The notes under the pieces are model-generated. The model searched no databases, was not told the origin of the DNA, and saw only the letters and a list, made by a program, of their open reading frames with translations. From contig JAGWVF010000005.1 of the NCBI GenBank assembly GCA_018971045.1, positions 10,764-74,763 of the forward strand: a DNA stretch of 64,000 bases, read 5' to 3'. Position 1 is the stretch's first letter. The number at the start of each line of letters is the position of its first letter. Source of the stretch: Patescibacteria group bacterium (GTDB lineage Bacteria > Patescibacteriota > Minisyncoccia > Phycocordibacterales > Phycocordibacteraceae). Made by a program: the position numbers and the translations under genes. Shown here piece by piece: positions 1-64,000 of this stretch.

Positions 1-823
1 CACGAGCCGCCAGATTCGCGAGCGCCTCGAGCGCGAACTCGAAGTGAATGTCGGATTGAAAGTCAATTTTGATAAGAGCGAGGTCTTTCACGTCTCCGGA
101 CGCGGCGAGCTGCATATCGCGGTCTTGCTCGAAAATATGCGCCGCGAGGGTTACGAACTCCAGGTCTCACAGCCGCACGTGATTACGCGCGAAGAAAACG
201 GCGTGAAGCTTGAACCGTTCGAGGAGGTGATCATTGATTCTCCTTCGGAATTTCAGGGCGCCGTTATTGAGAAGCTTGGACAGCGCGCATTCGTGCTCCA
301 GAACGTGGAACAGGAGGGCGATCACGTTCGGCTCACGCTTCACGGTCCGACGCGCGGACTTCTGGGTTACAAGAGCTCGTTCATTATCGACACCAAGGGC
401 GAGGGTATTCTTTCATCACGTTTTATCGGCTTCGAGCCGTATGCGGGCGAGATCAAAAAAAGGCAGGTCGGCTCGATGATCTCGATGGCGAACGGAAAGG
501 CGCTCGGCTTCTCGCTCTGGAATCTCCAGGATCGCGGCCAGCTCTATATCACGCCCGCGACCGAGATTTACGAAGGGATGGTGGTGGGGAATACGTCGAA
601 AGGCGAAGAGATGATGGTGAATCCGACAAAAGGGAAACAGCTTTCCAACATGCGCGCCTCCGGCTCGGACGAAGCGATTTACCTCACGCCGGCGTACGAG
701 CTCACGATTGAACGCGGGCTCGAGATCATGGCTGACGACGAGTATCTCGAGATTACGCCCGCATCAGTACGCCTTCGCAAACAGCATCTCACCGAGAACG
801 AACGCGCCAAGGCGCGCCGCTGA
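1..823 (+). CDS. typA: GTP-binding protein TypA/BipA, C-terminal portion (5' end outside window)
   Basis: The reading frame is open from the window edge (frame 2). The translation matches the BipA C-terminal domains (…GELHIAVLLENMRREGYELQVSQP… through …TENERAKARR). Confidence 0.8.
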   Translation, partial: TSRQIRERLERELEVNVGLKVNFDKSEVFHVSGRGELHIAVLLENMRREGYELQVSQPHVITREENGVKLEPFEEVIIDSPSEFQGAVIEKLGQRAFVLQNVEQEGDHVRLTLHGPTRGLLGYKSSFIIDTKGEGILSSRFIGFEPYAGEIKKRQVGSMISMANGKALGFSLWNLQDRGQLYITPATEIYEGMVVGNTSKGEEMMVNPTKGKQLSNMRASGSDEAIYLTPAYELTIERGLEIMADDEYLEITPASVRLRKQHLTENERAKARR

Positions 824-834
824 CTGCTATACTT

Positions 835-1158
835 TTGGAGCCGATGAAATCGTTTCGTTACTACTTCTTTCTCGTTCTCCATATCGTCCTCTTAATTGCG
901 TGGTATACGTCGCCTTTCTACCTTGACTGGCGGATCGTCATCCTCACCGTCGTTCTGTACCATTTCCAGCTCTACTATGCGAAAGGGTGTCTCATCACCC
1001 AGGGGCAGTTCGGGAAGCAGAACGAGGGATTCTATTACCATTACCTTACCAAGTTCGGATTTCATCCCGATAAAAAAAAGCTCTCCTTCGTGCTTGATTA
1101 TATTATTCCGGGCATGATGATTGTACTCGCGATTACGCTTCAGGTGGTACTGAAGTAG
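835..1158 (+). CDS. hypothetical small membrane protein
   Basis: 107-aa ORF with hydrophobic segments. It starts 12 nt after the typA stop. Confidence 0.45.
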   Translation: MEPMKSFRYYFFLVLHIVLLIAWYTSPFYLDWRIVILTVVLYHFQLYYAKGCLITQGQFGKQNEGFYYHYLTKFGFHPDKKKLSFVLDYIIPGMMIVLAITLQVVLK

Positions 1159-1708
1159 GCGCTGAAAAAAAGGGCTGCAACAAAGGCGGCATGCTCCAGC
1201 GGGAGAGCGGGAGCGCCCGCGCGATCGCCGGAGCATTGACGGCAGCGTACTGTTTCTCTTCCCCGATCTTCTTAAAGCCGAGCAGAGAGTAAAACCGGTC
1301 ATGTTTCGGATTGATTGAGATGCAGAGGTAATCCACGCCCAATTGTCTGGCGTACGTCAGTACGGCGGCGAAGAGAGGGGCCGCGGCAAAGGGGGAATGA
1401 CGCTCGTTTCGATCGACGGCGAACTGAACGACCTCGGCGAGCGTCTTCCCGCTCGCGCGCCACGGAGCGAGCTCGCGAGCGTAGAGGCTGTCCATCGGGA
1501 GCCCTTCCGTATCGGGCACGATTGAGAGGGTGCCGATCAGTGTTTCGTTACGAAACAGACCAAAGGTCCGCGCGCCTGGAGCGTCCAGATATTTTGAGAT
1601 CGAGTCCGTAACGCGGTACCCTTCGGCCTCGTACGCGCGCCGCACCAGATCCATCGCCGCGCGCCGCTCCCCGTCCGTCGAGAGTTGACGGCAGGGGGTC
1701 GAGGTCAT
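1133..1708 (-). CDS. GNAT-fold N-acyltransferase, OlsB / FeeM N-acyl amino acid synthase-like
   Basis: 191 aa, last gene of a four-gene overlapping operon with ACP, PPTase and a PlsC-like acyltransferase. The fold call is by pattern recognition only. Confidence 0.55.
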   Translation of the reverse strand: MTSTPCRQLSTDGERRAAMDLVRRAYEAEGYRVTDSISKYLDAPGARTFGLFRNETLIGTLSIVPDTEGLPMDSLYARELAPWRASGKTLAEVVQFAVDRNERHSPFAAAPLFAAVLTYARQLGVDYLCISINPKHDRFYSLLGFKKIGEEKQYAAVNAPAIARALPLSRWSMPPLLQPFFSAPTSVPPEA

Positions 1709-1968
1709 TGCGGAACTCTCGCCGCCGCGGTGGTGTCAGCCGCGGGGAGCGAGTGAATATAGGATAAAATATCTCCCACCGTCTCCACGCGGGCAATCTC
1801 GTCATAGGTTACGCGGCGCCCGGTCATTTGCTCAAACGCGACGAGAAGCTCGAAGAGCGCGATAGAGTCTTTCGCCAGGTCAACGAGCTTCTTTTCCGCG
1901 GTAACCTCGGCTCGAGGCACGTCGAGAGTCTTCGATACAATGCCGATGACTACGTCAGTGAGTTCCAT
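1705..1968 (-). CDS. acyl carrier protein
   Basis: 87 aa with the phosphopantetheine-attachment motif DSIALFELLVAFEQ. It overlaps both neighbours by 4 nt. Confidence 0.7.
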   Translation of the reverse strand: MELTDVVIGIVSKTLDVPRAEVTAEKKLVDLAKDSIALFELLVAFEQMTGRRVTYDEIARVETVGDILSYIHSLPAADTTAAARVPQ

Positions 1969-1971
1969 ACG

Positions 1972-2550
1972 TCAGGATAGAGTGTACCGTCCAAAAGGAG
2001 GCAAGGCAATCGCCGCCATCCAGTGCGTCGAACCAACGCGCGCGGCATAGACGGTCGCCGGCAGACGGTAGCCATGGATACAGATCGCCGATGAACCGGA
2101 CAGGATAGGAGTCAGATCAACTCGAGCCGGGTGTGTCCGTAAGCCGGTACCGATCGCTTTTATCACGGCCTCCTTCATTGACCAGAGGAGTGTGCGCCAT
2201 ATATCGCGAGATTCGAGAGAGTGCGCCTTGATCCAGTTCAGCTCGGATGGGGTGAGGAAGACATTCTCGATGCGCGGAGAGAATGACCTGATGCGCTCAA
2301 CGTCAACGCCGAGAAGACGAGACTTTGTACTCGCGAATGCGAGCGCGTACGGGTACGCATGCGAGATGGAGAGCGCGATCGGGCGCGCGCAGTCCCGTCT
2401 CACGCCGTATGGTTTTCCCGTCGTCTCGCGCTTAATCTCGACAAGGGGAGACGCGGCCGCATGCTGCAGAGCACGCCGCGCCGCCCTCCTTCCGGCGATC
2501 CTGAGCGCTTCTCTCGAGTCTTCAGTGCAGGTCGTGAGGGAGAGAATCAT
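1972..2550 (-). CDS. 4'-phosphopantetheinyl transferase (Sfp/EntD type)
   Basis: Motifs GKPY, SISHA and W-S-M-K-E-A-V-I-K-A are typical of PPTases. Confidence 0.7.
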   Translation of the reverse strand: MILSLTTCTEDSREALRIAGRRAARRALQHAAASPLVEIKRETTGKPYGVRRDCARPIALSISHAYPYALAFASTKSRLLGVDVERIRSFSPRIENVFLTPSELNWIKAHSLESRDIWRTLLWSMKEAVIKAIGTGLRTHPARVDLTPILSGSSAICIHGYRLPATVYAARVGSTHWMAAIALPPFGRYTLS

Positions 2551-3191
2551 TCTGCGAGCGGGCTGAAGAAGGTGCTCATATACTGAAGTTTTGTTTCAGC
2601 AGTGCCGCGTATGATCGGACTATAGTGTATGCGCGCGTCCGTTACGGTCTTCGGATGGATAAAGGAGTCGGTCGTGAATCCCGACAGCCGAACAAACAAT
2701 GTGGGGTAGTCGTGAGCGAAGAGCATCTTAAATCCATTGTGGAACTCTTCAGTTATCACGCCCCCCTCGACGATGCGGCCCTCAGGGAAGAGCAGTACCG
2801 TGCGCTGTTTATCGAGCAGTCCTCGGGTAAAGAGAAGTTTTTTCGCCCGTTCCATCTTGGTCTTGCCGATATCGTAGGCGCCGATGAGCCGCATCGCCCG
2901 ACCGAGGACGGGGCGGCGGGCGTAATCGGGCGTTACCGGGTAGCGCATCGGCACGGCCGTGAGCCAGTTCTGGTGTCCGAGATTATACGTAACGAGGAAA
3001 GGATCGAGCATGCTGCGATGGTTCGCGAGAACCAGCGTCCCCGGAGGGACATAGAGATCGCGAGGAATCGAGACCGTAAGGCCGATGCGGCGGGAGAGCC
3101 ACCAGTCGACCGGACAGGTCGCTATCTGCGTCGTGATGAAAAAACTGTCAAGGGCGACAGTGCCGAGACTTCTTCCGAGCTTGGCAAGCAT
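2547..3191 (-). CDS. lysophospholipid acyltransferase (PlsC/OlsA family)
   Basis: HxxxxD motif (NHRSMLD) and the FPEGR motif of glycerol-3-phosphate/lyso-lipid acyltransferases. Confidence 0.7.
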   Translation of the reverse strand: MLAKLGRSLGTVALDSFFITTQIATCPVDWWLSRRIGLTVSIPRDLYVPPGTLVLANHRSMLDPFLVTYNLGHQNWLTAVPMRYPVTPDYARRPVLGRAMRLIGAYDIGKTKMERAKKLLFTRGLLDKQRTVLLFPEGRIVEGGVITEEFHNGFKMLFAHDYPTLFVRLSGFTTDSFIHPKTVTDARIHYSPIIRGTAETKLQYMSTFFSPLAE

Positions 3192-3203
3192 ATTGGGTAC
3201 CTT

Positions 3204-4070
3204 CTAGCGTACCATGCGCGCAAGGTACCATTTCTTGATCCTCTGGATAATGTTGCGGTTTCCGCCTCGAAGGCGCGTACGGCGGAATTTACGCACAAAG
3301 GGGTCAAATTGCCACGAAACAGGGGCTGATTCGTAAGGAAGGCCGATAATGACTTTATACGCTTCGCACCCTATAAGAGCGGCGCAAGCAAGAGTTCCTA
3401 CGACGGTTGATGGCGCACGATGTCCAGTGAGATCAATGCCTTTCGGCGGGAAGTACGGATATTGAAGAAGCCGCGGAGCGACTCCGATGGCGAATCTTAT
3501 GAGTTGCTCCTGCTCTGATAAACCGTCTTTCAGATCGAAGTATTCATCGAAGCTCATTCCAGTCGGACTGAAGTTTGTCATTGAGGACCCGAATCCGACA
3601 GGCGCGGCGTTCAGCACGGGGATTCCGCGGCTACGGCATTCCCGGTACAGGAGCCGATGAATTAAAGGAGAAAAGAAATCAATGCCGTCGCAGGCGAGCG
3701 CGCAGTTTTGTAGAAATTTCTCGGCATTTTCAGGCGTGAGCGCCGAAAAGACGCGCACCTCGGCTGTCGGGTTGATGTCTTTGATCATTCGCTCCATCAC
3801 GGCCGCTTTACTCGCGCCCATCGTGCTTGTCGTCGCGCCCTGTTGGCGGTTGGTGTTCGCGACCTCAAAGGCGTCAGGGTCGGCAATCGAGAAATGCCCG
3901 ATGCCAAGCCGGGCGAGAGTGGTCGCGTAGATGCCCCCCACGCCTCCGAGTCCTGCGATAGCGACGCGGGCATTGCGGAGCTTTTCTTGGCGGTCTCGAG
4001 AAATAAGGTCGAAATTCCGATCAAACGCGCGATCGTATATCCATTCGGAAGATGATCCCACCTCGTTCAT
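3204..4070 (-). CDS. ThiF/MoeB/E1-like adenylyltransferase
   Basis: Rossmann motif VAIAGLGGVGG. Start chosen at MNEVG (4070) because the longer ORF would overlap the divergent nitroreductase gene. It lies 12 nt upstream of the acyltransferase. Confidence 0.65.
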   Translation of the reverse strand: MNEVGSSSEWIYDRAFDRNFDLISRDRQEKLRNARVAIAGLGGVGGIYATTLARLGIGHFSIADPDAFEVANTNRQQGATTSTMGASKAAVMERMIKDINPTAEVRVFSALTPENAEKFLQNCALACDGIDFFSPLIHRLLYRECRSRGIPVLNAAPVGFGSSMTNFSPTGMSFDEYFDLKDGLSEQEQLIRFAIGVAPRLLQYPYFPPKGIDLTGHRAPSTVVGTLACAALIGCEAYKVIIGLPYESAPVSWQFDPFVRKFRRTRLRGGNRNIIQRIKKWYLARMVR

Positions 4071-4130
4071 TACTGGATAGTATACCCGATTGTGGCCGCG
4101 TCGAGTGCAACTTCGTGTATAATAGCGGCA

Positions 4131-5219
4131 ATGAATGACGATCTCCGTTTTATCCTTGGAGAAGCGATCAAAGCTCCGTCGGGCGATAATAATCAGCCGT
4201 GGCGTTGGAAAGTGCAGGGGACCGTGTTGCACCTATGGGACGAATCTCCGGATGACCCTGTTTCGGCTCTCTACGGCGGGACGCATGAGCGGCGCCACTC
4301 CTCGCTGATTGTCTTTGGAGCCGCTATCGAGAATGTCGTACTGGCCGCAACCACGCGCGGCTATCGATCCGAGGTTCAGTATTTCCCCGACCCGGAGAAG
4401 CCGGATTTCATTGCTTCGATAACGTTGACAAGCGACCGAGAAGTGAATCCCGATCCGTTGGCGGCGGGCATCTCTCTTCGGACGACGAATCGCCGATCCT
4501 ATCGGCGTACCCCGCTTACTTCTCGCGAGCGGAGCGAGTTGACCCAAGCAGCCGGCGAAAGGGGATCGGTCGTGTTCATCGACGCGCCGAAGGATCTCGA
4601 CGCGCTTGCCGCTGACGCGGCAATCAATAATGAATATATTTTCTCGGTGAAAGCCGTTCATGATTATATGTTCTCGAAAATCACGTGGACCAAGGCTGAA
4701 GACAATCGCATGCGAACCGGCTTTTATTTCCCCACGCTCGCCGCTCCGCCGTTTTCGTGGGGAGCGATGCAGCTCCTCAGCCACTGGCCGCTGATGCGGG
4801 TCGGAGCGGCCATCGGCCTTCATCGCCTCATCGCTCTTGAACAACGATGGGTGTATCGGCAAGCCGGAAATTTCGGTCTCGTGACGGCCTCCGGGAACGA
4901 ACCCGAAGATTTGGTTCGTTGCGGCCGAAGCGTCGAACGCTTATGGATTATGGCGGCGCTGAACGGGCTCAGTCTCCAGCCTCTGAATGGAACGCTCCTC
5001 TTCGCCGAGAATGCGGATACTCCCGAAGGGATCGCTCTGCTGACGCCCGCCGAACGAAAACGGCTCAAGGCCGCACGGATTGATATTGCCCGCCGTTTCG
5101 GAGTTTCTCCGGACGCCATGGCCTTCCTGTTTCGGATCGGACGAGCGAAGCCGCCATCGGCGCGCACCTCGCGCCTGCCTCTTGAGAGCCGGGCGACGAT
5201 ACTGTCGAGAGAACCATAA
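4131..5219 (+). CDS. nitroreductase-family FMN oxidoreductase
   Basis: Nitroreductase signature SGDNNQPWRW. Start set at MNDDLRF, preceded by TATAAT at 4119-4124. An alternative ATG is at 4092. Confidence 0.65.
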   Translation: MNDDLRFILGEAIKAPSGDNNQPWRWKVQGTVLHLWDESPDDPVSALYGGTHERRHSSLIVFGAAIENVVLAATTRGYRSEVQYFPDPEKPDFIASITLTSDREVNPDPLAAGISLRTTNRRSYRRTPLTSRERSELTQAAGERGSVVFIDAPKDLDALAADAAINNEYIFSVKAVHDYMFSKITWTKAEDNRMRTGFYFPTLAAPPFSWGAMQLLSHWPLMRVGAAIGLHRLIALEQRWVYRQAGNFGLVTASGNEPEDLVRCGRSVERLWIMAALNGLSLQPLNGTLLFAENADTPEGIALLTPAERKRLKAARIDIARRFGVSPDAMAFLFRIGRAKPPSARTSRLPLESRATILSREP

Positions 5220-5225
5220 TTTTCT

Positions 5226-6518
5226 ATGCCTGTTTCTTTCGATCCGGCAACCTATGCGCCGAGAACGCGCCGGCGATCGTCGCTTCGCGTCGGGCTTTTT
5301 CTCGCGTCTCGGCTCACGCGGGCCAATATCGGCACCAGTCTTCTTATCGTTCTAGTGATGGTGCTTACGTATCTCAATTTAATCATGGTGAGCGGCATCA
5401 TGGTCGGCATTGTCGAGGGCCTCAATCAGGAACGCCAGACGAATTACAGCGGAGACATCATGGTGAGCAAGCTGAGCCAATACGATTCGATTCAAAATTC
5501 GCCCGATATAGAATCGTATCTCCGTTCGCTCCCCGCCGTCGCGTCTCTGTCGCCGCGATACGTCGCGGCGGGGGTGCTTGAAGCGAACTATGCTGACAAG
5601 CTTCGACCGCAGGATCTCCCGGACTCGATCACCGCGAACATCGTCGGCATCGATCCGCCTCTTGAGGATGCCACCACGCACTTCTCGCATCTCATCGTTG
5701 CCGGACAGTATCTTCAGCCAAGCGACTACGATCAGGTACTGGTGGGCACGAGTCTCCTCGCCGAGTTCAAACAATTGACGGCCATTCCCGGAGAAAATCC
5801 GCTTCCAAACACAGGAGTCGGCAGTAAGATCCGCGTTCGTATCGGCAATATCGAACGGGAAATGACCATCAAGGGCATTGTGGGGAGTAAGATGGAAGAG
5901 ATCAATTTGCGGGCGTTTATCGTCGCTCCCGAGTTGCGTTCGATCCTGGGCCGCGTCGACAATGGAGTCAATGAAATAGCCGTTACGCTCGCGCCGGGTA
6001 CGAACGTCATACCGATTGAAAATCAACTCAAGCAATCGATCGTCGGCGCGAACGCGCTTGTGCAGAACGCCGCCGAATCGCGGCCGGTATTCTTTCAAGA
6101 TTTTTCCGTTACGTTCAATCAATTAGGATCGCTCCTCGGCGGAATCGGCTTGATCGTCGCGTGCATCGTGATGTTTATTATCGTGTTTATTAACATTGTG
6201 AATCGCCGGCGATCAATCGGGATCTTGCAGGCTATCGGCATTCGCTCCCTCGGTATCGAGCTGGCCTATATCGCGCAGGCCGTCCTGTACACTCTCGCGG
6301 GATCCATGCTCGGCGTGATCCTCGTGTTCGGTTTTCTCCAGCCCTATTTCCTTAATCATCCGCTTGATTTCCCGTTCAGCAACGGCGTTCTCTCCGTTAC
6401 GCTCGCGGGTGCCGCGGCGCGGATAGTCATTCTCGCGGCCGCCATCATGATCGCCAGCTATGTGCCGGCGCGGCTCATCATGCGTCAAGAAATTGTCGAT
6501 GCGATCTTAGGTCGCTGA
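5226..6518 (+). CDS. ABC transporter permease (FtsX/MacB-like)
   Basis: 430 aa with four hydrophobic helices and a large periplasmic loop, followed directly by the ATPase gene. Confidence 0.7.
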   Translation: MPVSFDPATYAPRTRRRSSLRVGLFLASRLTRANIGTSLLIVLVMVLTYLNLIMVSGIMVGIVEGLNQERQTNYSGDIMVSKLSQYDSIQNSPDIESYLRSLPAVASLSPRYVAAGVLEANYADKLRPQDLPDSITANIVGIDPPLEDATTHFSHLIVAGQYLQPSDYDQVLVGTSLLAEFKQLTAIPGENPLPNTGVGSKIRVRIGNIEREMTIKGIVGSKMEEINLRAFIVAPELRSILGRVDNGVNEIAVTLAPGTNVIPIENQLKQSIVGANALVQNAAESRPVFFQDFSVTFNQLGSLLGGIGLIVACIVMFIIVFINIVNRRRSIGILQAIGIRSLGIELAYIAQAVLYTLAGSMLGVILVFGFLQPYFLNHPLDFPFSNGVLSVTLAGAAARIVILAAAIMIASYVPARLIMRQEIVDAILGR

Positions 6519-6523
6519 CGCCT

Positions 6524-7252
6524 ATGCTCGAAGCCCGCAATCTTAAAAAGCAGTTTCTTTCAGGAGAAGAATCGTTTGTTCTTTATGAACGGCTCGATCT
6601 CACCGTGAGAGAGGGCGAATTCGTCATTCTCACCGGCCGCTCGGGGAGCGGGAAGTCAACGCTCCTCTATCAGCTCGGGCTTCTCGATACGCCGGCCGAG
6701 GGTGATGTAATAGTCGACGGGGCGTACACGCGCGGGCTCTCGCGTACGGCGCGTACGGATCTTCGTCTCGATCATTTCGGCTACGTGTTCCAAGACTATG
6801 GTCTTATGCCGGAGCTCTCGGCGCTTGATAACGTACTCCTTACCTTTGTCATGCGCGGCGAACCCATGGCGGCGGCGCGCGAGAAAGCGACCGCCGCGCT
6901 CGATCGGGTAGGTCTTGCGGATCGCCTATCGTCCAAGCCTTCGCAATTGTCCGGCGGCCAGCAGCAGCGGGTATCGATCGCCCGAGCCATCGCCCACGCG
7001 CCTCGGTACGTGCTCGCCGACGAACCGACGGCGAATCTCGACAGCGCCAGCGCGAAACGCGTACTCGACTTATTCGGCGATATCCATCGAACGGGATCAA
7101 TCGTCATTATGGTTACGCATGAACTCGAGTCGTTGCGTCTCGCCGATCATGTCTATGAACTTCATGACGGAGTTTTGCGCGAGATGACCCGCGACGGACA
7201 ATCCCCGAACGAGAAGCCGACGGGCGTCAATCTCGACCCCCATAGTCTATAA
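6524..7252 (+). CDS. ABC transporter ATP-binding protein
   Basis: Walker A GRSGSGKST and ABC signature LSGGQQQR. Confidence 0.85.
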   Translation: MLEARNLKKQFLSGEESFVLYERLDLTVREGEFVILTGRSGSGKSTLLYQLGLLDTPAEGDVIVDGAYTRGLSRTARTDLRLDHFGYVFQDYGLMPELSALDNVLLTFVMRGEPMAAAREKATAALDRVGLADRLSSKPSQLSGGQQQRVSIARAIAHAPRYVLADEPTANLDSASAKRVLDLFGDIHRTGSIVIMVTHELESLRLADHVYELHDGVLREMTRDGQSPNEKPTGVNLDPHSL

Positions 7253-7262
7253 TGAGAAGCTA

Positions 7263-8810
7263 ATGAACCGTCTTGTTATCGCGGGCGTACTCGCAGTGAT
7301 CGTTCTTACGGGTGCGGCGGCGTATATGATTTCCGGACAGGGAAGCGAGTCGGCGCTCGCGAGTGTTCCGGTAACGTATCGAGATCTCACGGCGCGCGTG
7401 CGGATCTCGGGCACGACGGAAGCGCAGCGGTCGGTGGATCTCTCGTTTCGAAATGACGGCATCGTGGGGATCGTTCCGGTGGCCGTCGGCGATACGGTCG
7501 CGACCGGCACCCTGCTCGCGGCGCTTCAAAAGGCGATCTTGCAAGATCAGATTGACCAGGCTATGGCGGCGCTCCAAGCCCAAAAAGCCAACCTTCAGAA
7601 TCTCTTGAACGGCACGCGGCGGGACCAGGTGGCGATTACCCAAGCTCAGCTTGACAGCAGTCAGTCAGGGCTTAAAAGCGCGAATCAGGAGCTCTTGAGT
7701 TCGCTCCGAAACGCGCAGGGCACGGCCGATATCGCGGTACGCATGACGATCGATCAGTTTATTCAAAATCCTTCATTGGCGAGCTCAGTCCTCACGATTC
7801 CTGTCGTGAGCAGTGCTGTCGGGGCCTCAGTGCTCACCGAGCGTCAGCAAATTCAACCCGCGCTCGATACCTGGGCGTCCCGTCTCGCGAACCTTTCGGC
7901 GGCATCGGCCAATGATCTCGTTTCTGCGAGTCGAGACATGCACGCGTATCTCGACACGATCGCGGCGATTCTCGACGGCCTCACCCGCCTCCTCTCCTCC
8001 GGAAATTCTGAACAATTCGCCTCAAGCCAAACGGCCGTCGGCTCGGCGCGTTCCTCGATTATGTCCGTGCGGTCGGCGCTTACTTCGGCCGATCAGGGCG
8101 TCGCGAGCGCGCAGTCGGCCGTCGGCGTCGCTCAAAAACAACTGGCTCTCGATCAAGGCGGCTCGACCCAGTCCACGATTACGGCACAACGCGCCGCGGT
8201 GGCTTCGGCTCAGGCTCGGGTGAACGAGCTCGAAGACGCTCTCGGCGATCTGCGCATCCTCGCGCCCTTTAGCGGTACCGTCGCTTCTCTTACCGCGAAG
8301 GCGAGTGAAGCCGCGCGCGCGGGCATTCCGGAAGTCTCTCTCATCTCGAACGATCCGCTTAAAATCGAGGGATATGTTCCCGAATCGCATTACGCTGAAT
8401 TAGCGGTCGGACAATCCGCCTCGATTCGTTTCATCGCGTTTCCGAACGATACGTTTCAAGGGACGATCGGCCGCATCGATCCCGTTGCCGTCCTCCAGGA
8501 TCAAGTGCCGAACGTCAAGGTAACGATCTATCTCGCTTCTGCCGACGCCCGCTTGAAACCCGGACTCACCGCCACGGCGGATATTGTTACGGAACAGAAG
8601 CCCCACGCGCTCTCTGTCCCTCTCGCGGCGGTACAGGGTTTCGGCGCTTCGGCGACCGTCCTCAGAAAAGTCGCCGGCAAGGTCGAAAGCACGCCCGTAA
8701 CTCTCGGGATTCAGGACAATGACGGGTACGTCGAAATCGTATCCGGATTGTCCGAGCTCGATACGGTGCTCGTCAACGAGACGAGGCAGTACCGGATCGT
8801 GCCGAATTGA
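7263..8810 (+). CDS. HlyD-family periplasmic adaptor (membrane fusion protein)
   Basis: N-terminal TM, long Q/A-rich coiled coil, and a C-terminal beta-barrel region. Confidence 0.7.
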   Translation: MNRLVIAGVLAVIVLTGAAAYMISGQGSESALASVPVTYRDLTARVRISGTTEAQRSVDLSFRNDGIVGIVPVAVGDTVATGTLLAALQKAILQDQIDQAMAALQAQKANLQNLLNGTRRDQVAITQAQLDSSQSGLKSANQELLSSLRNAQGTADIAVRMTIDQFIQNPSLASSVLTIPVVSSAVGASVLTERQQIQPALDTWASRLANLSAASANDLVSASRDMHAYLDTIAAILDGLTRLLSSGNSEQFASSQTAVGSARSSIMSVRSALTSADQGVASAQSAVGVAQKQLALDQGGSTQSTITAQRAAVASAQARVNELEDALGDLRILAPFSGTVASLTAKASEAARAGIPEVSLISNDPLKIEGYVPESHYAELAVGQSASIRFIAFPNDTFQGTIGRIDPVAVLQDQVPNVKVTIYLASADARLKPGLTATADIVTEQKPHALSVPLAAVQGFGASATVLRKVAGKVESTPVTLGIQDNDGYVEIVSGLSELDTVLVNETRQYRIVPN

Positions 8811-8822
8811 CCCGGAAGCGCC

Positions 8823-9539
8823 ATGCCGATTCTGTGGATTCTCTTCTTTCTTCTCGCGAGCCTCGGGCTCGTTGAAACTTTCCGCTTATGGTGGTTCGTG
8901 AGCCGAGAAAAGCGCCCGCTCGAGAAATTCGAACGCCTCAATCCCGACGCCGCCGTTCATATCCTCTTTGTCGGCGACAGTACGGGGTGGGGGAATGGGA
9001 CAAGCGATCCGCGGTACTCGGTTCCGGGAAGAATCGCCGCCGATTTTCCCGCGGTTCATCTCGAGAATGAAAGCCGCGGAGGCCGGCGTTTGCGGCAGAT
9101 CGCATCGATTCTCGAGAACCGTTTGAAATCGCTCCCCGCGCCCGCTTTCGATCTGGTGGTCGTGATGGTCGGCGGCGCTGATGTGACGTACTTCACGCCC
9201 CTTTGGACCATTCCCGCTACGCTCCGCCGCGTGATCGCGCTCGCGCGCCGCTCTGGGCGAGAGGTGCTTGTCGTGAGCCCCTCGAATGCCGGGCTGGCTC
9301 CGCTCTACGCTTTTCCTCTCTCTTGGATCTATACGTGCCGCGCGCGAAAGATCAAGCGGTACTATGAGGCGGTATGCGAGGAAATGCGCGTTCCCCATAC
9401 GTCGCTCTTTGTCGAGGCGGACGATCCGGTCGTCCTCGGCGGACACTTTTCTCGAGACAAAACCCATCCGAATGACGAGGGATATCGGCTTTGGTATGAG
9501 CACTTGAAAAGCGATATCCGATCTCTCCTCAGTCGCTAG
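8823..9539 (+). CDS. SGNH/GDSL hydrolase
   Basis: GDSTGWG block and DKTHPNDEGY block. Confidence 0.7.
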   Translation: MPILWILFFLLASLGLVETFRLWWFVSREKRPLEKFERLNPDAAVHILFVGDSTGWGNGTSDPRYSVPGRIAADFPAVHLENESRGGRRLRQIASILENRLKSLPAPAFDLVVVMVGGADVTYFTPLWTIPATLRRVIALARRSGREVLVVSPSNAGLAPLYAFPLSWIYTCRARKIKRYYEAVCEEMRVPHTSLFVEADDPVVLGGHFSRDKTHPNDEGYRLWYEHLKSDIRSLLSR

Positions 9540-9544
9540 CTCTC

Positions 9545-10495
9545 ATGCCGTTTATGTCATCCGCGAACTCGTTTCTCATCCTCGTGGTAAAGTCCATCGG
9601 ATCCTTTATCGTGCTGTCCGGCGCCAACCTGTTCGATACCATCGTCTTCAGCATCAATAGTATTAAGGCGGGAGATCAATCCGCACTCCCGGCATTATTT
9701 TTCATCGGTATCGAATTCTATTTGTTCTTCTTCGTATACCGCGTTTTTCGCATGATCTGGTATTTATCGCGCGAGGTGCCGTTCTTTCGAACGGCTGATC
9801 CGTATTTTTCGGCGCCGTGGCGGGGAGGGAAACGGATATTGCTTATCGGCGACAGCACGGCGTACGGCACGGGAGCGAGCCGTCCGGAAGACACGCTTGC
9901 CGGCCGGCTCGGCCGCGATTTTCCGACAGCCGAAATCGTAAATAAGGCGATAAACGGCTCGAAGGCGAAAAGCGCGCTCGAACAGCTCCGATCGACGGAG
10001 GGGCAGTTCGATCTCATTCTGATTTGCACGGGAGGCAATGATATTTGGAGCTACACGCGGCTCGCGACGCTTGAACAACATATGGACAATCTTCTTACGG
10101 AAGCCGTCGGTCGAAGCAATCATCAAGTCGTTGTACTCTTCTATCCCAATTTCGCGACAGCGGACATCTTTCCGAACCCGCTCCATTCCATCATGACGCG
10201 GCGGTCGCAGGAAGTATTTAATCTGTTTTCTCGCGTAACGAGCGCGTTCAACGTCCCGCTCATTGACCTCTTTACGACCTTTAAATCAAGAGATTTTTTC
10301 TCGGTGCGTGTCGCTGAAGATCGCGATCAATACGTCGCCGCGGACAAAATGCATCCGAACAGCGAAGGATATCGGCTCTGGTATAACCGGATGTGGCGCG
10401 AGATGGTCGAACATCGTTTTCCCTTTGTCGCGGCGCTGAAATCTCAAAACGGGGAGAGTATTCGTATGCAGTCGCTCGTGCGCCGCGAAAATTAA
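9545..10495 (+). CDS. SGNH/GDSL hydrolase, membrane-anchored paralog
   Basis: N-terminal TM helices, then GDSTAYGTG and DKMHPNSEGYRLWY blocks. It is a tandem paralog of the preceding gene. Confidence 0.7.
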   Translation: MPFMSSANSFLILVVKSIGSFIVLSGANLFDTIVFSINSIKAGDQSALPALFFIGIEFYLFFFVYRVFRMIWYLSREVPFFRTADPYFSAPWRGGKRILLIGDSTAYGTGASRPEDTLAGRLGRDFPTAEIVNKAINGSKAKSALEQLRSTEGQFDLILICTGGNDIWSYTRLATLEQHMDNLLTEAVGRSNHQVVVLFYPNFATADIFPNPLHSIMTRRSQEVFNLFSRVTSAFNVPLIDLFTTFKSRDFFSVRVAEDRDQYVAADKMHPNSEGYRLWYNRMWREMVEHRFPFVAALKSQNGESIRMQSLVRREN

Positions 10496-10539
10496 AAGGA
10501 CCCGCATTTGTCATGGGGCCCTTTCTTCCGCGCCCTGTC

Positions 10540-10737
10540 TCACGGGCTGGCCGGATTCGATGATTGTTTCTTTAGTCGAGCAAGAAACTCCTCTTCGGGG
10601 TGGTCCGGATAGCGCGGTTGCGACTCGATGGTGCGCGTGCACGCTCTTGAACACGTCCCGCTTTCTCTATAGCGGGCATAGAATCCATCGATTGGACGCG
10701 CACACACCATACAGCGGTAGAGCAGTTTCTTCGCCAC
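10540..10737 (-). CDS. hypothetical small Cys-rich protein
   Basis: 65 aa with paired cysteines (CMVC…CSRAC). Weak. Confidence 0.2.
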   Translation of the reverse strand: MAKKLLYRCMVCARPIDGFYARYRESGTCSRACTRTIESQPRYPDHPEEEFLARLKKQSSNPASP

Positions 10738-10870
10738 CGCTTCAGAAAGAACAGGGTTCCTGTTAATTTTCTTCCCCTTTCGGTCGGTTCGTTGACGGGT
10801 TTTGACGACTATAGACAGCGCAGGGCTGTCTGTTTGTACGGTACTCGACTCTAGTGAGAACGCAAGAGAT

Positions 10871-10904
10871 AACGCACAGCCGCCCGTACGGGCGGCTGTG
10901 CGTT
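10871..10904 (-). terminator. rho-independent terminator hairpin (perfect 15-bp stem) downstream of tmRNA
   Basis: aacgcacagccgccc-gtac-gggcggctgtgcgtt. Confidence 0.5.
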
Positions 10905-10909
10905 TATTA

Positions 10910-11317
10910 GGTGGAGATGTCGGGAATCGAACCCGAGTCCGAATCTGTTCAGGAAAGCGAGTCTACGGCGCGTAGTCGGCGTTATCTTTAAAGCAGGGTG
11001 CGAGGAACGCAGACGAAACCATCCCTGCCCGATCCCTTATTTAAATGTGCCGGTCGGGAAGCCGGACATCGATTCCGCAGGAGATTCCACCCATCGGCTC
11101 GACTGCAGAAACTCGGAGCCGGCGGATGTCGCGAGGCGAGTGGCCGTTAGGCGACCGCGTGCGCGAACGCGAAATCCTTCATACTGAAGTACGGGGACTT
11201 CGCGCTTGCAAGAGTGTTCTTGGCAAGTTTGATGGCTCGGTGGATTTACGTGGCATACGAGCGTGCACGGCGCCGCACGTCTTTCAAGGTACAGACCGTC
11301 AAAGCCGGTCATCCCCG
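10910..11317 (-). ncRNA. ssrA: tmRNA (SsrA)
   Basis: - The minus-strand 5' end GGGGAUGACCGGCUUUGACGG fits the tmRNA consensus.
- The 3' end is GGUUCGAUUCCCGACAUCUCCACC.
- The acceptor stem pairs with a G3-U70 wobble.
- It lies immediately downstream of smpB. Confidence 0.7.
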
Positions 11318-11351
11318 ACAAGAGCACAAGCGCGTTCTGCGCTTATCGGGA

Positions 11352-11795
11352 CTACCGATGTTTCAATACGCGTGCGCGTTCGCGATCGGCATCGCGCTTT
11401 TTTAAATCTTCGCGGCGGTCGGCTTTTCCCTTGCCGCGAACGATCGCGATTCGCGCTTTTACGAATCTATTTTTAGTATACACCTCAAGTGGAATAATTG
11501 TCAATCCTCTCTTCGCTTCTTCCTGCGCCAAGGTCGCGATTTCTTTCTTAGTAAGGAGAAGGCGGCGCGGACGCTCGGCGTCATAACTCTTCGCGATATT
11601 CGCCGTTTGGTAGGGCGGGATGGTCATGCCCACGATATACGCCTCGCCGCCGCGCACCACGACCCGCGCGCCATCAAGCGATCCTTGCTTATTCCGCAAC
11701 GACTTCACCTCGTCGCCCATAAGCTCAAGTCCGGCTGAGAAGGTCTCGATCGGTTGGAATTTGAGCAATGCCTTCTTGTATTCGACGAGCGTCAT
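11352..11795 (-). CDS. smpB: SsrA-binding protein SmpB
   Basis: MTLVEYKKALLKFQPIETFSAGLELMGDEVKSLR… is typical SmpB. Start trimmed to 11795 to avoid overlap with divergent ftsH. Confidence 0.85.
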   Translation of the reverse strand: MTLVEYKKALLKFQPIETFSAGLELMGDEVKSLRNKQGSLDGARVVVRGGEAYIVGMTIPPYQTANIAKSYDAERPRRLLLTKKEIATLAQEEAKRGLTIIPLEVYTKNRFVKARIAIVRGKGKADRREDLKKRDADRERARVLKHR

Positions 11796-11817
11796 ACGGT
11801 GCAGTATACTCGGTTTT

Positions 11818-13788
11818 ATGACAAGCGGAGCGCCCAAGAAGCCAAAGGGACCGCCGGGTAACCGGCCGGGGAAGAAGCCCGCGCCCCGCACAGGGTGGCG
11901 CGGCCTTTTCGGCGGGCCGTCGTTCTTCGGAAATCTCGCGACCACCATTCTCATCTTTCTCTTACTGATGAGCGGCTACTCGCTCGTTATGAATACGATC
12001 AAGCCGAGTAATGAGATCCCGCTCTCGACGGTCGCGGCGGATGTCGCTCTAGGAAAGGTGAGTTCGATCTCAGTGAGCGGCGATTCGCTCGAAGTGGTCT
12101 ATGCCGACAAGACCGAGAAGACCTCCCGCAAGGATCCCTCGACCGGGCTTCCCGAGACGCTCGCGACGTACGGCGTGACGCCCGCCGAGCTTGCGAAGGT
12201 CGCGATCACCATCCAAGGACAATCAGGATTCGAGTTCTGGCTCCTCACGCTCGGGCCGATTCTGATACCGATCCTTTTTATCGCGTTTCTTTTCTGGTTT
12301 CTCTCGAGGCAGGTAAAGGGCGCGGGGATGCAGGCATTTACCTTCGGCCAATCGAAGGCGCGCATCACTGACCCGGCAGACGTGAATCAGCGCGTTACCT
12401 TCGCCGATGTCGCCGGCGCGCGCGAGGCGAAGGAGGAGCTTCTGGAGATCGTCGACTTTCTCAAGAGCCCGAAGAAGTTTCTCGATATCGGCGCCCGAAT
12501 CCCGAAGGGCATCATTCTCATGGGTGCCCCGGGGACCGGAAAGACGCTTCTCGCGCGCGCGGTCGCGGGCGAGGCGGGCGTGCCGTTCTTCTCGATCAGC
12601 GGATCCGAGTTCGTCGAGATGTTTGTCGGCGTCGGCGCCAGCCGCGTGCGCGACTTGTTCCAGATGGCGAAGAAGGCCGCTCCGGCGATTATCTTCGTTG
12701 ACGAGATCGACGCGGTCGGGCGCGTGCGCGGTACCGGCGTCGGCGGCGGCAATGACGAGCGCGAGCAGACGCTCAACCAAATCTTGGTCGAGATGGACGG
12801 CTTCGAGCCGACGGAGAAGGTGGTAGTGATGGCGGCAACCAACCGGCCGGATGTTCTCGACCCGGCGCTTCTGCGCCCCGGGCGCTTTGACCGCCGCGTG
12901 ACGATCGATCTCCCTGATCGCCGCGATCGCGAGGATATTTTGAAGATTCACGCGCGCGCGAAGCCTCTTGGCCCCGATGTCGCCCTCTCGGTCATCGCCG
13001 AGCGCACGCCCGGCTTCTCGGGCGCGGAGCTTTACTCGCTTATGAACGAAGCAGCGATTCTTGCCGCGCGCGAGAACCGCAAGGAAGTGACGCAGTACGA
13101 TCTCATTCGTTCGATTGAAAAAGTGATGCTCGGCCCCGAGCGGAAATCGCACCTGCTCAGTAAGAAAGAGAAGGAGCTCACCGCCTACCACGAGGCCGGG
13201 CACGCGCTCGTCTCCTCGATTCTTCCGAACGCCGATCCGGTGCATAAGATCTCGATCATCAGCCGCGGCCGCGCCGCCGGCTACACGCTGAAGCTTCCCT
13301 TCGAGGACCGCAAGATGCAATCCAAGAAGCAGTTTCTCGACGATATCGCGGCCACGCTCGGCGGCTACGTCGCCGAGGAGATGCTCTTCGACGACGTTAC
13401 GACCGGGCCCTCTAACGACCTGATGGTCATCACCGCGCTCGCGCGCGAGATGGTAACGCGCTACGGAATGAGCGATGTCTTGGGGCCGATCGCGTTTGGC
13501 GAGCGCCAGCTCGGCAACGAGCCGTACTCGGAGCAGGTGGCGGCGCAAATCGACGCCGAAGTCGCGCGCATCATCTCCGACGCCAAGGCGCGCGCGAAGA
13601 GCGTGCTTATCGAGCATCGCTCCGCTCTCGACGCGATCGCGAAAGAGCTCGTTGAAAAGGAGACGATCGAACGCGCCGACTTCGAGAAGCTGCTTATTGC
13701 GAACGGCATCACGCCAAAGAAACAGGACGAAGAGGGGATCGTCATCGCGCCCCTCATCGACAGCGCCACCGGGAGCGACGTTATATAA
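11818..13788 (+). CDS. ftsH: ATP-dependent zinc metalloprotease FtsH
   Basis: - AAA+ Walker A GAPGTGKT.
- Second region of homology.
- HEAGH zinc site.
- Start set at MTSGAPKK (11818). Confidence 0.9.
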
Positions 13789-14075
13789 AAATATAAAAAA
13801 TCCCCACCGGGCTACAGATATCGCGAAGCAGAGCAACGCGACGCCCATAGCCCCGTAGGGACTTTCTCTCTGACCAACCAACCAGTTTTCAAGTTACTCC
13901 CCGTCTTCGCGGGGAGGAGTGGGTGGCGAGGAGACATATATCGCTCGGCTCGCCAGCTGCTTCTCCTAACGAAATGGTCGGTCTGGACCCTATAGTTCTA
14001 TACTAGCATACCGTGTCTATTTTGTCAAGACCCCCGTAATGGCTCAAACGCTTTGACTCGAACCAAGAATCGCAG

Positions 14076-14148
14076 TGGGCGTGCCTGGACTCGAACCAGG
14101 AACCGCAGAGGTATAAGCTCTGTGCTCTAACCATTGAGCTACACGCCC
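14076..14148 (-). tRNA. tRNA-Ile (anticodon UAU)
   Basis: Perfect cloverleaf. Acceptor GGGCGTG/CACGCCC, anticodon loop CTTATAC, CCA not encoded. Confidence 0.8.
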
Positions 14149-14250
14149 TTATTTTCACATTCCTTATTTTCACTTTCCTTCGCTTGCCGTACGCTCTCTA
14201 CTCTAGCCAACTGAGCTGCGGGCGGGAACATTCGTAACTGTACCGCACGA

Positions 14251-16419
14251 CTACTCCAAATGCATCTCGGCGCTCGCCGCGCTGACGCGCGCGGCGAGCG
14301 CCGGGTGGCGTGAGAGCTCGGGATCCTCGGCGACCAGCCGCGCGGCCTCGCTTCTCGCGGCCTCGACGAGCTTCATATTCTGAAGCGCCTCCATCGCGAT
14401 GTCCGAGACGCCCCACTGGCGGCCGCCTATAAGCTCGCCGGCGCCGCGGAGCGCGAGATCGTATTCGGCGAGCTCGAAGCCGTTCTTCGCGTTTGCGAAG
14501 GCCTTCATCCTCTCGCGCGTCGTCTCGCCCATAGTTTCAGGGAGAGCGAAGCAGTAGCTCTGATGCGTCGAGCGGATCACTCGGCCGCGTAGCTGATGGA
14601 GTTGCGCTAAGCCGAAGCGCTCGGCGCCCTCGACGAGGATCACGGTCGCGTTCGGGACGTTCACTCCCACTTCAACGACTGACGTCGCGACGAGAATATC
14701 TATTGCGCCCGTCGCGAAGCTCTGCATGGTCTCCTCCTTTTCTCCCGGTGTCATCTTGCTGTGCAATACACCGATCTCTGAGTCGGGAAACACCTCTCTG
14801 GAGAGCCGCGCGGCCTCCGCCTTCACCGACTTGGCTTGGAGCGCGAGCTCTCTTGCGGGATCGGGCTCGTCAATGCGAGGGCAGATTACATAGGCTTGAT
14901 GTCTGGCGGCGAGCTCGGAGCGCACGCGCGCGTACGCCCGCTCGCGCTCTTTTGGTCCGAGGATCTCCGTCATGACGGATTTTCGTCCCGCCGGCATCTC
15001 GTCGAGAAGCGTGAGATCGAGATCACCGTAGAGCGTGAGCGCGAGCGTGCGCGGGATGGGAGTCGCGGTCATCGAGAGAAGGTGCGGAGCAATGGAGCTC
15101 TTGGTCGCGAGCCGCTGGCGATGGATCGTCCCGAAGCGATGCTGTTCGTCGATGATCGCGTAGGCGAGATATTTAAAGACGAGCGACTTCTCGACGAGCG
15201 CGTGCGTGCCGATCACGATCGGTATCTCGCCGTTCGCCACCATCTTTTTAAACGCCGCTCTCGAGAGTTTCGCCGACTCTTCGTAGCGTACGCGCGAGGG
15301 GAACTTGCGGCACTCGCTTCCGGTAATAAGCCCGATTGGAATCGGATGATCTTTAAAATACGAAACAAAGGTCGAGAAGTGCTGTTTCGCGAGGATCTCG
15401 GTCGGGCAGAGATACGCGGTCTGCAGGGTTCCCGCGATGCGGCCCTTCGGGAGCGAGGTTGCGACGAGATACGCGGTCGCGGCGGCAACGGCGGTCTTGC
15501 CGCTCCCGACGTCGCCCTCAAGAAGGCGGAGCATCGGGTGCGTCTTTTCAAAATCGCTTACGATCGCGTCGATGGCGCGCTTCTGCGCCGCTGTCGCCGG
15601 AAAAGGGAAGGAGGCGATGAAACTCGCGAGTTTCTCCCGATCGACCGAGACGGGGAGCGCCTCTTCGCGCAGGAGCGCGTTCCGCCGCCGTTGCATGACC
15701 ACCTGAAGCGCGAATACTTCTTCAAAGGCGAACCGCTTGCGCGCCGCATCCGCATCCCCGCTCTTTTGCGGCGTGTGGATGAAGACGAGCGCGGTCGAAA
15801 GCGAGGGGAGGTTATAGCGCGCGAGCATGCTTGGCGGAAGCGGATCGTCGAGCGTCTCATGCGCGCGCGCCTCGAATGCTCTCTTCAGAGCGTGGAAAAA
15901 CCAGAGCGATGAGATTCCTTGGCTTTCCGGGTACATCGGATATAAGAATCGGTCTTGCATCAAGCCCGTTCCTTGATGAAAGAGCGAACCGTGCGCTTCA
16001 TCGGGAATCGCCGAATATCGCTTAATCTCAGGATTTGCCAGATACATTTTCGCTCCCGTTCCCGCCACTCTTCCGTTCACCCGTACCGTCATCCCGTCGT
16101 GGAGCGTCTTCGCGATATACGGCTGGCTGAACCACATCATTTTTATTTTCCCCGACGCGTCTTCAAGCCACGCTTCCGCTACCGGCCGCCGGCTCTTCCA
16201 TGTTTTGCGGATATCGGGCTTGCGCACCGTTCCGTAGAGCGCGGCCTCAGCTCCCGCCGTCACTCCGGCGATCGCGGCCGGAGGCCCGGAGCTTTCGTAA
16301 CGCGAAGGAAAGTGATAGAGAAGATCGCGGATGGTGCGGATCCCGAGCTTGGTAAGCGCGCGCTTCTGATCGCTTCGTAGACGGGTAAAATGCTTCTCGA
16401 TCGCATCGGAGGCGTGCAT
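14251..16419 (-). CDS. recG: ATP-dependent DNA helicase RecG
   Basis: 722 aa. Superfamily 2 helicase motifs (DEQHRFG) with an N-terminal wedge region. Confidence 0.9.
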   Translation of the reverse strand: MHASDAIEKHFTRLRSDQKRALTKLGIRTIRDLLYHFPSRYESSGPPAAIAGVTAGAEAALYGTVRKPDIRKTWKSRRPVAEAWLEDASGKIKMMWFSQPYIAKTLHDGMTVRVNGRVAGTGAKMYLANPEIKRYSAIPDEAHGSLFHQGTGLMQDRFLYPMYPESQGISSLWFFHALKRAFEARAHETLDDPLPPSMLARYNLPSLSTALVFIHTPQKSGDADAARKRFAFEEVFALQVVMQRRRNALLREEALPVSVDREKLASFIASFPFPATAAQKRAIDAIVSDFEKTHPMLRLLEGDVGSGKTAVAAATAYLVATSLPKGRIAGTLQTAYLCPTEILAKQHFSTFVSYFKDHPIPIGLITGSECRKFPSRVRYEESAKLSRAAFKKMVANGEIPIVIGTHALVEKSLVFKYLAYAIIDEQHRFGTIHRQRLATKSSIAPHLLSMTATPIPRTLALTLYGDLDLTLLDEMPAGRKSVMTEILGPKERERAYARVRSELAARHQAYVICPRIDEPDPARELALQAKSVKAEAARLSREVFPDSEIGVLHSKMTPGEKEETMQSFATGAIDILVATSVVEVGVNVPNATVILVEGAERFGLAQLHQLRGRVIRSTHQSYCFALPETMGETTRERMKAFANAKNGFELAEYDLALRGAGELIGGRQWGVSDIAMEALQNMKLVEAARSEAARLVAEDPELSRHPALAARVSAASAEMHLE

Positions 16420-16491
16420 GCCATCCAGTATACTCGCTACGGCGCGGCCTCACCGCTTCACGAGCGGACGCGGCATGGTATAGTCGAGTCG

Positions 16492-17616
16492 ATGGATAAA
16501 AAAATAGTAACTGCCTTTATGAAGCAGGGCGCGCGGATCGAGACTCGGGCTCGCGTGCCGCTTAAAGAGAAGAAGGACTTTTCACTCTGGTACACCCCGG
16601 GCGTGGGCGCCGCTTCGACTCATCTCGCGAAACACCCAAAGGATGCGCGCAACATGTCAGTGAAGAAGAATAGCGTCGCGGTCATCTCCGACGGATCGGC
16701 GGTCCTCGGTCTTGGCAATATCGGCCCCTACGGCGCTCTCCCCGTGATGGAAGGGAAGGCGCTCATTTTCAAAAGCCGAGCCGATATCGACGCGTGGCCG
16801 ATCGTGCTCTCGACTCAGGATCCAGACGAGATCGTCCGCACCGTACAGGCGATCGCGCCGGCGTTCGGCGGAATTAATCTTGAAGATATCGCCGCTCCGC
16901 AGTGTTTCGACATCGAGAAGCGGCTCGTAGAATCTCTCGATATTCCGGTGATGCACGACGATCAGCACGGCACGGCGATCGTCGTCCTGGCCGGACTCAT
17001 GAATGCCGCGAGAGTCGTGAAGAAGGATCTGAAGAGATTAAAGATCGTCATCAGCGGCGCCGGAGCGGCCGGTACGGCGGTCGCGAAGCTGCTTCTTACC
17101 GCCGGCGCGAAAGACATCATCCTCCTCGATCGAAAGGGCGCGATCTTCAAGGGGCGCGACGGTCTTAGCGCGCACAAGGCCGAACTCGCCGAGCTCACCA
17201 ACCCTCGCGGGGAGGCTGGCGGTCTTGAGGAAGCGATGCGCGGCGCGGACGCCTTTATCGGCGTATCGGGCGGAGGCCTTCTCCATGCCGATCATATCGC
17301 TCGGATGGCGCCGAGAGCGATCGTCTTCGCCCTCGCGAACCCTGATCCGGAGATTCTGCCCGAAGCGGCGAAGAAGGCCGGCGCGGCGGTCGTCGCCACC
17401 GGACGGTCCGATTTCCCAAATCAGATTAATAACGCGCTCGTGTTCCCGGGCATCTTCCGCGGCGCGCTCGACAAGGGCGTGAAGAAGATTACGGATCCGA
17501 TGAAATTGCGCGCGGCGAAAGCTCTCGCCGCGCTCGTCGCGCGCCCGACAAAGGAGCGCATCATCCCCGACATCCTGCATCCCCGTATCGTGAAGACAGT
17601 AGCCGAAGCAATGTAG
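16492..17616 (+). CDS. NAD(P)-dependent malic enzyme
   Basis: Malic enzyme fold with the GAGAAG NAD-binding motif. Start MDKK at 16492, preceded by TATAGT. Confidence 0.8.
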   Translation: MDKKIVTAFMKQGARIETRARVPLKEKKDFSLWYTPGVGAASTHLAKHPKDARNMSVKKNSVAVISDGSAVLGLGNIGPYGALPVMEGKALIFKSRADIDAWPIVLSTQDPDEIVRTVQAIAPAFGGINLEDIAAPQCFDIEKRLVESLDIPVMHDDQHGTAIVVLAGLMNAARVVKKDLKRLKIVISGAGAAGTAVAKLLLTAGAKDIILLDRKGAIFKGRDGLSAHKAELAELTNPRGEAGGLEEAMRGADAFIGVSGGGLLHADHIARMAPRAIVFALANPDPEILPEAAKKAGAAVVATGRSDFPNQINNALVFPGIFRGALDKGVKKITDPMKLRAAKALAALVARPTKERIIPDILHPRIVKTVAEAM

Positions 17617-17678
17617 GATAATCGTCTCTTGGGGATAAGTCTCAAGAAGGGAGATAGGAGGCTGTACGCTATGGATAT

Positions 17679-19127
17679 ATGAGACCCAGACTCTTTGTTT
17701 CGTCCGTGTTTCCTCTCTTGTTTTTCTTTGCCGGATTACCCGTAGCGTTCGGGCAAACAAGCGTGTCAAGCGCGTCGAGTACGACAGCAGTGCCTGTACC
17801 TCCTCCGTGGTGGCTCTCCGGTCAAGTCGGACGCCCCGAAGGGGCCGTGAGTTGTTTTGATTATTATCGCTTCGGGAGCGTGTCCGTAAACGCGGTTATA
17901 AAGGATGCGACGGTGAAGGCGGGTGAGTCGCTTCCAGTCTCGGGCGCGATCGTAAACAACAACAGCTATCCGATAGTGGACGGCCAGCTCTACGTTAAGA
18001 TTTTCAAAAAGGATTCCCGCAGTGACGCCTCAATCCGTTTGAACGGATATCCGGTCGTCGATTTCTTTTTGGCCAAGGACAACGTATCCATCGCCTCGAA
18101 AGGAAGCACGGACCTCTCATTTTCTTGGAAAGCGCCCGAAGGCGCGTCGGGAAACTACTACATGGCCTTTTATTTCACCTCGGATTATCGATTCAATCTT
18201 CTCGGGCTCTCCTTCACCGACGACGTAACGGGGAATAAGGACGACTTCCGCGTCATCGGATCCGCAAATTCCTCCGCGCCGGTCGCTTTCGACAAGGACG
18301 CCATTACGCTGAACGGAAAGAGCTTTAATCCCGTCACCTTCCTCCCGCATTTCTCTCAAACGGACCCTGTCTCGCTTGGCGTGACGCTCGTGAATCCGAC
18401 AGACGCCTCAAAGACGGTATCAGTCTCGTACGTAACATCGAAGTGGGACGGCCTCCTAGACGAAAATCGCGTAAAGACCGACACGGTAAACGTGACGCTC
18501 GCTCCGAAAGAGCGCAAGAAACTTTCCTACGCCATTCCGACCGTCGCCACTTCCGTGACTTACACGACTGCGACGGTTACCGACGGCGACGCGAAGTCGA
18601 TTATCTTTACTCGTTTTGTTCGCGACAGTTTCCCCGATATCCGCCTCAATTTCCCCGCTGTCACAGGGTATCCGCTCATGAGCGGGACCCCCGTAACGCT
18701 CTTCTCCTGCGTTCACGCGGAGTCAATGCCGGTCGTGAACGACAATACGCTTACGCTCACGCTGAAAGACGAAAACGGCAATACGCTCCATACTTACACC
18801 TATACCGGAGACGTAACGGGCGACATGATGGGAGTGAAGGACAGCTATACGCCGGCGAAGGATCTCACCTCTTTCTCGCTTACCGCCTCGCTCGCTCACG
18901 CGGGGGCCCGGGTGGAAGAGGTAACGGTGAAGTACGCATGCACCGACATTGACCCCGCTACTTGCCCAGGATCTTCCCCCGGAGGCTTGTTCCAGCTCTC
19001 TCTCACCAGCCCTACGACCGCCTCAATCTTCATTCTCGTCATACTTCTTGTTGGGATAAGCGTACTCTTCTTTATCCGTTCGAGAAGAAAACCAAAAAAC
19101 TCCCCCTTTACTATTCCTAACGAATAA
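17679..19127 (+). CDS. secreted cell-surface protein with C-terminal membrane anchor
   Basis: Signal peptide, S/T-rich beta-rich body, and a C-terminal hydrophobic helix followed by RSRRKPK. Confidence 0.5.
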   Translation: MRPRLFVSSVFPLLFFFAGLPVAFGQTSVSSASSTTAVPVPPPWWLSGQVGRPEGAVSCFDYYRFGSVSVNAVIKDATVKAGESLPVSGAIVNNNSYPIVDGQLYVKIFKKDSRSDASIRLNGYPVVDFFLAKDNVSIASKGSTDLSFSWKAPEGASGNYYMAFYFTSDYRFNLLGLSFTDDVTGNKDDFRVIGSANSSAPVAFDKDAITLNGKSFNPVTFLPHFSQTDPVSLGVTLVNPTDASKTVSVSYVTSKWDGLLDENRVKTDTVNVTLAPKERKKLSYAIPTVATSVTYTTATVTDGDAKSIIFTRFVRDSFPDIRLNFPAVTGYPLMSGTPVTLFSCVHAESMPVVNDNTLTLTLKDENGNTLHTYTYTGDVTGDMMGVKDSYTPAKDLTSFSLTASLAHAGARVEEVTVKYACTDIDPATCPGSSPGGLFQLSLTSPTTASIFILVILLVGISVLFFIRSRRKPKNSPFTIPNE

Positions 19128-19129
19128 CA

Positions 19130-20098
19130 ATGAAGCGACTCACCCTTTCATTCTCAACCGCAACGATTACTGCAATTACCGTCATAAGTGCAGTACCACT
19201 CACTGCACTCGCCGCGTCGACGAGCTGGCCAACTGTTATAAGTAACGGTCTTGTCGCGCCGGTCTTGGGTACACAAATGACATGTTCCAACCCCGCCCCT
19301 GGTACAGGGTGGTGCGATCCAGATTCTGTGAGCTTGAAGATTAAAGAAATGTGGGTGCCCTCTACGTATTTGAGCAATAATATATCCGTATCAGTAAGCC
19401 GTTACGCGACCATAATTAACACGACAAACGGACAATCAGGCGACGCTCCCGCGATAAAAGTGGGCGACTCTATCACCTTTTCTCCTCAACAAAGCGGCAC
19501 GGATATCGTTTGGAATGGGACAGGGGGCGCTATGGACACGCCGTATGGCGTATGGGGTTCTGGAGGATCGATACCGTGCGATGCTACAACTCAAGTGAGC
19601 TACAATACCGCCGGGGGCGGGAATTACACGGCTCAGTATTGGGGTTATGCGCAACCTTATATAATACCTGGAACTCCCGTCTTAGATACGTCCGGCTCTA
19701 CGGCAAGTCTCTCTTGCACGGGTCTCACGTGTTCCGTAACGAGCCCGGGCACGATACAAGCGAGGCTCACCTGGCCGGCGACAACCGGAGCGTTTAATGC
19801 CGCATATACGAAGACAGGACAACTTAATTACTCTGCCGATAACTTGCCAAATGCAAATTGCGGGCAAACAGGAGGAATGATTGATAATACCAATACTTCT
19901 TCGTGGCTGTTAGTCGGAACGTTTTATGGAAGTACAGATAACCCAATTCCTCCACCTCCTCACCCGTCACCCTATGTCATTAATGTTCCTTCCCAATCGG
20001 TTTCATTCACCGTCAATGTCGTCGGCGTGAGAATTCAGTTCAGTCTCGTCGATTTTTTGAAAAAGCTTTTTACGAGCGCCCCGTCATTTATAGGGTAG
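19130..20098 (+). CDS. secreted hypothetical protein
   Basis: N-terminal signal peptide. G/T/S-rich. Confidence 0.45.
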   Translation: MKRLTLSFSTATITAITVISAVPLTALAASTSWPTVISNGLVAPVLGTQMTCSNPAPGTGWCDPDSVSLKIKEMWVPSTYLSNNISVSVSRYATIINTTNGQSGDAPAIKVGDSITFSPQQSGTDIVWNGTGGAMDTPYGVWGSGGSIPCDATTQVSYNTAGGGNYTAQYWGYAQPYIIPGTPVLDTSGSTASLSCTGLTCSVTSPGTIQARLTWPATTGAFNAAYTKTGQLNYSADNLPNANCGQTGGMIDNTNTSSWLLVGTFYGSTDNPIPPPPHPSPYVINVPSQSVSFTVNVVGVRIQFSLVDFLKKLFTSAPSFIG

Positions 20099-20107
20099 AC
20101 TGTAGAG

Positions 20108-20527
20108 ATGCGTAAGAAGCACGGATGGTATGAAGCGCTCGTGATGCTTCCGGATCGGCTGTACCCCTTTCAGACCGAAGTGGGAGGAAGGCTCGTGCGC
20201 GGTGTCCGATCCTATAACGCGCGGCTCGCGCGCTATGAGCGCGAGCATGGTCCCGGCCGCTATGGATACGGGCTCGAGGCCTATCGCCAGCTCTTTCACT
20301 TAACCGGTTCGATTCTCTTCCTCGCCATCGCGGCGTATCTCTCGCAGACGTTCTTTAGCTCGACGGGAGCCATTTACGTATTTCTTGCCATCGCGGTTCT
20401 CTTTATTTCCTTTCAAGAATTCTATCTTCATCGCCGCATGTACCAACAGCTCTGGAAGAAGGGAATCATCGACTGGCTCGCCTGGTGCCTCCCATTCGGC
20501 ATCTATCTTTTCTCTCACTTCCGCTAG
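20108..20527 (+). CDS. hypothetical membrane protein
   Basis: 139 aa, with three predicted TM helices in the C-terminal half. Confidence 0.4.
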   Translation: MRKKHGWYEALVMLPDRLYPFQTEVGGRLVRGVRSYNARLARYEREHGPGRYGYGLEAYRQLFHLTGSILFLAIAAYLSQTFFSSTGAIYVFLAIAVLFISFQEFYLHRRMYQQLWKKGIIDWLAWCLPFGIYLFSHFR

Positions 20528-20552
20528 AAACGTTCCGTGGTATCATTAATTT

Positions 20553-21113
20553 ATGACTACCACAACCATCGTGCTCATCGTCCTAGCCATCGCCGTGCTC
20601 TGGGTTATCTTCGTTTACAACCGCCTCGTTACCCAGGTCAACCAGGCCAAGGAGGCGTGGTCTGACATCAATGTCCAGCTGAAGCGCCGCTACGATCTTA
20701 TCCCGAATCTCGTCGAAACGGTCAAGGGATACGCCGCGCACGAATCGGCGGCCTTCGAGAACGTGACGAAGGCGCGCGCCGCGGCAATGGGCGCCGGCAG
20801 TGCCGCTCCCGCGGCGCAGGCCGCCGCCGAGAATCAGCTCTCCGGAGCCCTCAAGACGCTCTTCGCCGTCTCGGAGGCCTACCCGGATCTGAAGGCGAAT
20901 CAGAATTTCCTCCAGCTCCAGCAGGAGCTCGGCGACACCGAGGATAAGATTCAGGCCGCACGCCGCTTCTACAACACGACCGTGATGGCGCTCAATACGT
21001 CGGAACAGGTGTTTCCTGGGAGCCTCATCGCCTCGCTGTTCGGTTTCAAGCCGATGGATCTCTTCGAACTCTCCTCAGCCGCCGAGTCCGAGCCGGTCAA
21101 GGTTCAATTCTAG
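20553..21113 (+). CDS. lemA: LemA family protein
   Basis: N-terminal TM plus the WSDINVQLKRRYDLIPNLV block. Confidence 0.8.
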   Translation: MTTTTIVLIVLAIAVLWVIFVYNRLVTQVNQAKEAWSDINVQLKRRYDLIPNLVETVKGYAAHESAAFENVTKARAAAMGAGSAAPAAQAAAENQLSGALKTLFAVSEAYPDLKANQNFLQLQQELGDTEDKIQAARRFYNTTVMALNTSEQVFPGSLIASLFGFKPMDLFELSSAAESEPVKVQF

Positions 21114-21119
21114 CCGGAT

Positions 21120-21794
21120 ATGGAGTGGCCAAAGACCTTTCGGCCATCCGGTTCGTCCGGAGAACGGGAGGCGCGGGCGAATGAAGCCGAGCTCGCCAGA
21201 CGAAACGATCAGCTGGATCTCGAAAACGCTCTGCGCGACGAGCATATCAGGCTTCAAGACGAACGGCACAGTGCAGAAATAGCGGCATTCGGTTTCGACG
21301 CGCTTACGGGAGCGATGACGCTGAGGTCATTTGAAGAATCGCTTGCCGAGGAGCTCGGGCATATCCGCGGAGAGATCCCCGGCAAGCGCAGTGGGGAATC
21401 GTCGCACCAGAAGGTGGCGGTGCTCTTCATCGACCTCGACAATTTCAAACAAGCGAATGACAATTTCGGACATGCGGCCGGAGACGATGTCCTGAAGGCG
21501 GCGGCGAAGGTGTGTATGGGTTCGGTGCGCCACGAAACGGACAAAGTCGGCCGGAAGGGGGGAGATGAATTCGTCGTGATGCTCCCCGGAGCCGACCAAG
21601 AGATAGCGACGCAGGTAGCAGGCACGATTCTCGACGGTCTGCGCGCGGATCCGGTCTTAAGTCGCCATGATATTACGGCAAGTATCGGGGTAAGCACCTC
21701 GGCAGTCTCGGCCAATCTGCAGGAGCTTATGAACTCGGCTGATCAGGCGATGTATCGAGCGAAGAAAGCGGGGCGTAATCAAGTTTCCGTATGA
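21120..21794 (+). CDS. GGDEF-domain diguanylate cyclase-like protein
   Basis: RGGDEF active-site motif (KGGDEFVVML). DLDNFKQANDNFGHAAGD. Confidence 0.75.
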   Translation: MEWPKTFRPSGSSGEREARANEAELARRNDQLDLENALRDEHIRLQDERHSAEIAAFGFDALTGAMTLRSFEESLAEELGHIRGEIPGKRSGESSHQKVAVLFIDLDNFKQANDNFGHAAGDDVLKAAAKVCMGSVRHETDKVGRKGGDEFVVMLPGADQEIATQVAGTILDGLRADPVLSRHDITASIGVSTSAVSANLQELMNSADQAMYRAKKAGRNQVSV

Positions 21795-22693
21795 ATCTCT
21801 ACCAACAGCGTTCGGCGAATGTCGCGAAGACGTGGATGCTCATCGCGGGATTTCTCATCGTCGTCGCCGTCATAGGCTACGCTGTCTCGTGGTACTATCG
21901 TGACCCGCTCATCCTCTATGCCGCGATTATCGCGGCTATCGCGACGAACTTCTACGCGTACTGGGCGTCCGATACGCTGGTGCTCTCCCTGAATCGCGCG
22001 CGGCCAGCGACCCGGGAAGAATTTTTTGATTTTTATACCGTAGCCGAGAACCTCGCGATCACCGCCGGACTGCCGGTGCCGAGACTCTATGTGATCGACG
22101 ATCCGGCGCCGAACGCCTTCGCGACCGGACGCGACGAGCGCCACGCGGTCGTCTGCGCGACGACCGGACTCCTCTCGATGATGACGCGCCCCGAGCTCGA
22201 GGGCGTCATCGCTCACGAACTCTCGCATATTAAAAATCGAGACATTCTCTTGATGACGGTCGCGGTGGTGCTCGCCGGATTCGTCGCGATCGTAGCGGAT
22301 CTCTTTCTCCGCATGTCGTTTTGGGGCGGCGGCAAGCGCGACGATCGAGAGGGCGGAAACGCCATTCTCATGATTCTCGCTGTCGTCGCGATTATTCTCG
22401 CTCCGCTTGCGGCGAAGCTGATCGAGCTCGCCGTCTCGCGCCGGCGCGAGTATCTCGCGGACGCTTCCGGCGCGCTCCTTACGCGCTATCCCGAGGGGCT
22501 CGCGTCCGCGCTTCAAAAAATCGGCAATTATACCGAGCCGATGAGAAGCGCGAATCTCGCGACGGCGCACCTCTTTATCGGCGATCCGTACGGCGCAAGC
22601 AAGGATAAGAGCGGCAGTTTTATCGAAAAATTATTCTCCACCCACCCGCCCATTCCGGATCGCATCAAGGCGCTTCTGTCGCCGGCCGCGTAA
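21791..22693 (+). CDS. htpX: M48 zinc metalloprotease HtpX
   Basis: TM helices plus HELSHIKNRD (HEXXH). Confidence 0.85.
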   Translation: MNLYQQRSANVAKTWMLIAGFLIVVAVIGYAVSWYYRDPLILYAAIIAAIATNFYAYWASDTLVLSLNRARPATREEFFDFYTVAENLAITAGLPVPRLYVIDDPAPNAFATGRDERHAVVCATTGLLSMMTRPELEGVIAHELSHIKNRDILLMTVAVVLAGFVAIVADLFLRMSFWGGGKRDDREGGNAILMILAVVAIILAPLAAKLIELAVSRRREYLADASGALLTRYPEGLASALQKIGNYTEPMRSANLATAHLFIGDPYGASKDKSGSFIEKLFSTHPPIPDRIKALLSPAA

Positions 22694-22754
22694 GCGATGA
22701 AGCGTCCCGCGTCTCACTTGAGAAAAGGGCGATCATAGCGCAGTATATACCCAC

Positions 22755-22842
22755 GGAGGGTTCGCATAGCGGTCTAGTGCGCACGCTTGGAAAGCGTGTG
22801 TAGGGAAACCTACCGTGGGTTCGAATCCCACACCCTCCGCCA
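22755..22842 (+). tRNA. tRNA-Ser (anticodon GGA)
   Basis: Long variable arm, anticodon loop TTGGAAA, CCA encoded. Confidence 0.85.
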
Positions 22843-22888
22843 GATGTCCAAGTTTGAAAAGACAGCCGCCGCTTGCGGCATAGCCTAC

Positions 22889-23929
22889 TTACTCCTCGTT
22901 ATTGACGAAGGTATAAGTCGCGCGCGAGAGATCGGCGATAAATCTGCTCAGCGAGAGCTCGTCCTTCCCCTCAGTCATGATGCACAGGAGGTACGGCCGC
23001 GAAGGGTGGTAGATGATGCCGCAGTCCGAGAGCTCGATGCCGCTCGCCGTGCCGCTTGACCCGATGACGTGTTCTCCGTACTTGTGAGCGACGCGGACCG
23101 AACTCGGCACTCCCGAGACGAGCCCGTCGGTGAAAGACGCATCCGCGAGAAATTGGAGAATCTGATTGCTGTTCTCCCATGAAATGTTGTATGTTCCGTA
23201 ATACAGCGCGCGAAGGAAGTGCGAATACTCTCTCGGCGAGATCGTGTAGCCGGCCGAGTCGGTATCGTCCGGCTTTGGGATAGAAAGGCCGGTGTAAACT
23301 TCATCAAGAATCGATTGATCGATTGAAGAGAGAAGAAGATCCTTCGCCGAATTATCCGAGCTTGAGAGCATGAGCTTCAGCAAATGGGGGATGGTATAGC
23401 TTTGCCCTACCGAAAGCGCGATCGGCGGCGCGAACGGAAACGCCGCGTTGATATTCGCGAGATCTTGAGTATAGGTAAGCTTTTGCGAGAAATAATCGGG
23501 GTTGACGGCGGCCTGTTTGTAGGCCGCGAGCGCGATGACGATCTTAAGCATGCTCGCCGGATCGTATTGCTCGTTTTCATTCACCCCGATCCACGACGCA
23601 TCAGTAAGGTCGCGATAATAATATGAATACTCGACGGGTGTTCCGCCCGGCTCTTCTTTGGCAATGTTCTCGATTTGGCTCTTGAGCGGAGCGAGCTTGT
23701 CCGCGTTATACGAAGCGGGGGTCTGGATTCCGATCAGCGGCCGTATAAGAGGATACGCGCTTTTAGTCTCAAGTATGAGAGAAAAGGGAACCTCGGGAAC
23801 TAAGAGCCATTTCGCTACGCCAATACCGAGGAGGATGCCTGTGGCAGTGAGGCCGATCCCAAGCGCGAAGAGCCGCCGCGGATGCCGCGCCGCCGATAGA
23901 AACCATCCTCGGAAATGAGCGTGGAACAT
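22889..23929 (-). CDS. serine hydrolase, class A beta-lactamase/PBP-like
   Basis: N-terminal TM, SMLK (SxxK), SDN and KYG motifs. Start trimmed to MFHAHF. Confidence 0.6.
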   Translation of the reverse strand: MFHAHFRGWFLSAARHPRRLFALGIGLTATGILLGIGVAKWLLVPEVPFSLILETKSAYPLIRPLIGIQTPASYNADKLAPLKSQIENIAKEEPGGTPVEYSYYYRDLTDASWIGVNENEQYDPASMLKIVIALAAYKQAAVNPDYFSQKLTYTQDLANINAAFPFAPPIALSVGQSYTIPHLLKLMLSSSDNSAKDLLLSSIDQSILDEVYTGLSIPKPDDTDSAGYTISPREYSHFLRALYYGTYNISWENSNQILQFLADASFTDGLVSGVPSSVRVAHKYGEHVIGSSGTASGIELSDCGIIYHPSRPYLLCIMTEGKDELSLSRFIADLSRATYTFVNNEE

Positions 23930-24062
23930 ACTGCCTACAATACGATAGGGTCTTGTTTCCCGCCAGTCGTTCTGAGGCGTTCCGCTATTTGCATTGCTAC
24001 TCCCGCGAGACCGGAATAGGAAAACGCCGGACTTCACTCCGGCGTTTGTATGTCTGGCGGCG

Positions 24063-24380
24063 CTACGGCTCGGCCGTATTGTCTGTTTCGATTATGATCC
24101 GTTGCAATTCTTGTTTTGAGGGCGGTTCGACGAACTTCCGCCCGTTTATCCAGATCGTTCGTTGGCACGAAGGCGGCGGCCTGCTCGAGAGAAGCCGCGA
24201 AAGCAATTGCATGTTCGCGACAAGCATGTGGCCGTTGCAGAACCCCGGCGCGTAACGGGTGACGGTCCCGTTCTTATTCCGTTTTTCGTGCTTGTCCCGC
24301 TCCTCAGGCCATTTCTTCTGAAACTCGATTATCGTAACGCTCTCCGTAAGCGATTTTCGGCGGATATGCTCGTTAGTCAT
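24063..24380 (-). CDS. hypothetical protein
   Basis: ORF trimmed to MTNEHI. Divergent from the 24459 gene. No recognisable domain. Confidence 0.3.
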   Translation of the reverse strand: MTNEHIRRKSLTESVTIIEFQKKWPEERDKHEKRNKNGTVTRYAPGFCNGHMLVANMQLLSRLLSSRPPPSCQRTIWINGRKFVEPPSKQELQRIIIETDNTAEP

Positions 24381-24458
24381 GCGCGCTCCTGTCCGTTGAT
24401 TTCCACGCCCGCAAACCATTTTGCGGCTGAGGGCACTATACCACGGTATACTCTCTCC

Positions 24459-24932
24459 ATGCATCTTTCTCGGCAAGGGAAGCTGATACGCACCGATATT
24501 TGGCGGGAAGGGAAGTGGCTTGACCTCTGGAGCGTCGTCCATCTCCTTTCAGGCGCCTCGATCGGCTTCGCGTTCTATTTCTTGTCTCTTAACTCGGCCG
24601 TCGTAGTGACGGCCGTATTTCTCGGGCTTATCGGGTATGAAATATGGGAAAAGGCCGTACAGATCGAGGAGGTGCCGACGAATCGGATACTGGACGTGAT
24701 AGTCGGCGTACTGAGCTTTTTGCCCGTCTACTACGTCATTGCGCCGAGGCTTTCCTCGACGGCATTGATCTTGGTATTCGGATTCGTGCTCACCGCAGAC
24801 ACGGTCATGAGCGTTTTCGGCTGGATCGCTTCGCGCAAGGCAGTGGTGCTCGAGACGCGGCTTCGGGAGCGCGCGATACGCCGCCGCGCGCGCCGTCTCA
24901 AGCGAGAATCGCTCCTCCGGTCTTCGATCTAA
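24459..24932 (+). CDS. hypothetical membrane protein
   Basis: Start MHLSRQ is preceded by TATACT. Five hydrophobic helices. Confidence 0.4.
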   Translation: MHLSRQGKLIRTDIWREGKWLDLWSVVHLLSGASIGFAFYFLSLNSAVVVTAVFLGLIGYEIWEKAVQIEEVPTNRILDVIVGVLSFLPVYYVIAPRLSSTALILVFGFVLTADTVMSVFGWIASRKAVVLETRLRERAIRRRARRLKRESLLRSSI

Positions 24933-24936
24933 TGCC

Positions 24937-25410
24937 ATGGAACCATCGCCGCGCTCTCATTTCTACGCGATTGCCGCGCTTCTCGTGTTCGCGGGACTTT
25001 CTTTCTATAAGACATCATCTTTCATTTCAGGACCAATGGCGATTGCCGAGTTTGGCGGTGTGTCCTTGAATATCGAATACGCGACTACAAGCGCGGCACT
25101 CGAGCTCGGGCTCGGCGGCCGCACTCGCATCCCTGATGATTACGGGATGCTGTTCGTATTTCCGCGAGACGACAAGTATGGCTTCTGGATGAAGGACATG
25201 CTCGTACCGATCGATATATTCTGGATCAACGCTCAAGGACACGTTGTCTTTATTGCTCAAAATGTCGCGACATCGACCTACCCAAGTATTTTTTATCCGA
25301 CAATACCAGCCCGTTATGTCCTTGAAACAACCGCCGGATTCGCCCGAGTTCACGGTATTGCGACAGGAACTCCGCTTCAGTTGAAATATTTTCCAAGCGT
25401 TACGGAATGA
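24937..25410 (+). CDS. DUF192 domain protein
   Basis: N-terminal TM, GMLFVF…WMKDMLVPIDIFWI pattern. Confidence 0.65.
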   Translation: MEPSPRSHFYAIAALLVFAGLSFYKTSSFISGPMAIAEFGGVSLNIEYATTSAALELGLGGRTRIPDDYGMLFVFPRDDKYGFWMKDMLVPIDIFWINAQGHVVFIAQNVATSTYPSIFYPTIPARYVLETTAGFARVHGIATGTPLQLKYFPSVTE

Positions 25411-25505
25411 CGCTGTCCACAATAGCGTTTCGCACATCGAGGAGTACACTTTAACTCAACTACATCGTTGCACCGGATTATTCATTATCTTTCCGCCATA
25501 AAAAT

Positions 25506-27893
25506 ATGTCTAAAACCGCCAAATCCCCTCTTCATTCCAAGACCCTCGCCGTGCGCACGCCGAAAGCGGCAGAAAAAACGATTTCAAAAGAAACGCTGCG
25601 CTATCGAGAACTCATTCCGCAGGTGGAGAAGCGCGATGGACGATTGGTGGCCTTTGACTTCGACAAGATCGCGACGGCGGTGTGGAAAGCGATGAACGAG
25701 GCAGGTGAAGGGGGACAGGAAGACGCGGTCTTGATAGCGCATCAGGTAGCCGGCGAGCTCGCGCGTTTCGCCAAGAAATACAAGAGCTTCCTGCCCACCG
25801 TCGAGGGCATGCAGGACTCAGTCGAGAAATACCTTATATTGAATGATTATGTGAAGACGGCGAAAGCCTACATCCTCTATCGCGACAAGCGCGCCCAGCT
25901 GCGCGCCGCGCACGTAGATATTCCAGAGCGCGTCAAGAAGCTCGCTGAAGAGAGCAAGAAATATTTCAAAGATAATATTCTCGGCGAGTTTGTCTATCTC
26001 CGCACCTATGCGAAATGGATTCCTGAAGAAGGACGCCGGGAAACATGGGTTGAGACGGTCGATCGTTATATGAGTTTTATGCGCGAGAACTTGGGTGATA
26101 AGCTTACGCAAAAAGAATACGCCGAAGTTCAGACGGGCATCTTAAAGCAGGAAGTGATGCCGTCGATGCGGCTCATGCAGTTTTCCGGCGAGGCCGCGCG
26201 GCGCTGTAATACGTGCGCGTATAATTGCACTTTCATCGCGCCGTCGTCGCTTAAGGATTTTTCCGAAATTATGTATCTCTCGATGCAGGGCTGTGGCGTC
26301 GGTTTCGCCGTAGAAAGCCAGAATGTCGAACAGCTCCCGCAGATCAAGAAGCAGACGGGAGTAAAGCTGCCAACGCACGTCATCGGCGATTCAAAAGAAG
26401 GGTGGTGCGACGCGCTCACGCTCGGTATCGAGACGTGGTACGCCGGCAAGGATATCACGTTTGATGCCTCCCAAGTCCGGCCAGCCGGAGCGCGGCTCAA
26501 GACCATGGGCGGGAAGGCGAGCGGTCCCGAGCCGCTTCTCTCGCTCATCGCTTTTGCCCGCGATCGGATTATGGCGCGCCAGGGGCGCCGCCTGCGCGCG
26601 ATCGATGTCCACGACATCATCTGCAAGATCGGCGAGTGCGTGGTTGCGGGCGGCGTGCGCCGTACGGCGATGATCTCGCTCTCGGACCTTGACGATACTG
26701 ACATGCGCGACGCGAAGAAAGGCCAGTTCTATATGACCGATCCGCATCGTTCGGTCGCAAACAATTCCGCCGTCTACGAGGCACCGCCGACGAATGCCGA
26801 GCTGATGGACGAGTGGGTCGCGCTCATGAAGAGCGGGAGCGGCGAGCGGGGCATCTTCAATCGCGGATCGCTCGGCGTTACCTTTCCGAAGCGCCGCACC
26901 GATTATTTTAAGAAGATCGGTTTCATCGGCGAGGATGGAGTCGTCCGCGGATCGATCGGCACGAATCCGTGCGCCGAAATCATTCTTCAATCAAAGCAGT
27001 TTTGCAATCTCTCCGAAGTGATCGCCCGCGCGGCTGACACCGAAGCGTCGCTCGTGCGCAAGACGCGCCTCGCCGCCATCCTCGGCACCTATCAATCGAC
27101 GCTGACGAAGTTCAATTACATCTCGCAGGATTGGACCGATCACTGCCGCGCCGAACGCCTTCTCGGCGTTTCAGTAACGGGGCAGTGGGACTCGCCGGTT
27201 GCGCGAGAGCCCGAGGTGATGCGCAAGCTCCGCGATACCGCTGTGAAGACGAATGCCGCCTATGCGAAGCGTTTCGGAGTGGAGCCGTCGATGGCGGTTA
27301 CCGCCGTAAAACCTTCAGGCACGGTCTCGCAGACTTTTAATTGCGCCTCGGGCATTCATCCGCGCCACGCGCCTTATTACATCCGTCGCGTGCGCATCAG
27401 CGCGACCGACTCGCTCTTTAAGATGATGCGCGATCAGGGAGTGCAGTATTATCCGGAAGTGGGGCAGTCGATGGATCAGGCAAATACCTACGTCTTTGAA
27501 TTTCCGATTAAGGCGCCCGACCACTCGAAGGGGGCGCGTTTCAAGGATAATCTCTCCGCGCTTGAACAACTCGATTACTGGAAGCGGGTGAAGCTCAACT
27601 TCACCGAGCACAATCCTTCGGCGACTATCTCTGTCGGCTCGAGCGAGTGGATCGGCGTTGTCGACTGGATCCAGAAGAACTGGGATATTATCGGAGGTCT
27701 TTCGTTCCTCCCGCGTTCTGAACACGTGTACCGCCTTGCGCCGTACGAAGCGATTACCAAAGAGGAGTATGAAGAGCGTCTCGCCCGATTCCCCGAAGTG
27801 GATTATTCAAAGCTGATCGCGTACGAACGCCAGGACGAAACCGAAATGAAAAAAGAGCTTGCCTGCGCCGGAGGAACCTGCGAGATCGTTTAA
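25506..27893 (+). CDS. nrdJ: class II (adenosylcobalamin-dependent) ribonucleotide reductase NrdJ with N-terminal ATP-cone
   Basis: ATP-cone (VEKRDGRLVAFDFDKI), active-site TNPCAEI, C-terminal Cys pair CAGGTCEIV. Confidence 0.85.
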   Translation: MSKTAKSPLHSKTLAVRTPKAAEKTISKETLRYRELIPQVEKRDGRLVAFDFDKIATAVWKAMNEAGEGGQEDAVLIAHQVAGELARFAKKYKSFLPTVEGMQDSVEKYLILNDYVKTAKAYILYRDKRAQLRAAHVDIPERVKKLAEESKKYFKDNILGEFVYLRTYAKWIPEEGRRETWVETVDRYMSFMRENLGDKLTQKEYAEVQTGILKQEVMPSMRLMQFSGEAARRCNTCAYNCTFIAPSSLKDFSEIMYLSMQGCGVGFAVESQNVEQLPQIKKQTGVKLPTHVIGDSKEGWCDALTLGIETWYAGKDITFDASQVRPAGARLKTMGGKASGPEPLLSLIAFARDRIMARQGRRLRAIDVHDIICKIGECVVAGGVRRTAMISLSDLDDTDMRDAKKGQFYMTDPHRSVANNSAVYEAPPTNAELMDEWVALMKSGSGERGIFNRGSLGVTFPKRRTDYFKKIGFIGEDGVVRGSIGTNPCAEIILQSKQFCNLSEVIARAADTEASLVRKTRLAAILGTYQSTLTKFNYISQDWTDHCRAERLLGVSVTGQWDSPVAREPEVMRKLRDTAVKTNAAYAKRFGVEPSMAVTAVKPSGTVSQTFNCASGIHPRHAPYYIRRVRISATDSLFKMMRDQGVQYYPEVGQSMDQANTYVFEFPIKAPDHSKGARFKDNLSALEQLDYWKRVKLNFTEHNPSATISVGSSEWIGVVDWIQKNWDIIGGLSFLPRSEHVYRLAPYEAITKEEYEERLARFPEVDYSKLIAYERQDETEMKKELACAGGTCEIV

Positions 27894-27903
27894 GGGGCAG
27901 AGG

Positions 27904-27931
27904 AAAAGCCCGCGCGGGAGCGCGGGCTTTT
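27904..27931 (+). terminator. rho-independent terminator of nrdJ (possibly bidirectional, also 3' of rnpB)
   Basis: aaaagcccgcgc-ggga-gcgcgggctttt, a perfect 12-bp stem. Confidence 0.6.
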
Positions 27932-27939
27932 CCATCTCT

Positions 27940-28272
27940 CTGACCGGATCGGTAAGCCGAGTTCTGTCGCGGGCGATCATGTATCTTGGCCCTTCGTTGC
28001 CTCGGGGCTCGAGCGGCACTTCCCTCGATTGCTCTCGGGACACGGCCTTGCATACGGGTAAGGGTTTGTTCGTTGCAAACCTGCCTCGCGGCAGGTTTAT
28101 TCCACAAGGGAATTCCTTCACTTTCGATCGGGACGTTTCTGTAGTCACCTCTATCCTCGCGGACGACGGGCGTTACCCGCTACCTTTTTCCCGGGTCAAG
28201 CCCGGGAATATGCTCGGACTTTCCTCTCCAGCCGCGAAAGAGCGGTTGGAGCGATCGCCTGATCCGGTCCAT
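27940..28272 (-). ncRNA. rnpB: RNase P RNA (bacterial type A)
   Basis: - Minus strand contains the P4 motif GGAGAGGAAAGUCCGAGC.
- It also contains the 3' motif GACAGAACUCGGCUUACC.
- P1 pairing: GACCGGAUC with GAUCCGGUC. Confidence 0.75.
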
Positions 28273-28297
28273 GCAGAGCATATCATAATTCGGAATG

Positions 28298-28966
28298 TTA
28301 AAGAATATCCGTCTCGGCACGATATAGCCGAGCCTCTCGGAACCTCTTCTGCAGAGGAGCTATGCCCTCCACGGGCGGTATTTCCGCATCTAAGATGCCG
28401 TTTATCGGCGTCGCCCCGCCGTAATAGGCGCCGAGGCTTGAATACGGATATGCCGCCAGGTGTTCCTCAACGAACTGATGGTCAACGACATGGCCCGTTC
28501 TCCATCCGGGTTCGTATAAATCGGCCGGTATGCAGTGAATATAGCTGATGAGGTGCGGGTATTGTTTGAGAGATACATGGAAGGACTGAAATGGCTTAAG
28601 AAATAGATTTCCATGGCGTTCATACCGCGCATTAAAATAGAGCGTATACGCCGTTCCAACCTTCCGCATGAAGGTAGTGATACCTCCATCCGAGACTTCT
28701 CTCAGCGCTAAATGGAAATGGTTCGGCATGAGGCAAAAGGCGGCAATAGACACGATCCTTTTACCGCGAGGCATGCGCAATACCTCTTCGAATTTCCGAG
28801 TCCCGATATCGTTCCGCCGAAGAGGAAATTCGTCATTCGCCAGATACAGGATTTCTAGAAAACGCTGGTAATCCCGAACATCTTCAAATGCAATTCTCTT
28901 ATCAATGCTGTAATTATAGCAATGGTACCATTCACCGACCGTAAATGGAGCATCTCTCCTCATCAT
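28298..28966 (-). CDS. Y1 HUH transposase, IS200/IS605-TnpA / RayT-like
   Basis: HUH motif LMPNHFHLAL and tyrosine motif YIHCIP. The N-terminal YHCYNYSIDKRIAFEDVRDYQRFLEIL block is typical of this family. Confidence 0.7.
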   Translation of the reverse strand: MMRRDAPFTVGEWYHCYNYSIDKRIAFEDVRDYQRFLEILYLANDEFPLRRNDIGTRKFEEVLRMPRGKRIVSIAAFCLMPNHFHLALREVSDGGITTFMRKVGTAYTLYFNARYERHGNLFLKPFQSFHVSLKQYPHLISYIHCIPADLYEPGWRTGHVVDHQFVEEHLAAYPYSSLGAYYGGATPINGILDAEIPPVEGIAPLQKRFREARLYRAETDIL

Positions 28967-28991
28967 TATTTATAATTTTAAAGGTGTCACC

Positions 28992-29048
28992 TCTTGGAGT
29001 CAAGAATATATAGAGAAATATTAGGTGACACCTAGCGGAATTATGTGG
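28992..29048. repeat. inverted pair of 11-bp palindromes (AGGTGTCACCT / AGGTGACACCT) in an AT-rich region upstream of the Y1 transposase
   Basis: aaAGGTGTCACCTcttgg…attAGGTGACACCTagcgg. Confidence 0.4.
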
Positions 29049-29130
29049 ATAAACGCTTATTGACAATCGATGCACGCTATACTGACGACATTGTCAGCAA
29101 GGAATTTATATCAATCCATAACCCATAACT

Positions 29131-31521
29131 ATGCCGCCGCAATCAACAACCGTGCGCCGCAGTTCATTAGAAAATATCAGTGTCTGGACGTTGTTCGTAA
29201 CTCTCATTGCAGGCCTCATTTTCGTCATGCCTTCGGCAGTGATTGCCGCGGCAACCACGAAGACTTTCGTGCTCGGAGCCGGCGCGCTGCTTACGCTCGC
29301 GCTCTACATTCTCGCGCGCCTCTCGCGCGGCAATATTATCCTGCCGCCGATGAAGCTCGTGGCGGCGCTCTGGCTCCCAACCCTGGCGTACGGCCTTTCC
29401 GCCGCATTCGCAAACGTATCATTTAGCAATTCTCTCTGGGGTTCCGCTCTTGAAGCGGATACGTTCGGATTTATGCTTATCGCGGCGTCGCTCGGCACGC
29501 TCGCGGCATTGATAATGCGCCGCTCTGAACACTATCAGTCCTTCTTTCGCACCGGCGCCATCGTCTTTGGCGGTATCGCATTGCTCCAGACGATCATCGT
29601 GCTGATCGGACAAGTGGCGCCGAGCGCCGTCTCGCCGGCGTTCTCGATCGTCGGCTCGCTCGATGATCTTGCATATTTTATGGGACTGGGCGTTGTCGGC
29701 GCGTTGATCACTTTCCGTTTTCTCAAACTGCCGCAACGCGCGCATCGAATACTCCTCGTGAGCGGCGCGCTCGCGCTCTTCTTGCTTGCGATCGCCAATT
29801 CGACGGTCGTATGGGTGCTCGTCGCCATCGTGTCGCTCGGACTTTTTGTCGAGGCAGTGATGCAACGCGGACCGAAGTCAACGGATGCGGATCTTGAAGA
29901 TGTCGTTACTATGAATGACGCTTCACCGGAAGCGGACGAAGGCGCGCATTCGCTCGTGATGCCGCTCGCCGTTCTCGCGATTTCTCTCTTCTTCTTGATC
30001 GGCGGCACGCTCGGCGGGGCGCTCGGCCAGGCGTTCCATGTCAATCAGCTGAACGTGCGCCCGTCGTGGCAGTCGACCTTTACGGTTGTCCAGAAGACGT
30101 TTGCGACATCGCCTATCTTTGGTTCCGGACCGGATACCTTTGGAGTGCAGTGGCTCAAATACCGCGACGCTTCGCTGAACGCGACTCCGTTCTGGAATAT
30201 CGACTTTGTAAGCGGCATCGGTTTTATTCCATCGTCGTTTACCACCACGGGCATGGTTGGCGCGCTCGCGTGGATCGCGTTTCTCGCGCTTTTGATCGTG
30301 TTTGGTCTGCGCACGGTGATCCTTCGCGCTCCTGAAGACCAATTCGTTCGGTTCGCTTCGATCCTTTCGCTCGTGAGCGCGATCTATCTCTTCACCCTGG
30401 CGATCTTCGGCTTGCCGAACGCCGTGATCCTCGCGCTCGGATTCGTTTTCGCCGGACTCTTCGTCTCTACGACGCGGTTCGCCGCTCGCGGTCAACAGTG
30501 GGGAGTGATTTTCTCGCGGAGTCCGCGTCTCGGCTTCGTGATCGTCTTCTCGCTCACGATTCTGCTCCTCGCCTCGGTCGTCGCCGCGTACACGCTCGCC
30601 GAACACTATGTCGCGACGAATCAACTCGCGCGCGCGACCATGAGTTATGGTTCGGGTAATCTTGATGCGGCTGATCAGGAGACGCAGAGCGCGATCGCCT
30701 TTGCGCCGAACCCGACCGCGTATCAGGTGCAGGCGGGTATTGCGATGGCGCGATTGGGGCAAATCGTCGGTTCGTCGACCATGCCGGCGGCGAACGCGCG
30801 TCAAGCGTTCCAAGCCGCTCTCTCCGCCGGTATTAATGCCGCGCTCACGGCGACCCGGCTCAATCCGAACGATTACCGCGGCTGGATCGCACTCGGCAGT
30901 CTCTACGCGCAAGCGGTTCCGCTCGGCGTTTCGGGCGCGTATGAAAGCGCGAAAACCGCCTACCAAAAGGCCGCGGCGCTCAATCCGACCAACCCGCAGA
31001 TCCCGTACACCCTCGCACAGCTCGATATCGCCGGAAAGAATATCCAGGCGGCGCAGGACGATCTGAAAACCGCGATAACCTTGAAGCAGGATTACACCGC
31101 GGCCATCTTCCTTCTCTCGCAGCTCGAAGTGCAGGCAGGCAACGTAAAGGACGCGCTTACGTCGGCGCTTGCGGCGGCCTATTTCATGCCGAATGATCCG
31201 AACGTCCTCTTCCAGGTTGGCGTGCTCTATGCGGCGCAGAATGACTACCAGAATGCGGCGGCCGCTCTTAGCGTAGCCGTTGCGGCAAATCCGCAGTTCG
31301 CGAATGCGCGTTACTTCCTCGCCGCAGTCTATGCGAAGCTGAATGATCTCCCGAATGCGCTTACTCAGCTTCAGGCCATCGCGGCGATATCGGCGGATAA
31401 TGCGAAGGCGGTCGCGCCGCAGATCGCCGAGCTTCAGGCAGGGAAGAATCCGTTCCCGGCGAGCCTTCTCTCGATAACGTCGACCGGAACGCCGGCGGCT
31501 CCGGTTCCGTCGAAGCCGTAA
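29131..31521 (+). CDS. polytopic membrane protein, O-antigen ligase/Wzy-like with C-terminal TPR repeats
   Basis: More than 10 TM helices, then an A/L-rich TPR-like repeat region (…AYQKAAALNPTNPQ…). Confidence 0.5.
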   Translation: MPPQSTTVRRSSLENISVWTLFVTLIAGLIFVMPSAVIAAATTKTFVLGAGALLTLALYILARLSRGNIILPPMKLVAALWLPTLAYGLSAAFANVSFSNSLWGSALEADTFGFMLIAASLGTLAALIMRRSEHYQSFFRTGAIVFGGIALLQTIIVLIGQVAPSAVSPAFSIVGSLDDLAYFMGLGVVGALITFRFLKLPQRAHRILLVSGALALFLLAIANSTVVWVLVAIVSLGLFVEAVMQRGPKSTDADLEDVVTMNDASPEADEGAHSLVMPLAVLAISLFFLIGGTLGGALGQAFHVNQLNVRPSWQSTFTVVQKTFATSPIFGSGPDTFGVQWLKYRDASLNATPFWNIDFVSGIGFIPSSFTTTGMVGALAWIAFLALLIVFGLRTVILRAPEDQFVRFASILSLVSAIYLFTLAIFGLPNAVILALGFVFAGLFVSTTRFAARGQQWGVIFSRSPRLGFVIVFSLTILLLASVVAAYTLAEHYVATNQLARATMSYGSGNLDAADQETQSAIAFAPNPTAYQVQAGIAMARLGQIVGSSTMPAANARQAFQAALSAGINAALTATRLNPNDYRGWIALGSLYAQAVPLGVSGAYESAKTAYQKAAALNPTNPQIPYTLAQLDIAGKNIQAAQDDLKTAITLKQDYTAAIFLLSQLEVQAGNVKDALTSALAAAYFMPNDPNVLFQVGVLYAAQNDYQNAAAALSVAVAANPQFANARYFLAAVYAKLNDLPNALTQLQAIAAISADNAKAVAPQIAELQAGKNPFPASLLSITSTGTPAAPVPSKP

Positions 31522-31570
31522 CGCTTCGGCGTTCCTTGGAACGAATGCGAAAAAAGGATAGAATACGGCG

Positions 31571-33271
31571 ATGGTTCGGCGTATTCTTACTCGCATCGCC
31601 ACGCCCGTCCGCAGTCTCGTGATGCGGCCGATACGCAGCCTTCACCAGGCTGCGTATCTGCTTGCCGCTCTCACGCTCGCGTCTCAAGTGCTCGCGCTTC
31701 TGCGCGATCGGATTTTTGCGCACACGTTTGGCGCCGGACAGGTGCTCGATCTCTACTACGCGGCATTTCGCGTGCCGGATCTCGTTTTTGCGCTCGTGTC
31801 ATCGCTCGTGAGCGCCTATGTGCTCATTCCGCGCATTACCGGTATGGATCGCGACGCGACCCGCCGTCTTCTCTCTGAATCGGCGACGTTTCTCTTCGGC
31901 GTGGGCGGGGTTATCTGCATCGTACTCTCGATCTGGATGCCGCAATTTCTCGCGCTTCTGTATCCCAGTTTCATCGCGTCTCCGTATCAGGATGCCTTCA
32001 CGCTCTTGGCGCGCATTCTCTTGATTCAACCTATTCTGCTCGGACTCTCGGGCATACTGGCGAGCGTGACGCAAGTTCACCGTCGATTCATCATCTTCTC
32101 TCTTTCGCCGGTTCTCTACAACCTCGGCATCATTTTCGGAACGACAGTCCTCTTTCCCCGATGGGGATTGGTGGGTATCGGCATCGGCGTTGTTTTTGGC
32201 GCAGTTGCGTATCTCATGGTTCATATCCCGGTGGTGATCGGGGCGGGTGTTTTGCCGGGCGTGCGATTACCGACACTGGAACTCATGGCGCCGGTAGTGC
32301 GGAATTCCATTCCGCGCTCGCTCGCGCTCGGCGTCAATTCGATCACCATGCTTTTCTTGACGGCGATGGCTTCGCGGCTTGGAACGGGGGATATTTCCGT
32401 ATTTACTTTCGCGGGCAATCTCGAGGCCGTTCCGCTCGCGCTTATCGGCTCATCCTATGCGGTCGCCGCATTCCCCGCGCTCTCGGAAGCGTTGGCGCAG
32501 AAGAAGCATGACGAATTCGTAAAAATCCTTTCGACAAGCGCCCGGCATATCATACTGTGGTCGATCGTCGCGTTCGGGATCGTTACGGTACTGCGCGCGC
32601 ATATCGTTCGCGTCATCCTCGGCACCGGCGCATTCGACTGGAACGCCACGCGGCTGACCGCGGCCTTGCTCGCCGTATGCATGGCAGGTCTGGTCGTTGA
32701 CGCGCTGGAACTCCTTTTCTCCCGCGCGCTGTACGCCGCACAGCAATCGTGGCGGCCGCTCGCGTACCAGGTGGCGGGCGGCGTCGTTACGGTAGCTCTC
32801 GCGTTCTCATTCCTTTTATTGCCGGAGCGGGGATTCCCGGCCTTTCTCGCAAATATTTTGAAAGTGGGTGATATTCACAGCACTGCTATTCTTCTCCTCG
32901 CTCTCGCGAATATACTCGGACAATTTTTCCTCGTATTTCTTTCATTGGTGGCGCTCCGCAGGGTGGCACCCGGACTCGGAACGGCACTTCTGCGTCCATT
33001 CATTCACGGAAGCGTCGCGGCGTTCGCGGGAGGAGTTGCCGCCTATGCGACGCTTTTTCTTGAAGGCGGCATCGCCCCCCTCACCACTCTTTTATCGGTC
33101 TTTTTTCAAGGAGCCGTTGCGGGAATAGTCGGAATTGTCTTCTCGGCGGTCGCGCTCTATTTCCTCGAAAATGAAGAATTCAGAACCGTCACCAGCGCTC
33201 TCGAGAGACTGATACGATCGCGCGACGCGCGGTCGAGAGTCCTCGCGCCTTCGGCGGAAGAGCCGATATAG
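31571..33271 (+). CDS. murJ: lipid II flippase MurJ
   Basis: 14-TM MviN/MurJ family. RDRIFAHTFGAGQVLDLYYAAFRVPD. Confidence 0.8.
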   Translation: MVRRILTRIATPVRSLVMRPIRSLHQAAYLLAALTLASQVLALLRDRIFAHTFGAGQVLDLYYAAFRVPDLVFALVSSLVSAYVLIPRITGMDRDATRRLLSESATFLFGVGGVICIVLSIWMPQFLALLYPSFIASPYQDAFTLLARILLIQPILLGLSGILASVTQVHRRFIIFSLSPVLYNLGIIFGTTVLFPRWGLVGIGIGVVFGAVAYLMVHIPVVIGAGVLPGVRLPTLELMAPVVRNSIPRSLALGVNSITMLFLTAMASRLGTGDISVFTFAGNLEAVPLALIGSSYAVAAFPALSEALAQKKHDEFVKILSTSARHIILWSIVAFGIVTVLRAHIVRVILGTGAFDWNATRLTAALLAVCMAGLVVDALELLFSRALYAAQQSWRPLAYQVAGGVVTVALAFSFLLLPERGFPAFLANILKVGDIHSTAILLLALANILGQFFLVFLSLVALRRVAPGLGTALLRPFIHGSVAAFAGGVAAYATLFLEGGIAPLTTLLSVFFQGAVAGIVGIVFSAVALYFLENEEFRTVTSALERLIRSRDARSRVLAPSAEEPI

Positions 33272-33273
33272 CC

Positions 33274-35064
33274 GTGAACACGAACCGCATCCGCAATTTC
33301 TCGATTATCGCGCACGTTGACCACGGGAAGTCGACGCTGGCTGACCGATTGCTCGAGCGCACGGGAGCCATCCCCGAGCGCCTGATGCGCGACCAGGTGC
33401 TCGACCGCATGGACCTCGAGCGCGAGCGCGGCATAACGATCAAGATGCAGCCGGTACGCATGCACTATAAAGAGTATGTGCTGAATCTTATCGATACGCC
33501 GGGGCATATTGATTTTTCCTACGAAGTTTCGCGAGCGCTCCATGCGGTCGAGGGAGTGCTTCTTCTCGTCGACTCGACGCAGGGAGTTCAGGCGCAGACC
33601 TTAACGACGCTTGCCGCGGCTAAGGCGCAGGGATGCGTGATTATCCCGGTCGTTTCCAAGATTGACGCTCCCGCCGCCCGCGTGAGCGAAGTGAAAGCCG
33701 AGCTCGCGGATTTGGTGCACGGATCGCCGGAAAACGTTCTCTCCGTGTCCGGGAAGACCGGCGAGGGCATCGAGGCCTTGCTCGACGCGATCGTGGAGCG
33801 CGTGCCGCCGCCCTATGAGTCCGACGCTCGCGAACCGCGTGGCCTCATCTTCGATTTCTCGTACTCGGCGCATCGGGGCGTGGTGGTGTATCTGCGCGTT
33901 TTCGACGGGACGTTTGAGAAAGGGCAGTCGCTTGCGTTTCGGGCGGCAGGGAAGGAGTTTATCGCTCTTGAGACCGGCATCTTCACTCCCGGCGAGACCC
34001 CGGCCGAATCGCTTTCGGCAGGCGAGATCGGCTATATCGTAACCGGCATCAAGGAGCCCGGAGTCGTTGCGGTCGGCGACACGATCGGGATCGCGCGAGG
34101 CGCCCTTCCGGCATTGCCGGGCTATGCGCGGCCGCGGCCGGTCGTCTGGGCATCGGTCTATCCTGAAAGCCAGGACGATCTCCCTCTCCTGCGCAAAGCG
34201 CTCGAACGCCTGAGGCTCTCCGATTCCTCGCTCTCGTTTGAAGAGGAGTCGTCGGGCGTCTTGGGCAGGGGGTTCCGTTGCGGCTTTCTCGGCCTCTTGC
34301 ATCTTGAAATCATTACTGAGCGGTTGCGGCGCGAATTTAATCTCGCGCTCATCGTTACTATCCCGACGATCTCGTATATCGTGACGAGGCATAACGGCGC
34401 GCGCGACGTGATCTATACTCCGGCCAAATTTCCCGAGTACGGCGACATTCTCGCGATCGAGGAACCGTGGACGAGGGTTATTATCATCACCCCGCCGCAT
34501 TCGGTAAGCGCGCTCGTGCAACTGCTCTACGACCACGAGGCGAACACGCTCTCAACCGAGACGTACGGCGACGGACGCATCGAAATGACGGTTGAGATGC
34601 CGCTCCGCGAACTCATGCGCGGCTTCTTCGACAAGCTGAAGAATATTTCATCGGGATACGCCTCTTTATCTTACGAGATTCTTCCCGAACGCGAGGCGGA
34701 TGTGGTGCGTCTCGACGTGCTCGTCGCTGACGAGCCGGTCCCGGCGTTTGCGCGCGTCGTCGCGCGCCGCCGGGTCGAAGAAGAGGCCGAGAAGATGGTC
34801 GAAAAGCTTCACGGCATCCTTCCGAAACAGCTCTTCGTGACCAAGATCCAGGCGCGCGCGCTCGGCCGCATCATTTCCTCGCGGGCGCTCTCGGCGATGC
34901 GTAAAGACGTCACGGGTTACCTCTACGGCGGCGACGTCAGCCGCAAGAACAAGCTCCTTGATAAACAGAAACGCGGGAAGAAGAAGCTCCTCGAGCGCGG
35001 AAGAGGGAAGGTGAATATTCCCGAGGAGGTGTTTATGAAGATGGTTCAGTCTTCAGCCGAATAG
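33274..35064 (+). CDS. lepA: elongation factor 4 (LepA)
   Basis: G1 motif AHVDHGKST, DTPGHIDF, and the LepA C-terminal domain. Confidence 0.9.
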   Translation: MNTNRIRNFSIIAHVDHGKSTLADRLLERTGAIPERLMRDQVLDRMDLERERGITIKMQPVRMHYKEYVLNLIDTPGHIDFSYEVSRALHAVEGVLLLVDSTQGVQAQTLTTLAAAKAQGCVIIPVVSKIDAPAARVSEVKAELADLVHGSPENVLSVSGKTGEGIEALLDAIVERVPPPYESDAREPRGLIFDFSYSAHRGVVVYLRVFDGTFEKGQSLAFRAAGKEFIALETGIFTPGETPAESLSAGEIGYIVTGIKEPGVVAVGDTIGIARGALPALPGYARPRPVVWASVYPESQDDLPLLRKALERLRLSDSSLSFEEESSGVLGRGFRCGFLGLLHLEIITERLRREFNLALIVTIPTISYIVTRHNGARDVIYTPAKFPEYGDILAIEEPWTRVIIITPPHSVSALVQLLYDHEANTLSTETYGDGRIEMTVEMPLRELMRGFFDKLKNISSGYASLSYEILPEREADVVRLDVLVADEPVPAFARVVARRRVEEEAEKMVEKLHGILPKQLFVTKIQARALGRIISSRALSAMRKDVTGYLYGGDVSRKNKLLDKQKRGKKKLLERGRGKVNIPEEVFMKMVQSSAE

Positions 35065-35081
35065 AACGGTATACTGGGGGT

Positions 35082-35420
35082 ATGCGCGCGAAGCAGTGGC
35101 GAAATGGTATATTGATCGGCCTTTTGTTCATTGCGGCCTTTTGGCTCGCGACGAGCATTTGGAGTCTCGCCGACAAGGCGCTCGTGGCCGTCTCGCAGGC
35201 CGGCGAGACGAGGACGCAGTACCAATCGCTTGAAGCGCGCAAGGCGATCCTGGAAGCGAATCTCGAAGCGCTCGGCACCGAACGCGGTAAGGACGCGGCG
35301 ATTCGCACGGCCTTCGGGGTTGCGCGCCCGGGAGAAGAGGTTATCGTAGTGGTGCCGCCCGCGACGGCGGCGCCCGTGCTCGAGCCGCCGTGGTGGCAGA
35401 AGATCTTGAATTGGTTCTGA
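35082..35420 (+). CDS. septum formation initiator (FtsB/DivIC-like)
   Basis: N-terminal TM plus a coiled-coil region. Confidence 0.45.
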   Translation: MRAKQWRNGILIGLLFIAAFWLATSIWSLADKALVAVSQAGETRTQYQSLEARKAILEANLEALGTERGKDAAIRTAFGVARPGEEVIVVVPPATAAPVLEPPWWQKILNWF

Positions 35421-35424
35421 TTTT

Positions 35425-35495
35425 GCGGGATTAGTTTAGTGGCAGGACGACTGCTTCCCAAGCAGTAGGCACGAGTTCGATTCTCGTATCCCGCA
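35425..35495 (+). tRNA. tRNA-Gly (anticodon CCC)
   Basis: Acceptor GCGGGAT/ATCCCGC, anticodon loop TTCCCAA, CCA not encoded. Confidence 0.85.
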
Positions 35496-35579
35496 CAAAC
35501 AGATGCTAAGTCGAGAGACTAGGACGCGTCGCCTAAAGCACGCGACCGCGAAGCTTGTCACATTGCCTACCCGCGTCTC

Positions 35580-35798
35580 TTATTGCTCTGGGTGGAGCGC
35601 TTTTTTCACGCCCTCGACTGAAGCACGATCAATGACCTCTCCGCCACACTCGTTATGTTGGCACATGGCGAACGTCATCCTCTCGCTCCCGCGACCGGTC
35701 CCGTCATCGGGCCAGCGCTCGAACTTGTCGATCTTCCCGTAGATGGACGTCTCACTCTCATCGACGTCGCGCTGACATTTTTTACAATACAAGGACAT
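35580..35798 (-). CDS. small zinc-ribbon protein
   Basis: 72 aa with CxxC…C…C (CKKCQ…CQHNEC). Confidence 0.4.
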   Translation of the reverse strand: MSLYCKKCQRDVDESETSIYGKIDKFERWPDDGTGRGSERMTFAMCQHNECGGEVIDRASVEGVKKALHPEQ

Positions 35799-35837
35799 GG
35801 TTGAATTCTATACCGAATAAAGACTGCAAGAAACCAA

Positions 35838-35865
35838 GAAACGCCGCTAATTAGCGGCGTTTCTT
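35838..35865. terminator. hairpin terminator aagaaacgccgctaa/ttagcggcgtttctt
   Basis: Perfect 13-bp stem. It contains the stop codon of the small basic ORF. Confidence 0.45.
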
Positions 35866-35976
35866 GCTGCGGCGCTCGCGCAACGCGGCACCAGCAACGC
35901 TCCGAACGATCCGGCGCTTACCGTTTCTCAAAAGTCGGCTGGCTTCGCTTGCGACACGTTTACTTGTTTTTGCCAT
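35851..35976 (-). CDS. very basic 41-aa protein (MAKTSKRVASEASRLLRNGKRRIVRSVAGAALRERRSKKRR)
   Basis: Hand-translated. It lies between the Ubl/E1 operon and the terminator hairpin. It is absent from the ORF track because it is under 60 aa. Confidence 0.3.
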   Translation of the reverse strand: MAKTSKRVASEASRLLRNGKRRIVRSVAGAALRERRSKKRR

Positions 35977-36009
35977 AGACGTTTTGATTTAGGTTGATAA
36001 TGTTCGACG

Positions 36010-36204
36010 CTAGTGAAGGTGGAAGGTCGAAACGAAACCGCCGAGCAGCCCTACAAAGATGAGCCCGACGATAAGCGCGACGAACTTTCCGTACACGCCG
36101 CGTAGCACGTCCAACACTAATTTCCAGATTCCCATGAAAAAGAAACGGATCATTTGCCATAGGACATAGAAAATCCCAAAGACTATGTTCAAAAAGATAT
36201 TCAT
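36010..36204 (-). CDS. small two-helix membrane protein
   Basis: 64 aa. The start overlaps the E1 stop (ATGA). Confidence 0.45.
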   Translation of the reverse strand: MNIFLNIVFGIFYVLWQMIRFFFMGIWKLVLDVLRGVYGKFVALIVGLIFVGLLGGFVSTFHLH

Positions 36205-37013
36205 ACGTTCGGAAGTTTGAAGAACAAATCGCCAGCATCCTCAATCGAGTGGTGCGGGCATTCACCATCGACGACATGACCGAGAAAGTTCGAGGGTTCC
36301 ACCGTCTGCGTATTCCCGTCATATTCGAGGCACGCAACGGGACGCATGTTCCGATGCCACGGCGTCACCATCTCTACCATAAGCCCAAGAGCAGTTGAGG
36401 CGAGAACACCATTCGCCCACACCACTTGAGGGCGACCGCCAGCCGCGCCGTATTTCTTCGCCTCTTCGGCGATCGTGTACTTATTCAGGATATGCAGACA
36501 CCACAAGCAGGGTTCGCCCGGCATCGAACGCGCGACCTGGCCGGTGATCGAGAAGTGAGTTTTGTCGTCGTGCACTTCCATACCGATGTCGATGTACGGA
36601 ATGAAGAATCGGCGTGCGAATCGTTCAAGATCTGCTCGCTCTGCAAACGAATCTACGCAGCCGAAAATAACATCGCACATGCGCAGCGCATGGTCATTCT
36701 GTTGCCACTTGGTCATCATGGAAACGCACTCGGCGTTTTGTTGGAGTCCGCGAATTAGACGCTCGGCAACTTCCAGCTTTGGGGTCGCGTCGAGCGCATC
36801 TTGGGTTGTCGCTCCGATAAGACGATTGAGGTTCGTGTCTTCGACGACGTCTGGATCATACAAAATGAAATGCTGTATTCCGACATACGCCAATTGTTGA
36901 ACGACGTGGGATCCGCCGCCGCCTAGGCCGATAACGCCGACTCGGATGCGGCTAAGGACGTCCTCGCTACGAGGTCCGAGAAAACTTTGTCGTGCGTATC
37001 GTTTGCTAGTCAT
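36201..37013 (-). CDS. ThiF/MoeB/E1-like ubiquitin-like-activating enzyme
   Basis: YARQSFLG…VGVIGLGGGGSHVVQQL…DPDVVEDTNLNRL. C-terminal CLWC and CPHH zinc-type motifs. Confidence 0.75.
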   Translation of the reverse strand: MTSKRYARQSFLGPRSEDVLSRIRVGVIGLGGGGSHVVQQLAYVGIQHFILYDPDVVEDTNLNRLIGATTQDALDATPKLEVAERLIRGLQQNAECVSMMTKWQQNDHALRMCDVIFGCVDSFAERADLERFARRFFIPYIDIGMEVHDDKTHFSITGQVARSMPGEPCLWCLHILNKYTIAEEAKKYGAAGGRPQVVWANGVLASTALGLMVEMVTPWHRNMRPVACLEYDGNTQTVEPSNFLGHVVDGECPHHSIEDAGDLFFKLPNV

Positions 37014-37525
37014 GGTAGGTGGAGGAGGTCGGTCGGCATGCCGACGGCGATGATCTCTTCTATCTCTTCAGGTGCTTTATTCTCGGCGAGCCACACGCGG
37101 CCGCATGCGCGCTCATCGCTCAGTATGAGCGCACCGTGGGGCATGTGAGGTGCAGTATGGAAAAAGTCAGGAACGAAATTCCTGGTCTCTCGCGAGTCAG
37201 TGCGGCTAAAAAACGGAATTTCGTCACCCCAATGATGATGAACATGGAAGACCGAGATATCGCCTTGACCTTCGTGCAGTCCAAGACGCAGAGCGCGGAG
37301 TATCGCGTCCGGCCCTATCACTGCTCCTGCCGAAGGATCATCGAGGTACTCGTCATCGGGTATGGGTTCGTAAGCCGTCGCAAGGATCAAGAGCACGTCC
37401 TCCGTTGGTATTGCGGCGTGGCACGAAATGAACCCGACACGCTCCGATGCAAAAGGATGATCTCGGTGAAGATCGTTCAGGATCTCGTACCTCAAACGCT
37501 GCGGGATTTTGAAGATGGTTCTCAT
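37010..37525 (-). CDS. JAB/MPN (JAMM) metalloprotease-domain protein
   Basis: HVHHHWGDEIPFFSRTD (HxH…SxxD) with an upstream conserved Glu. Start at MRTIFK overlaps the upstream stop (ATGA). Confidence 0.6.
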   Translation of the reverse strand: MRTIFKIPQRLRYEILNDLHRDHPFASERVGFISCHAAIPTEDVLLILATAYEPIPDDEYLDDPSAGAVIGPDAILRALRLGLHEGQGDISVFHVHHHWGDEIPFFSRTDSRETRNFVPDFFHTAPHMPHGALILSDERACGRVWLAENKAPEEIEEIIAVGMPTDLLHLP

Positions 37526-37854
37526 ACGAAAGCGTCCAGGTGTCCATAAAGCATCTCGACCAACGTTTGCTCCTTCACAACGTCTTTCCACGAACAGGCG
37601 TGCCATGTTTGGCCGAGGAAGGGATATGCTTTCCAATTTGCGCCCTTACCTGGCACAATTCGTTCAACGAACAGTCGCGTCACATACCCCTCATGCTCTT
37701 GCGGAAGTAGTAGAGCGTTCATGGTCAACGTCGCGTCGCCCGACCTGAATCGAAGTCCGGTGAGCAGCACGAATGTGTACTGTCCTTCCGCCAGAATTTT
37801 CGCGTCATCGCAGACGTCGCGGAGGGGGACGAGTTGTGCTTCGTCGATGTTCAT
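37525..37854 (-). CDS. small partner protein, MoaE-like (MPT-synthase large-subunit-like) or E2-like
   Basis: 110 aa. TFVLLTGLRFRSGD…NALLLPQEH and PG…SWKDV resemble MoaE blocks (TFTGKVR…GD…ALTLEHY, WPGD…FWKRE). Uncertain. Confidence 0.4.
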
Positions 37855-38105
37855 GACGATCCACCACGACGCTTGTGAGATACAAACTTTTCGCCCCCGT
37901 GCACCTTCACTTCCTCGTCGTCCTTGAGCGGGAGCGTTTCCTTCCCCCTGATTTCGGCGAGCCCCTGATCTTCAGGGACGCCGAGCTCCTCCTTGAGCTT
38001 GCGCACTTTGTACGTGCCGGCGGGAATCTTCTTTTCGTGCCCGTTGATAAAAACCTCGACCTCCTTCTCTCGATGCCCGTGCTCTTCGTGTTCTTTCGCT
38101 GCCAT
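37851..38105 (-). CDS. ThiS/MoaD-like beta-grasp ubiquitin-like protein with C-terminal extension after GG
   Basis: 84 aa. VFINGHEKKIP…LKDDEEVKVHGG, then the tail EKFVSHKRRGGSS. His-rich N-terminus. The stop overlaps the next start. Confidence 0.6.
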   Translation of the reverse strand: MAAKEHEEHGHREKEVEVFINGHEKKIPAGTYKVRKLKEELGVPEDQGLAEIRGKETLPLKDDEEVKVHGGEKFVSHKRRGGSS

Positions 38106-38197
38106 ATATTATGTTGCTTCTGCTAACGGATAATGTGCGGATTTCCGCCCTTGTATTGTAAACCCATCGTGGTAACATTTCCTAGTAATCGACTATC

Positions 38198-38226
38198 CCA
38201 AAATGGTATTCACCGTTCCATTTTGG
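38198..38226. promoter_or_regulatory. perfect 9-bp inverted repeat CCAAAATGG-N11-CCATTTTGG in the divergent promoter region
   Basis: Lies between the Ubl operon (minus strand) and the XRE gene (plus strand). TATAGA is 5 nt downstream. Confidence 0.45.
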
Positions 38227-38261
38227 AAGTATAGATTACAACTTTTCCCCACACAATCTTC

Positions 38262-38633
38262 ATGGCGAAAAAGGATACTGGTACACTAGATGCGAGGGCG
38301 GCCGAAGCGGACGGCGATCTGAAAAAATATATTGGGCGTCAGATCGCCTCGATCCGGAAGGGCTCTGACCTGACGGCGCGGCAAGTTGCTGAGAAGCTGA
38401 AGGTCAAGCGGGAGACCCTGACGCAGATCGAGACGGGACGAAACAATCCGACCGCTTTGATGCTCTGGAAACTTGCATGCCTTTTTCAATGCGAAGTCTC
38501 AGATCTTTTTCCGCAAGTTCCCGAAGGTTTTGGTCTCACGACGTACACGAAATCCGACATGCGCAGAATCAAAAAGGTCGACCCCAGAGCAGTCGAGTGG
38601 GCTGGACGCATGTTCGGTGAGCCTAAGAAGTAA
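38262..38633 (+). CDS. XRE-family helix-turn-helix transcriptional regulator
   Basis: HTH LTARQVAEKLKVKRETLTQIETGRNNP. Confidence 0.75.
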   Translation: MAKKDTGTLDARAAEADGDLKKYIGRQIASIRKGSDLTARQVAEKLKVKRETLTQIETGRNNPTALMLWKLACLFQCEVSDLFPQVPEGFGLTTYTKSDMRRIKKVDPRAVEWAGRMFGEPKK

Positions 38634-38636
38634 TGT

Positions 38637-39149
38637 ATGCCTAACGATATAGAACGAAAAGCAGACGAGATACTCGATGCATCTGGCTTGCGCACGATAC
38701 CAGTTCCGATTGAGGAGATTGCGGAACACTTCAAGATGCATATTGGTCGTGCGCCGAGCAATGACTTCTCCGGTATGCTCATACGTAAAGATGGCGCTGC
38801 ACTCATCGGTGTTAACAGCACAGAGCATCCGCGCCGCCAACGCTTCACGATCGCGCACGAGATCGGACACTTTTTCCTACACCCTACAAAGAATGTTCTT
38901 GTTGATTATCGAAAGTCCTCTAAGGGTACCCACAGGACGCTCAAAGAAAAGGAGGCAGATATTTTCGCAGCTTCACTACTTATGCCAGCACGAGAATTGA
39001 CCAGAGATTTTATAAAAGTGGCTGGCGGCATACTTACAGATGAAGAGCAAAGAAAAAGCGTGGTGAGTCTTTTGGCTACTAAATATGAGGTGAGCGAAGA
39101 GGCAATGAATATTCGATTACTGGGATTGGGAATGCCAGAACGCGCGTAA
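38637..39149 (+). CDS. ImmA/IrrE-family zinc metallopeptidase
   Basis: HEIGHFFLH (HEXXH). COG2856-like. Immediately downstream of the XRE gene. Confidence 0.75.
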   Translation: MPNDIERKADEILDASGLRTIPVPIEEIAEHFKMHIGRAPSNDFSGMLIRKDGAALIGVNSTEHPRRQRFTIAHEIGHFFLHPTKNVLVDYRKSSKGTHRTLKEKEADIFAASLLMPARELTRDFIKVAGGILTDEEQRKSVVSLLATKYEVSEEAMNIRLLGLGMPERA

Positions 39150-39156
39150 GCCTCTC

Positions 39157-40476
39157 CTATTCCAAAGTCACTTTCCTATCCCTCATCACCAACCTGCTCT
39201 TGAGACACGCTAGCAGCTCCCGCTTCTCTGTAAGCGTCCCGTCGCGCAGCAAGTACTTCGCATAGCTGCGTACATCCACATCGGTATTGCGCTCCTTCGT
39301 TTTCATCCCGAGCACGCCGATGCGGAAGCGGTTGAATCGCGCGATCTCATCCTCGATCTTAGAGCGCATACCGATCTCATCCATGTCGACGGTGTCGAGC
39401 AAACCGGTTAGCTCCTCGATCAAATCTTTCTCATTGATCGGCGGATTCTTGCACTCGACACCCTTGCCGCGAGTGCACATGTAATAGACATGCCGATTGG
39501 TGCCGCCGTCCTTGAGCCGCTTGAATTTCTCGTCGGCGGTGATGCCGCTCTCGCAGTAGCCGCAGCATATCAGTTTTGTGAACGCGAATTCTTTGCTTTC
39601 TGTCTTGGGTATGTAGTGGTCTTGGATGGACGCCTGTACCCGGTCGAACAGCTCCTTGGCGATGATGGGCTGGTGCTTGCCCTGATACCAGTTGCCGCTC
39701 CCTGCCGGATACTCGAACTCGCCGTAGTAGAAAGGGTTGCGCAGGAGGAGGTAGACGTTCCCGAGGACGAGTGCTTTGCCGCTTTTCGTCTTGAAGCCGA
39801 TCTTTTTCAGCCATCGGTACACTTGCCGCCCGCTCCAGCTCTCGTTGCCGACTTTCTCGAAGATTTGCCGTACCGTGACCGACCGCTTCGGATCGATCCG
39901 CAGCTGCCCGCGCCGATCGAGGTGGTTTTCGTTGAGGTAGCCGGTCGGTGCGGGTCCCGGCCGCCAGCCCATCTCACATCGGGCCCGCAGACCGCGCTTC
40001 ACGTTGATGACTTTCTGATCGTTCTCCAGCTTCGCCTGCGATCCGAGAATCATGAGCATGAATTTCTCATTCGGGTTGTTCGTGAAGCGCTGCGAATAAG
40101 TGCGAATGTCGACGAGCTTGCCCTGGTCGATGAGATCGACGACTGCGCCAAGGTCTCCCGCGTTGCGTGAGAGCCGATCCGGCGCCCACGTGAGAATGCC
40201 GTTGAATTTGCCCTCTCGAATTTCTTTGAGCAGCTCGTTGTACACGGCACGCTGGCCGACCTCTTTGGAGGAGTGTGACTCGCGCTTGATCTCCGCGATA
40301 TGCAACCCCTCGCGCTCGGCGAGCGTCGTCATCTCCCGCACCTGCGAATCGATGGAGAGCGCCTGCTTGTCCTCTTCCTCGGTGCTCTTGCGGGCGTAAA
40401 GACAGTAGTTGACTGGTAATGGAACTGCGAGTGGTAATGGCCCAGAAACCCGATCTCTTGTGTAATGATTTCTCAT
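39157..40476 (-). CDS. large serine recombinase
   Basis: Resolvase catalytic domain (YARKSTEEE…SIDSQ), recombinase domain, and a C-terminal Cys-rich zinc ribbon (CCGYCE…C). Start trimmed to MRNHYT. Confidence 0.8.
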   Translation of the reverse strand: MRNHYTRDRVSGPLPLAVPLPVNYCLYARKSTEEEDKQALSIDSQVREMTTLAEREGLHIAEIKRESHSSKEVGQRAVYNELLKEIREGKFNGILTWAPDRLSRNAGDLGAVVDLIDQGKLVDIRTYSQRFTNNPNEKFMLMILGSQAKLENDQKVINVKRGLRARCEMGWRPGPAPTGYLNENHLDRRGQLRIDPKRSVTVRQIFEKVGNESWSGRQVYRWLKKIGFKTKSGKALVLGNVYLLLRNPFYYGEFEYPAGSGNWYQGKHQPIIAKELFDRVQASIQDHYIPKTESKEFAFTKLICCGYCESGITADEKFKRLKDGGTNRHVYYMCTRGKGVECKNPPINEKDLIEELTGLLDTVDMDEIGMRSKIEDEIARFNRFRIGVLGMKTKERNTDVDVRSYAKYLLRDGTLTEKRELLACLKSRLVMRDRKVTLE

Positions 40477-40576
40477 ATACCCCAAGGGATGACGCAACGG
40501 TCTGGGGAGTCCAGGCTCCCTCAAACTCGAGGAGTTGGTAACTCCGCTTCGCAAAACCCCGAGACTAAGTTAGGGT

Positions 40577-40798
40577 CTTGGACGGTAGACCCATTAAGAG
40601 CTATCATGTTCTATACAACTGAATATCAGTCGGCCTAAACCATAGTTTTCTATGGCATGGCCGAGAAGCCGTCCAAGGCAGAAAGCTCCTCGTCGGGAGC
40701 AACCTTGGACGGTCCCACCGGGAAACTGGTGGTGGGTGGCGCAAGCCATCGCCTGGCGGGGAGCTTTGTGTATTCCAGCCAGTAAAAACCGTCCAAGG
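40577..40798. repeat. four copies of CCGTCCAAGG in alternating orientation upstream of mod
   Basis: Copies at 40577-85 (reverse), 40669-78 (forward), 40704-13 (reverse), 40789-98 (forward, abutting the mod ATG). Confidence 0.45.
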
Positions 40799-40800
40799 TT

Positions 40801-42510
40801 ATGTCCGATATAAAACAAACCGAGCTCAACGCTCGGATCTCAGAATTAGAATCTGAGATCAAAAAATTGAAGAGTGCGAAAACCTACGGCCTCATTTGGG
40901 AAGATAAACCTGAGGACGTCATTTTGCAGTGCCGCGATAGTGTGCCGGTCCTCCGCGAGGTAAAGAATAAAAAGATTGTCGCCGATCCATCGTTACCGAC
41001 AAATCTGTTGATCGAGGGCGACAACTACCACTCACTCTCGGTCTTGAACTACACGCATCGCGGCCAATTCGACGTGATCTACGCCGACCCGCCGTATAAC
41101 ACCGGCAACAAGAGCTGGCGCTACAACAACGATTACATCGAAAAAGAGGACGAGTTTCGGCACAGCAAGTGGCTCTCGTATATCAATAAGAGGGTGCGCC
41201 TCGCCAAAAATCTTTTAAGCGATTCGGGCATTCTGATTTTCGCCATCGACGATTACGAAGCGCATACGCTTCGGCTCCTGCTCGACGAGATCATGGGCGA
41301 AGACAATCGGCTTGGCACCGTCGCCGTGGTACATAATCCGCGGGGACGGAACGACGATAGATTTTTCGCGACGCAGCACGAGTACATGCTCGTGTACGCG
41401 AAGGATAAAGATAAGGCCGTGCTCGGAAATTTCGACCTCACCGATGAAGAGCGCGGCCAGTACAAAAAGAGCGACGATATCTCATCGTATTCGGAGGCGT
41501 CGTTCATGCGTACCGGCAATAACTCCACTCCTCGGGAGCGTCCGAAACTTTTCTATCCGATTTTTTACAACCCGAAAACCCAGAAACTGTCGCTCAAAAA
41601 AGCGAAGGATTCGATTGAGCTTTTGCCGATCAACGAAGCAGGCGAAGAGAAAACGTGGCGCTGGGGCACGGCCACATTCGAGAAACTTTGCGATACGGAT
41701 CTGTTCGTCAAAACGGTAAAGGGCAAATACCGCATATTCAAGAAACGCCGCCTCACCGACGAGGCAGGAAAAAAGCCGAAATCGATTTGGTACAACCCGC
41801 GTTATGACGCCTCAACGTACGGCATCATGGTGCTTCAGGACATCTTTGGGCGAGGCAATCATTTTAACTATCCGAAGTCGTTGCTTTTGATGGAGGACAT
41901 CCTTGAGGTCACCTCGAAACCAGACTCGCTCGTTCTCGATTTCTTTGCCGGTTCGGGAACAACCGGTCACGCTGTGCTCAACCTCAATGAAAGAGACGGC
42001 GGCGCACGCCGGTTTATTCTATGTACAAACAACGAAAATAACATTTGCGAAGAAGTGACTTACGAACGAATCAAGCGCGTCGTAAAGGGCTACAAAGATC
42101 GCCGAGGCAACGCCGTCGATGGAGTGCTCGGCAATCTCGGTTACTACAAAACCGATCTCGTGAATATCGAAAAGCTGCAAACCATATCCGATACGGCCAG
42201 ACTCAAAATTACGTACCAGGCGGGCGAGATGATCGCGATCCGTGAAGACACGCTCGCAGAAAAGGAGAAAAATGAGTGGTGGCAAATATTCGAGGGGCAC
42301 GGTCGATCCACTGCTATTTATTTCAGAGAGGACAAATTGCGTCTCGGCGATCTCGTCAAAGAATTAAATGCCACTAGTAATCCTTCGACGCTCTATGTCT
42401 TCGGCTGGGGCAAGAACGACTACAAGAACGAGTACACCAGTCCGTTGATTCGCGTCGAGGATATCCCAGAGCCGATCATCGAAGTTTATAAGGAAATCAA
42501 TCGGCTCTAA
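40801..42510 (+). CDS. type III restriction-modification methyltransferase (Mod)
   Basis: DPPYNTG motif. The N-terminal LIWEDKPE…LLIEGDN block is typical of type III Mod. Confidence 0.8.
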   Translation: MSDIKQTELNARISELESEIKKLKSAKTYGLIWEDKPEDVILQCRDSVPVLREVKNKKIVADPSLPTNLLIEGDNYHSLSVLNYTHRGQFDVIYADPPYNTGNKSWRYNNDYIEKEDEFRHSKWLSYINKRVRLAKNLLSDSGILIFAIDDYEAHTLRLLLDEIMGEDNRLGTVAVVHNPRGRNDDRFFATQHEYMLVYAKDKDKAVLGNFDLTDEERGQYKKSDDISSYSEASFMRTGNNSTPRERPKLFYPIFYNPKTQKLSLKKAKDSIELLPINEAGEEKTWRWGTATFEKLCDTDLFVKTVKGKYRIFKKRRLTDEAGKKPKSIWYNPRYDASTYGIMVLQDIFGRGNHFNYPKSLLLMEDILEVTSKPDSLVLDFFAGSGTTGHAVLNLNERDGGARRFILCTNNENNICEEVTYERIKRVVKGYKDRRGNAVDGVLGNLGYYKTDLVNIEKLQTISDTARLKITYQAGEMIAIREDTLAEKEKNEWWQIFEGHGRSTAIYFREDKLRLGDLVKELNATSNPSTLYVFGWGKNDYKNEYTSPLIRVEDIPEPIIEVYKEINRL

Positions 42511-42511
42511 T

Positions 42512-44830
42512 ATGATTGCTCTCAAACCATTTCAAGAGACCGCTGTATCCAAGCTCAAGAACGAGTTTCTGTCCCTCTGGAAATCCTCGCGCATAAATAT
42601 TCCGCTGGTGTTTAAATCGCCGACTGGCTCAGGCAAGACGATCATGCTCGCGCAGTTCCTGCGCGATCTCGTCGGCGACCCACGCTTCCAGGGAAACGAT
42701 GTCGCGTTTATATGGTTCTCGTTCAGCGAGGATTCGTATCTGCAAAGCAAGAAACGGCTCTTTAGGTATTACGGCGGCGCGTCTGAACTCGATCTTCTCG
42801 ACCTCAACGATCTCACGCGCGGCAAGCTGGAAAAGAACAATGTCTTTTTTATCAATTGGCAGAAAATCAAAGGACGCTCGAAAGAGAGCCGCAAACTTCG
42901 CCGCCATAACGAGTGGGGCCATACGTTCGACAATTTCATTAATCGCTCCCATGCCGACGGCCGACAACTCGTCGTAATAATCGATGAAGAACACATCGGT
43001 TCGGATACCGATCTCGCCCTCGAGGTCGTCGAGGGGTTGATCAAGCCGCGCATTACCGTCCGCGTGTCGGCCACACCAAAATATATTCCGAATGCCGAGG
43101 AAATCTCCGACAAACGCAGCGGATTCCTGCAGGTCAAGCGTGATGAGGTGATTGAGTCTGGCCTCATCAAGGAAAAAGTCGTGTTTCAGACCGAGGAAGA
43201 TCTCGCGCGAAAAGAATTCAAGAAGATGGATCAGGACGATATCCTGCTTGAGCTCGCGTTCAAAAAGCGCCTCGGCCTCGCCAAACACTACAAGGCGTTG
43301 GACGTCGACGTTAATCCGCTTGTCTTAATCCAGCTGCCCAACGACGATCAGGCGGGCAAAGGCACCGGAACAAACAAGCAAGACATCGTCGTCGCTTTCT
43401 TGAAGCAACACGGCGTACGCAATGAGGAAATCGCAATCTGGCTGTCGCAAGAAAAAATGAATCTTGATGACATAGAGAAAAATGATTCACCAGTTTCGTT
43501 TCTTCTTTTCAAACAAGCTGCTGCGACGGGATGGGATTGTCCTCGGGCAAGCGTGCTGGTCATGTTCCGTGAGATCAAGAATCCGACCTTCGCAATCCAG
43601 ACGGTCGGCAGGATTTTGCGAATGCCGTTCGGTACCCACTTCGCGCAACCCGAACTCAACATTGGATATTTGTATACCAACTACAGGCGTGATGAAGTGC
43701 TTGCCGAGTATGCGCGATCTAAAAGCGACAATCGGCCGGCTATTAATGCAAGTTATCGAAAGCAGGACGTAACACCGGTGCGGGTGGATTCGGTATTCAT
43801 GAGTCGTACCGACTACAACGACCTCGGCGACAGTTTCCAAAGTACGTTTGAGAAAATTGCTGACGGCTATTTCGGATTGACTACAAGTCAGGGTGCAATG
43901 AACTCGCTGGAATCGAAAGGACTTGCTATCGGAGCGACTGTGACAAATGGACTCATCGTCGATGTCGAGATCGACGATTACGACAACTTTACAAACGAGC
44001 TGCTGACAGAGGGCAGCAGCCACGATCAAGAGATGTCCCAGTACGATCTTGAGCGCCTCTACAATTTGCTCTGCTTCAAGCTGATCGCAAAGCAGGTGGA
44101 TGAGAATAAGAAATTCGCACCGGAACGCTCGTGGGGCAAATTGAAAACAGCTCTAAACGTATGGCTATCAAAGTATATCGGGGATTCGCGTCACGAACTG
44201 TATACCGTTATCGTTTTTGATTTACTGAATCCCAACGGCGTACTCGCGCCGCTCATCGGTGATGCGCTCGCGGCATACCGCCCTATTCGCGAGCACGAGG
44301 TCAACAAAAAATCGGAACGTGCAAAGCGAACAGAGACCATTGAGATTCCCCGCGACTCACTTTTCTATACCGATCAGTTCAAGGAAATGAAAGTGTCGAA
44401 ATCCGCCATGACCCCCTTCTTTATCGAGAAGGACTATCAGGGAGAAGATAACGAAAAGGAATTTATCGCATTCCTTGAAGTGCACAAACGGGTTGTGTGG
44501 TGGTATAAGAACGGCGACGCCGGTAGCGAGTTTTTCTCGATCTCGTATCGCAACCCCGACGAGAATAAAGAAAAGCTTTTTTATCCCGACTGGATCGTAA
44601 AGACCAAAGATACCATTTGGGTAATCGATACGAAAAAGGGCGCGACGGCTGAACTTTCTGACACGAAGTACAAGGCCGAAGCGCTCCAGCAATGGCTCGC
44701 GACGCATAAAAATTTTCAAGGCGGCATTGCAGTTCAAGACGGTCCTAACGGCTGGAAGCTCAACAACTCTAAAACCTACTCGTATACGCAGTCGCTGAAC
44801 GGTTGGTCGCGTTTGGCAGATCTGTTTTAG
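42512..44830 (+). CDS. type III restriction endonuclease / helicase subunit (Res)
   Basis: SF2 helicase motifs (SPTGSGKT, VIIDEEH). Starts 1 nt after mod. Confidence 0.8.
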   Translation: MIALKPFQETAVSKLKNEFLSLWKSSRINIPLVFKSPTGSGKTIMLAQFLRDLVGDPRFQGNDVAFIWFSFSEDSYLQSKKRLFRYYGGASELDLLDLNDLTRGKLEKNNVFFINWQKIKGRSKESRKLRRHNEWGHTFDNFINRSHADGRQLVVIIDEEHIGSDTDLALEVVEGLIKPRITVRVSATPKYIPNAEEISDKRSGFLQVKRDEVIESGLIKEKVVFQTEEDLARKEFKKMDQDDILLELAFKKRLGLAKHYKALDVDVNPLVLIQLPNDDQAGKGTGTNKQDIVVAFLKQHGVRNEEIAIWLSQEKMNLDDIEKNDSPVSFLLFKQAAATGWDCPRASVLVMFREIKNPTFAIQTVGRILRMPFGTHFAQPELNIGYLYTNYRRDEVLAEYARSKSDNRPAINASYRKQDVTPVRVDSVFMSRTDYNDLGDSFQSTFEKIADGYFGLTTSQGAMNSLESKGLAIGATVTNGLIVDVEIDDYDNFTNELLTEGSSHDQEMSQYDLERLYNLLCFKLIAKQVDENKKFAPERSWGKLKTALNVWLSKYIGDSRHELYTVIVFDLLNPNGVLAPLIGDALAAYRPIREHEVNKKSERAKRTETIEIPRDSLFYTDQFKEMKVSKSAMTPFFIEKDYQGEDNEKEFIAFLEVHKRVVWWYKNGDAGSEFFSISYRNPDENKEKLFYPDWIVKTKDTIWVIDTKKGATAELSDTKYKAEALQQWLATHKNFQGGIAVQDGPNGWKLNNSKTYSYTQSLNGWSRLADLF

Positions 44831-44866
44831 GAGTAGGTTATTACTAATTTATTTATTTCTAACATC

Positions 44867-45586
44867 ATGAAAAAAGTTCTCCTCGTTTCCGTTCTCTCTT
44901 TAGCAATCGCCACCCCGGCCTTTGCTGCAGGCCCATACACTACTGGCCAGCAGGGATATGATGTCGGGTTTAATACTAGCTCGTTGCCGGTAGCACCATT
45001 CGGCTTCGGTGTGGTTGGTACCGACGGCGGTCGCGCGTATACACACAATCCCAACTTCGCTATCCAGTTCGCGTGGGCCAAGCAAGGCACCGATGCATCA
45101 GCTGTATACATGAACCTCAACACGGACGTCGGCAGCTACGTGCATGGCAACGTTTCGTCACCCAAAATCTGCAAGGGAGGCGACTCGCTCTGCAAAGCGT
45201 ACAACTATGGCTACAACGCCGCGGCCAGTTCCTTCGCATATGCAACGCAGCAGGGCGCAGCATCAACACTCTGGTGGCTCGACATTGAAACTGCTAACAG
45301 CTGGTCATCGAAGACCACAGTCAACGACGCAACTGTGCAAGGCGCAATCGATTACCTCAACACACAGGGCATCACGGTCGGCGTCTACGCTATCCCGAGT
45401 CAGTGGCAGCAGCTCATGGGATCAAGCTTCGTGCCAGTGCAAACCGGCGGTACTCCCAACTGGTACGCCGACGGCTATAACAGTAATTACGCGAGCGAGT
45501 GCAATGCACCGTTTATCCCAGGAAGTAGCGTCTGGCTGGTGCAGTATCTCCAGAACAGCACGACGGACAACGACTACGGATGCTAA
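44867..45586 (+). CDS. secreted protein, possible glycoside-hydrolase-like fold
   Basis: Signal peptide. LWWLDIE…GVYA pattern. Function uncertain. Confidence 0.45.
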   Translation: MKKVLLVSVLSLAIATPAFAAGPYTTGQQGYDVGFNTSSLPVAPFGFGVVGTDGGRAYTHNPNFAIQFAWAKQGTDASAVYMNLNTDVGSYVHGNVSSPKICKGGDSLCKAYNYGYNAAASSFAYATQQGAASTLWWLDIETANSWSSKTTVNDATVQGAIDYLNTQGITVGVYAIPSQWQQLMGSSFVPVQTGGTPNWYADGYNSNYASECNAPFIPGSSVWLVQYLQNSTTDNDYGC

Positions 45587-45589
45587 CCA

Positions 45590-46636
45590 TTATTCCTTCA
45601 GCCAGAACCAGAATCGGTTCCGCAATTCTTCCGCCAATTCATATGCATCCGCGTGAGACAAAACACCGAGGTACGAGCGCAAGGAGCCAGACAGGGTTTC
45701 TTCCCTAATATCCCCCTTCTTGTATGCAGATACATTTTCCCGCAGCTTGCGAAACATGCGATGCTCAGTCTTTTTTCTCAAAGCAATATGATGCGGCAGG
45801 ATAACGTAACCCAAAAAATCGATGCCTTGTCCATATGGCCGCAGAATGACTTTTCTGGGGTGAAGCTCCAGGCGGAGCCGTTGGGCCAAGAATGCACGTA
45901 TCGGTGGCAGCAAGCCTTCGAGGTACCTCTTATCGCACGATACTATTACAAAGTCGTCCGTGTACCGCGCATAATTCTTTACGCGCAGCCCGTGCTTGAT
46001 GAATTGATCGAACTCGTTCATGTAAATGTTCGCGAACAGCTGCGACGTAAGATTGCCAATGGGTATACCGCGTCGTTCAAAGAGCATAGCACTTGTCGAA
46101 AAGCTCTCAACGATTTCTCGCATGAGCCACATGGTGTCATCATCGCGGATTCTCTTCTGAAGAATCGCAAGCAATACATCGTGGTCGATCGAATCGAAGA
46201 ATTTTCGCACGTCGCACTTGAGCGCCCAACATTTCCTCGAGCCGTTCCGGCTCTCAGCTCGCAGCATGTCGGCTACGCTTTTCACACCCTTGTGCGTACC
46301 TTTCCCGATCCGGCACGAAAAGGATGTGGAAATAAAGGTGGGTTCAAAAATTGGATTCAGCACTCTGAAAATTGCGTGATGCAAGACACGATCCCTAACT
46401 ACCGCTTTATGAATGCGACGCAGCTTTGGATCGCGGATCCAAAAGCCGTAATAGCGACCGTGTTTGTACGTTTTATCGTGCAATTCGCGGCGCAATTTAA
46501 AAATTTCTTTTTCGACACGCTGTTCAAATTCGGCGACGTCGACTTTGTTCCGCTTGTCGCTTTTGAATATATCCCACGCCGCAAAAAGATTCTGTGCGGA
46601 CATTATTAGCGGAAAAATATTTTTACGTGTCTTCAT
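45590..46636 (-). CDS. reverse transcriptase of a diversity-generating retroelement
   Basis: RT motifs: LKCDVRKFFDSIDH (A), GIPIGNLTSQLFANIYMNEFD (B'), YARYTDDFVI (C). An alternative start MSAQNL is at 46603. Confidence 0.8.
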   Translation of the reverse strand: MKTRKNIFPLIMSAQNLFAAWDIFKSDKRNKVDVAEFEQRVEKEIFKLRRELHDKTYKHGRYYGFWIRDPKLRRIHKAVVRDRVLHHAIFRVLNPIFEPTFISTSFSCRIGKGTHKGVKSVADMLRAESRNGSRKCWALKCDVRKFFDSIDHDVLLAILQKRIRDDDTMWLMREIVESFSTSAMLFERRGIPIGNLTSQLFANIYMNEFDQFIKHGLRVKNYARYTDDFVIVSCDKRYLEGLLPPIRAFLAQRLRLELHPRKVILRPYGQGIDFLGYVILPHHIALRKKTEHRMFRKLRENVSAYKKGDIREETLSGSLRSYLGVLSHADAYELAEELRNRFWFWLKE

Positions 46637-46990
46637 ATGAGCATTGAAACCGACATGCCGATTTTTAAGAAAACGTATGATTTATACAAATCATTCCACC
46701 AACTGCGGGATTCAGTCCCTAAGCAGGATCGATACACGCTTTGGCAGCGCTGCGAGAATCTGCTTCTCGAAGTCTTTGAGGGCATTATGCTGGCAAGTCA
46801 GATGCCAAAATCAGATAAAGTACCCGTGTTGGAGCGCACAAGCCTCAAACTGAATTTTTTGCGCGTATTCATCCGACTCACAAAAGACGTGAAGGCCATC
46901 GACAACAAGAAATATCTTGCGATTGAAGCATCGCTCGATGAGATTGGCCGCATGCTCGGCGGTTGGATACGTTCGTCCAAAGAGCGCTGA
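46637..46990 (+). CDS. avd: Avd-like four-helix-bundle accessory protein (opposite strand to RT and TR)
   Basis: TIGR02436-like sequence (…SLDEIGRMLGGWIRS). Possible later start MPIFKK at 46655. Confidence 0.6.
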   Translation: MSIETDMPIFKKTYDLYKSFHQLRDSVPKQDRYTLWQRCENLLLEVFEGIMLASQMPKSDKVPVLERTSLKLNFLRVFIRLTKDVKAIDNKKYLAIEASLDEIGRMLGGWIRSSKER

Positions 46991-47037
46991 CGAGAAACGC
47001 CCACTGTAGTGGGCGTTCCCGGAGTGGAGAAATACTG

Positions 47038-47153
47038 CCGGGCAGAGGCGACACCCAAGTTCGAGTTCCGGTTGTCGTCCCAGTAGTTGTTGACGTTGAG
47101 CCCGTTGGCGTCGAAGTTGCCGACGTTGACACGGTTGCCGTCCGAGTCGAGAT
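47038..47153 (-). repeat. DGR template repeat (TR)
   Basis: 116 nt, near-identical to the VR. All mismatches are at TR adenines (minus strand). The 3' 22 nt are identical (IMH-like). Confidence 0.7.
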
Positions 47154-47451
47154 TATTGCCCGCTTCCGTCCATGACCCGCTCATACGCGGCACTGGATCT
47201 CGAGGTTTACCGAAGGGCTTACACCTCATTCCTATATCCTCTCAATCCTGAATTTTATTCGGGAGCAGCGTTCTTGCGAACGCACCTCCGCTGAAAACGG
47301 GCAAGAAGTTAAATCTCCTCCTCAATCGCGCGCTGCCGCAATCCGTAGACGGCGGCACTCTGGCGAGTCTCAAAGGTGAGACATCCCGCGAGGCTGAACC
47401 GTGATCCAGTCTGCATTAGCAGGATGCAATTACTCTAGCATATAAAAAAAC

Positions 47452-47488
47452 AAAGAGCCCTCGCGCTAAAAATTTTGCGCGAGGGCCC
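47452..47488 (-). terminator. rho-independent terminator of the DGR target gene
   Basis: gccctcgcgc-taaaaattttg-cgcgagggc. Followed on the minus strand by a T-run. Confidence 0.5.
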
Positions 47489-47526
47489 AAGGAATCAAGA
47501 GGAACAAGCCCTCAAGGATTCAAGGT

Positions 47527-48339
47527 TCAGAACTTCCGGGCAGAGGCGACACCCAAGGGCGAGTACCGGTAGTCGACCCAGTAGTCGTAGACGTAGAGCC
47601 CGCTGGCGTCGAAGTAGCCGACGTAGACACGGTAGCCGCCCGAGTCGAGACTGGAAGTGCGAACGTAGATGTCGTCCTCCAGCAGATAGACGTCGTTGAC
47701 GGCCTTGTAGGTCGTGAGACCCCAGGTCACCTCGGCGGCGTTTGGGACGTAGAGCGGCGATTGCACGAGAGCCCGCTGCTCTTCCCAGTTCTTGGACAGC
47801 GAGTCGTTGACCGGCTCCTTGCGGAGCGCCAGCCAGCCCAGCGCGTCGATCTTGTCGTTGCGGGAGAACTTCTCCTTGCCGTCGTCGTACCAGCCCTCGT
47901 CGTCCTGTTCCGGCCCCTTCGAGTAGAAGTAGTCGGCGTGCAGGGCGCGAATGTCGAGCATCGACATCGCCGTGGGCGGACCCGCGACGAGGAACATGCC
48001 GGCGTCGCGGATCGCTTCGAGCGTTGCCTTGTCGGGCAAGCTCTTGCCGAGCGCGATCAACTGATCCTCGGTGTACGTGAGGTCACGCGCCGTCGCGATC
48101 TGGTCGGCAGAAATGAAGTCCTTGCCGAGGATCGAACGGGCTTCGGTATAGTCCGGCAGCTTGGAAGTGAATCGGCTGATGCCGGCCACGATGTAGGCCT
48201 GGAATTCGCCACCGCGCTCGATGAGCCGTTGGATGCCGTCCTTGTCGGGGCTGACTTCCTTGAGCGCGCGATTGCTCGCATCCTCGACGAAGCGGGTGAA
48301 CTGCTTGGACTGGTCGGACGTGATCGATTGCATCGTCAT
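47527..48339 (-). CDS. DGR target protein with C-terminal C-type-lectin-like variable region
   Basis: 270 aa. C-terminus …SGGYRVYVGYFDASGLYVYDYWVDYRYSPLGVASARKF carries the VR. Confidence 0.7.
   Translation of the reverse strand: MTMQSITSDQSKQFTRFVEDASNRALKEVSPDKDGIQRLIERGGEFQAYIVAGISRFTSKLPDYTEARSILGKDFISADQIATARDLTYTEDQLIALGKSLPDKATLEAIRDAGMFLVAGPPTAMSMLDIRALHADYFYSKGPEQDDEGWYDDGKEKFSRNDKIDALGWLALRKEPVNDSLSKNWEEQRALVQSPLYVPNAAEVTWGLTTYKAVNDVYLLEDDIYVRTSSLDSGGYRVYVGYFDASGLYVYDYWVDYRYSPLGVASARKF
47536..47650 (-). repeat. DGR variable repeat (VR)
   Basis: Aligned to TR by eye. VR has Y/S/D/V/P where TR encodes N or D (AAC to TAC, AGC, GAC, etc). Confidence 0.7.
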
Positions 48340-48559
48340 CGTCGTTTCCTTTCGTTAGTTACTACCCGAAGCGCTCGGGCGGACGACTGTCTCGAAGTGA
48401 GACGAGTATTTTGAAGACCTGGGGAGATCTGCAAAGCACTCGTCTCACTATTTAAACCTTGAATTACAACGTTCTTTTCTAGGTGATACTTTATCATACT
48501 TGACCAATCTTGTCAACAAAACGCCAGCGGGGCTAATTGCCTTGGAAATGATATTTTCT

Positions 48560-49895
48560 CAACGGGCACCGCTCAGGCGTTCGCACTCCAGCGATTAAAA
48601 ACTCTAAATCTATGAAAACCAATGTATTGACCCACGAAGGATACCAGGAGCGCCTGAAGAATCTCCGTACGCCGGAGGATGCGGCGGCGTTTGCACAGGA
48701 AATGTTCGCCGCTACGCTCGCAAATCTGTCACGCACGCCAGTTGCGGAGAAAATCGAGAAAGTGGACGCTGCACCTATACCAGCCGAGGAGCAGACGGTA
48801 CGTACCACCAAGCAAGGCCGCCGTCCCACCATTGCGGAACTCGCGAGCAGACAGAACCCCGCAGCGAGCCCGTGGTACGAGGTCGCATCCAACGACAAGG
48901 AAGCGATGGTCATCTCGCTGTACGCGAAAGGCCTCACGACGCGCGACATTGCCACGTACATGAAATCGCATCATGGTGTCGAGCTTTCGCAGCCCGGCGT
49001 CTCGACGATCACCGACAAGGTATTTCCGCTCGTCAAAGAGTGGCAAACCCGTCCGCTCTCGTCTTGCTACCCAGTCATGTATCTCGATGGCATGCATTTC
49101 AAGGTGCGCGATGGAGGTAAAATCGTATCGAAAGTTGCCTACATCGCACTCGGCGTTAATCAGTACGGCATGAAAGAAGTTGTCGGAATCTGGGTCAGCG
49201 ACAGCGAATCGGCAAAATTCTGGATGGGCATTTTGAGCGACATGAAGAATCGCGGCGTGGACGACGTACTCATCGTCTGCGTCGATGGACTCAAGGGATT
49301 CCCCGATGCGATCAAGGCGATCTATCCGCAAGCCGAGGTGCAAGTCTGCATTGTGCACATGATCCGTCATACGGTCATGTTCATACCCCACAAGGATCGC
49401 GAAGCTTTCTGTAAAGATTTGCAACTCGTGTACACCGCTCCTTCGGAGGAGGCCGGGCGTGAAGCACTCAGAGAGGTCAGTGAGCGATGGGGCCAGTACA
49501 AAGCATACCTCAAAAATTGGGAGGATCGCTGGGAAGACCTCGCGCCGTTCTTTAGCTATCCGGCTGCGATCCGCCGCATGATATATACGACGAATGCGAT
49601 TGAGAATCTCAATCGGCAGTTCAGAAAAGTCACTAAGACGACTACCGTGTTCCCACACGACGAGTCGTTAATGAAACTGCTCTGGCTGGCGCAGGCCGAC
49701 ATTACCCAAGGCAAGACGCTTGCCGTGCGTAACTGGAACGAGATCATGGCACAGTTGTCGATAGCGTTTCCAGATCGCGTGCAGTTCTAGCCAGCAACCG
49801 TAATCATTAATCTACATCGCTGACGGCGCGAGCCGGACGGTGCCCTCGACAATGGCCGCATTGAGCGGCCGTTGTTCGTCTGTTGGTAAGCTCGC
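48560..49895 (+). mobile_element. IS256-family insertion sequence
   Basis: Mutator/IS256 transposase flanked by imperfect inverted repeats (TTGGAAATGATATTTTCTCAACGG versus TTAGAAATGGAAGTTTGCGAAGCG). Boundaries are approximate. Confidence 0.55.
48612..49790 (+). CDS. IS256-family (Mutator) transposase
   Basis: YLDGMHFKVRDGG…IWVSDSESAKFWMGIL…CVDGLKGF. Confidence 0.85.
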   Translation: MKTNVLTHEGYQERLKNLRTPEDAAAFAQEMFAATLANLSRTPVAEKIEKVDAAPIPAEEQTVRTTKQGRRPTIAELASRQNPAASPWYEVASNDKEAMVISLYAKGLTTRDIATYMKSHHGVELSQPGVSTITDKVFPLVKEWQTRPLSSCYPVMYLDGMHFKVRDGGKIVSKVAYIALGVNQYGMKEVVGIWVSDSESAKFWMGILSDMKNRGVDDVLIVCVDGLKGFPDAIKAIYPQAEVQVCIVHMIRHTVMFIPHKDREAFCKDLQLVYTAPSEEAGREALREVSERWGQYKAYLKNWEDRWEDLAPFFSYPAAIRRMIYTTNAIENLNRQFRKVTKTTTVFPHDESLMKLLWLAQADITQGKTLAVRNWNEIMAQLSIAFPDRVQF

Positions 49896-49930
49896 TTCGC
49901 AAACTTCCATTTCTAAGCTGGAATGGCACG

Positions 49931-50143
49931 ATGGCTATTCTCTCGCCACAGAGCGCTCGCGAACTTCGACGCATCATCAAGGAATCGACCGGTCGCGATA
50001 TCTCGCTCGGGGAGGCGTACGCCATTTGGCACTACCTCATTAAACTCCTACAGCTACTGTGGCGCATTGAGACGCGCAAAGAAGTACCTCCACCTCCGCA
50101 CCAGCTCAGCCTGTTCAGTAGGATGCCGCGCAAACGCCGCTAG
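49931..50143 (+). CDS. hypothetical small protein
   Basis: ORF trimmed to MAILSPQ. Convergent with the terminase gene. Weak. Confidence 0.2.
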   Translation: MAILSPQSARELRRIIKESTGRDISLGEAYAIWHYLIKLLQLLWRIETRKEVPPPPHQLSLFSRMPRKRR

Positions 50144-51759
50144 AATATCTTTTTCATGAGCCCTGCTGTAATGCCCTTGTGCCCACTGCGTGGCTCGATG
50201 TACGGATCATAACGGTGACTCGGTCCCTCATCGCTGATATCCACTATATACGGCGACTGGTACTCACCGCTCTTCCCGGGAGTGGGAGGTACGCTGTGTT
50301 GGCTGTGAGAAAACGGCGTGTAGCCGTCGTCAGATTTCCATACCTCGATCACAAGGAGCGAAAGCGCGTCGGCCAAGTCATCGTGGTTCTCGTGTCCGAA
50401 ACCGGTCAGCTGGGCGAGCAGCTCCTCACAGCCAGTCTCGGGAAAGAGCACCGAGCCGTTTTTGATGAGGTGGGATATCATCGCCAAGCGCGAACGCTTG
50501 TCGCCCCTTGAGGGTACGCCGATTGCCGGATACCGCTCCTTTTGGAGCATCTGCGGCAGCGCTTTCTGGTATGCATTGTCCTCGATGAACATCTTCGCCT
50601 TCAGGTTGTTGTATGCATACAGCGAGGAGAGAGCTTTCGCACGCTCAAGGGATGTCGGGAAGTCGAGCCATTCGTTGACCGGATGCGGCATGAGGTAGAT
50701 CTTCGCCTCCTCCCTCCAGCCGAAGACTCGTGCGACGACCATGGCAGTCTTGTCCGCTTTCTCGTGCTCGGCGATTGCTAAGTCCATGCCGATGAAGGAA
50801 CAACGGTACCGGTTCTGCGGGGTGAGTGCAGGCATATCTTTGTAATAGCGTATCCACTCCGGATGAATGACCCGTGTCGAGTCGGAGACGATCTCAAGCA
50901 GGTACTCCTGCCGCCACGCCATCTCGTTGGCGACACTCAATCGCAAGTCTTCGATCTTCTGTGCCGTGTCGAATTTGCCAGGCCAGAGGCACTCACCGCT
51001 TTCATTGAGGAGTGGGAACCAGCAGTACGTGCCCTTAAGCTTCTTCTCATCCATCATGCGTCGCAGCTTCATGACAAGTGCGTCTTCGTGGAGAAGGTTG
51101 CCCACGATGATGGTGCGCGTACCGATGTCGCCGAGTGGGATCACTTCGCGGGTGAACCAGTCGAAGAGCTTGGTGCGGCTCTCGTACGTCCGCGCGGACT
51201 GCATATCCTCGATGTCATCCAGTATCAGCAAGTCCGGTCGGTGCTCATGGTGCCTGATGCCGCGGATTGATTGGTCGACCGACGCAATCATGATGCGTGC
51301 GCCAGTATTTTGGAATACCAAGGACGAGATGGCCCACTCGCCGGTACTCGTATCCTCGCGAAAAGGCCCAAGGTCACTCTTAAGGAGCGTGTTGTGCTCA
51401 AGCTCGTACTTGAGGTTCGACATGTGCTGGCGTGCCTGCGCCTGGGTCTGACAGATAATTAGTACGAACTTCTTCTGTTGCACCCCGAGCGTCGCCCACA
51501 GCGAGTATGAGAATGTTACCAAAGTCGACTTGCCGGAGCCTCTGAAAGCGACAATGCATGCCAGCTTGTTGCTCTGGTCCTCGGTGATGCGAAAGATGTC
51601 TTTTTGGAATTCCGCTATTGGATAGCGGACGTAATGTGGGAAGTAGAGGTGGAAGAACATAGCATGGCTGTCCCGCGCGACTGCTTGCCGCACGAGCCGG
51701 TCTTTGGTAATTGCCTCGAACGATTCCTCGTCGAATCCTGTTGCTACTAGATTGTTCAT
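50140..51759 (-). CDS. phage terminase large subunit
   Basis: Walker A AFRGSGKST, LILDDIED, and a nuclease C-terminal half. Confidence 0.8.
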   Translation of the reverse strand: MNNLVATGFDEESFEAITKDRLVRQAVARDSHAMFFHLYFPHYVRYPIAEFQKDIFRITEDQSNKLACIVAFRGSGKSTLVTFSYSLWATLGVQQKKFVLIICQTQAQARQHMSNLKYELEHNTLLKSDLGPFREDTSTGEWAISSLVFQNTGARIMIASVDQSIRGIRHHEHRPDLLILDDIEDMQSARTYESRTKLFDWFTREVIPLGDIGTRTIIVGNLLHEDALVMKLRRMMDEKKLKGTYCWFPLLNESGECLWPGKFDTAQKIEDLRLSVANEMAWRQEYLLEIVSDSTRVIHPEWIRYYKDMPALTPQNRYRCSFIGMDLAIAEHEKADKTAMVVARVFGWREEAKIYLMPHPVNEWLDFPTSLERAKALSSLYAYNNLKAKMFIEDNAYQKALPQMLQKERYPAIGVPSRGDKRSRLAMISHLIKNGSVLFPETGCEELLAQLTGFGHENHDDLADALSLLVIEVWKSDDGYTPFSHSQHSVPPTPGKSGEYQSPYIVDISDEGPSHRYDPYIEPRSGHKGITAGLMKKIF

Positions 51760-52148
51760 ATTGATTTTTTAGTTAACTTTTCTGCTAATTCCATCGCCCT
51801 TTTAAAGTTCGCTTTCTGCTCCGGCGACATCTCCTCGATCACCTTGACCGCTCCTTCGAGTTCGATGCGCGCCTTGTACGTCGTATGGTTATGGCGCAAC
51901 CACGTTACGATCGCTGAGATGTTGCGATCCTTGATCGCTCCTATTAACTGACTTTCTGCGAGATCATTCACGAGGAGTCGCCCTTCGAGCATCGCGTCGT
52001 CGACTGCTTTCGAGAATTCCTTGCTCTCGGCCCGCCAGCGGTACAGCGTGACGCGGCTGATGTCGACCTTCTCGCACGCGATCTGAAGGATCGGCGTCTT
52101 GCGCAGCTGCTCAAGGAGCGCTTCTTTTGCTTTGTCGCTTTTCTTCAT
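51756..52148 (-). CDS. terminase small-subunit-like HTH protein
   Basis: HTH ISRVTLYRWRAESKEF. Start trimmed to MKKSDK. Confidence 0.5.
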   Translation of the reverse strand: MKKSDKAKEALLEQLRKTPILQIACEKVDISRVTLYRWRAESKEFSKAVDDAMLEGRLLVNDLAESQLIGAIKDRNISAIVTWLRHNHTTYKARIELEGAVKVIEEMSPEQKANFKRAMELAEKLTKKSI

Positions 52149-52918
52149 ACGCGCTTGGCTTTCTGCCCGGTTATCCGCTCCCACCGGCGTATCGCCGTCC
52201 TGCAATACTCGTAGTCGACCTCTACAGCGAAGCATCGGCGCTTCGTCTGTTCGCAGGCAAGGAGGGTGGTACCGCTTCCGAGGAAGCCATCGAATACCGT
52301 GTCGCCGATTTCGCTGCTGTTGAGGACGAGCCGTCGCACAAGGCCGGTGGGCTTCGTCGTGGGGTGCAGCTTGCTCTTATTCGGTCTTGGGTAGCACAGA
52401 ACCGACTTGTCCTTGGAGCGGTGGAAGTGGTGCGTGCCATACCAGCCGTAGACGATGAGTTCGTGCTGGGGCGCGTAGTCGAGGCGGCCGATGACGGACT
52501 GCTGCTTCACCCACACGAGGAGCTGTGCGATCTTGAATCCGGTGTCCGCCATGGCGTCCCTCAACGACCAGACCATTTTGTCGGCATTGAAGATATACGC
52601 ACTGTTTTTCTTGGCGAGGTACGGCAAGATGGCTGCGAGCCACGCCTTGCTGAACTGACGATACTCGTCGTCTGATTGCAGCTGGTCGTTCGCGATGTCT
52701 CTGTCCTTCGAGAGTGTGCGAAAGTTGCGTTTTGATTCTGCCACCGAAACTCCATATGGGGGATCGCTGCAGATGAGGTCAATCTTCTCTGCGCCAATGA
52801 GTTTCTTGAGGAGCTGTGGATCGCGGCAGTCGCCGTATGCGAGGCGGTGCTCGCCAAGCTGCCAGACGATGCCTGACTTAGGCGAGCTTACGTGCTTTTT
52901 TGCCGGTGAGTTTTTCAT
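52145..52918 (-). CDS. DNA methyltransferase (N6-adenine/N4-cytosine, DPPY)
   Basis: DPPYGV motif and FDGFLGSGTT SAM-binding motif. Confidence 0.8.
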   Translation of the reverse strand: MKNSPAKKHVSSPKSGIVWQLGEHRLAYGDCRDPQLLKKLIGAEKIDLICSDPPYGVSVAESKRNFRTLSKDRDIANDQLQSDDEYRQFSKAWLAAILPYLAKKNSAYIFNADKMVWSLRDAMADTGFKIAQLLVWVKQQSVIGRLDYAPQHELIVYGWYGTHHFHRSKDKSVLCYPRPNKSKLHPTTKPTGLVRRLVLNSSEIGDTVFDGFLGSGTTLLACEQTKRRCFAVEVDYEYCRTAIRRWERITGQKAKRV

Positions 52919-54140
52919 ATCGGTTTTTGATTACTGTTGCGAATATAGGGTCGACCTCACACAGAAATGCCCTGCGCTTCATTTGCTCGCACGCGACCAT
53001 GATGCTCCCAGATCCCGCCGTAAGATCCAAGACCGTATCGCCCACGCGCGTGCACCTGCGCAGTGCTTTTTCGTGTAACGTGGGCGGCTTTTGGGTCGGG
53101 TGTTCGTACTCACTCGCGGGCAAGCGTTTGACGAGCCAGATGTTGAACAAGTCGACAATTTCTTCAATAACGCGTGCACCGCTGCCAACCTCTTTGTTGA
53201 GAACGGTATTGAGATTCTTGAGCTGGTCGTTGATGTATGGAGATCCAATCGTTCCGTATACCGCGAATTCGGTCGCCTTGTTAAACGCTACCTTCGGAGT
53301 CGGCATCGCGTTGTCCTTCACCCATATGCACAGTCTTTTGGAGTCGATACCAAACTCTTGATACAGCTCCTGCAGAAGCCACACCCAGCGCTCGTCGCAC
53401 CAGAAGATATAGTGGGCATCCACTGCGCTCACCGCGATACTATTGGTGATGAGTGATTTCAGGAATGTGCGGTATTCAGTTGGCGATTTATCGTCCTTTT
53501 CGCTGCCACCATACTTTCCATTTTTGCCATCGTATCGGTATTTGATATTGAAGGGAGGGTCAACATCCACGAAATTGATTCGCGTGTCACCAACGAGTTT
53601 TCGCACTAACGCTTCGTCAGTCGCACTCGCACAGAGGAGCCGGTGATCGCCGAGCACGAGCAGATCGCCAGGTTCAACTGTCGGCTTTTTGATCTTTGCG
53701 ATTTCGGCGGCTTCGTCAAACTCATCGTCTTCGATTTCAAGCTGATCATCCCAGAGGTGCGATAAGTCATTTTCACCGAGAAGGTCGAGGAGAAGGCCTT
53801 GGTCGAATTCGCGCAACAGATTGTAGTCCCAGCTCCCGCGCAGCGCGTTGCTGGCGATAAGGTAGCGGTCGAATTCTTTTTTGGTTAGTTTTCTGTTTGG
53901 CACTCGCACGTCAATTTCACTGTCACCCATGCCCATTTCCATCAATGCTTTGTGACGGTGTGCGCCTGCGACGATGGTGCCGTCAATGTCGACCACAATG
54001 ATTTCCGCATACCCGCTCTGTTTCAGACTCCGCTTTAACTTCGAAAACTGCCGCTCGTCATTGACGTTCGGATTATCGTCGCGCGAGACAAGATCTCGCG
54101 CACGACGCTTCTCGTTGTGCCACATTAATTTTTCTGCCAT
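52878..54140 (-). CDS. ParB-like nuclease domain fused to DNA methyltransferase (DPPF)
   Basis: N-terminal ParB/Srx-like domain (IIVVDIDGTIVAGAHRHKA), DPPFNI motif, TAGSGS. Confidence 0.8.
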   Translation of the reverse strand: MAEKLMWHNEKRRARDLVSRDDNPNVNDERQFSKLKRSLKQSGYAEIIVVDIDGTIVAGAHRHKALMEMGMGDSEIDVRVPNRKLTKKEFDRYLIASNALRGSWDYNLLREFDQGLLLDLLGENDLSHLWDDQLEIEDDEFDEAAEIAKIKKPTVEPGDLLVLGDHRLLCASATDEALVRKLVGDTRINFVDVDPPFNIKYRYDGKNGKYGGSEKDDKSPTEYRTFLKSLITNSIAVSAVDAHYIFWCDERWVWLLQELYQEFGIDSKRLCIWVKDNAMPTPKVAFNKATEFAVYGTIGSPYINDQLKNLNTVLNKEVGSGARVIEEIVDLFNIWLVKRLPASEYEHPTQKPPTLHEKALRRCTRVGDTVLDLTAGSGSIMVACEQMKRRAFLCEVDPIFATVIKNRYEKLTGKKARKLA

Positions 54141-54244
54141 AATGATTAGTAATTAAGTGAATAATGCAGTGGTTGAATCTGCACTATCATCACAACAAAA
54201 AACGCAAACTTTCTACACACCCGCTTCGTCTAAAACAACGAAAA

Positions 54245-54270
54245 AACGCCCCGACTTTGGGGCGTTTTCA
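54245..54270. terminator. hairpin terminator aacgcccc-gacttt-ggggcgtt
   Basis: Perfect 8-bp stem flanked by A/T runs. Confidence 0.45.
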
Positions 54271-54289
54271 AATATTATGCACAGGGTAG

Positions 54290-55051
54290 TTAGCGGGTAG
54301 CGGGATATACACAATAAAACCTGTCGATGCAGTAACCCGAGCCGCGATTGCCTCGGATAAAATTTTCCGGTAGATGCAGGTCACCATCGATTTTTGCATT
54401 GATGGCTTGTACTAAGTTCTGCACCGCTTTCTGCGTGCATCCTAGATACTCCGCAAGGTCTGAGGTCAGCACATATTTTCTGCTCGCAAGGAGCTTTTCG
54501 ACGAGCAGGATGCGCTTGTTATCCTCTTTGTCCGAAAAAATGCATACGAAGCGGCGGCCTTGCACATGGCGATACAGCTCTTTGACTTCGCGGTCGTAGA
54601 ATAAGTCCATCCACATCTCTTGCGGAGCTTTTTGCGCGATAAGCGCGTTGAATTGGTCCTCCGGCAAGCGCATGGTCTGGTGCTCGGAGACCTCCCGTAC
54701 AGTCACGGTTTTTAGCAACTCGTTAAATTGACGAGACTCCATGCGCATCTCGCGCGGCTCATCATGACGCACAAGGACCACGCGCTCCCTGGTGGCAGGA
54801 ATGATGGCAGTTGGCATAAATTCATCCTGCGCTTTAAAGGCTATCGAGCGTGTGACACTTTCTCCGAGGATGGAGACGCGAGACATGGCAGACGCCATCT
54901 CGCTGGAAGCATTGCGGAGCGCATCACTCATAGCTGCTATTTGTTGGCCCGCTGAGTATATAGCGGGGAGGTGTGGTGCGACGGTTGCTGAAAGCCGCTT
55001 TCCGATCTCCTCAGCCTGCTGCTGGTATTGAGCTGGGATTTGCCTTTCCAT
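54290..55051 (-). CDS. hypothetical phage-associated protein with C-terminal winged-helix
   Basis: DLAEYLGCTQKAVQNLVQAINAKI. Confidence 0.4.
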   Translation of the reverse strand: MERQIPAQYQQQAEEIGKRLSATVAPHLPAIYSAGQQIAAMSDALRNASSEMASAMSRVSILGESVTRSIAFKAQDEFMPTAIIPATRERVVLVRHDEPREMRMESRQFNELLKTVTVREVSEHQTMRLPEDQFNALIAQKAPQEMWMDLFYDREVKELYRHVQGRRFVCIFSDKEDNKRILLVEKLLASRKYVLTSDLAEYLGCTQKAVQNLVQAINAKIDGDLHLPENFIRGNRGSGYCIDRFYCVYPATR

Positions 55052-55315
55052 ACCTAGCTATTTTAGCATTTTTCTTGCCACATGGAAAAATGCAACATGC
55101 TCAAAAACGCCCTTTGATGTTACATTTTATATCAATCCGATTTTCAGACCCCTGACTGGGACGCGTCAGTCTGGTAAAATGAAATCTCCCAAGAAACCCT
55201 TACGGTGCCTTACCTCACAAGGTTCCAGACTGGGGTGGGGCACCAGAAGCGCCGCCCGGCCCGTTCCGTGCTGTGGATAACTCGCCGTGGTATACTTAAC
55301 TTATAACGCATCACC

Positions 55316-55558
55316 ATGAACAAAAACATCACCATCTACAGCACGCCGACCTGCCATTTCTGCAATATGACAAAAGAATTCCTGAAGGATAAAGGCATTG
55401 GCTACACTGAGTTTAATGTCGCCCAGGACATCGAGAAACGTCAGGAGATGATACAGCGCTCCGGCCAAATGGGCGTCCCGGTCATTTTCGTCGGCGACGA
55501 GATGATTATCGGCTTTGACAAGGAGAGGCTCGAGTCCTCGCTTGGCATCGCCGCGTAA
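55316..55558 (+). CDS. glutaredoxin-like protein (NrdH type)
   Basis: CHFC (CxxC), 80 aa. Preceded by TATACT. Confidence 0.75.
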   Translation: MNKNITIYSTPTCHFCNMTKEFLKDKGIGYTEFNVAQDIEKRQEMIQRSGQMGVPVIFVGDEMIIGFDKERLESSLGIAA

Positions 55559-55560
55559 CG

Positions 55561-55634
55561 GCCCCCTTAGTTCAATGGACAGAACGGCTCACTCCTAACG
55601 AGCTGATCCAGGTTCGATTCCTGGAGAGGGCACC
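55561..55634 (+). tRNA. tRNA-Arg (anticodon CCU)
   Basis: T-arm CCAGG/CCTGG, anticodon loop CTCCTAA. Two stem mismatches. Confidence 0.7.
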
Positions 55635-55674
55635 GTGAAGCCGCCAGATCTTTGAGGTGCTAGAATAGTACGAT

Positions 55675-55962
55675 ATGGACCCGGAAATAAAACAGCAGTT
55701 GGCAGAGATACACGCTCTTGCGCGTGAGAATCACCGCCTCTTGCGGGCGGTTCGTCGCCACCAAATGCTCGACACGTGGGGGAAATATATCCTCTGGTTG
55801 CTCTTTATTGTCGGCGCAGTGGGGTGGGTGGTCACCTATCTCGAGCCGCTCGCGGCGAAGTATACTTCAGCGACCGGCACGAGCCCCTCCGGACTCTTCG
55901 GACTCCCGACTTCCGCAGATATTCAAAAGCTGATAAACTCCTATAAAGCCACGCCGCCCTAG
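55675..55962 (+). CDS. hypothetical small membrane protein
   Basis: 95 aa with one TM helix. Lies between two tRNAs. Confidence 0.4.
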   Translation: MDPEIKQQLAEIHALARENHRLLRAVRRHQMLDTWGKYILWLLFIVGAVGWVVTYLEPLAAKYTSATGTSPSGLFGLPTSADIQKLINSYKATPP

Positions 55963-55971
55963 GCGCTGTGC

Positions 55972-56044
55972 GCTTGGATAGCTCAGTTGGTAGAGCACTT
56001 CCCTGAAGAGGAAGGGGTCGTCGGTTCGAGCCCGACTCCAAGCA
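55972..56044 (+). tRNA. tRNA-Phe (anticodon GAA)
   Basis: GCTTGGATAGCTCAGTTGGTAGAGC…CTGAAGA… Perfect cloverleaf, CCA not encoded. Confidence 0.85.
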
Positions 56045-56073
56045 CTTGATTCACCCGTTCCCTTAGCTCGGGG

Positions 56074-57180
56074 ATGAGGCGGTATACTGCAGTTATTATG
56101 GTTATTCGAGAATGGGCGGCGCGATACGAGCGGTATCTCTCCGCGCTCGCGATGGCGGCTGGCTTCGTCGTCGACAACATCTTCTTTGAGCGCGTTGATC
56201 TCTGGCAGACGCAAGCCCTCCTCGCGGGGTATGCGCTTGCGTGCTTCATCGCGATTCCGGCCCAGCACTACCTCGAAACCAAAGCCGCGCGGCGAGGCAG
56301 GGTCTCGCCGCGCTCCCGCCTCTTCTTCCAGCTTACCGCGCAATTCGCGTTGGGCGGGTTCTGGAGCGCTTTTGTGATCTTTTACGGTCGCGCCGCTGTT
56401 TTTGGAGCATCGTGGCCGTTCCTCCTCTTCCTCTCTCTCATTTTCCTCGGGAGCGAGTACTTCCACCGCTATCATGCGCGACTCGTCTTCACGAGCGTGC
56501 TCTTTTTCTTCGCGCTCTACTCGTGGGCTATTTTCGAGGTACCGATTTATACGGACTCGATCGGCGTCGAGACTTTTCTTTTAAGCGGAGCGGCGGCGAT
56601 CGGCGTTTTCGCGCTCTTTACTGTCGTGCTCCGTCTCGTTGCCCACGACCGTTTCTATGAAGACGTGTGGCGAATCCGCGTGGGTGGGGTACTCGTGCTC
56701 GTCATGATGAACCTCTTTTATTTCACCAACATGCTCCCGGCGCTTCCATTGTCGGCGACGGCGGCAGGCGTGTACCACACGGTGTGGCATGTTCCCGGCG
56801 ACTATCTCGCGACGAGTGAGCGGCAACCGTGGGTCGTGGCGTATCTGGGCTTCTCTCCGACGCTCCATATCGTTTCAGGCGAGACGATCTACGCGTATAG
56901 CGCGATCTATGCGCCGACCGATCTCTCGACGACGATCGTTCACCGCTGGCAGTGGTATGACGCGCTGTCGAAAGGGTGGGTGACGAGGGCGGTTGTCTCG
57001 TACCCGATTGAGGGCGGCCGCGTAAGCGGTTACCGGGGATATAGCAATATGCGCATTGCAAACGCCGGCCAATGGAGGGTCATCGTCGAAACGACCGATG
57101 GCCGACTGCTTGACGAGCTTCCCTTCACCGCGGTGTTCGTAACGGATCCGCCGCCGCTCGAGACGATTACGCTTCGATAA
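56074..57180 (+). CDS. polytopic membrane protein with C-terminal soluble beta domain
   Basis: About 8 TM helices, then WQWYDALSKGW…RVSGYRGYSN. Confidence 0.45.
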   Translation: MRRYTAVIMVIREWAARYERYLSALAMAAGFVVDNIFFERVDLWQTQALLAGYALACFIAIPAQHYLETKAARRGRVSPRSRLFFQLTAQFALGGFWSAFVIFYGRAAVFGASWPFLLFLSLIFLGSEYFHRYHARLVFTSVLFFFALYSWAIFEVPIYTDSIGVETFLLSGAAAIGVFALFTVVLRLVAHDRFYEDVWRIRVGGVLVLVMMNLFYFTNMLPALPLSATAAGVYHTVWHVPGDYLATSERQPWVVAYLGFSPTLHIVSGETIYAYSAIYAPTDLSTTIVHRWQWYDALSKGWVTRAVVSYPIEGGRVSGYRGYSNMRIANAGQWRVIVETTDGRLLDELPFTAVFVTDPPPLETITLR

Positions 57181-57696
57181 TCAGCCTGCTTTGACTCGCA
57201 GTTTTGTCTGTTTCGCTTTATCGAGGCGCGGGAGAATGATGGTAAGAAGGCCGTCTTTGGCGCTCGCCGAAGATGCCTCGGAGTCGATTTCCTGAGGGAG
57301 AAGAATCGTGCGCGAAAAGGACCCCCAGAAGAGCTCGCGGGTAAAATAATCAGGAGTCGCCACTTGCTCGCGTTCCATGCGCGACCCGCTGATCTCGACC
57401 ATATCGCGGCTAATGGAAATGTTGAGTTCATCAGGGCGGACGCCGGCGACAAAAGCGCGGATGATGATATCGCTTGCAGTCTGGTGGACGTCGACGGGGA
57501 GCTGTCCTTCGCCGGTCTGGGTGTCGCTGCCAAAAATGCTCGGTTTACTCGGTGCGGAGGATCCGCGCGAAGCGAAGTCCTTCCGCGGCTGAGGAGTCGC
57601 AAGCATCAGGTCTTCATCGAACGGGTCAGCGCCGTTGCCGGACGCCGGAGAGCTCGAGAGTCGTTCGAAAAAAGAAGGCTTCATATTCATAGTCAA
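57181..57696 (-). CDS. Hsp20/alpha-crystallin small heat-shock protein
   Basis: Alpha-crystallin domain (LPVDVHQTASDIIIRAF…GLLTIILPR). Confidence 0.8.
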   Translation of the reverse strand: MTMNMKPSFFERLSSSPASGNGADPFDEDLMLATPQPRKDFASRGSSAPSKPSIFGSDTQTGEGQLPVDVHQTASDIIIRAFVAGVRPDELNISISRDMVEISGSRMEREQVATPDYFTRELFWGSFSRTILLPQEIDSEASSASAKDGLLTIILPRLDKAKQTKLRVKAG

Positions 57697-58427
57697 CGTG
57701 AAGAATTAGGAAGGCGACGATACTGGAAATATTTAAGTACTTCAAATGCCGCAAAGAAGATGACAGTGACCGTCCAGACAAGAAAGAATGCGGTCAGCGT
57801 GGTCGAAGCACCTTGATTGATAATAAGCTCGTTAAAGGCAGTATGCAATGCGACGGCGAGGATAAGTCCGAGCGCCGCCGCGCCGCTGCGCACGAGCGGA
57901 CCCGATCGCGAGGAAAAGGCGAGCGCGAAGCCGATTGACGCCGAAGCGACGGCGTGGAGAAGAGTCGAACCGAGAAAGCGGACGTTGTCCGTAAAGATGC
58001 CGTCAATAAATTGGCCGCTAAAGAGCGGGGAGCCCAAAAAGAGCATATTTTCCGCGGCGGCGAACCCAAGCGCTACGGTGAGCATATAAACGACGTAATC
58101 CGGCGCTTCGTCGACGGCGCCTCGCCAGAGGATAAACGCGGCGGCCATGACGTATTTCAGAACTTCCTCGATAAGCGCCCAGGACAGTATGATGTGGAAT
58201 CCGGGCCGCGAAGGGCATTTGAGAAGCGTCTCAAGCGGAAGATGGGTACAGCTCCACTGCTCTGCCGGGAGCGCGAGCGGTACTGCCGCCATGCCGGCGA
58301 CGAAAGCGAACAAGATGATTTTCTTCGGCTCAGGGTGGGCGGCGTCCTCCTTAAGAAGAAAATAAAGCCAGATAAAAGAGGGCAACAATCCGCCCAAAAA
58401 CGCGTAACCGAGAGTCGTCGGAGTCAC
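57693..58427 (-). CDS. PrsW-family intramembrane metalloprotease
   Basis: EE motif ALIEEVLKY, FAAAEN, HTAFN. Confidence 0.7.
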   Translation of the reverse strand: MTPTTLGYAFLGGLLPSFIWLYFLLKEDAAHPEPKKIILFAFVAGMAAVPLALPAEQWSCTHLPLETLLKCPSRPGFHIILSWALIEEVLKYVMAAAFILWRGAVDEAPDYVVYMLTVALGFAAAENMLFLGSPLFSGQFIDGIFTDNVRFLGSTLLHAVASASIGFALAFSSRSGPLVRSGAAALGLILAVALHTAFNELIINQGASTTLTAFFLVWTVTVIFFAAFEVLKYFQYRRLPNSSR

Positions 58428-58445
58428 GAAACTATTGTAGCAGGT

Positions 58446-60623
58446 TTATGCGGGCCACTCCGCGACCATGAGGTAAGGAGCGTCTTTGGTGGGAAGGGAC
58501 TGCCAGATCTCTTCGGTGACAAACGGCATAAAGGGATGGAGCATCTTTACCGTGCGCGTGAGGAGAGTGAGGAGGAGCGCGGCGCGAGAGGCCTTCGCGG
58601 TTTCGTCGGCACCCGCGAAGATCGGCTTCGATTCTTCAAGAATCTTGTCCGCGAGCTCGTGCCAGGTGTAGTGATAGAGCTTCTCGGCGGCAAGATAAAC
58701 GCGGAACTCCTCGATATCGGTCGTGACTTCTTTAATAAGTGCGTCGCTTTGGTCGAGAAGCTCATGCTCGCGGGCGGGTAATTGATCACGCTCCGGGCCG
58801 CTCGACCAAGTCTTAGTATCAATTACCCGCCCGCTCGCATTCGCTTGCTCGAGAATAAACCGCGCGATGTTCCAGAGCTTGTTCGCAAAGTGCTTGTAGC
58901 CTTTTACTTTATCTTCGCTGATGCGCATATCCGTGCCCGGCGTGTTGCCGACCACGAGCGCCATTCGCGCGGCGTCGGCGCCAAACTTCGCGGCTATATC
59001 GAGGGGATCGAGATTATTCCCGAGCGATTTGCTTATCTTGCGTCCCTGCGCGTCGCGCACGAGGCCGTGGAGATAGACGGTCTTGAAGGGGATGGTGCCG
59101 AGCGTAAATCCGGTCAAAAGAATCATACGCGCGATCCAGAAGAAGAGGATATCGTAACCCGTCTCAAGCAGATCGGTCGGATGATAGGTAAGGAAATCGC
59201 TCGTTTCTTCCGGCCATCCGAGCGTTGAGAAGGTCCAGAGCCCCGAGGAGAACCACGTGTCGAGCGTATCCTCGTCCTGGATCCAGCCGTCGCTCGCTGG
59301 CGCGTCGCCCACAACAATCTCCTCGCCCCTATACCACACGGGGATGCGGTGGCCGTACCAGATCTGCCGGCTGATGCACCAATCGCGCAAGTTCTGAATC
59401 CAGTGAAAGTAGGTCTTCTCGAGATACTCGGGAAGTATCCGGATGTCTCCGAATCGCACCGGTTCGATCATAATCTCCTTAAGCGTTTTCCCGCGCCCCT
59501 CGATTTTACGGTTCACGTCGACGAACCATTGCAATTTTATCTGCGGCTCGACGATGCCGCCGGTGCGTTCGGCGGTGGCGATATTGTGAGTGTACGGCTC
59601 TTCCTTAGCCACGAGATGCTTCGCGCGCAGTTTCTCGATGATGAGCGGACGCGCTTCGGCGATCTTCATTCCGGCAAACTCGCCCGCGATCGGCAAGAGC
59701 TTCCCGTACCAATCGATGATCTGCTCTTTATCAAGCTCATGGCGCTCGGCGATATCGAAGTCCTCGTGGCTGTGCCATGGCGTGATCGTCATCACGCCCG
59801 TGCCGAAGCCCATATCGATCGATTCGTCTTTAATCACGGTCGCCGTGATCGGGCCATTAATCCACTCGGCTTCGAAGGTTTGGCCGTGCGTAAATTGCCG
59901 GTAGCGCGGATCGTCTGGATGCATTACCACGTACTTATCGCCGAACTTGGTCTCGGGGCGCGCGGTGCCGATCGTGAATGGCCCGTAGGTGAGGTAGTAA
60001 AAGGTCGTTTTTTCTTCCTGGTAGATAAGTTCGTCATCGGAGATGGTCGTCTGGCCCTTCGGGTCCCAGTTCACGATGCGATGGCCGCGATAAATGAGTC
60101 CGGCGTCGTACATATCTTTGAACACTTTGCGCACGGCGCGGCTGCGCGTCTCGTCGAGCGTGAACGCCTCCCGCGACCAATCAAGCGACGCCCCCATCGT
60201 CTTCAGTTGATTAACAATCGTGTCATGGCTTCCGGCGGCAAACGCCTCGATGCGTCTCAAGAGCTCTTCGCGGCCGATGTCGTGGCGGCTTTTATTTTCT
60301 TCTTTTTTTATTTGTTTTTCGACTACCGACTGAGTGGCGATGGCGGCGTGATCGGTGCCGGGGATCCAGAGCGTCCGGAATCCGCGCATGCGCTTGAAGC
60401 GAATGAATATATCCTCGATCGCGAGCATAAGCGCGTGGCCCATATGGAGCCGTCCGGTAACGTTCGGCGGCGGCAGTACGATTGAGTAGGGCGTGGCGTC
60501 GGCCCGGGTGACGCCCTGCTTCACGCATTCGTCGGGGTTAAACAGCCCGCTTCCTTCCCATTCCGCATAGATTCGGCTCTCGGTCGCAGAAGGGTCGTAG
60601 GGCTTCAGAAACTTGTCAGGCAT
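58446..60623 (-). CDS. valS: valyl-tRNA synthetase (short form, no C-terminal coiled coil)
   Basis: PPPNVTGRLHMGHAL (HIGH) and KISKS (KMSKS). It ends directly after the anticodon-binding domain. Confidence 0.85.
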   Translation of the reverse strand: MPDKFLKPYDPSATESRIYAEWEGSGLFNPDECVKQGVTRADATPYSIVLPPPNVTGRLHMGHALMLAIEDIFIRFKRMRGFRTLWIPGTDHAAIATQSVVEKQIKKEENKSRHDIGREELLRRIEAFAAGSHDTIVNQLKTMGASLDWSREAFTLDETRSRAVRKVFKDMYDAGLIYRGHRIVNWDPKGQTTISDDELIYQEEKTTFYYLTYGPFTIGTARPETKFGDKYVVMHPDDPRYRQFTHGQTFEAEWINGPITATVIKDESIDMGFGTGVMTITPWHSHEDFDIAERHELDKEQIIDWYGKLLPIAGEFAGMKIAEARPLIIEKLRAKHLVAKEEPYTHNIATAERTGGIVEPQIKLQWFVDVNRKIEGRGKTLKEIMIEPVRFGDIRILPEYLEKTYFHWIQNLRDWCISRQIWYGHRIPVWYRGEEIVVGDAPASDGWIQDEDTLDTWFSSGLWTFSTLGWPEETSDFLTYHPTDLLETGYDILFFWIARMILLTGFTLGTIPFKTVYLHGLVRDAQGRKISKSLGNNLDPLDIAAKFGADAARMALVVGNTPGTDMRISEDKVKGYKHFANKLWNIARFILEQANASGRVIDTKTWSSGPERDQLPAREHELLDQSDALIKEVTTDIEEFRVYLAAEKLYHYTWHELADKILEESKPIFAGADETAKASRAALLLTLLTRTVKMLHPFMPFVTEEIWQSLPTKDAPYLMVAEWPA

Positions 60624-60650
60624 TGACTGAAATATAGCAAATACAAGCGG

Positions 60651-61847
60651 TTATGCGAGCGAACGATTGCCGTCCGCCGTAATGTCGGTCGCGAACTCGC
60701 GGCGGAGCGCGCGGTAATAGCCAGCAAGCGCGATCATAATCGCATTATCAGTCGTGAGCGAGGCGGCAGGAATGCGGAGCGCAACCTGCGGATAATCAGC
60801 GGCTATCTTATGAGTGAAAGTGCGGCGGATGTGCGTGTTCGCCGAAACGCCGCCGCCGATGACGAGCGTTCGCGCCCCGGTCTCTTCGAGCGCTCGTGCG
60901 GTTTTCTTCCAGAGGACATCCGTAACCGCGTCTTCGAACTCATGCGCGAGGTGCATCTTTTCAGTATCGTCGAGCGGCGGGCGGTTTTTGAGAAGATAAA
61001 GCACGGCTGTCTTGAGGCCGGCGAAGGAGAAGTCGCAAGTCAATGAATCAATCATCGGTCGCGGCAACGTAATCTTGGACATCGGATGTCCTAGTTCAGA
61101 AACTAGGACATCCGATGTCCTAACTTGTTCGGCGAGGCGCGAGATCTCGGGACCGCCCGGATAGGGGAGGTCGAGCATGCGCGCAACCTTATCAAACGCC
61201 TCGCCGACCGCGTCGTCGCGCGTTTGTCCGATGAGCTCGTAGTCGAGCCATTTTTTCATGAGCACGAGCTCGGTATGGCCGCCGGAGATGAGAAGGGCGA
61301 TCACCGGCATTTGGACGCCGCGAATCAGGAGCGATTCCTCATCGCCCTTTTCTGCGAGCGCGGCCATCACGTGGCCTTCCATATGGTTCACCGCGACGAG
61401 CGGCTTCTGCCACAAGAGCGCGAGCGCTTTCGCGAAATTGATGCCGACCCAGAGCGCGGGTTCGAGGCCGGGACCCGCGGTTACCGCGATTACGTCGATT
61501 GGCGGCGTCTCACATTCGCTTACGAATTCAAAAAAAGCTTCGGCGAGCGAGTGTTCGCGCGACAAGATCGCGGCGATCTCGCTGCGTATTTCTTCGGGGA
61601 TGGATCGAGTATCTTCACGCAGGAGTTCTGCCTCCTCAAGCGCGGCTTCAAGGAGAGGAACGAGGTTCTTCGCGTGTTCGCGCTTCGCAAGCGCCGGGAA
61701 GACGCCTCCGTATTCCGCATGAAGAGCGACTTGCGAGAGGAGCGTATTGCCGAGTACGGTGAATCGGGCATCCGTCTCATTTCCCGCACATTCGAGAATC
61801 GCGATCGCGGTTTCGTCGCAAGAAGTCTCGATGGAGAGTATCTTCAT
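60651..61847 (-). CDS. tsaD: tRNA N6-adenosine threonylcarbamoyltransferase TsaD
   Basis: MKILSIETSCDETAIAI start. Kae1/TsaD motifs. It carries a palindromic in-frame insertion. Confidence 0.85.
   Translation of the reverse strand: MKILSIETSCDETAIAILECAGNETDARFTVLGNTLLSQVALHAEYGGVFPALAKREHAKNLVPLLEAALEEAELLREDTRSIPEEIRSEIAAILSREHSLAEAFFEFVSECETPPIDVIAVTAGPGLEPALWVGINFAKALALLWQKPLVAVNHMEGHVMAALAEKGDEESLLIRGVQMPVIALLISGGHTELVLMKKWLDYELIGQTRDDAVGEAFDKVARMLDLPYPGGPEISRLAEQVRTSDVLVSELGHPMSKITLPRPMIDSLTCDFSFAGLKTAVLYLLKNRPPLDDTEKMHLAHEFEDAVTDVLWKKTARALEETGARTLVIGGGVSANTHIRRTFTHKIAADYPQVALRIPAASLTTDNAIMIALAGYYRALRREFATDITADGNRSLA
61077..61120. repeat. 44-bp perfect palindrome (20-bp arms) inside tsaD
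   Basis: ggacatcggatgtcctagtt-caga-aactaggacatccgatgtcc. The palindrome encodes TSDVLVSELGHPMS in frame. Confidence 0.8.
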
Positions 61848-61849
61848 AA

Positions 61850-62737
61850 TTACGGCGTCTCTTCGCGTTTCTTCTCGATAGGCGTCCACGGGATGGGCTC
61901 TCCGTAGCGGATTTCGAAGCCGGCGGCGGCAGGATGGCCGTTGCCTCCGTATTTACGCGCAAGAGCGGCGACGTCGACGCTTTTGTCGCTTCGGAGCGAG
62001 ACGCGCAACCCCCCAGCCTCCGCGGAGATAATGATCGCAAGGGGCGGTTTCAGCTTCGCGAGCCGGTTTCCGATATCGCTCGTGAACTCGCCTGAAGCGC
62101 CAGCCAGATAACATTCGTATCCCTCAAATGAGACGATCTCGGCGTGGTGGATGCCGTGAACCACGACGTGTTCATGGTATTGAGCGAACAGCATTCCTGT
62201 TTCAACAATGCGTTTTCGTTCAACGGGGTCGTCTATGTCGGCGATAAATCCGCTCCACTTCTCGACATTCTTGAGATCAAAAGAAGCGAAAGAATCGGTG
62301 AGCGTGTACACGTACGCGAGTATGTTCCGAGCGTCAGGCAAGGCGAAGCGGTATAAATCTCCGTCTTCCACGTACGTGAGAAGCGCGGGGACAGGAACCT
62401 GCGGATGAAAATACGTCCACGCGATGACCGCGCCGGAGTGCGACGTGTCGAAGACTCCCGGGAACGCGGTCGCGACGTCGCGAACGCCTTCGTGGTGGTC
62501 GAGGATCGTTACCGACTTCGCGCGTTCCGCGATCCGATCCATTATTATTTTCGGATAGCAGAAGTCGATAAAGAAGAGATCCTTTCCATCGAGATGGTTG
62601 GGAATCGGCTTCCCGTATTTTAAAGGAATATATTCCGCCGTGTCGCCGAACTTCTTCCACGCGGCATACGCGCCGCCGAACCCGTCGGGGCAACCGCCAT
62701 GATAGAGCACGGCTATCTGGGGATGAGCTTCATGCAT
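61850..62737 (-). CDS. DHH-family phosphoesterase (NrnA-like)
   Basis: DHH motif ILDHHE. The GGxxDG-like motif HGGCPDGFG. Confidence 0.7.
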   Translation of the reverse strand: MHEAHPQIAVLYHGGCPDGFGGAYAAWKKFGDTAEYIPLKYGKPIPNHLDGKDLFFIDFCYPKIIMDRIAERAKSVTILDHHEGVRDVATAFPGVFDTSHSGAVIAWTYFHPQVPVPALLTYVEDGDLYRFALPDARNILAYVYTLTDSFASFDLKNVEKWSGFIADIDDPVERKRIVETGMLFAQYHEHVVVHGIHHAEIVSFEGYECYLAGASGEFTSDIGNRLAKLKPPLAIIISAEAGGLRVSLRSDKSVDVAALARKYGGNGHPAAAGFEIRYGEPIPWTPIEKKREETP

Positions 62738-62754
62738 ACCGCTAGTGTATCCGG

Positions 62755-63624
62755 TCAGCGCATAAAACGCACATACATTCCCGATGGGATGACGCGTTCG
62801 TTCGTTGATTCTTTAATGTACAGCTCGCCGCATTCGCCGGCTGTCTCGCCGAAGACACTCTCGATCGCCTGCGCGAACGAGCGCGGCGCATAGCCGGCCG
62901 CATAGCCGTTCGCGAGAAAAAAAGATCCCGGCTGATCATTGAAAATCTTTTTAAGTATGTCCAATAACGGAGTGAAATCCGTTTCGATTTTCCACACTTC
63001 GCCCTTAGCGCCGCGGCCAAAGGCGGGCGGATCGAGGATGATGCCGTCGTACGCGACGCCGCGGCGCGCTTCGCGCTTCGCGAACGCGAACGCGTCATCG
63101 AGTATCCAGCGGATCGCGTCCTCGCTCACTCCCGTGAGTTCGGCATTCTCGCGGGCCCAATCAAGCGACTGTCTCGAGGCGTCGACGTGCGTAATGAACG
63201 CGCCTTTCTGCGCCGCAATGATCGAGGCGATGCCGGTGTAGCCGAAGAGATTAAGCACCTGGGGCACGCGGGAGGTCGTTCGACCGAGGTGCTCCGAGAG
63301 CCACTGCCAATTCGGCGCCTGCTCCGGAAAGACGCCGGTATGCTTGAAGCCGGTGAGGCGTGCGACGAAGCGGATATCGTTCCATGAGAGCCGCCACGAC
63401 GCCGGTACTGACGGTTTTCTCTCCCACGCGCCTTTTGCGCCCTCGAAGGAAAAGCGGGCATGCGCCGACTCCCAGAGATCGGGGTGCCGCTTTTTCCACA
63501 GGGCCTGCGTCTCGGGACGCGCCACGATGACAGCGCCGAAGCGCTCGAGCTTCTCCCCACTGCCCGAATCAAGGAGTTCGTAATCGCTCCACGGGAGAGA
63601 GGTGAGATGCCGGTCGAATATCAT
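62755..63624 (-). CDS. class I SAM-dependent RNA methyltransferase (RlmI/RlmK-like)
   Basis: FGYTG SAM motif, ILDPPAF. Confidence 0.6.
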   Translation of the reverse strand: MIFDRHLTSLPWSDYELLDSGSGEKLERFGAVIVARPETQALWKKRHPDLWESAHARFSFEGAKGAWERKPSVPASWRLSWNDIRFVARLTGFKHTGVFPEQAPNWQWLSEHLGRTTSRVPQVLNLFGYTGIASIIAAQKGAFITHVDASRQSLDWARENAELTGVSEDAIRWILDDAFAFAKREARRGVAYDGIILDPPAFGRGAKGEVWKIETDFTPLLDILKKIFNDQPGSFFLANGYAAGYAPRSFAQAIESVFGETAGECGELYIKESTNERVIPSGMYVRFMR

Positions 63625-64000
63625 GGCTGTGAACGGCTCTCCTCACGCAGAGCCTCCGGATGCTTGTGCGACCATTCGTAAAAGACGACCGCCGCCGAGA
63701 CGGCGGCATTTAAGGACTCGGTGCGCGGATGCATCGGGATTGAAAGAGTAGCGTCGCAGTTCTCCATCGTCTTGTCCCGGATACCGGAGCCCTCATTCCC
63801 GATGATGAACGCCGCAGGCGCATCGAACGCATCGCTCCCGAGAACGAGAGTTCCTTTCATCGAGAGGCCGTAGATCCAAAAGCCTTTTTCCTTGAGCGCG
63901 GCGAGAGTCGCATTCACGTTGCCGATTGTCACGAGCGGAATGCGAAAGGCCATTCCCGAAGAGGCCTTTACCACAGCGCCGGTGATCGGCGCTTGGTGGC
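63621..64000 (-). CDS. SpoU/TrmH-family RNA 2'-O-methyltransferase, C-terminal part (start beyond window)
   Basis: IPMHPRTESLNAAVSAAVVFYE knot motif. The ORF runs off the window edge. Confidence 0.65.
   Translation of the reverse strand, partial: HQAPITGAVVKASSGMAFRIPLVTIGNVNATLAALKEKGFWIYGLSMKGTLVLGSDAFDAPAAFIIGNEGSGIRDKTMENCDATLSIPMHPRTESLNAAVSAAVVFYEWSHKHPEALREESRSQP

Follow-up and report, generated by a model that had tools for sequence, protein, structure and literature searches.

The genome of a Patescibacteria (CPR) bacterium was found to carry, in the 64,000-nt window analysed, a group of 11 genes at 1133-10495 arranged as a divergent pair of operons (Table 1), which raises the question of what product such a set would direct in a phylum reported to be without lipid synthesis (PMC11665869). 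A preliminary description had covered 1133-5219, which is half of this unit, and had read it as an aminolipid-type operon following the logic of ornithine-lipid (OlsB then OlsA) or N-acyl amino acid biosynthesis. Judged from the sequences, the locus is orthologous to the fee cluster and rather probably directs the synthesis and export of a lipidated derivative of an aromatic amino acid, joining the ACP-dependent chemistry of fee to the enzyme pair of oxazolone synthetases. As its ThiF-like and nitroreductase-like (NTR) genes match recently described enzymes for converting N-acyl amino acids to oxazolone lipids, the pathway would be of a known kind, here in a CPR/Patescibacteria copy and in a cell reportedly unable to synthesise fatty acids.

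Table 1 Features of the divergent gene cluster and its immediate surroundings, with positions in the window.
Feature	Position	Strand	Basis
Small membrane protein (107 aa), possible accessory member	835-1158	+	78-83% identical ORFs at two related loci
FeeM-orthologue N-acyl amino acid synthase (NAS; ACP-dependent GNAT, 191 aa)	1133-1708	-	Pfam FeeM, PDB 2G0B
Dedicated ACP (87 aa), FeeL positional equivalent	1705-1968	-	PP-binding, Ser35 motif
Sfp-type 4'-phosphopantetheinyl transferase (PPTase, 192 aa)	1972-2550	-	ACPS PF01648, motifs
Putative acyltransferase, PlsC/LPLAT superfamily, highly divergent (214 aa)	2547-3191	-	PF01553, HX4D
ThiF/E1-like adenylating enzyme (288 aa), predicted ATP-dependent oxazolone cyclase (TyzB/OxzB-type)	3204-4070	-	NF006077
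Divergent intergenic region, 60 nt	4071-4130	.	-10-like hexamers near both start codons
NTR-superfamily flavin-dependent oxidase (FDO/Acg-like, 362 aa), predicted C-alpha/C-beta desaturase (TyzC-type)	4131-5219	+	NCBIfam
MacB/FtsX-type ABC exporter permease (430 aa)	5226-6518	+	MacB_PCD + FtsX; 4 hydrophobic segments
ABC exporter ATPase (242 aa)	6524-7252	+	ABC_tran E=1e-30; LolD-, MacB-, DevA-like matches
HlyD/MacA/YknX-like membrane-fusion adaptor (515 aa)	7263-8810	+	TIGR01730 144.8 bits (> cut-off); HlyD_D23
Membrane-anchored SGNH/GDSL hydrolase 1 (238 aa)	8823-9539	+	Lipase_GDSL_2 E=3e-16
Membrane-anchored SGNH/GDSL hydrolase 2 (316 aa)	9545-10495	+	Lipase_GDSL_2 E=1.6e-20

The six genes of 1133-5219 are real, and the domain identities given earlier for all of them (ThiF-like, acyltransferase, PPTase, ACP, GNAT and nitroreductase) were confirmed with Pfam. 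The ACP and GNAT genes share 4 nt, as do the acyltransferase and PPTase genes, and 12 nt separate the ThiF-like gene from the acyltransferase gene, all as described; the 3-nt PPTase-ACP spacing had gone unmentioned. The ThiF-like ORF, delimited mechanically, reaches 4232, and its start was set at ATG 4070 from the NCBIfam alignment and the N-termini of orthologues. The NTR gene starts at ATG 4131 (MNDDLRF...SGDNNQPWRW), its orthologues sharing the first residues, and the distance of exactly 60 nt noted previously between the two starts is correct. Direct reading of the intergenic region gave TATAAT at 4118-4123 on the plus strand and TATACT on the minus strand; we can only infer a promoter function here, as scanning this interval for the consensus gave no complete sigma-70 site. 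The NTR gene heads the plus-strand operon, which continues with the MacB-type exporter and the two GDSL hydrolases, the first with GDS at residue 51, DxxH at 212 and one N-terminal hydrophobic helix, the second with GDS at residue 102, DxxH at 267 and two such helices.

The GNAT product matched Pfam FeeM (PF21926, E=2.5e-38), aligned with FeeM of PDB 2G0B across residues 7-184 (E=1.2e-57) and is ~55-57% identical over its full length to AAM97306.1, itself 100% identical to FeeM. Its sequence thus makes it an orthologue, along the full length, of the ACP-dependent N-acyl-tyrosine synthase FeeM, and not OlsB-like; tyrosine as its substrate would be an extrapolation from FeeM. The NAS alignment shows E92 (within LAEVVQF) and NPKHDxFY to be invariant, and the His and Phe of this second motif have been assigned to phosphopantetheine/ACP binding (PMC11685415). 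The ACP was recognised as PP-binding (E=1e-7), every ACP model of NCBIfam scoring below its housekeeping cut-off, and its Ser35 in DSIxLFELL is invariant in 7 orthologues. The PPTase matched ACPS (PF01648, E=2.6e-16), with weak NCBIfam matches to HetI, AcpT and EntD, and its motifs G81xD83xE85R and W123SxK126E127 are invariant in orthologues, as expected of the Sfp type. Profile searches, as proposed in the preliminary description, place the GNAT inside the FeeM family, and the serine context of the ACP is conserved among orthologues; the FeeM, PP-binding and ACPS matches bear out the earlier suggestion that N-acyl amino acids are made here with a dedicated ACP and PPTase.

The fee (fatty acid enol ester) cluster, feeA-M, was reportedly cloned from soil DNA by Brady, Chao and Clardy in 2002 and treated also by Van Wagoner and Clardy in 2006, and the clone is said to yield N-acyl-tyrosines plus enol esters; FeeM (PDB 2G0B) is its NAS and FeeL its ACP. 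Catalytic Glu and NPKHDxFY are common to the NAS of fee and of the locus, and in both a dedicated ACP lies directly upstream. At the protein level the comparison covers FeeM (AAM97306.1) and AAM97303.1, out of these and nine further fee proteins. The acyltransferase is 59% identical to AAM97303.1, which belongs to the same eDNA record as FeeM and stands three accession numbers before AAM97306.1 under the same submitter, a spacing that fits the locus order acyltransferase, PPTase, ACP, NAS. FeeM and AAM97303.1 both fall within CPR sequences and come closest, at 65-75% identity, to proteins of Kaiserbacteria or Ryanbacteria type. The locus itself is assigned to a Patescibacteria MAG, whereas the fee DNA was obtained as eDNA. 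Among the best 120 ThiF relatives none was from the fee eDNA record. In the nearest metagenomic proxy of fee (L010-L012) the GDSL pair is replaced by a FAD_binding_4 oxidase and by 527-aa, 215-aa and VTT-domain proteins.

The ThiF-like protein (Pfam ThiF, E=8.5e-40) scored 320.7 bits against NF006077 of NCBIfam (cut-off 266), 261 bits against PRK14851 (ThiF-NTR fusions, of which it matches the ThiF half) and 190 against PRK14852, compared with 81 bits for the true ThiF model (cut-off 275) and 70 for MoeB (cut-off 266). In orthologues, GxGGxGG, D64, NxNRQ, K88, D128 and D131 are invariant, so that the adenylation Asp and the nucleotide-binding motifs are kept, while no invariant Cys and no CxxC occur and the sulfur-transfer Cys/Zn motif is missing. 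The NTR protein matched Pfam Nitroreductase faintly (E=1.7e-6), reached 154.5 bits with the Rv1355c (TrzS) family, in its C-terminal half, and 148.5 with PRK14851, remained at 135 bits for the Acg family (cut-off 199; PDB Acg 2YMV, E=4e-4), and has APSxDNxQPW and RxTxR invariant in orthologues. The two proteins correspond to the two halves of the PRK14851 fusions and of the Rv1355c (TrzS) family, and together with the GNAT they match PRK14852, the NCBIfam family of fused GNAT-ThiF-NTR proteins. Of note, a ThiF of 51% identity from outside these clusters is a member of a plain NAS/ThiF/NTR trio.

A ThiF-type cyclase with an NTR-superfamily flavin oxidase defines the acyl-oxazolone enzymes OxzAB, TyzABC and TrzAS described in 2021-2025, for which the biochemistry of NAS, ThiF cyclase and FDO desaturase is available (bioRxiv 10.1101/2020.06.11.147165; PMC10404671; PMC12856293), and comparative genomics places the same two types in Stieleria, Massilia and Thalassotalea, within the clusters for N-acyl-dehydrotyrosines (PMC12479983). 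A ThiF-like enzyme, described earlier as no part of known Ols pathways, thus has a known place in pathways of the present kind. By sequence, the pair matches the cyclase and the desaturase of acyl-oxazolone pathways, which depend on ATP and on flavin, respectively; its clade membership relative to TyzB, TyzC, OxzB and TrzS is based on NCBIfam models and gene context.

From these families a route can be proposed in which the PPTase would convert the dedicated apo-ACP, at Ser35, to holo-ACP, which would then be acylated. With acyl-ACP as donor, the FeeM orthologue would acylate L-tyrosine, possibly Phe or another aromatic amino acid, on the alpha-amine, giving N-acyl-tyrosine, a step strongly suggested by the ~57% full-length identity to crystallised, ACP-dependent FeeM. 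By homology with TyzB, OxzB and TrzS, the ThiF-like enzyme would adenylate the carboxylate of the N-acyl amino acid, and attack of the amide oxygen would close a 5(4H)-oxazolone ring. The flavin oxidase, with O2, would introduce the C-alpha=C-beta double bond, the homology predicting an acyl-tyrazolone, or N-acyl-2,3-dehydrotyrosine once the ring is hydrolysed. The co-conserved MacB-type tripartite pump may export the product or protect the producer.

OxzA/OxzB of Pseudoalteromonas rubra, TyzA/TyzB/TyzC and TrzA/TrzS of Mycobacterium tuberculosis share with the locus an N-acyltransferase of FeeM-like fold, a ThiF cyclase with the conserved adenylation Asp, and an NTR oxidase, adjacent or divergent; the tyzA / tyzB-tyzC layout is divergent, as here. 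Their biochemistry is published, whereas the oxazolone product of the locus is predicted from its genes. In addition, their N-acyltransferases use acyl-CoA, while the NAS of the locus belongs to the FeeM type, which depends on ACP, and is accompanied by a dedicated ACP and PPTase; they are without PlsC-like acyltransferase, GDSL hydrolases and MacB pump, all three of which the locus has; and they occur in hosts that synthesise fatty acids themselves. The ACP, PPTase, PlsC-like and GDSL genes, absent from characterised oxazolone pathways, are therefore left unexplained by the oxazolone model. The clusters for stieleriacines (Stieleria), kyonggic acids (Massilia) and thalassotalic acids (Thalassotalea) likewise bring together a NasY-type NAS with ThiF-family and nitroreductase-family proteins, but no ACP, PPTase or PlsC-like acyltransferase has been reported in them; the products observed are dehydrotyrosines in open-chain form, with no oxazolones among them (PMC12479983). 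In S. neptunia a UbiE-like methyltransferase adjoins ThiF (PMC12479983), as it does in L004/L005, L014 and L016, which are related loci of CPR type; unlike S. neptunia, 1133-10495 has no methyltransferase.

The cluster genes are syntenic at at least 8 independent metagenomic or MAG loci, which argues that their grouping is more than chance. The 11-gene set recurs, in varying order, in Kaiserbacteria, Paceibacterota, Ryanbacteria and other MAGs, and is kept in L006, L009/L018 and L014. Every locus examined has the core of ThiF, acyltransferase, PPTase, ACP and NAS; the MacB/FtsX permease and both GDSL hydrolases are co-conserved with the cluster in related loci. The NTR gene is missing from the orthologous clusters L003/L007 and L008, where ThiF is kept, so that ThiF may have a role independent of desaturation.

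The acyltransferase is, like both GDSL hydrolases, part of the conserved set. It matched PF01553 (E=1.2e-13), and H58x4D63 and FPEG are invariant in its orthologues; its relatives number 105 at E<=1e-3 among 1.84 billion representatives, and the top PDB fold match of its AF2 model (pLDDT 80) was PlsC 5KYM. The most economical guesses are that it and the GDSL hydrolases supply the ACP with acyl groups from scavenged (lyso)lipids, or that it adds a second, O-linked acyl group. Alternatively, the product might be, instead of an oxazolone or dehydrotyrosine, a further transformed ester such as the 'fatty acid enol esters' reported for fee, with the ThiF, acyltransferase, PPTase, ACP and NAS core acting as a channel. 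In it, the PlsC-like enzyme would draw on ThiF-activated N-acyl-tyrosine, on the oxazolone (in itself an activated donor of acyl groups) or on acyl-ACP, the acceptor being a hydroxyl or an enol. The strict co-conservation of the acyltransferase with ThiF and ACP, even in loci without NTR, its intact HX4D/FPEG O-acyltransferase active site and its orthologue in the FeeM record speak for this; its clade, however, is without a characterised enzyme and its fold matches are generic (PlsC, LpxM, GPAT), and we consider such a product unlikely.

Still more doubtful is the aminolipid, OlsB/OlsA- or GlsB/GlsA-style, in which the GNAT would N-acylate and the PlsC-like enzyme O-acylate an amino acid to a diacyl lipid replacing phospholipid. 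Those pathways do share this two-step logic (PMC12479983) with acyl-ACP donors, a PlsC-superfamily enzyme adjoins N-acyltransferase and ACP here, and Patescibacteria are without lipid biosynthesis (PMC11665869). The ornithine-lipid framing of the preliminary description nevertheless does not fit the proteins: the GNAT belongs to the FeeM family and gave no Pfam match to PF13444 at E<=0.01, while the acyltransferase, at 29.8 bits against the PlsC/AGPAT model TIGR00530 (cut-off 103), forms an isolated clade far from PlsC/OlsA. Moreover, the FeeM donors named in the literature consulted are plain acyl groups (C12 acyl-carrier-protein, PMC11685415), and if this holds here the 3-hydroxyl esterified by OlsA/GlsA would be missing; ThiF, NTR and the dedicated exporter, in which the locus differs from both pathways, would be left without role; and the acyltransferase patterns matched 4 of 185,579 species genomes, a rarity that does not suit a lipid central to the membranes of the phylum.

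A scavenging function is improbable to a further degree. In it, the GDSL hydrolases would strip acyl groups from host (lyso)phospholipids, and the LPLAT-like enzyme and ACP would shuttle them to the cell's own membrane, with NAS, ThiF and NTR as a side branch. The two membrane-anchored SGNH hydrolases have intact catalytic motifs, an LPLAT-fold enzyme is present, and in Patescibacteria, where no mechanism of lipid uptake or breakdown has been identified, lysolipids are proposed as source (PMC11665869); yet in none of the loci examined are acyltransferase, ACP and PPTase unaccompanied by NAS and ThiF, the distribution is sparse, and the attached MacB pump is of the efflux type. The analogy drawn earlier to a RiPP/azoline system (E1-like plus FMN dehydrogenase, ThcOx/McbC-like), or activation of a sulfur carrier as by ThiF/MoeB, is hardly credible: the E1-like and nitroreductase-fold pairing is superficial, YcaO and ThiS/MoaD-like genes are absent, the gaps of 3, 12 and 60 nt are too small for a precursor peptide, the ThiF and MoeB scores and the lack of CxxC and conserved Cys argue against it, and NTR matches models of the FDO/Acg type only, none of the SagB/McbC type.

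Last, the small membrane protein at 835-1158 had no Pfam or NCBIfam match and is missing from loci other than L010 and L008; its ORF is 78-83% identical to one inside the Ryanbacteria-type cluster L010 and to one beside the NAS gene in L008.

Eleven genes of the window form a fee-type, FeeM-dependent cluster, named for the feeA-M cluster of environmental DNA (eDNA), that carries a predicted enzyme pair of the known oxazolone-synthetase kind, and its core chemistry is not new. The genes are arranged in two divergent operons, listed with their Pfam matches in the table. The five minus-strand ORFs overlap by 4 nt at two junctions and lie 3 nt and 12 nt apart at the other two, and include the gene for a GNAT N-acyl amino acid synthase (NAS) in the same operon as the ThiF-like gene. 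The gene for a nitroreductase-like FDO (NTR) is divergent from the latter, with 60 nt between the two, and ORF and Pfam analysis bore out this layout and the domains assigned to it in the preliminary description. The starts of the ThiF-like and NTR genes were set by NCBIfam alignments and the N-termini of orthologues. NTR heads a packed plus-strand operon that continues through three pump genes to two GDSL hydrolases, each with a GDS motif, a DxxH motif and, at the N-terminus, one or two hydrophobic helices. The functional unit exceeds the span 1133-5219 first described, as the plus-strand operon reaches 10495. A sigma-70 and terminator scan of 700-11000 gave sites no more numerous than in shuffled sequence, and statements on promoters refer to -10-like hexamers read straight from the sequence. 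The cluster end is marked by a tmRNA gene (10909-11316, minus strand, 101.5 bits), directly after the second GDSL gene and immediately downstream of a putative smpB ORF (11352-11954, minus strand, from a by-eye reading of its translation).

Features of the gene cluster and of the apparent mobile element, in window coordinates
Feature	Unit	Coordinates	Strand	Match (Pfam) or score
GNAT/NAS	cluster	1133-1708	minus	FeeM PF21926, E=2.5e-38
ACP	cluster	1705-1968	minus	PP-binding, E=1e-7
PPTase	cluster	1972-2550	minus	ACPS, E=2.6e-16
Acyltransferase	cluster	2547-3191	minus	PF01553, E=1.2e-13
ThiF-like ORF	cluster	3204-4232, start placed at ATG 4070	minus	ThiF, E=8.5e-40
Nitroreductase-like (NTR)	cluster	ATG 4131 to 5219	plus	Nitroreductase, E=1.7e-6
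MacB/FtsX permease	cluster	5226-6518	plus	
ABC ATPase	cluster	6524-7252	plus	
HlyD/YknX-like adaptor	cluster	7263-8810	plus	
GDSL/SGNH hydrolase 1	cluster	8823-9539	plus	
GDSL/SGNH hydrolase 2	cluster	9545-10495	plus	
Large serine recombinase	mobile element	39157-40554		
LOOT RNA	mobile element	40632-40750		86.6 bits
DNA methylase and ResIII helicase	mobile element	40801-44830		
Reverse transcriptase	mobile element	45590-46636		
Mutator-family transposase	mobile element	48612-49790		
Terminase-like protein	mobile element	50140-51759		
Two further DNA methylases	mobile element	52145-54140		

[quoted passage not shown] FeeM (PDB 2G0B) is a crystallised, ACP-dependent N-acyl-tyrosine synthase from soil eDNA. 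The window protein scored 131.8 bits against PF21926 (cut-off 27), aligned end to end with 2G0B (E=1.2e-57, residues 7-184 on 10-195) and is about 55-57% identical to FeeM (AAM97306.1). The active-site Glu, E92, does not vary among 24 sequences, nor do H136 and F139, and the NPKHDxFY motif is likewise constant in 24 relatives; the His and Phe of this motif, His145 and Phe148 in FeeM, have been implicated in phosphopantetheine/ACP binding (PMC11685415). The ACP and NAS genes, which overlap by 4 nt here, remain paired in 7 loci. The serine context of the ACP held in its homologues, with Ser35 in DSIxLFELL invariant across orthologues, and the GxDxER and WSxKE motifs of the Sfp-type PPTase are intact and equally invariant.

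By family and context, ThiF and NTR are predicted to be an oxazolone-synthetase enzyme pair. The systems described are OxzA/OxzB of Pseudoalteromonas (bioRxiv 10.1101/2020.06.11.147165), TyzA/B/C of M. tuberculosis (PMC10404671) and TrzA/TrzS, in which TrzS is Rv1355c (PMC12856293). In all three an N-acyltransferase forms an N-acyl aromatic amino acid, a ThiF-type enzyme uses ATP to close it into a 5(4H)-oxazolone, and an NTR-superfamily flavin-dependent oxidase uses O2 for desaturation between C-alpha and C-beta (same three sources). The window locus has the gene neighbourhood by which oxazolone synthetases are recognised (PMC12856293), in which a ThiF-type gene lies next to, or is fused with, an FDO gene and also borders a gene for an amino-acid N-acyltransferase. 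In Stieleria, Massilia and Thalassotalea, too, the NAS/ThiF/NTR trio goes with N-acyl-dehydrotyrosines (PMC12479983). The published OxzAB, TyzABC and TrzAS systems depend on acyl-CoA for N-acylation, whereas the window NAS, judged from its sequence, would be ACP-dependent like FeeM, and its operon supplies a dedicated ACP and PPTase.

The ThiF-like protein scored 320.7 bits against NF006077 (cut-off 266), 190 bits against PRK14852 (989 aa) and 261 bits against PRK14851, whose members are ThiF-NTR fusions of 679 aa that it matches in their N-terminal half; against TcdA it scored 68. Its probable clade is judged from these NCBIfam scores rather than from a tree with characterised TyzB, OxzB or TrzS. 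GNAT, ThiF and NTR match successive segments of PRK14852, a Rosetta-stone fusion of all three activities. NTR matched the Rv1355c family in the C-terminal (FDO) half with 154.5 bits, PRK14851 with 148.5 and the Acg family with 135, the last below its 199-bit cut-off; the PDB match to Acg had E=4e-4. In the ThiF-like protein GxGGxGG, D64, NxNRQ, K88, D128 and D131 are invariant, and the adenylation Asp is the probable equivalent of TrzS D217, by way of the ThiF/TcdA alignment and not of a direct alignment to TrzS. Outside clusters of the present kind, a 51%-identical ThiF occurs in a plain NAS/ThiF-NTR trio (locus L017).

The GNAT, acyltransferase and ThiF proteins have their closest relatives in MAGs of Candidatus Kaiserbacteria, Paceibacterota, Ryanbacteria and Minisyncoccota. 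By tblastn, the Kaiserbacteria locus L006 has all 11 genes; L009/L018 have them too, arranged differently, and L014 shows yet another arrangement, with an NAS of only about 37-42% identity. That the set outlasts such rearrangement argues for a joint function of all 11 genes. ThiF, acyltransferase, PPTase, ACP and NAS make up the core that is invariant across loci, and the accessory modules differ. NTR and the pump are missing from L003/L007. In L008 (4179-9121), a Patescibacteria MAG, the place of NTR is taken by genes for an EryCIII-like glycosyltransferase, a hexapeptide-repeat-like protein recognised by eye only, an AMP-binding ligase and a PLP decarboxylase of the Orn/DAP/Arg type. This ligase (526 aa) could be a candidate for the ACP-loading enzyme missing from the window, where no acyl-ACP synthetase was found in the cluster. 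Loci of the Ryanbacteria or Paceibacterota type (L010-L012, 4015-8954; L003, 596-3566) carry a FAD_binding_4 (VAO/PCMH-superfamily) oxidase, a VTT/DedA-domain protein, a 527-aa protein without family and a 215-aa membrane protein; since L003 has this set but no NTR, the FAD oxidase may substitute for NTR as the oxidising enzyme. A UbiE-like methyltransferase is encoded within the clusters of L004/L005 (5689-6366), L014 (2165-2836) and L016 (7712-8302). Stieleria neptunia likewise has a methyltransferase gene beside that of ThiF in its stieleriacine cluster (PMC12479983), and the parallel suggests ring- or O-methylated products in these lineages. Of the ORFs at the cluster edge, one of 107 aa (835-1158, plus strand), which matches no family and contains two or three hydrophobic segments, converges on the 3'-end of the NAS gene and overlaps it. 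Its relatives, inside a Ryanbacteria-type cluster (L010, 7993-8304) and beside the NAS gene in L008, are 78-83% identical, which exceeds the conservation of every cluster enzyme.

The window has orthologues both of FeeM and of an acyltransferase that neighbours it in the same GenBank record, 'uncultured bacterium CSLC2'. This acyltransferase, AAM97303.1, shares 59% identity with that of the window and stands three accession numbers before FeeM, a spacing that fits the order acyltransferase, PPTase, ACP, NAS, by which it is predicted. The record, which we take to be the 13-gene feeA-M cluster, is compared here through two of the 13 fee proteins, FeeM and AAM97303.1. The fee clone is said to have produced N-acyl-tyrosines and enol esters. 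FeeM and its acyltransferase nest among sequences of the candidate phyla radiation (CPR), the nearest relatives being of Kaiserbacteria or Ryanbacteria type and 65-75% identical, and therefore the source organism of FeeM was very probably a member of this radiation. A ThiF of the fee record was not among the top 120 ThiF relatives listed, from an index that gathers candidates by shared words, and absence from fee is not thereby proven. In PMC9152772, the CSLC2 record is represented by a 2002 reference.

What the locus adds is the linkage of FeeM and fee to ThiF-NTR chemistry, the CPR assignment and a group of unexplained lipid-handling genes. It joins the eDNA work of 2002-2006 on FeeM and fee, whose source organism was never known, with the biology of Patescibacteria, and with the discovery in 2021-2025 that ThiF-type cyclases and NTR-type flavin oxidases turn N-acyl amino acids into oxazolone lipids. 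A literature search of incomplete coverage returned nothing connecting N-acyl amino acid synthases to Patescibacteria, a weak indication that this link has yet to be published.

The acyltransferase has H58x4D63 and FPEG intact and invariant in orthologues, and its AF2 model (pLDDT 80) has a predicted GPAT/PlsC fold, with PlsC 5KYM the best PDB fold match at 13% identity. A PDB sequence search with this protein gave no match, and Foldseek gave only generic GPAT, PlsC and LpxM matches, by which the acceptor is not identified. Relatives numbered 29 in an index of 5.8 billion proteins; among 1.84 billion representatives, searched exhaustively with HMMER, 105 passed E<=1e-3 and 13 passed E<=1e-30. 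The protein belongs to an isolated clade found only where this ACP and ThiF also occur. That it serves as an ordinary housekeeping PlsC was considered and rejected.

The proposed pathway would begin with formation of holo-ACP and then of acyl-ACP, from which the FeeM orthologue would, on strong grounds, make N-acyl-tyrosine. ATP-dependent cyclisation by ThiF and O2-dependent desaturation by NTR would follow, as suggested by family and context, and the co-conserved MacB-type pump would export the product. Patescibacteria are reported to be without lipid synthesis, and no mechanism of lipid acquisition or breakdown has been identified for them (PMC11665869). Among the approximately 30 larger ORFs of the 64-kb window no fatty-acid synthase genes were seen, which does not show absence from the whole genome. 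Participation of the acyltransferase and the GDSL hydrolases in acyl scavenging is plausible. Acyl chains of host-derived (lyso)phospholipids could be moved onto the private ACP, possibly by a reverse, thiol-dependent LPLAT reaction, which with CoA is known for mammalian LPLATs. The ACP pool would then feed an exported oxazolone, an electrophilic lipid acting on the host or on competitors. Taken as a whole, a route independent of fatty-acid synthase, in which the PlsC-like clade and two cytoplasm-facing, membrane-anchored GDSL hydrolases supply a private ACP for an exported N-acyl-tyrosine-derived oxazolone, is rather improbable; were it true, FeeM and the first eDNA-derived natural-product cluster would have come from the CPR. 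As a conserved lipid cluster linked to an exporter and equipped with a dedicated ACP and PPTase, an LPLAT-like enzyme and GDSL hydrolases of the membrane, the locus offers a concrete, clonable handle on how Patescibacteria acquire and use acyl chains and on the small molecules that these ultrasmall cells direct at their hosts.

An end product in the form of a downstream ester or enol ester is a live variant of the main model. A role of ThiF independent of NTR is another, and stays live because some loci retain ThiF but not NTR. The ornithine-lipid pathway (OlsB, then OlsA) put forward in the preliminary description fails at the OlsB step: of the two resemblances seen in the GNAT protein, that to N-acyl amino acid synthases stood, the best Pfam match being FeeM, but that to OlsB did not, with no PF13444 match at E<=0.01. 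The acyltransferase is in the PF01553 superfamily and has HX4D, yet falls in its isolated clade, and the ornithine-lipid pathway leaves ThiF, NTR and the pump unaccounted for. The likeness of the ThiF-nitroreductase pairing to RiPP/TOMM azoline systems was not upheld, as 835-10495 has neither a YcaO, a precursor peptide or a SagB/McbC-type dehydrogenase nor space for them, and NTR matches FDO/Acg models only. Sulfur-carrier activation of the ThiF/MoeB kind was rejected on scores of 81.5 bits against true ThiF (cut-off 275) and 70.4 against MoeB (cut-off 266), the lack of a ThiS/MoaD partner ORF, and an orthologue alignment with no CxxC and no conserved Cys.

The rest of the window encodes housekeeping functions typical of a reduced genome. 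A horizontal-transfer island was considered and rejected, given the flat GC (0.56-0.58) and the flanking BipA, RecG, malic enzyme, LemA, GGDEF and M48 genes, which are syntenic with Kaiserbacteria loci. A class A bacterial RNase P RNA was found at 27937-28270 (minus strand, 111 bits, gathering score 100); the mechanical ORFs 27859-28548 and 28298-28966 overlap it and are thus probably not genes. Last, an apparent integrated mobile element or prophage extends over about 35400-56100, between tRNA genes at 35425-35495 and at 55561-55632 and 55972-56044, and GC falls to 0.50-0.53 along it. At its edge lies another gene of the ThiF family, unrelated to that of the cluster and encoding 270 aa (36201-37636, minus strand, including a translationally coupled ORF of 208 aa without family); it is below every NCBIfam cut-off and scores best against ThiF, at 60.7 bits.

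What the first reader, a model, noticed from the sequence alone, without database searches (positions are those of the whole stretch)
35425..56044. About 20-kb tRNA-flanked genomic island of mobile and defence genes
The island lies between tRNA-Gly(CCC) at 35425 and tRNA-Arg(CCU)/tRNA-Phe(GAA) at 55561/55972. The sequence is visibly more AT-rich than the flanks.

It contains almost only mobile or conflict genes:
- the Ubl/E1/JAB operon;
- XRE plus ImmA;
- a large serine recombinase;
- type III Mod/Res;
- a DGR;
- an IS256 element;
- terminase large and small subunits;
- two phage-type DNA methyltransferases (one ParB-fused).

The phage module is truncated (no portal or capsid) next to the IS256 copy, suggesting decay.

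The serine recombinase probably mediated integration. The exact attachment sites are not obvious.
Basis: partly seen in the sequence, partly recalled or inferred. Interest (0 to 1): 0.55.

Follow-up and report, generated by a model that had tools for sequence, protein, structure and literature searches.

The report
Mobile terminase-bearing defence island, tRNA-Gly
This is a real 19.7-kb mobile island in a tiny-genome (CPR/Kaiserbacteria) bacterium, inserted by its own serine recombinase exactly at the end of a tRNA-Gly gene. It belongs to a widespread family of elements that carry phage DNA-packaging genes but no capsid genes, plus swappable anti-phage cargo.

Summary
The island is real, but its borders and one interpretation need correcting.

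**Borders.** Contigs from the same population carry the empty site at 100% flank identity. They fix the insert at 35497-55243 (19,747 bp). The only repeat at the junctions is 4 bp, GCAC, at the 3' end of tRNA-Gly(CCC). Glutaredoxin, tRNA-Arg and tRNA-Phe are conserved core genes, not part of the island.

**Contents.** All listed genes are confirmed.
- The Ubl operon is an unfused Bub (6E)-like system: Ubl, E2-like, JAB and E1. XRE/ImmA is probably its CapH/CapP-type regulator.
- The DGR has the known CPR "TR-(avd)-RT" layout.

**Mobility.** The large serine recombinase (LSR) is the likely integrase. Relatives with homologous recombinases show the same terminal motif right after the 3' ends of many different tRNA genes.

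**"Truncated phage module" is not supported.** ParB-methylase, methylase, TerS, TerL and LSR form a conserved backbone in dozens of metagenomic loci. None of them has portal or capsid genes. True phages with more distant TerL do have them.

**Reading.** Best reading: a satellite-like, capsid-less integrative element with cargo slots for defence genes. How it transfers between cells is inferred, not shown.

**Verdict.** New variant of a known kind; moderately interesting.

The parts
35425..35496 (+). tRNA-Gly(CCC), the integration target. Its last 4 nt, GCAC (35493-35496), are the crossover microhomology. The empty allele reads ...CCCGCA-CCA-G.
35497..35530 (+). Left terminus of the element (attP-derived arm): AAACAGATGCTAAGTCGAGAGAC... 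The motif is conserved after the 3' ends of other tRNAs in relatives.
35580..35798 (-). Small zinc-ribbon-like ORF (72 aa) of unknown role. A perfect 16+16 palindrome (35835-35866) follows it.
36010..36204 (-). 64-aa predicted membrane protein and last gene of the Ubl operon. A 65-aa gene occupies the same position in L174/L175.
36201..37013 (-). E1 (ThiF-type adenylyltransferase, 270 aa). Its closest solved relative is the E1 domain of Citrobacter BubCD. Tyr188 in the EEAKKYGAAG stretch is conserved.
37010..37525 (-). JAB/JAMM peptidase (171 aa). Residues E28, H94, H96, S107 and D110 are invariant. The best fold match is the BubCD peptidase domain.
37522..37854 (-). E2-like protein (110 aa). 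Ser88 is invariant and Cys87 is not. The top fold match is BubB.
37851..38105 (-). Ubl precursor (84 aa). The conserved C-terminus reads ...RRGG-SS. Weak profile matches point to SAMP2/ThiS-type beta-grasp proteins.
38262..39149 (+). XRE HTH (38262-38633) plus M78/ImmA peptidase (38637-39149), transcribed divergently from the Ubl operon. Probably a CapH/CapP-type regulator pair.
39157..40554 (-). Large serine recombinase with Resolvase, Recombinase and Zn-ribbon domains. The YxRxS57 motif is conserved. The exact start codon is uncertain.
40801..44830 (+). Type III restriction-modification system: Mod (40801-42510) and Res (42512-44830). It sits as cargo between TerL and the recombinase, as in L142.
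44867..45586 (+). 239-aa ORF with no match in Pfam, PADLOC, NCBIfam or PHROGs.
45590..48339 (-). DGR. RT 45590-46636 (-); Avd 46637-46990 (+); TR 47034-47154; VR 47532-47652 at the 3' end of target gene 47527-48339 (-). This is the TR-(avd)-RT layout, architecture B3.
48541..49917 (+). IS256-family insertion sequence. The transposase is 48612-49790 and the imperfect 17-nt inverted repeats are 76% complementary. No 8-bp target duplication. Single copy in the window.
50140..52235 (-). Terminase large subunit (50140-51759) and small subunit (51756-52235). The Walker A/B and nuclease residues invariant in the family are present.
52145..54140 (-). N6/N4 DNA methylase (52145-52918) and ParB-fused methylase (52878-54140). 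Both are part of the conserved backbone.
54290..55051 (-). 253-aa protein with a C-terminal HTH and unknown role. It sits where relatives carry a regulator upstream of ParB-methylase.
55221..55243 (+). Right terminus of the element, GGTTCCAGACTGGGGTGGGGCAC, ending in the second GCAC copy. It is conserved in L045.

Best explanation
Window 35497-55243 is one 19.7-kb integrative mobile element in a Candidatus Kaiserbacteria-like (CPR/Patescibacteria) genome.

**Integration.** The element's large serine recombinase (LSR) most likely inserted it, by a crossover within GCAC, into the discriminator/CCA end of the tRNA-Gly(CCC) gene. Strains of the same population with and without it coexist.

**Family.** It belongs to a large family defined by this recombinase clade and by conserved terminal arms. 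About half of the members carry a co-oriented operon of ParB-methylase, (methylase), TerS and TerL just upstream of the recombinase. None carries portal, capsid or tail genes.

**Cargo slots.** There are two variable slots, one between TerL and the recombinase and one between the recombinase and the tRNA-side arm. In this copy:
- Slot 1 holds IS256, a CPR-type DGR, an unknown ORF and a type III RM system.
- Slot 2 holds an unfused Bub/6E-like ubiquitin-like conjugation operon (Ubl, E2-like, JAB, E1) with a divergent XRE plus M78-protease regulator pair.

**Inferred, not shown.** After excision the element's DNA is methylated. Its own terminase then packages it into capsids supplied by a helper phage, in the manner of a satellite. 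This spreads defence cargo between cells.
For: **Insertion and exact borders**
- The empty site appears in L086, L087 and L083 with 100% identical flanks.
- Contigs L088 and L089 end at 35496, and L084 and L085 start at 55240. Island DNA from the same run series is in L081 and L082.
- There is no long repeat of the tRNA 3' end.

**Synteny**
- The core order without the island is seen in 58 of 80 relatives.

**Recombinase**
- It has the three LSR domains, is similar to SPbeta SprA and has conserved catalytic residues.

**Termini**
- The left-arm motif follows tRNA-Lys, Gln, Met and Phe in L102, L099, L104, L105, L107 and L011.
- Both arms flank a 1.2-kb relic at the same tRNA-Gly in L045.
- A tRNA with its 3' end facing the element lies downstream in 26 of 37 loci. 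In none is the first downstream tRNA in the opposite orientation.

**Backbone without head genes**.

**Defence cargo in relatives**
- Type I and III RM, Cas1, ThsB-TIR, an Eco57I-like methylase with an SNF2-PLD protein, HamA, and DGRs.

**Bub-like operon**. Regulator pairing.
Against: - No excised circle or attP junction was observed. The one contig near the right end stops short of it.
- No recombination directionality factor was identified.
- No replication module (primase, helicase or Rep) was found in the element. Classical satellites usually have one.
- No helper phage is known.
- About half of the recombinase-family loci lack the terminase module (14 of 31; a ~5-kb example is L102). Packaging genes are therefore not needed for integration, and their role is unproven.
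- Dyad symmetry of the reconstructed attP and attB is weak.
- Host assignment of most metagenomic relatives is unverified. Only L001, L005, L011 and L142 are placed in Patescibacteria.
- The IS256 copy lacks a target duplication, so some rearrangement near TerL cannot be excluded.
Confidence: 0.72

Rival explanations
1. A decaying prophage. A temperate CPR phage integrated through its serine integrase. It later lost its portal, head, tail and lysis genes by deletion, perhaps mediated by IS256, while gaining defence genes. The terminase genes are leftovers with no current role.
For: - TerL, TerS and phage-type methylases are phage-derived, and their more distant relatives sit in real head modules.
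- IS256 lies next to TerL and has no target-site duplication.
- In-situ decay does occur in this family: the L045 relic keeps only the two arms and the DGR target.
Against: - The same capsid-less layout recurs in dozens of loci whose TerL is only 39-62% identical. TerL abuts the recombinase, and the TerL catalytic residues are invariant.
- Independent decay would not repeatedly give the same architecture with intact reading frames.
- No portal, protease or major-head family is found in any LSR-set locus.
- The whole 19.7 kb is still gained or lost precisely in the population.
Confidence: 0.15
2. A hotspot mosaic. The segment is not one element but several independent insertions that piled up at a tRNA-Gly hotspot: the Bub cassette, a recombinase with RM, the DGR, IS256 and a phage fragment. 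The recombinase serves only part of it.
For: - GC varies by module, from 47.8% to 59.2%.
- Many relatives have unrelated 0.2-3.4-kb insertions and tRNA-Gly fragments at the same site.
- The modules occur in different combinations elsewhere.
Against: - The same-population alleles differ by the entire 19,747 bp, with a clean junction on otherwise 100% identical flanks.
- Both outermost ends are the conserved arms of one element type.
- No internal copies of either arm motif exist in the window.
- The module mixing is better explained as cargo exchange within the element's slots.
Confidence: 0.08
3. A terminase module used for interference. The element moves by some other route, such as generalized transduction, transformation or vesicles, as SCC-type cassettes do. 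Its TerS/TerL and methylases mainly sabotage the packaging of invading phages or protect DNA, and so act as another defence cargo.
For: - Terminase-less members of the family exist (L102; 14 of 31 loci).
- The rest of the cargo is defensive.
- No replication module was found.
Against: - The terminase module has a fixed position and orientation relative to the recombinase and the element ends, unlike the variable cargo.
- No precedent was tested here.
Confidence: 0.05

Closest known systems
Phage satellites (PICI/SaPI, cf-PICI)
   Same: - A 10-20-kb integrative island with a stress-responsive regulator.
- Its own packaging gene(s) but an incomplete virion gene set.
- Carries defence or accessory cargo.
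- Site-specific integration.
   Different: - Known satellites use tyrosine integrases and have a primase/replication module.
- SaPIs carry TerS only. cf-PICIs carry terminase together with capsid and portal genes.
- This element has a large serine recombinase and both TerS and TerL. It has no capsid or portal genes, no recognisable replicon, and a CPR host. Helper dependence is untested.
SCC (staphylococcal cassette chromosome) elements
   Same: - Cargo cassettes moved by large serine recombinases into one precise chromosomal site.
- They can carry anti-phage defences and have no transfer machinery of their own.
   Different: - SCC elements target the 3' end of rlmH rather than tRNA genes, and use Ccr recombinases.
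- They have no terminase or methylase backbone.
- This statement rests on my own knowledge and the title/abstract of PMC11470126.
Temperate phages with large serine integrases (SPbeta SprA, TP901-1, A118, phiC31)
   Same: - The same recombinase class. The best solved relative is SPbeta YokA/SprA.
- Minimal sequence identity at the crossover.
- A phage-type terminase and methylases.
   Different: - No portal, capsid, tail or lysis genes inside the att-bounded 19.7 kb.
- The target is the extreme 3' end of tRNA genes.
Tycheposons and other tRNA-targeting genomic islands
   Same: - Hotspot next to a tRNA, with variable cargo and population-level presence/absence in a streamlined genome.
   Different: - Those use tyrosine recombinases and duplicate a stretch of the tRNA 3' end. 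Here only 4 bp are shared and the enzyme is a serine recombinase. The comparison rests on my own knowledge; the bioRxiv 2020.12.28.424599 abstract was seen.
Type I Bub (6E.1) ubiquitination-like operons (Ye et al., bioRxiv 10.1101/2024.11.21.623953)
   Same: - Gene order Ubl, E2, JAB, E1.
- E1, JAB and E2-like each have Citrobacter Bub proteins as their best solved match.
- Invariant Ser in the E2-like protein, conserved Tyr in the E1, and a Ubl ending in GG plus two residues.
- Divergent XRE plus M78 regulators, as in the 31% of Bub operons that have CapH/CapP.
   Different: - Four separate genes instead of BubAB and BubCD fusions.
- No DUF6527/BubE protease.
- The E2-like protein has no sequence-level match to BubB, and its conserved Ser/His spacing differs from S333/H335.
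- A small membrane protein ends the operon.
CPR-type DGR, architecture B3 TR-(avd)-RT (Wu et al. 2018, PMC5758913)
   Same: - avd on the opposite strand between TR and RT.
- Adenine-specific TR/VR differences.
- VR at the 3' end of the target gene.
   Different: - Nothing substantive differs. Here the DGR rides as cargo in a mobile element, as it also does in L092, L129 and L186.

Membership tests
Large-serine-recombinase integrative element | Recombinase with resolvase catalytic domain, recombinase domain and zinc ribbon, with the catalytic Ser present | tested here: met
   Pfam PF00239, PF07508 and PF13408. Y53, R55 and S57 are invariant in the family alignment. The best PDB match is SPbeta YokA/SprA.
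Large-serine-recombinase integrative element | Precise insertion with only a very short shared core between attB and attP, and no long direct repeats | tested here: met
   The empty and occupied alleles share only GCAC. No tRNA 3' repeat occurs elsewhere in the window.
Large-serine-recombinase integrative element | Recombinase shown to catalyse attP x attB recombination, or an excised circle detected | not testable with these tools
   No contig spanning a circular junction was found. An experiment or read-level data would be needed.
Classical tRNA-targeting island (tyrosine integrase) | Tyrosine integrase, and a duplicated tRNA 3' segment of about 15 bp or more at the far end | tested here: not met
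   No tyrosine integrase appears among the ORFs. There is no second copy of the tRNA 3' end within 3 mismatches.
Prophage (intact or recently decayed) | Portal, major capsid, tail and lysis genes next to the terminase | tested here: not met
   None in the window element and none in any LSR-family locus. They are present in phage contigs with more distant TerL.
Phage satellite (PICI-like) | Integrase, regulator and own packaging gene(s), with an incomplete virion gene set and a size of about 10-20 kb | tested here: met
   The 19.7-kb element has the recombinase, XRE/M78 and HTH proteins, and TerS plus TerL. Relatives have a LexA/S24-type repressor upstream of the backbone.
Phage satellite (PICI-like) | Own replication module (primase/helicase/Rep) | tested here: not met
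   No such domain was found in any island ORF with Pfam, NCBIfam or PHROGs. Three ORFs remain unannotated.
Phage satellite (PICI-like) | Induction and packaging that depend on a helper phage | not testable with these tools
   Needs virion-fraction sequencing or culture.
Type I Bub (6E.1) operon | E1 of the Bub type, with adenylation domain and crossover-loop Tyr | tested here: met
   The best PDB match is Citrobacter BubCD at 7e-18. Tyr188 is conserved in three homologues. Its equivalence to Y370 is inferred, not aligned.
Type I Bub (6E.1) operon | JAB/JAMM peptidase of the BubC type | tested here: met
   The JAMM residues are invariant. The only profile hit in PDB is the BubCD peptidase domain. 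The Foldseek top hit is 9ea4, E 5.5e-9, TM 0.76.
Type I Bub (6E.1) operon | E2 with a catalytic Ser rather than Cys (BubB) | tested here: inconclusive
   Ser88 is invariant and Cys87 variable. The model has pLDDT 93, and its top Foldseek hit is BubB at TM 0.64, but with E 0.5. There is no sequence-profile hit, and the S-x-H motif of BubB is not reproduced.
Type I Bub (6E.1) operon | BubAB and BubCD gene fusions, and a DUF6527 (BubE) protease | tested here: not met
   There are four separate genes with 4-bp overlaps. No DUF6527 hit appears even at E up to 10. The same unfused layout is seen in L174-L178.
Diversity-generating retroelement | RT, a TR/VR pair with adenine-specific differences, and VR at the 3' end of the target gene | tested here: met
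   RVT_1 and bAvd hits. The repeat is 119-121 nt, and 13 of 14 mismatches fall at TR adenines. Architecture B3.
IS256-family insertion sequence | Mutator-type transposase, terminal inverted repeats and an 8-bp target duplication | tested here: inconclusive
   Transposase_mut at 1.9e-86. The inverted repeats are 17 nt and 76% complementary. The flanking 8-mers, ctaattgc and ctggaatg, do not match.

The most novel reading that the evidence does not exclude
The island is a member of a previously undescribed, abundant class of capsid-less mobile elements that encode their own terminase. A clade of large serine recombinases integrates them at the discriminator/CCA end of many different tRNA genes. 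These elements act as phage satellites of CPR/Patescibacteria and are a main vehicle for exchanging defence systems among these tiny-genome bacteria. The cargo includes RM systems, CRISPR, Thoeris-like genes, DGRs and an unfused Bub-like ubiquitination system.
Probability: 0.4. Interest if true: 0.75.

Novelty: new variant of a known kind. Interest (0 to 1): 0.6.

Why it matters
**Why CPR matters here.** CPR/Patescibacteria have genomes of about 1 Mb and are mostly uncultured. They are thought to have few mobile elements and few defences.

**What this locus provides.**
- A cleanly delimited element that was recently mobile. Both alleles are present in one population, and the attB/attL/attR sequences are exact.
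- A link from that element to hundreds of metagenomic relatives.

**If the satellite-like reading holds.**
- It would show how defence genes move between such cells.
- It would add a new architecture to the known phage satellites: a serine recombinase with TerS and TerL but no capsid genes.

**Practical value.**
- The recombinase and its short att arms are candidate tools for site-specific integration.
- The unfused Bub-like operon widens the known range of bacterial ubiquitin-like conjugation systems.

Tried and rejected
- **Repeat of the tRNA 3' end at the far border.** None found.
- **Exact-protein look-ups.** The recombinase, E1, the Zn-ribbon ORF, TerL and the transposase are not on record, probably because of start-codon choice or absent gene calls. 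The HTH protein's contig stops before the junction, so no attP circle could be sought.
- **Single-sequence TerL scan of viral contigs.** Nothing found. A profile scan was needed.
- **Pfam, PADLOC, NCBIfam and PHROGs on Ubl, E2-like and JAB.** No hits. These were resolved only by family alignments, AlphaFold2 models and Foldseek.
- **E2-like profile against PDB sequences.** No hit.
- **Dyad symmetry of attP and attB.** Weak and uninformative.
- **Inverted avd as a possible novelty.** Rejected. It is the standard CPR layout, B3.
- **XRE/ImmA as a phage or ICE immunity switch.** Kept only as a minor alternative. L147 has such a pair upstream of the backbone.
- **IS256-mediated truncation.** Rejected as the cause of the missing head genes.
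- **Literature searches for a prior description of such CPR elements.** Nothing relevant found, but the searches were limited.

Full report
**1. Host and setting**

LepA in the window (33274-35064) is at most 88% identical to LepA of metagenome-assembled genomes labelled Candidatus Kaiserbacteria, Paceibacterota or Patescibacteria. The window therefore comes from a CPR bacterium. ARAGORN confirms tRNA-Gly(CCC) at 35425-35496, tRNA-Arg(CCT) at 55561-55634 and tRNA-Phe(GAA) at 55972-56045.

**2. The observation**

- a ThiF-type E1 (36201-37013, - strand);
- XRE (38262-38633) and an M78/ImmA peptidase (38637-39149);
- a large serine recombinase (39157-40554, - strand);
- type III Mod (40801-42510) and Res (42512-44830);
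- a reverse transcriptase (45590-46636, - strand) and bAvd (46637-46990, + strand);
- an IS256-family transposase (48612-49790);
- TerL (50140-51759, - strand; phrog_38, 5.8e-73) and TerS (51756-52235, - strand);
- an N6/N4 methylase (52145-52918, - strand) and a ParB-fused methylase (52878-54140, - strand).

The DGR is genuine. TR (47034-47154) and VR (47532-47652, at the 3' end of target gene 47527-48339) differ at 14 positions, and 13 of those are TR adenines.

GC is 52.7% in the island, against 57.3% and 57.4% in the flanks. It ranges from 47.8% (RT-avd) to 59.2% (TR-target) inside the island.

**3. It is an insertion, and the exact borders**

In 58 of 80 related genomes the order is LepA, DivIC-like gene, tRNA-Gly(CCC), glutaredoxin. 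Further downstream the order continues through the 95-aa ORF (48 loci), DUF2914 (40) and PrsW (46). The gap between the DivIC-like gene and glutaredoxin is as small as 98-140 bp. Nucleotide homology to relatives stops at about 35496-35524 and resumes at about 55268-55272.

Exact-protein look-ups retrieved short contigs from one run series, SRR32006837-46. Their alignment to the window shows the following:
- L086, the tail of L087 and the head of L083 carry the empty site with 100% identical flanks: ...TCGTATCCCGCAC|CAGAAGCGCC...
- The window reads ...CCCGCAC|AAACAGATGC... on the left (35496|35497).
- It reads ...TGGGGCAC|CAGAAGCGCC... on the right (55243|55244).
- L088 and L089 end exactly at 35496, and L084 and L085 start exactly at 55240.
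- L081 and L082 carry island DNA at 100% and 99.9% identity.

From this I conclude:
- The insert is 35497-55243, 19,747 bp.
- The only duplication is GCAC, which is the last acceptor-stem base pair, the discriminator A and the first C of an encoded CCA.
- Occupied and empty alleles coexist in the population.
- Glutaredoxin, tRNA-Arg, the 95-aa ORF and tRNA-Phe are core genes.
- No longer copy of the tRNA 3' end exists anywhere in the window.

**4. Who moved it**

The recombinase has the three domains of large serine recombinases. It resembles the SPbeta integrase and keeps the catalytic YxRxS motif. Clean gain or loss of 19.7 kb with 4 bp of shared sequence fits this enzyme class, which needs only a central dinucleotide. 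It does not fit a tyrosine integrase or the IS256 transposase.

Comparative evidence is strong:
- A profile scan of metagenomes found more than 542 relatives.
- In 26 of 37 loci with enough downstream flank, a tRNA gene lies beyond the recombinase with its 3' end facing it. In none is the first downstream tRNA in the other orientation.
- The closest recombinases (66-75% identity) share the window's left-end motif immediately after the tRNA. The window has GCAC|AAACAGATGCTAAGTCGAGAGAC. L102 (tRNA-Lys) has GCAC|AAACACATGCTAAGTCAGGTGAC. L099, L104, L105 and L107 (tRNA-Gln and tRNA-Met) and L011 (tRNA-Phe in a complete Kaiserbacteria chromosome) are similar.
- In L045, another Kaiserbacteria-like genome, the same tRNA-Gly is followed by the left arm, then only a DGR target gene, then the right arm GGTTCCAGACTGGGGTGGAGCAC. 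This is a 1.2-kb relic that proves both window termini are element ends.
- L102 looks like a ~5-kb minimal member.
- Neither arm motif occurs elsewhere in the window.

The whole segment is therefore one element. The Bub and XRE/ImmA block lies inside it, between the left arm and the recombinase. In L102, L104 and L151 that interval is only about 95 bp.

**5. The "truncated phage module"**

Maps of the recombinase loci show a co-oriented backbone: ParB-methylase, (methylase), TerS, TerL, recombinase.
- It is present in 17 of 31 loci with more than 6 kb upstream.
- TerL lies 24-265 bp from the recombinase in 12 loci and 0.8-7.1 kb away in 10. The window's gap is 9.6 kb.
- L142 has Kaiserbacteria-like flanks, a ParB-methylase 85% identical and a methylase 79% identical to the window's. 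It also has a type III RM system in that gap, and it sits at tRNA-Ser(GGA).

All-against-all clustering finds only four widely shared families: recombinase, methylases, TerS and TerL. A LexA/S24-type repressor lies divergently upstream of ParB-methylase in six loci. A Pfam census of the 101 largest other proteins shows RM components, helicases, Mrr, trypsin-like peptidases and host housekeeping genes. No recurrent structural family appears.

A TerL profile scan of viral contigs gives a clean split:
- Loci with TerL at least 39% identical all have the same backbone, and most show the recombinase within the fetched flank. This includes L183 (next to tRNA-Asp) and L188 (next to tRNA-Gln).
- Among loci with 33-39% identity, ten have TerL followed by a portal.

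The genes after TerL in that second group are portal (phrog_2662, 2.5e-103), head protease, major head protein (phrog_10, 4e-67) and adaptor. Those families occur in none of the recombinase-set loci.

The absence of head genes is therefore the family's native state, not decay caused by IS256. IS256 (48541-49917) has imperfect inverted repeats and no target duplication, and is the only copy in the window. It is just one item in the TerL-recombinase cargo slot.

**6. Cargo**

*(a) The Ubl operon.* It is on the - strand, with 4-bp overlaps between genes: Ubl (84 aa), E2-like (110 aa), JAB (171 aa), E1 (270 aa) and a 64-aa membrane protein.
- Ubl: the C-terminus ...RRGG-SS is conserved in homologues.
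- E1: the best solved relative is Citrobacter BubCD (7e-18).
- JAB: the family (21 homologues, none with Pfam annotation) has invariant E28, H94, H96, S107 and D110. Its only PDB profile hit is the BubCD peptidase domain. The AlphaFold2 model (pLDDT 91.6) matches BubCD best (E 5.5e-9, TM 0.76).
- E2-like: there are 175 cluster representatives in 1.8 billion proteins, in Proteobacteria as well as CPR. Ser88 is invariant and the neighbouring Cys is variable. The model (pLDDT 93.2) has BubB as its top match (TM 0.64, probability 0.90) but with a non-significant E-value, followed by UEV domains.

Ye et al. describe Type I Bub (6E.1) as BubAB plus BubCD plus DUF6527. It works through Tyr and Ser oxyester intermediates, and 31% of operons are paired with CapH plus CapP.

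The window operon is an unfused version with the same gene order and without DUF6527. Tyr188 of the E1 is conserved.

The XRE plus M78 pair lies divergently next to the operon in three settings:
- here in the window;
- in a 72%-identical homologue's contig;
- in L174/L175, where the order is recombinase, M78, XRE, Ubl, E2, JAB, E1 and a 65-aa gene, then host genes, with HamA and type I RM on the other side of the recombinase.

An M78-containing divergent unit also accompanies a 44%-identical operon next to a SIR2 gene in a non-CPR contig. I therefore read XRE/ImmA as a CapH/CapP-like regulator. A role as the element's own switch is possible, because L147 has such a pair upstream of ParB-methylase.

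*(b) Type III RM.* The system appears complete.

*(c) The DGR.* The layout is TR-(avd)-RT with avd on the opposite strand. L092, L129 and L186 share it. This is architecture B3, which accounts for 90% of CPR DGRs (PMC5758913), so it is known.

*(d) Cargo in relatives.* Seen are type I RM, Cas1, ThsB-TIR with an 8xMP protein, an Eco57I-like methylase with an SNF2-PLD protein, and HamA.

**7. How it most likely works**

*Shown:*
- precise site-specific presence/absence at the tRNA-Gly 3' end;
- conserved arms;
- a conserved capsid-less backbone with intact TerL motifs;
- variable defence cargo.

*Inferred:*
- a stress-responsive regulator de-represses the backbone operon;
- the recombinase excises the element;
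- the methylases modify its DNA;
- TerS/TerL package it into capsids from a helper phage.

*Weak points:*
- no replication module;
- no directionality factor;
- no helper;
- no circular junction seen;
- terminase-less members exist.

I put 0.9 on "single LSR-mobilised element at tRNA-Gly", about 0.5 on satellite-type packaging, and 0.72 on the overall statement.

**8. Novelty and verdict**

Genomic islands next to tRNAs, serine-integrase phages, satellites, Bub systems and B3 DGRs are all known.

What I did not find described is the combination seen here. My searches were limited. The combination is:
- a serine-recombinase clade targeting the extreme 3' end of many tRNAs;
- a TerS/TerL/methylase backbone without head genes;
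- defence cargo slots, in CPR bacteria.

I rate it a new variant of a known kind, with interest 0.6.

Noticed in passing
L042, L043, L032, L002, L004, L039, L075 (DivIC-Grx intergenic regions): The hotspot in relatives is littered with tRNA-Gly(CCC) debris. There are extra 3' halves. There are also older tRNA-Gly copies split near the anticodon by about 140 nt that bring in a complete new tRNA-Gly. This suggests repeated targeting or replacement of this tRNA gene.
   Followed up: no
L045:3199-4420: At the same tRNA-Gly sits a 1.2-kb mini-derivative. It keeps the left arm, a DGR target gene with VR (83% identical to window 47449-47656 and 48367-48521) and the right arm, and nothing else. Its right-hand breakpoint corresponds to about 20 bp from the IS256 left end in the window.
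   Followed up: partly
L142:1-17222; window 22755-22842: A sister element sits at tRNA-Ser(GGA) in a Kaiserbacteria-like contig. Its ParB-methylase is 85% and its methylase 79% identical to the window's, and it has a type III RM system between TerL and the recombinase. The same tRNA in the window is unoccupied.
   Followed up: partly
window 35517-35530 and 55154-55167: A 14-nt direct repeat, GACT[A/G]GGACGCGTC (13 of 14 identical), lies about 20 nt inside the left end and about 80 nt inside the right end. It could be an accessory-protein site or chance (E 0.065).
   Followed up: no
window 46634-46639: The start codons of RT (- strand) and avd (+ strand) abut back to back (CAT|ATG) with no intergenic space. 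Each gene's promoter must therefore lie inside or beyond the other gene. RT is probably co-transcribed with TR through antisense avd.
   Followed up: partly
L176/L177:7181-11325: The unfused four-gene Ubl, E2-like, JAB, E1 cassette also occurs outside CPR, in a contig with cytochrome c and an outer-membrane beta-barrel gene. There it lies next to a 1053-aa SIR2_2 protein and has a divergent unit containing a longer (292-aa) M78 peptidase.
   Followed up: no
window 10910-11316 and 14075-14148: The tmRNA has the tag AKSPYFSMKDFAFAHAVA, and a tRNA-Ile carries a genomically encoded TAT anticodon.
   Followed up: no
window 19001-20000, 25001-26000, 28001-29000: Other 1-kb windows have GC near 0.50, well below the ~0.57 background. 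They may mark further foreign segments.
   Followed up: no
L180:3188-6177; L174:10513-11336: One relative has two tandem TerL genes (48% each to the window's). In L174 the E1 gene of the Ubl operon is split into 106-aa and 161-aa pieces, probably by a frameshift.
   Followed up: no

Follow-up and report, generated by a model that had tools for sequence, protein, structure and literature searches.

The window analysed here is a stretch of 64,000 nucleotides from a Patescibacteria group bacterium, and it contains two divergently oriented sets of genes (Table 1). On the plus strand, an XRE-family gene is followed after 3 nt by a Peptidase_M78 gene; the open reading frames and the HTH_3 and Peptidase_M78 matches agree with the initial annotation, which had described an XRE gene and, 3 nt later, an HEIGH-containing ImmA/IrrE peptidase. 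On the minus strand, an operon located in a defence island encodes a Ubl candidate, a small E2-like candidate, a JAB peptidase, an E1, and a hydrophobic protein with two apparent transmembrane helices (2-TM). A gap of 156 bp separates the operon from the XRE-M78 pair, which lies upstream of it on the opposite strand, and forms their common upstream region. Relatives are arranged likewise, and in the aligned relatives this gap is built almost wholly of conserved blocks.

Table 1. Features of the locus, in window coordinates
Feature	Position	Strand	Details
64-aa hydrophobic protein	36010–36204	−	Last gene of the operon; two transmembrane helices called by eye
Single-domain E1 (ThiF family), 270 aa	36201–37013	−	ThiF, 1.5e-27
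JAB/JAMM peptidase, 171 aa from the ATG that relatives use	37010–37525	−	JAMM motif read from the alignment
Small E2-like candidate, 110 aa	37522–37854	−	4-nt overlap with each neighboring gene
Ubl candidate, 84 aa, ending ...KRRGGSS	37851–38105	−	First gene of the operon; di-Gly plus 2-residue tail
GC hairpin GCGGA-TT-TCCGC	38137–38148		32 nt from the Ubl start codon
Promoter-like element TTGTAT-N16-TAACAT	38151–38178	+	TTG(T/C)AT and TAACAT blocks in 12/12 aligned loci
Dyad-symmetric operator candidate CCAAAATGG-N11-CCATTTTGG	38198–38226		Unique in the window; symmetry conserved in 8 lineages
XRE ORF, 123 aa	38262–38633	+	HTH_3, 3e-12
Peptidase_M78 ORF, 170 aa (short ImmA/IrrE/CapP-type Zn metallopeptidase)	38637–39149	+	Peptidase_M78, 6.6e-22; HEIGH motif; catalytic set H74-E75-x-x-H78 + E104
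Large serine recombinase	39157–40554	convergent with M78 gene	Abuts the M78 gene; Resolvase, Recombinase and Zn_ribbon_recom domains

The Ubl, E2-like, JAB, and E1 proteins are encoded by four separate genes with mutual 4-nt overlaps. Searches of Pfam (even at an E-value limit of 10), NCBIfam, and PADLOC returned nothing for the Ubl, E2-like, JAB, and 64-aa ORFs or for a 72-aa ORF downstream; for the E2-like protein this includes the Pfam models Prok-E2 and Metal_CEHH. The Ubl had no PDB sequence match, and PDB searches with the JAB and E2-like proteins, as single sequences or as family profiles, gave no meaningful match, so the fold assignments of these two rest on motifs and gene position. 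We regard the first gene product as a candidate Ubl from its sequence; its relatives end in RRGGSS, RQGGSS, or RQGGSA, and the L083 and L085 homologues in RHGSSS. The neighboring protein, in which C15, H54, Y57, a TRLF motif, W84, S88-W89, and H105 are invariant, may be an E2, as its position between the Ubl and JAB genes suggests. Invariant residues of the JAB protein are E28, H94-x-H96-x-H98, S107, and D110. Among solved structures, Citrobacter BubCD comes closest to the E1, through its own E1 half (7.3e-18, as against 4.6e-8 for ThiF), and Y188, located in its presumed crossover loop, is conserved in every homologue collected. The 64-aa protein is retained in relatives as genes of 63–67 aa at the same position, with 47–56% identity in L083, L086, and L088.

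This cassette resembles the Bil and Bub systems in its gene order, since Ubl-E2-peptidase-E1 is also the order of bilABCD and BubAB-BubCD, in a Ubl that ends in GG plus a short tail, and in a JAB protein with E28 and the JAMM motif. Its E1 is nearest to the BubCD E1 half of the Bub (6E/DUF6527) systems, by ten orders of magnitude over ThiF, and the invariant Ser of the E2-like protein and the conserved Tyr of the E1 recall Bub oxyester chemistry. Bub type I, however, has Ubl-E2 and JAB-E1 fusions, whereas the proteins are unfused here. DUF6527/BubE (PF20137) is readily detected at the loci of distant relatives, and it matched none of the operon ORFs or the downstream 72-aa ORF; the conserved 64-aa two-TM protein stands in the BubE position. 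Relative to Bil, the E1 is a single ThiF domain rather than a multidomain BilD (IAD-AAD-CYS), and the E2-like protein lacks a CEHH-type or canonical E2 match and also has the invariant Cys15. A Bub-like cargo of this kind, unfused and with no BubE, is uncatalogued and lies beyond the published Bub catalogue, which is based on DUF6527.

The AF2 model of the XRE protein (pLDDT 78), built on an alignment of database homologues, comprises a disordered N terminus, an HTH domain (residues 18–82), a linker, and two C-terminal helices predicted at residues 97–106 and 108–118 (pLDDT 65–78). The helix pair is the presumed dimerization and cleavage region, and residues W113 and F118 near the C terminus are conserved. 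In a fold search with this model, the HTH resembled the DNA-binding domains of DdrO, ImmR, and CapH equally, and the search gave no discrimination among CapH, ImmR, DdrO, and controller (C) proteins.

The four catalytic residues of the M78 protease are invariant over 36 homologues, and the arginines of its RRQRF motif (R66, R67, R69) are conserved. The PADLOC capP model matches the protein at 1.2e-34, over model positions 3–153 of 242 only, and a PDB sequence search gave IrrE (6.7e-7; the alignment stops at residue 184 of the 301-residue chain) and CapP (8.9e-5). Its AF2 model (pLDDT 88) contains a peptidase domain and a helical linker only. The best PDB fold match is Thauera CapP, 7T5T (E 3e-7; TM-score 0.65 on the query and 0.42 on the target), and PprI/IrrE entries, including the ssDNA complex 8SLN, come next. 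These protease matches, together with an XRE model whose predicted HTH and C-terminal helix pair recall CapH, support the likeness to CapH/CapP proposed in the initial annotation. At 170 aa, the protein has no GAF domain by the capP model, the IrrE alignment, or the AF2 model, and as to a cysteine switch, there is neither a Cys nor an insertion between HExxH and E104. The 80 genomic relatives of the protease are short as well, every one of them measuring 160–187 aa.

Canonical CapP senses ssDNA via a GAF domain and a cysteine switch; in it and in IrrE, ssDNA sits in the groove that the peptidase and GAF domains form between them, and the GAF domain of CapP also docks the CapH HTH (PMC13228613). 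The cysteine-switch loop itself is found in about one third of CapPs. Because the short protease has no GAF domain, neither the ssDNA groove nor the CapH-docking GAF surface exists in it, and with the cysteine switch missing too, substrate docking and activation may differ from those of canonical CapP and "DNA-damage responsive" is an analogy rather than a result. It should not be taken for granted that the short protease senses ssDNA: its trigger may be ssDNA perceived in some other way, a partner protein, as with ImmA, or a different signal altogether. By its domain architecture, the protease resembles ImmA no less than CapP.

Within the 156-bp gap, a perfect 9-bp inverted repeat with an 11-nt spacer (arms at 38198–38206 and 38218–38226) was found just as the initial annotation had described it. 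Centered at 38212, it leaves 50 nt to the XRE ATG on one side and 107 nt to the Ubl start codon on the other. With up to two mismatches allowed, the window still has a single copy of the pattern, and 100 shuffles have none; a relaxed core, AATG[GT]-N7..17-[CA]CATT, also matches at this place only. Neither the dyad nor its core recurs anywhere else in the window; the regions preceding the recombinase (40555–40800) and the restriction-modification genes have no copy. Window-wide, perfect 9-bp inverted repeats with loops of up to 20 nt gave 64 nine-mer matches, as against ≈9 in Markov shuffles; we grouped these into ≈22 distinct repeats, mostly GC-rich terminator-like hairpins, and by our own scaling ≈0.02 such repeats would be expected within the 156-bp gap. 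We do not read the repeat as a hairpin or terminator, given its AT-rich arms, its 11-nt loop, the lack of a T-run after it, and a stem of only −7.6 kcal/mol as ssDNA. A second inverted repeat (38313–38348), lying within the XRE ORF, is explained by reverse-complementary GDL and QIA codons.

Conservation of the repeat in related loci was a further point on which its reading as an operator had been made to depend, and the dyad is kept in every readable related locus. The conserved core is ATGG(T)A..T(A)CCAT, also written ATGGTAt..(N5-7)..tTCCAT, and the spacer varies among relatives. Across eight lineages, 81.8% of cells are paired, compared with 27–43% when the partner is slid, and four dyad pairs have changes in both arms, among them ATGG..CCAT to ATGT..ACAT (L089, L091) and CC..GG to AC..GT (L088, L089, L094). 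In a covariation shuffle test with these eight sequences, the observed score was reached by 57 of 500 shuffles and was not significant; the case for symmetry leans on the control with a slid partner and on the way the arms are conserved while the spacer between them varies. In L094, the same regulator and dyad are kept beside unrelated cargo (LTD and Peptidase_M23), which marks the site as part of the regulator module. More distant relatives (L097, L098, L006, L004) have GGTAT/ATACC dyads at the equivalent place, and those with the recognition helix SREAVTHIE, rather than KRETLTQIE as here, carry these dyads in a different arrangement. The dyad is a candidate repressor-binding site, to which the XRE protein would bind.

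The overlap of the repeat with a −35/−10 (TATAGA) of the XRE gene, also put forward in the initial annotation, was not confirmed. TATAGA (38230–38235) lies 3 nt downstream of the repeat rather than beneath it, and relatives have CGTGGA, ACTGGA, TCTGGG, or ACTAGA at its position, and this promoter assignment is not supported; a σ70 and terminator scan of 37800–39400 found no promoter. A better-conserved candidate for the XRE promoter, judged by sequence, is the TTGTAT-N16-TAACAT element, which scores below the threshold of the σ70 scan and whose two blocks are kept also at the locus with different cargo. The adjacent GC hairpin may be a 5′-UTR element of the Ubl mRNA; relatives retain hairpin potential with different letters (GCGGAtctcTCCGC, GCGGagtttcCCGC, GCGCaattcaGCGC). 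An Rfam scan of 37900–38700 gave nothing credible.

The whole layout, Ubl-E2-JAB-E1-TM divergent from XRE-M78, recurs in seven related metagenomic lineages (M78 identity 61–79%) and also in Terriglobales and Syntrophobacteraceae MAGs, Dyella, and a soil contig (L109, L110, L128, L011). The 80 genomic relatives of the short protease flank CBASS, Bil, and Bub operons, and their neighbors include JAB-E1 or E2-E1 fusions, Multi_ubiq, DUF6527, SMODS with patatin, and CEHH with ThiF and JAB. CapH is known to repress and CapP to cleave CapH (bioRxiv 10.1101/2022.04.27.489752). Such pairs stand divergently upstream of bilABCD (PMC10557695), CapH and CapP occur in 31% of 544 Bub operons (PMC11601596), and divergent CapH/CapP pairs have already been published at 15% of Bil type II operons. 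In content, order, and divergence, the arrangement here matches the published pairs at Bil and Bub operons (PMC10557695; PMC11601596), in keeping with the CapH/CapP-like control first suggested for it.

The pair shares with CapH/CapP (Lau et al. 2022; Calloji et al. 2026 preprint) an XRE gene directly followed by a PF06114 peptidase gene, divergence from a defence-type operon across a common promoter region (as at the published Bil and Bub operons), the HExxH + Glu catalytic set, capP and 7T5T as top HMM and structural matches, and a repressor predicted to consist of an HTH and a two-helix C-terminal element. It differs in that CapP has about 290 aa in three domains (peptidase, HTH-like linker, GAF), which the 170-aa protease, without GAF or cysteine-switch loop, does not match; in a marginal capH match (3.3e-3, PADLOC); and in its 29-bp dyad, whose sequence bears no relation to that of the 22-bp site in E. 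coli MS115-1. Bacillus subtilis ICEBs1, with ImmR/ImmA, and phage phi105, with a repressor and an ImmA-type protease, likewise encode a short, essentially single-domain M78 antirepressor protease directly downstream of the XRE gene; ImmA is about 169 aa long. An adjacent site-specific recombinase and divergence from the controlled genes are common to ImmR/ImmA and the pair here, but ICEBs1 has a co-transcribed tyrosine integrase rather than a large serine recombinase on the opposite strand, the divergent genes here encode Ubl, E2-like, JAB, and E1 proteins and not excision or conjugation functions, and ImmR uses several sites where a single dyad is seen. The logic of a protease cleaving an XRE repressor would be shared, by analogy, with DdrO/IrrE (PprI) of Deinococcus; the motif RQRFT(I/L)AHE is common to IrrE and the protease, IrrE/PprI are its second-best structural matches, and the XRE model has DdrO among its own matches by fold. 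IrrE, in contrast, has a GAF domain, and irrE and ddrO are not an adjacent pair and control a dispersed regulon via RDRM sites.

XRE and M78 probably make up a repressor switch under protease control, of the same class as CapH/CapP, ImmR/ImmA, and DdrO/IrrE. The XRE protein would dimerize via its C-terminal two-helix element, and the dimer would bind the dyad in the region common to both operons, repressing its own operon and, most likely, the divergent Ubl/E2-like/JAB/E1/2-TM operon. Upon a stress signal, the co-transcribed Zn peptidase would cut the repressor in or near its C-terminal domain; dimerization and DNA binding would then be lost and both transcription units induced. The domains, catalytic residues, divergent layout, cassette linkage, regulator-linked conservation of the dyad, and kinship to CapP in sequence and fold were computed here; DNA binding, cleavage, and the promoter or promoters controlled we infer by analogy.

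How far control extends beyond autoregulation is a separate matter. The dyad is nearer to XRE than to Ubl and stays with the regulator, so autoregulation alone would explain its conservation. XRE might then regulate only the XRE-M78 operon, the Ubl operon having an independent, unregulated promoter; no recognizable promoter overlaps the dyad on the Ubl side, and in L094, beside other cargo, the dyad has accompanied the regulator. We think this unlikely, however. The gap is short and nearly all conserved blocks, a CapH site upstream of the −35 of a cargo promoter is sufficient for repression (bioRxiv 10.1101/2022.04.27.489752), and members of the regulator family are persistently found divergent from defence operons, which points to a functional tie. 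Repression of the Ubl operon would be a likely part of the proposed switch.

Just as doubtful, in our estimate, is a strictly ImmR/ImmA-like role as the immunity module of a mobile element, in which the pair would control excision or transfer of an integrated element through the abutting serine recombinase, with the Ubl operon as a passenger. Such a module would suit an ImmA-sized protease without GAF, and homologous recombinases (55–83% identity) adjoin or lie within a few kb of the pair in L002, L004, L006–L008, and L088. Short homologues from temperate phages are annotated as antirepressors; at 37% identity, they are about as similar to the protease as defence-linked relatives from other phyla (34–51%). 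Yet the recombinase is convergent and not co-transcribed, the dyad has no copy upstream of it, several close relatives (L083, L085, L089, L091) have no recombinase homologue, the divergent genes form a conjugation-enzyme cassette rather than excision or transfer functions, and regulators of this family adjoin CBASS, Bil, and Bub operons in 80 genomes. That the genes are a toxin-antitoxin-like Xre-COG2856 addiction pair, stabilizing the island without regulating its neighbors, we judge very improbable. Xre-COG2856 pairs were formerly predicted to be toxin-antitoxin systems. The protease (1.8e-13) and the HTH (9.8e-5) match a fused HTH-M78 "spr1629 family repressor/antitoxin" model, both also match PADLOC RmrA models, and PDB entry 7T5T labels its molecule "CapP toxin"; these matches, however, are partial and fall far short of the curated cut-offs, those relatives that have been solved and tested (CapP, IrrE, ImmA) are repressor-cleaving proteases, and the conserved operator candidate and divergent layout fit transcriptional control.

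We read the locus as one more case of the stress switch published as CapH/CapP (ImmR/ImmA-type), in a short form without the known DNA-sensing domain. A more far-reaching reading, which we put forward only tentatively, is that the short protease represents a widespread minimal CapP-like branch, without GAF and cysteine switch, that is unable to sense ssDNA via the published groove and would so answer to another trigger, such as a partner protein, a phage product, or a signal from the conjugation system; with its operator, it would form a portable regulatory cassette that in Patescibacteria (candidate phyla radiation) drives an uncatalogued, fully unfused Ubl system intermediate between Bub and Bil, with a small membrane protein replacing BubE. 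Mechanistic work on CapP has all been on the long GAF form, and the short form, present here and in 80 other genomes, marks a modest but real gap in the knowledge of activation. The locus also provides a concrete operator candidate with a comparative consensus that is directly testable, and it extends CapH/CapP-type switches and ubiquitination-like defence cassettes to Patescibacteria, organisms with small genomes in which the regulation of defence has been little studied.

The gap between the minus-strand Ubl operon and the plus-strand XRE gene contains, as claimed in the initial annotation, a perfect 9-bp inverted repeat (38198–38226). With two mismatches tolerated, the dyad pattern occurs once in the 64 kb and in none of 100 shuffles, and a search with a relaxed dyad core returned the same single site in the window. 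Short-loop inverted repeats with perfect 9-bp arms are no rarity here: a window-wide scan gave 64 nine-mer hits, which we grouped into ≈22 distinct repeats, versus ≈9 hits in Markov shuffles, the majority of the repeats being GC-rich, terminator-like hairpins. By our own scaling, the chance of one such repeat in the 156-bp gap (38106–38261) is ≈0.02. The dyad is AT-rich, has no T-run after it, and as single-stranded DNA forms only a weak fold (−7.6 kcal/mol).

Coordinates of features at and around the XRE–M78 pair (window positions, except for the L094 locus)
Feature	Position	Strand	Description
2-TM protein	last gene of cassette	minus	64 aa, hydrophobic, conserved; reads as two transmembrane helices
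GC hairpin GCGGA-TT-TCCGC	38137–38148		32 nt from Ubl start codon; block conserved in all aligned loci
TTG(T/C)AT-N16-TAACAT	38151–38178	plus	weak sigma-70-like element; conserved in all aligned loci
Dyad	38198–38206 and 38218–38226		arms CCAAAATGG and CCATTTTGG, spacer 11 nt; read from the window
GGATTACAAC-TTTTCC-CACAAT	immediately ahead of XRE ATG		conserved in all aligned loci
XRE ORF	38262–38633	plus	HTH_3, 3e-12
Peptidase_M78 ORF	38637–39149	plus	170 aa, HEIGH motif
Large serine recombinase	39157–40554	minus	convergent with M78 gene
Type III mod	40801–42510		N6_N4_Mtase; beyond recombinase
Type III res	42512–44830		ResIII; beyond recombinase
Reverse transcriptase	45590–46636	minus	RVT_1; beyond recombinase
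XRE–M78 pair with LTD/Peptidase_M23 cargo	L094, 1215–2271		also in L095 and L096

We fetched contigs encoding M78 homologues of 58 to 79% identity; the XRE and M78 proteins themselves have exact sequence matches in a MAG from the Patescibacteria (candidate phyla radiation). A cassette of Ubl, E2-like, JAB, and ThiF-type E1 genes stands divergent from XRE–M78 in seven distinct lineages (the window with its copy L001, the loci L083/84, L085/86, L088, L089, and L091–93, and the P0009 contig), with similar protein sizes throughout (Ubl, 75–84 aa; E2-like, 110–116 aa; JAB, ≈170 aa; E1, 266–274 aa) and usually a 63 to 67-aa membrane protein as well. When the intergenic regions were aligned, as two alignments (A1 and A2), the dyad was found in every locus at an identical distance from the XRE start, so the inverted repeat is indeed conserved near homologous cassettes. 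Its arms are conserved as (A)ATG(G/T) ... (C/A)CAT(T), whereas the middle of the spacer is freely variable. Symmetry survives sequence change: L088, L089, and L094 carry AC..GT, whereas the window has CC..GG, and in L089 (TACCAAATGT...ACATTTCGTA) eight of nine arm positions are complementary, the inner G being replaced by T and its partner C by A. Across eight distinct sequences, 81.8% of cells are complementary, compared with 27 to 43% when the partner is slid by 1 to 3 nt, and four dyad pairs show changes on both sides. The covariation is suggestive only, because a shuffle control on these eight sequences was not significant (57/500).

In the lineage represented by L094–96 (M78 identity 58%), the genes divergent from XRE–M78 encode an LTD-domain protein and a Peptidase_M23 protein, indicating that the regulator is a portable module. 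Since L094 retains the dyad despite its unrelated cargo, the site belongs to the regulator, and regulator and operator move together as one module. Relatives in which the recognition helix reads SREAVTHIE, versus KRETLTQIE, have differently arranged GGTAT/ATACC dyads in the equivalent region (ATGGTATcttgaATACC and AATACCcactGGTATT in L097, TATACCctttGGTATA in L006), and this half-site is also shared by the inner arms in the window (ATGGTAT ... TTCCAT). The functional operator core is probably ≈19 to 21 bp, with the outer CCAAA/TTTGG as an extension.

Only the promoter proposed alongside the repeat was not borne out. TATAGA, described as a −10 element beneath the repeat, instead lies just downstream of it (38230–38235), and its sequence is not kept in the aligned intergenic regions of relatives; a sigma-70 scan around the XRE/Ubl intergenic region found no promoter. 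Relatives with different sequences retain the pairing potential of the GC hairpin nearest the Ubl gene, which may be a 5′-UTR element of the Ubl mRNA.

The predicted XRE model (pLDDT 78) comprises an HTH domain (residues 18–82), a linker, and helices at 97 to 106 and 108 to 118, an arrangement shared in general terms by CapH, DdrO, and ImmR, and a fold search with this model did not discriminate among the three. The XRE ORF also contains a 10-bp inverted repeat, GGCGATCTGA-N16-TCAGATCGCC (38313–38348), which arises because the codons for GDL and QIA are reverse-complementary; L088 keeps 9 of its 10 pairs via two synonymous changes (CTG to TTG and CAG to CAA). This repeat is probably a coincidence, an mRNA hairpin being the alternative reading.

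The HEIGH ImmA/IrrE-type peptidase reported 3 nt behind the XRE gene was confirmed as a Peptidase_M78 ORF. The PADLOC capP model matches it at 1.2e-34, with coverage limited to model positions 3 to 153 of 242, and sequence matches in the PDB are IrrE (6.7e-7), PprI, and Thauera CapP (8.9e-5). Among 36 homologues, H74, E75, H78, and E104 are invariant and the motif RRQRFTIAHE, seen in IrrE as well, is common to all, with neither a cysteine nor an insertion at the position of the CapP cysteine-switch loop. The AlphaFold model (pLDDT 88) consists of a three-stranded sheet plus helices and nothing more; its top PDB match is CapP 7T5T (E = 3e-7; TM-score 0.65 by query, 0.42 by target); next come PprI, among whose entries is the ssDNA complex 8SLN, and IrrE. 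The model and the extent of the match thus indicate a protein made of the peptidase and linker parts without the GAF domain. It is in architecture that M78 departs from published work, which puts ssDNA in a groove between peptidase and GAF domains with contacts from both, models the CapH HTH domain as docking on the GAF domain, and couples activation to the cysteine-switch loop (Calloji et al., PMC13228613; Lu et al., PMC10904395). M78 has none of these features; by size, it resembles ImmA as much as CapP.

Far from being exceptional, this short form is a branch with a wide distribution. When GTDB species genomes were scanned, all 80 relatives recovered (L097–L176) were 160 to 187 aa and lacked the GAF domain, and they are spread over many phyla. 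Among the genes divergent from them are those for JAB-E1 and E2-E1 fusions (14 loci), SMODS CD-NTases (10), Multi_ubiq (7), DUF6527 (7), patatin (7), and 461 to 550-aa ThiF E1s with Metal_CEHH and JAB (5–6), and the short M78 proteins adjoin CBASS (SMODS + patatin), Bil type II (CEHH + ThiF + JAB), and Bub type I/II operons. On a Rhizobium plasmid, the genes for a 105-aa HTH protein and an ImmA/IrrE protein of 178 aa stand divergent from an operon of four genes (98, 141, 155, and 452 aa) that is Bil-like by size and order, and temperate phages carry short homologues, up to 37% identical, annotated as antirepressors. Published catalogues recognise CapP by PF06114 annotation (PMC10557695) and probably already include short M78 proteins; mechanistic work on CapP concerns the long form only.

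Cassette genes overlap by 4 nt throughout, from 38105 down to 36010, and therefore form one translationally coupled unit. Among solved structures, the E1 is most closely related to the E1 portion of Citrobacter BubCD (7.3e-18, versus 4.6e-8 for ThiF), and its homologues conserve Tyr188. In the JAB family E28, HxHxH, S107, and D110 are invariant, compared with the published BubC active-site residues E28 and D104. In the 110-aa E2-like protein Ser88 is invariant and lies 34 residues past an invariant His54, recalling the His–Ser spacing of Bub E2; Cys15 is invariant too. In most relatives, the C-terminus of the Ubl is GG followed by two further residues. Family and PDB sequence searches with the Ubl, E2-like, and JAB proteins gave no match. 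A family search of the cassette ORFs for DUF6527/BubE found none; where Bub operons have BubE, this cassette has the conserved hydrophobic 2-TM protein. Because DUF6527 was the basis of the published catalogue of Bub operons, the cassette would be missing from it. The same unfused cassette linked to a short M78 also occurs in Terriglobales, Syntrophobacteraceae, and gammaproteobacterial MAGs, in Dyella, and in a soil contig (L109, L110, L135, L128, and L011), L135 being exceptional in having its cassette downstream of M78 instead of divergently upstream of the pair. In architecture, the fully unfused cassette is a Bub/Bil intermediate, matching neither Bil nor any published Bub type. Behind the 2-TM gene, a very basic 41-aa ORF (MAKTSKRVASEASRLLRNGKRR..., minus strand, 35835–35975) ends within a 32-bp perfect palindrome (35835–35866) followed by a T-rich stretch, likely the terminator of the Ubl operon.

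The pair could instead be ImmR/ImmA proper, a mobile-element regulator tied to the recombinase. Recombinase homologues (55–83% identity) adjoin or lie near the regulator in L002, L004, L006–L008, and L088, and this association suggests that the region is a mobile defence island carried by the recombinase. The type III restriction-modification genes and the reverse transcriptase beyond the recombinase likewise mark the region as a defence island. However, the recombinase is encoded on the opposite strand with no dyad upstream of it, and in several close relatives no homologue of it turned up. Between the recombinase and type III methylase genes (40555–40800) lie four motif copies, CTTGGACGG / CCGTCCAAG, in alternating orientation, which may be binding sites of the recombinase or a controller protein.

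Comparable arrangements have been described. According to Lau et al. (bioRxiv 10.1101/2022.04.27.489752), CapH represses its divergent CBASS operon by way of a conserved site located in the promoter region that the two share, its C-terminal domain is required for dimerisation and DNA binding, and in the presence of ssDNA CapP cuts CapH inside this domain; CapH/CapP-like pairs also adjoin ubiquitin-related operons, namely 6a and 6e. In 15% of CEHH/6C (Bil type II) operons, ordered Ubl-E2-DUB-E1, capH/capP stand divergently upstream (Chambers et al., PMC10557695), and CapH and CapP occur at 168 of 544 (31%) Bub operons (Ye et al., PMC11601596). The original interpretation, a CapH/CapP-like control pair divergent from a Ubl/E1/JAB operon, is therefore the published one for such loci, and it is right in outline, the layout matching those loci.

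We thus consider it likely that XRE–M78 is a protease-controlled repressor switch of the CapH/CapP class, and equally of the ImmR/ImmA class, with a conserved dyad operator. The switch stands divergent from a ubiquitination-like operon, an association already in the literature. With the GAF domain and cysteine switch missing from M78, ssDNA or DNA damage is a tentative candidate for the activating signal, at slightly less than even chances. What is worth keeping is the operator consensus and the portable operator–regulator cassette, together with the absence of GAF domain and cysteine switch in M78 and the unfused, BubE-less cargo.
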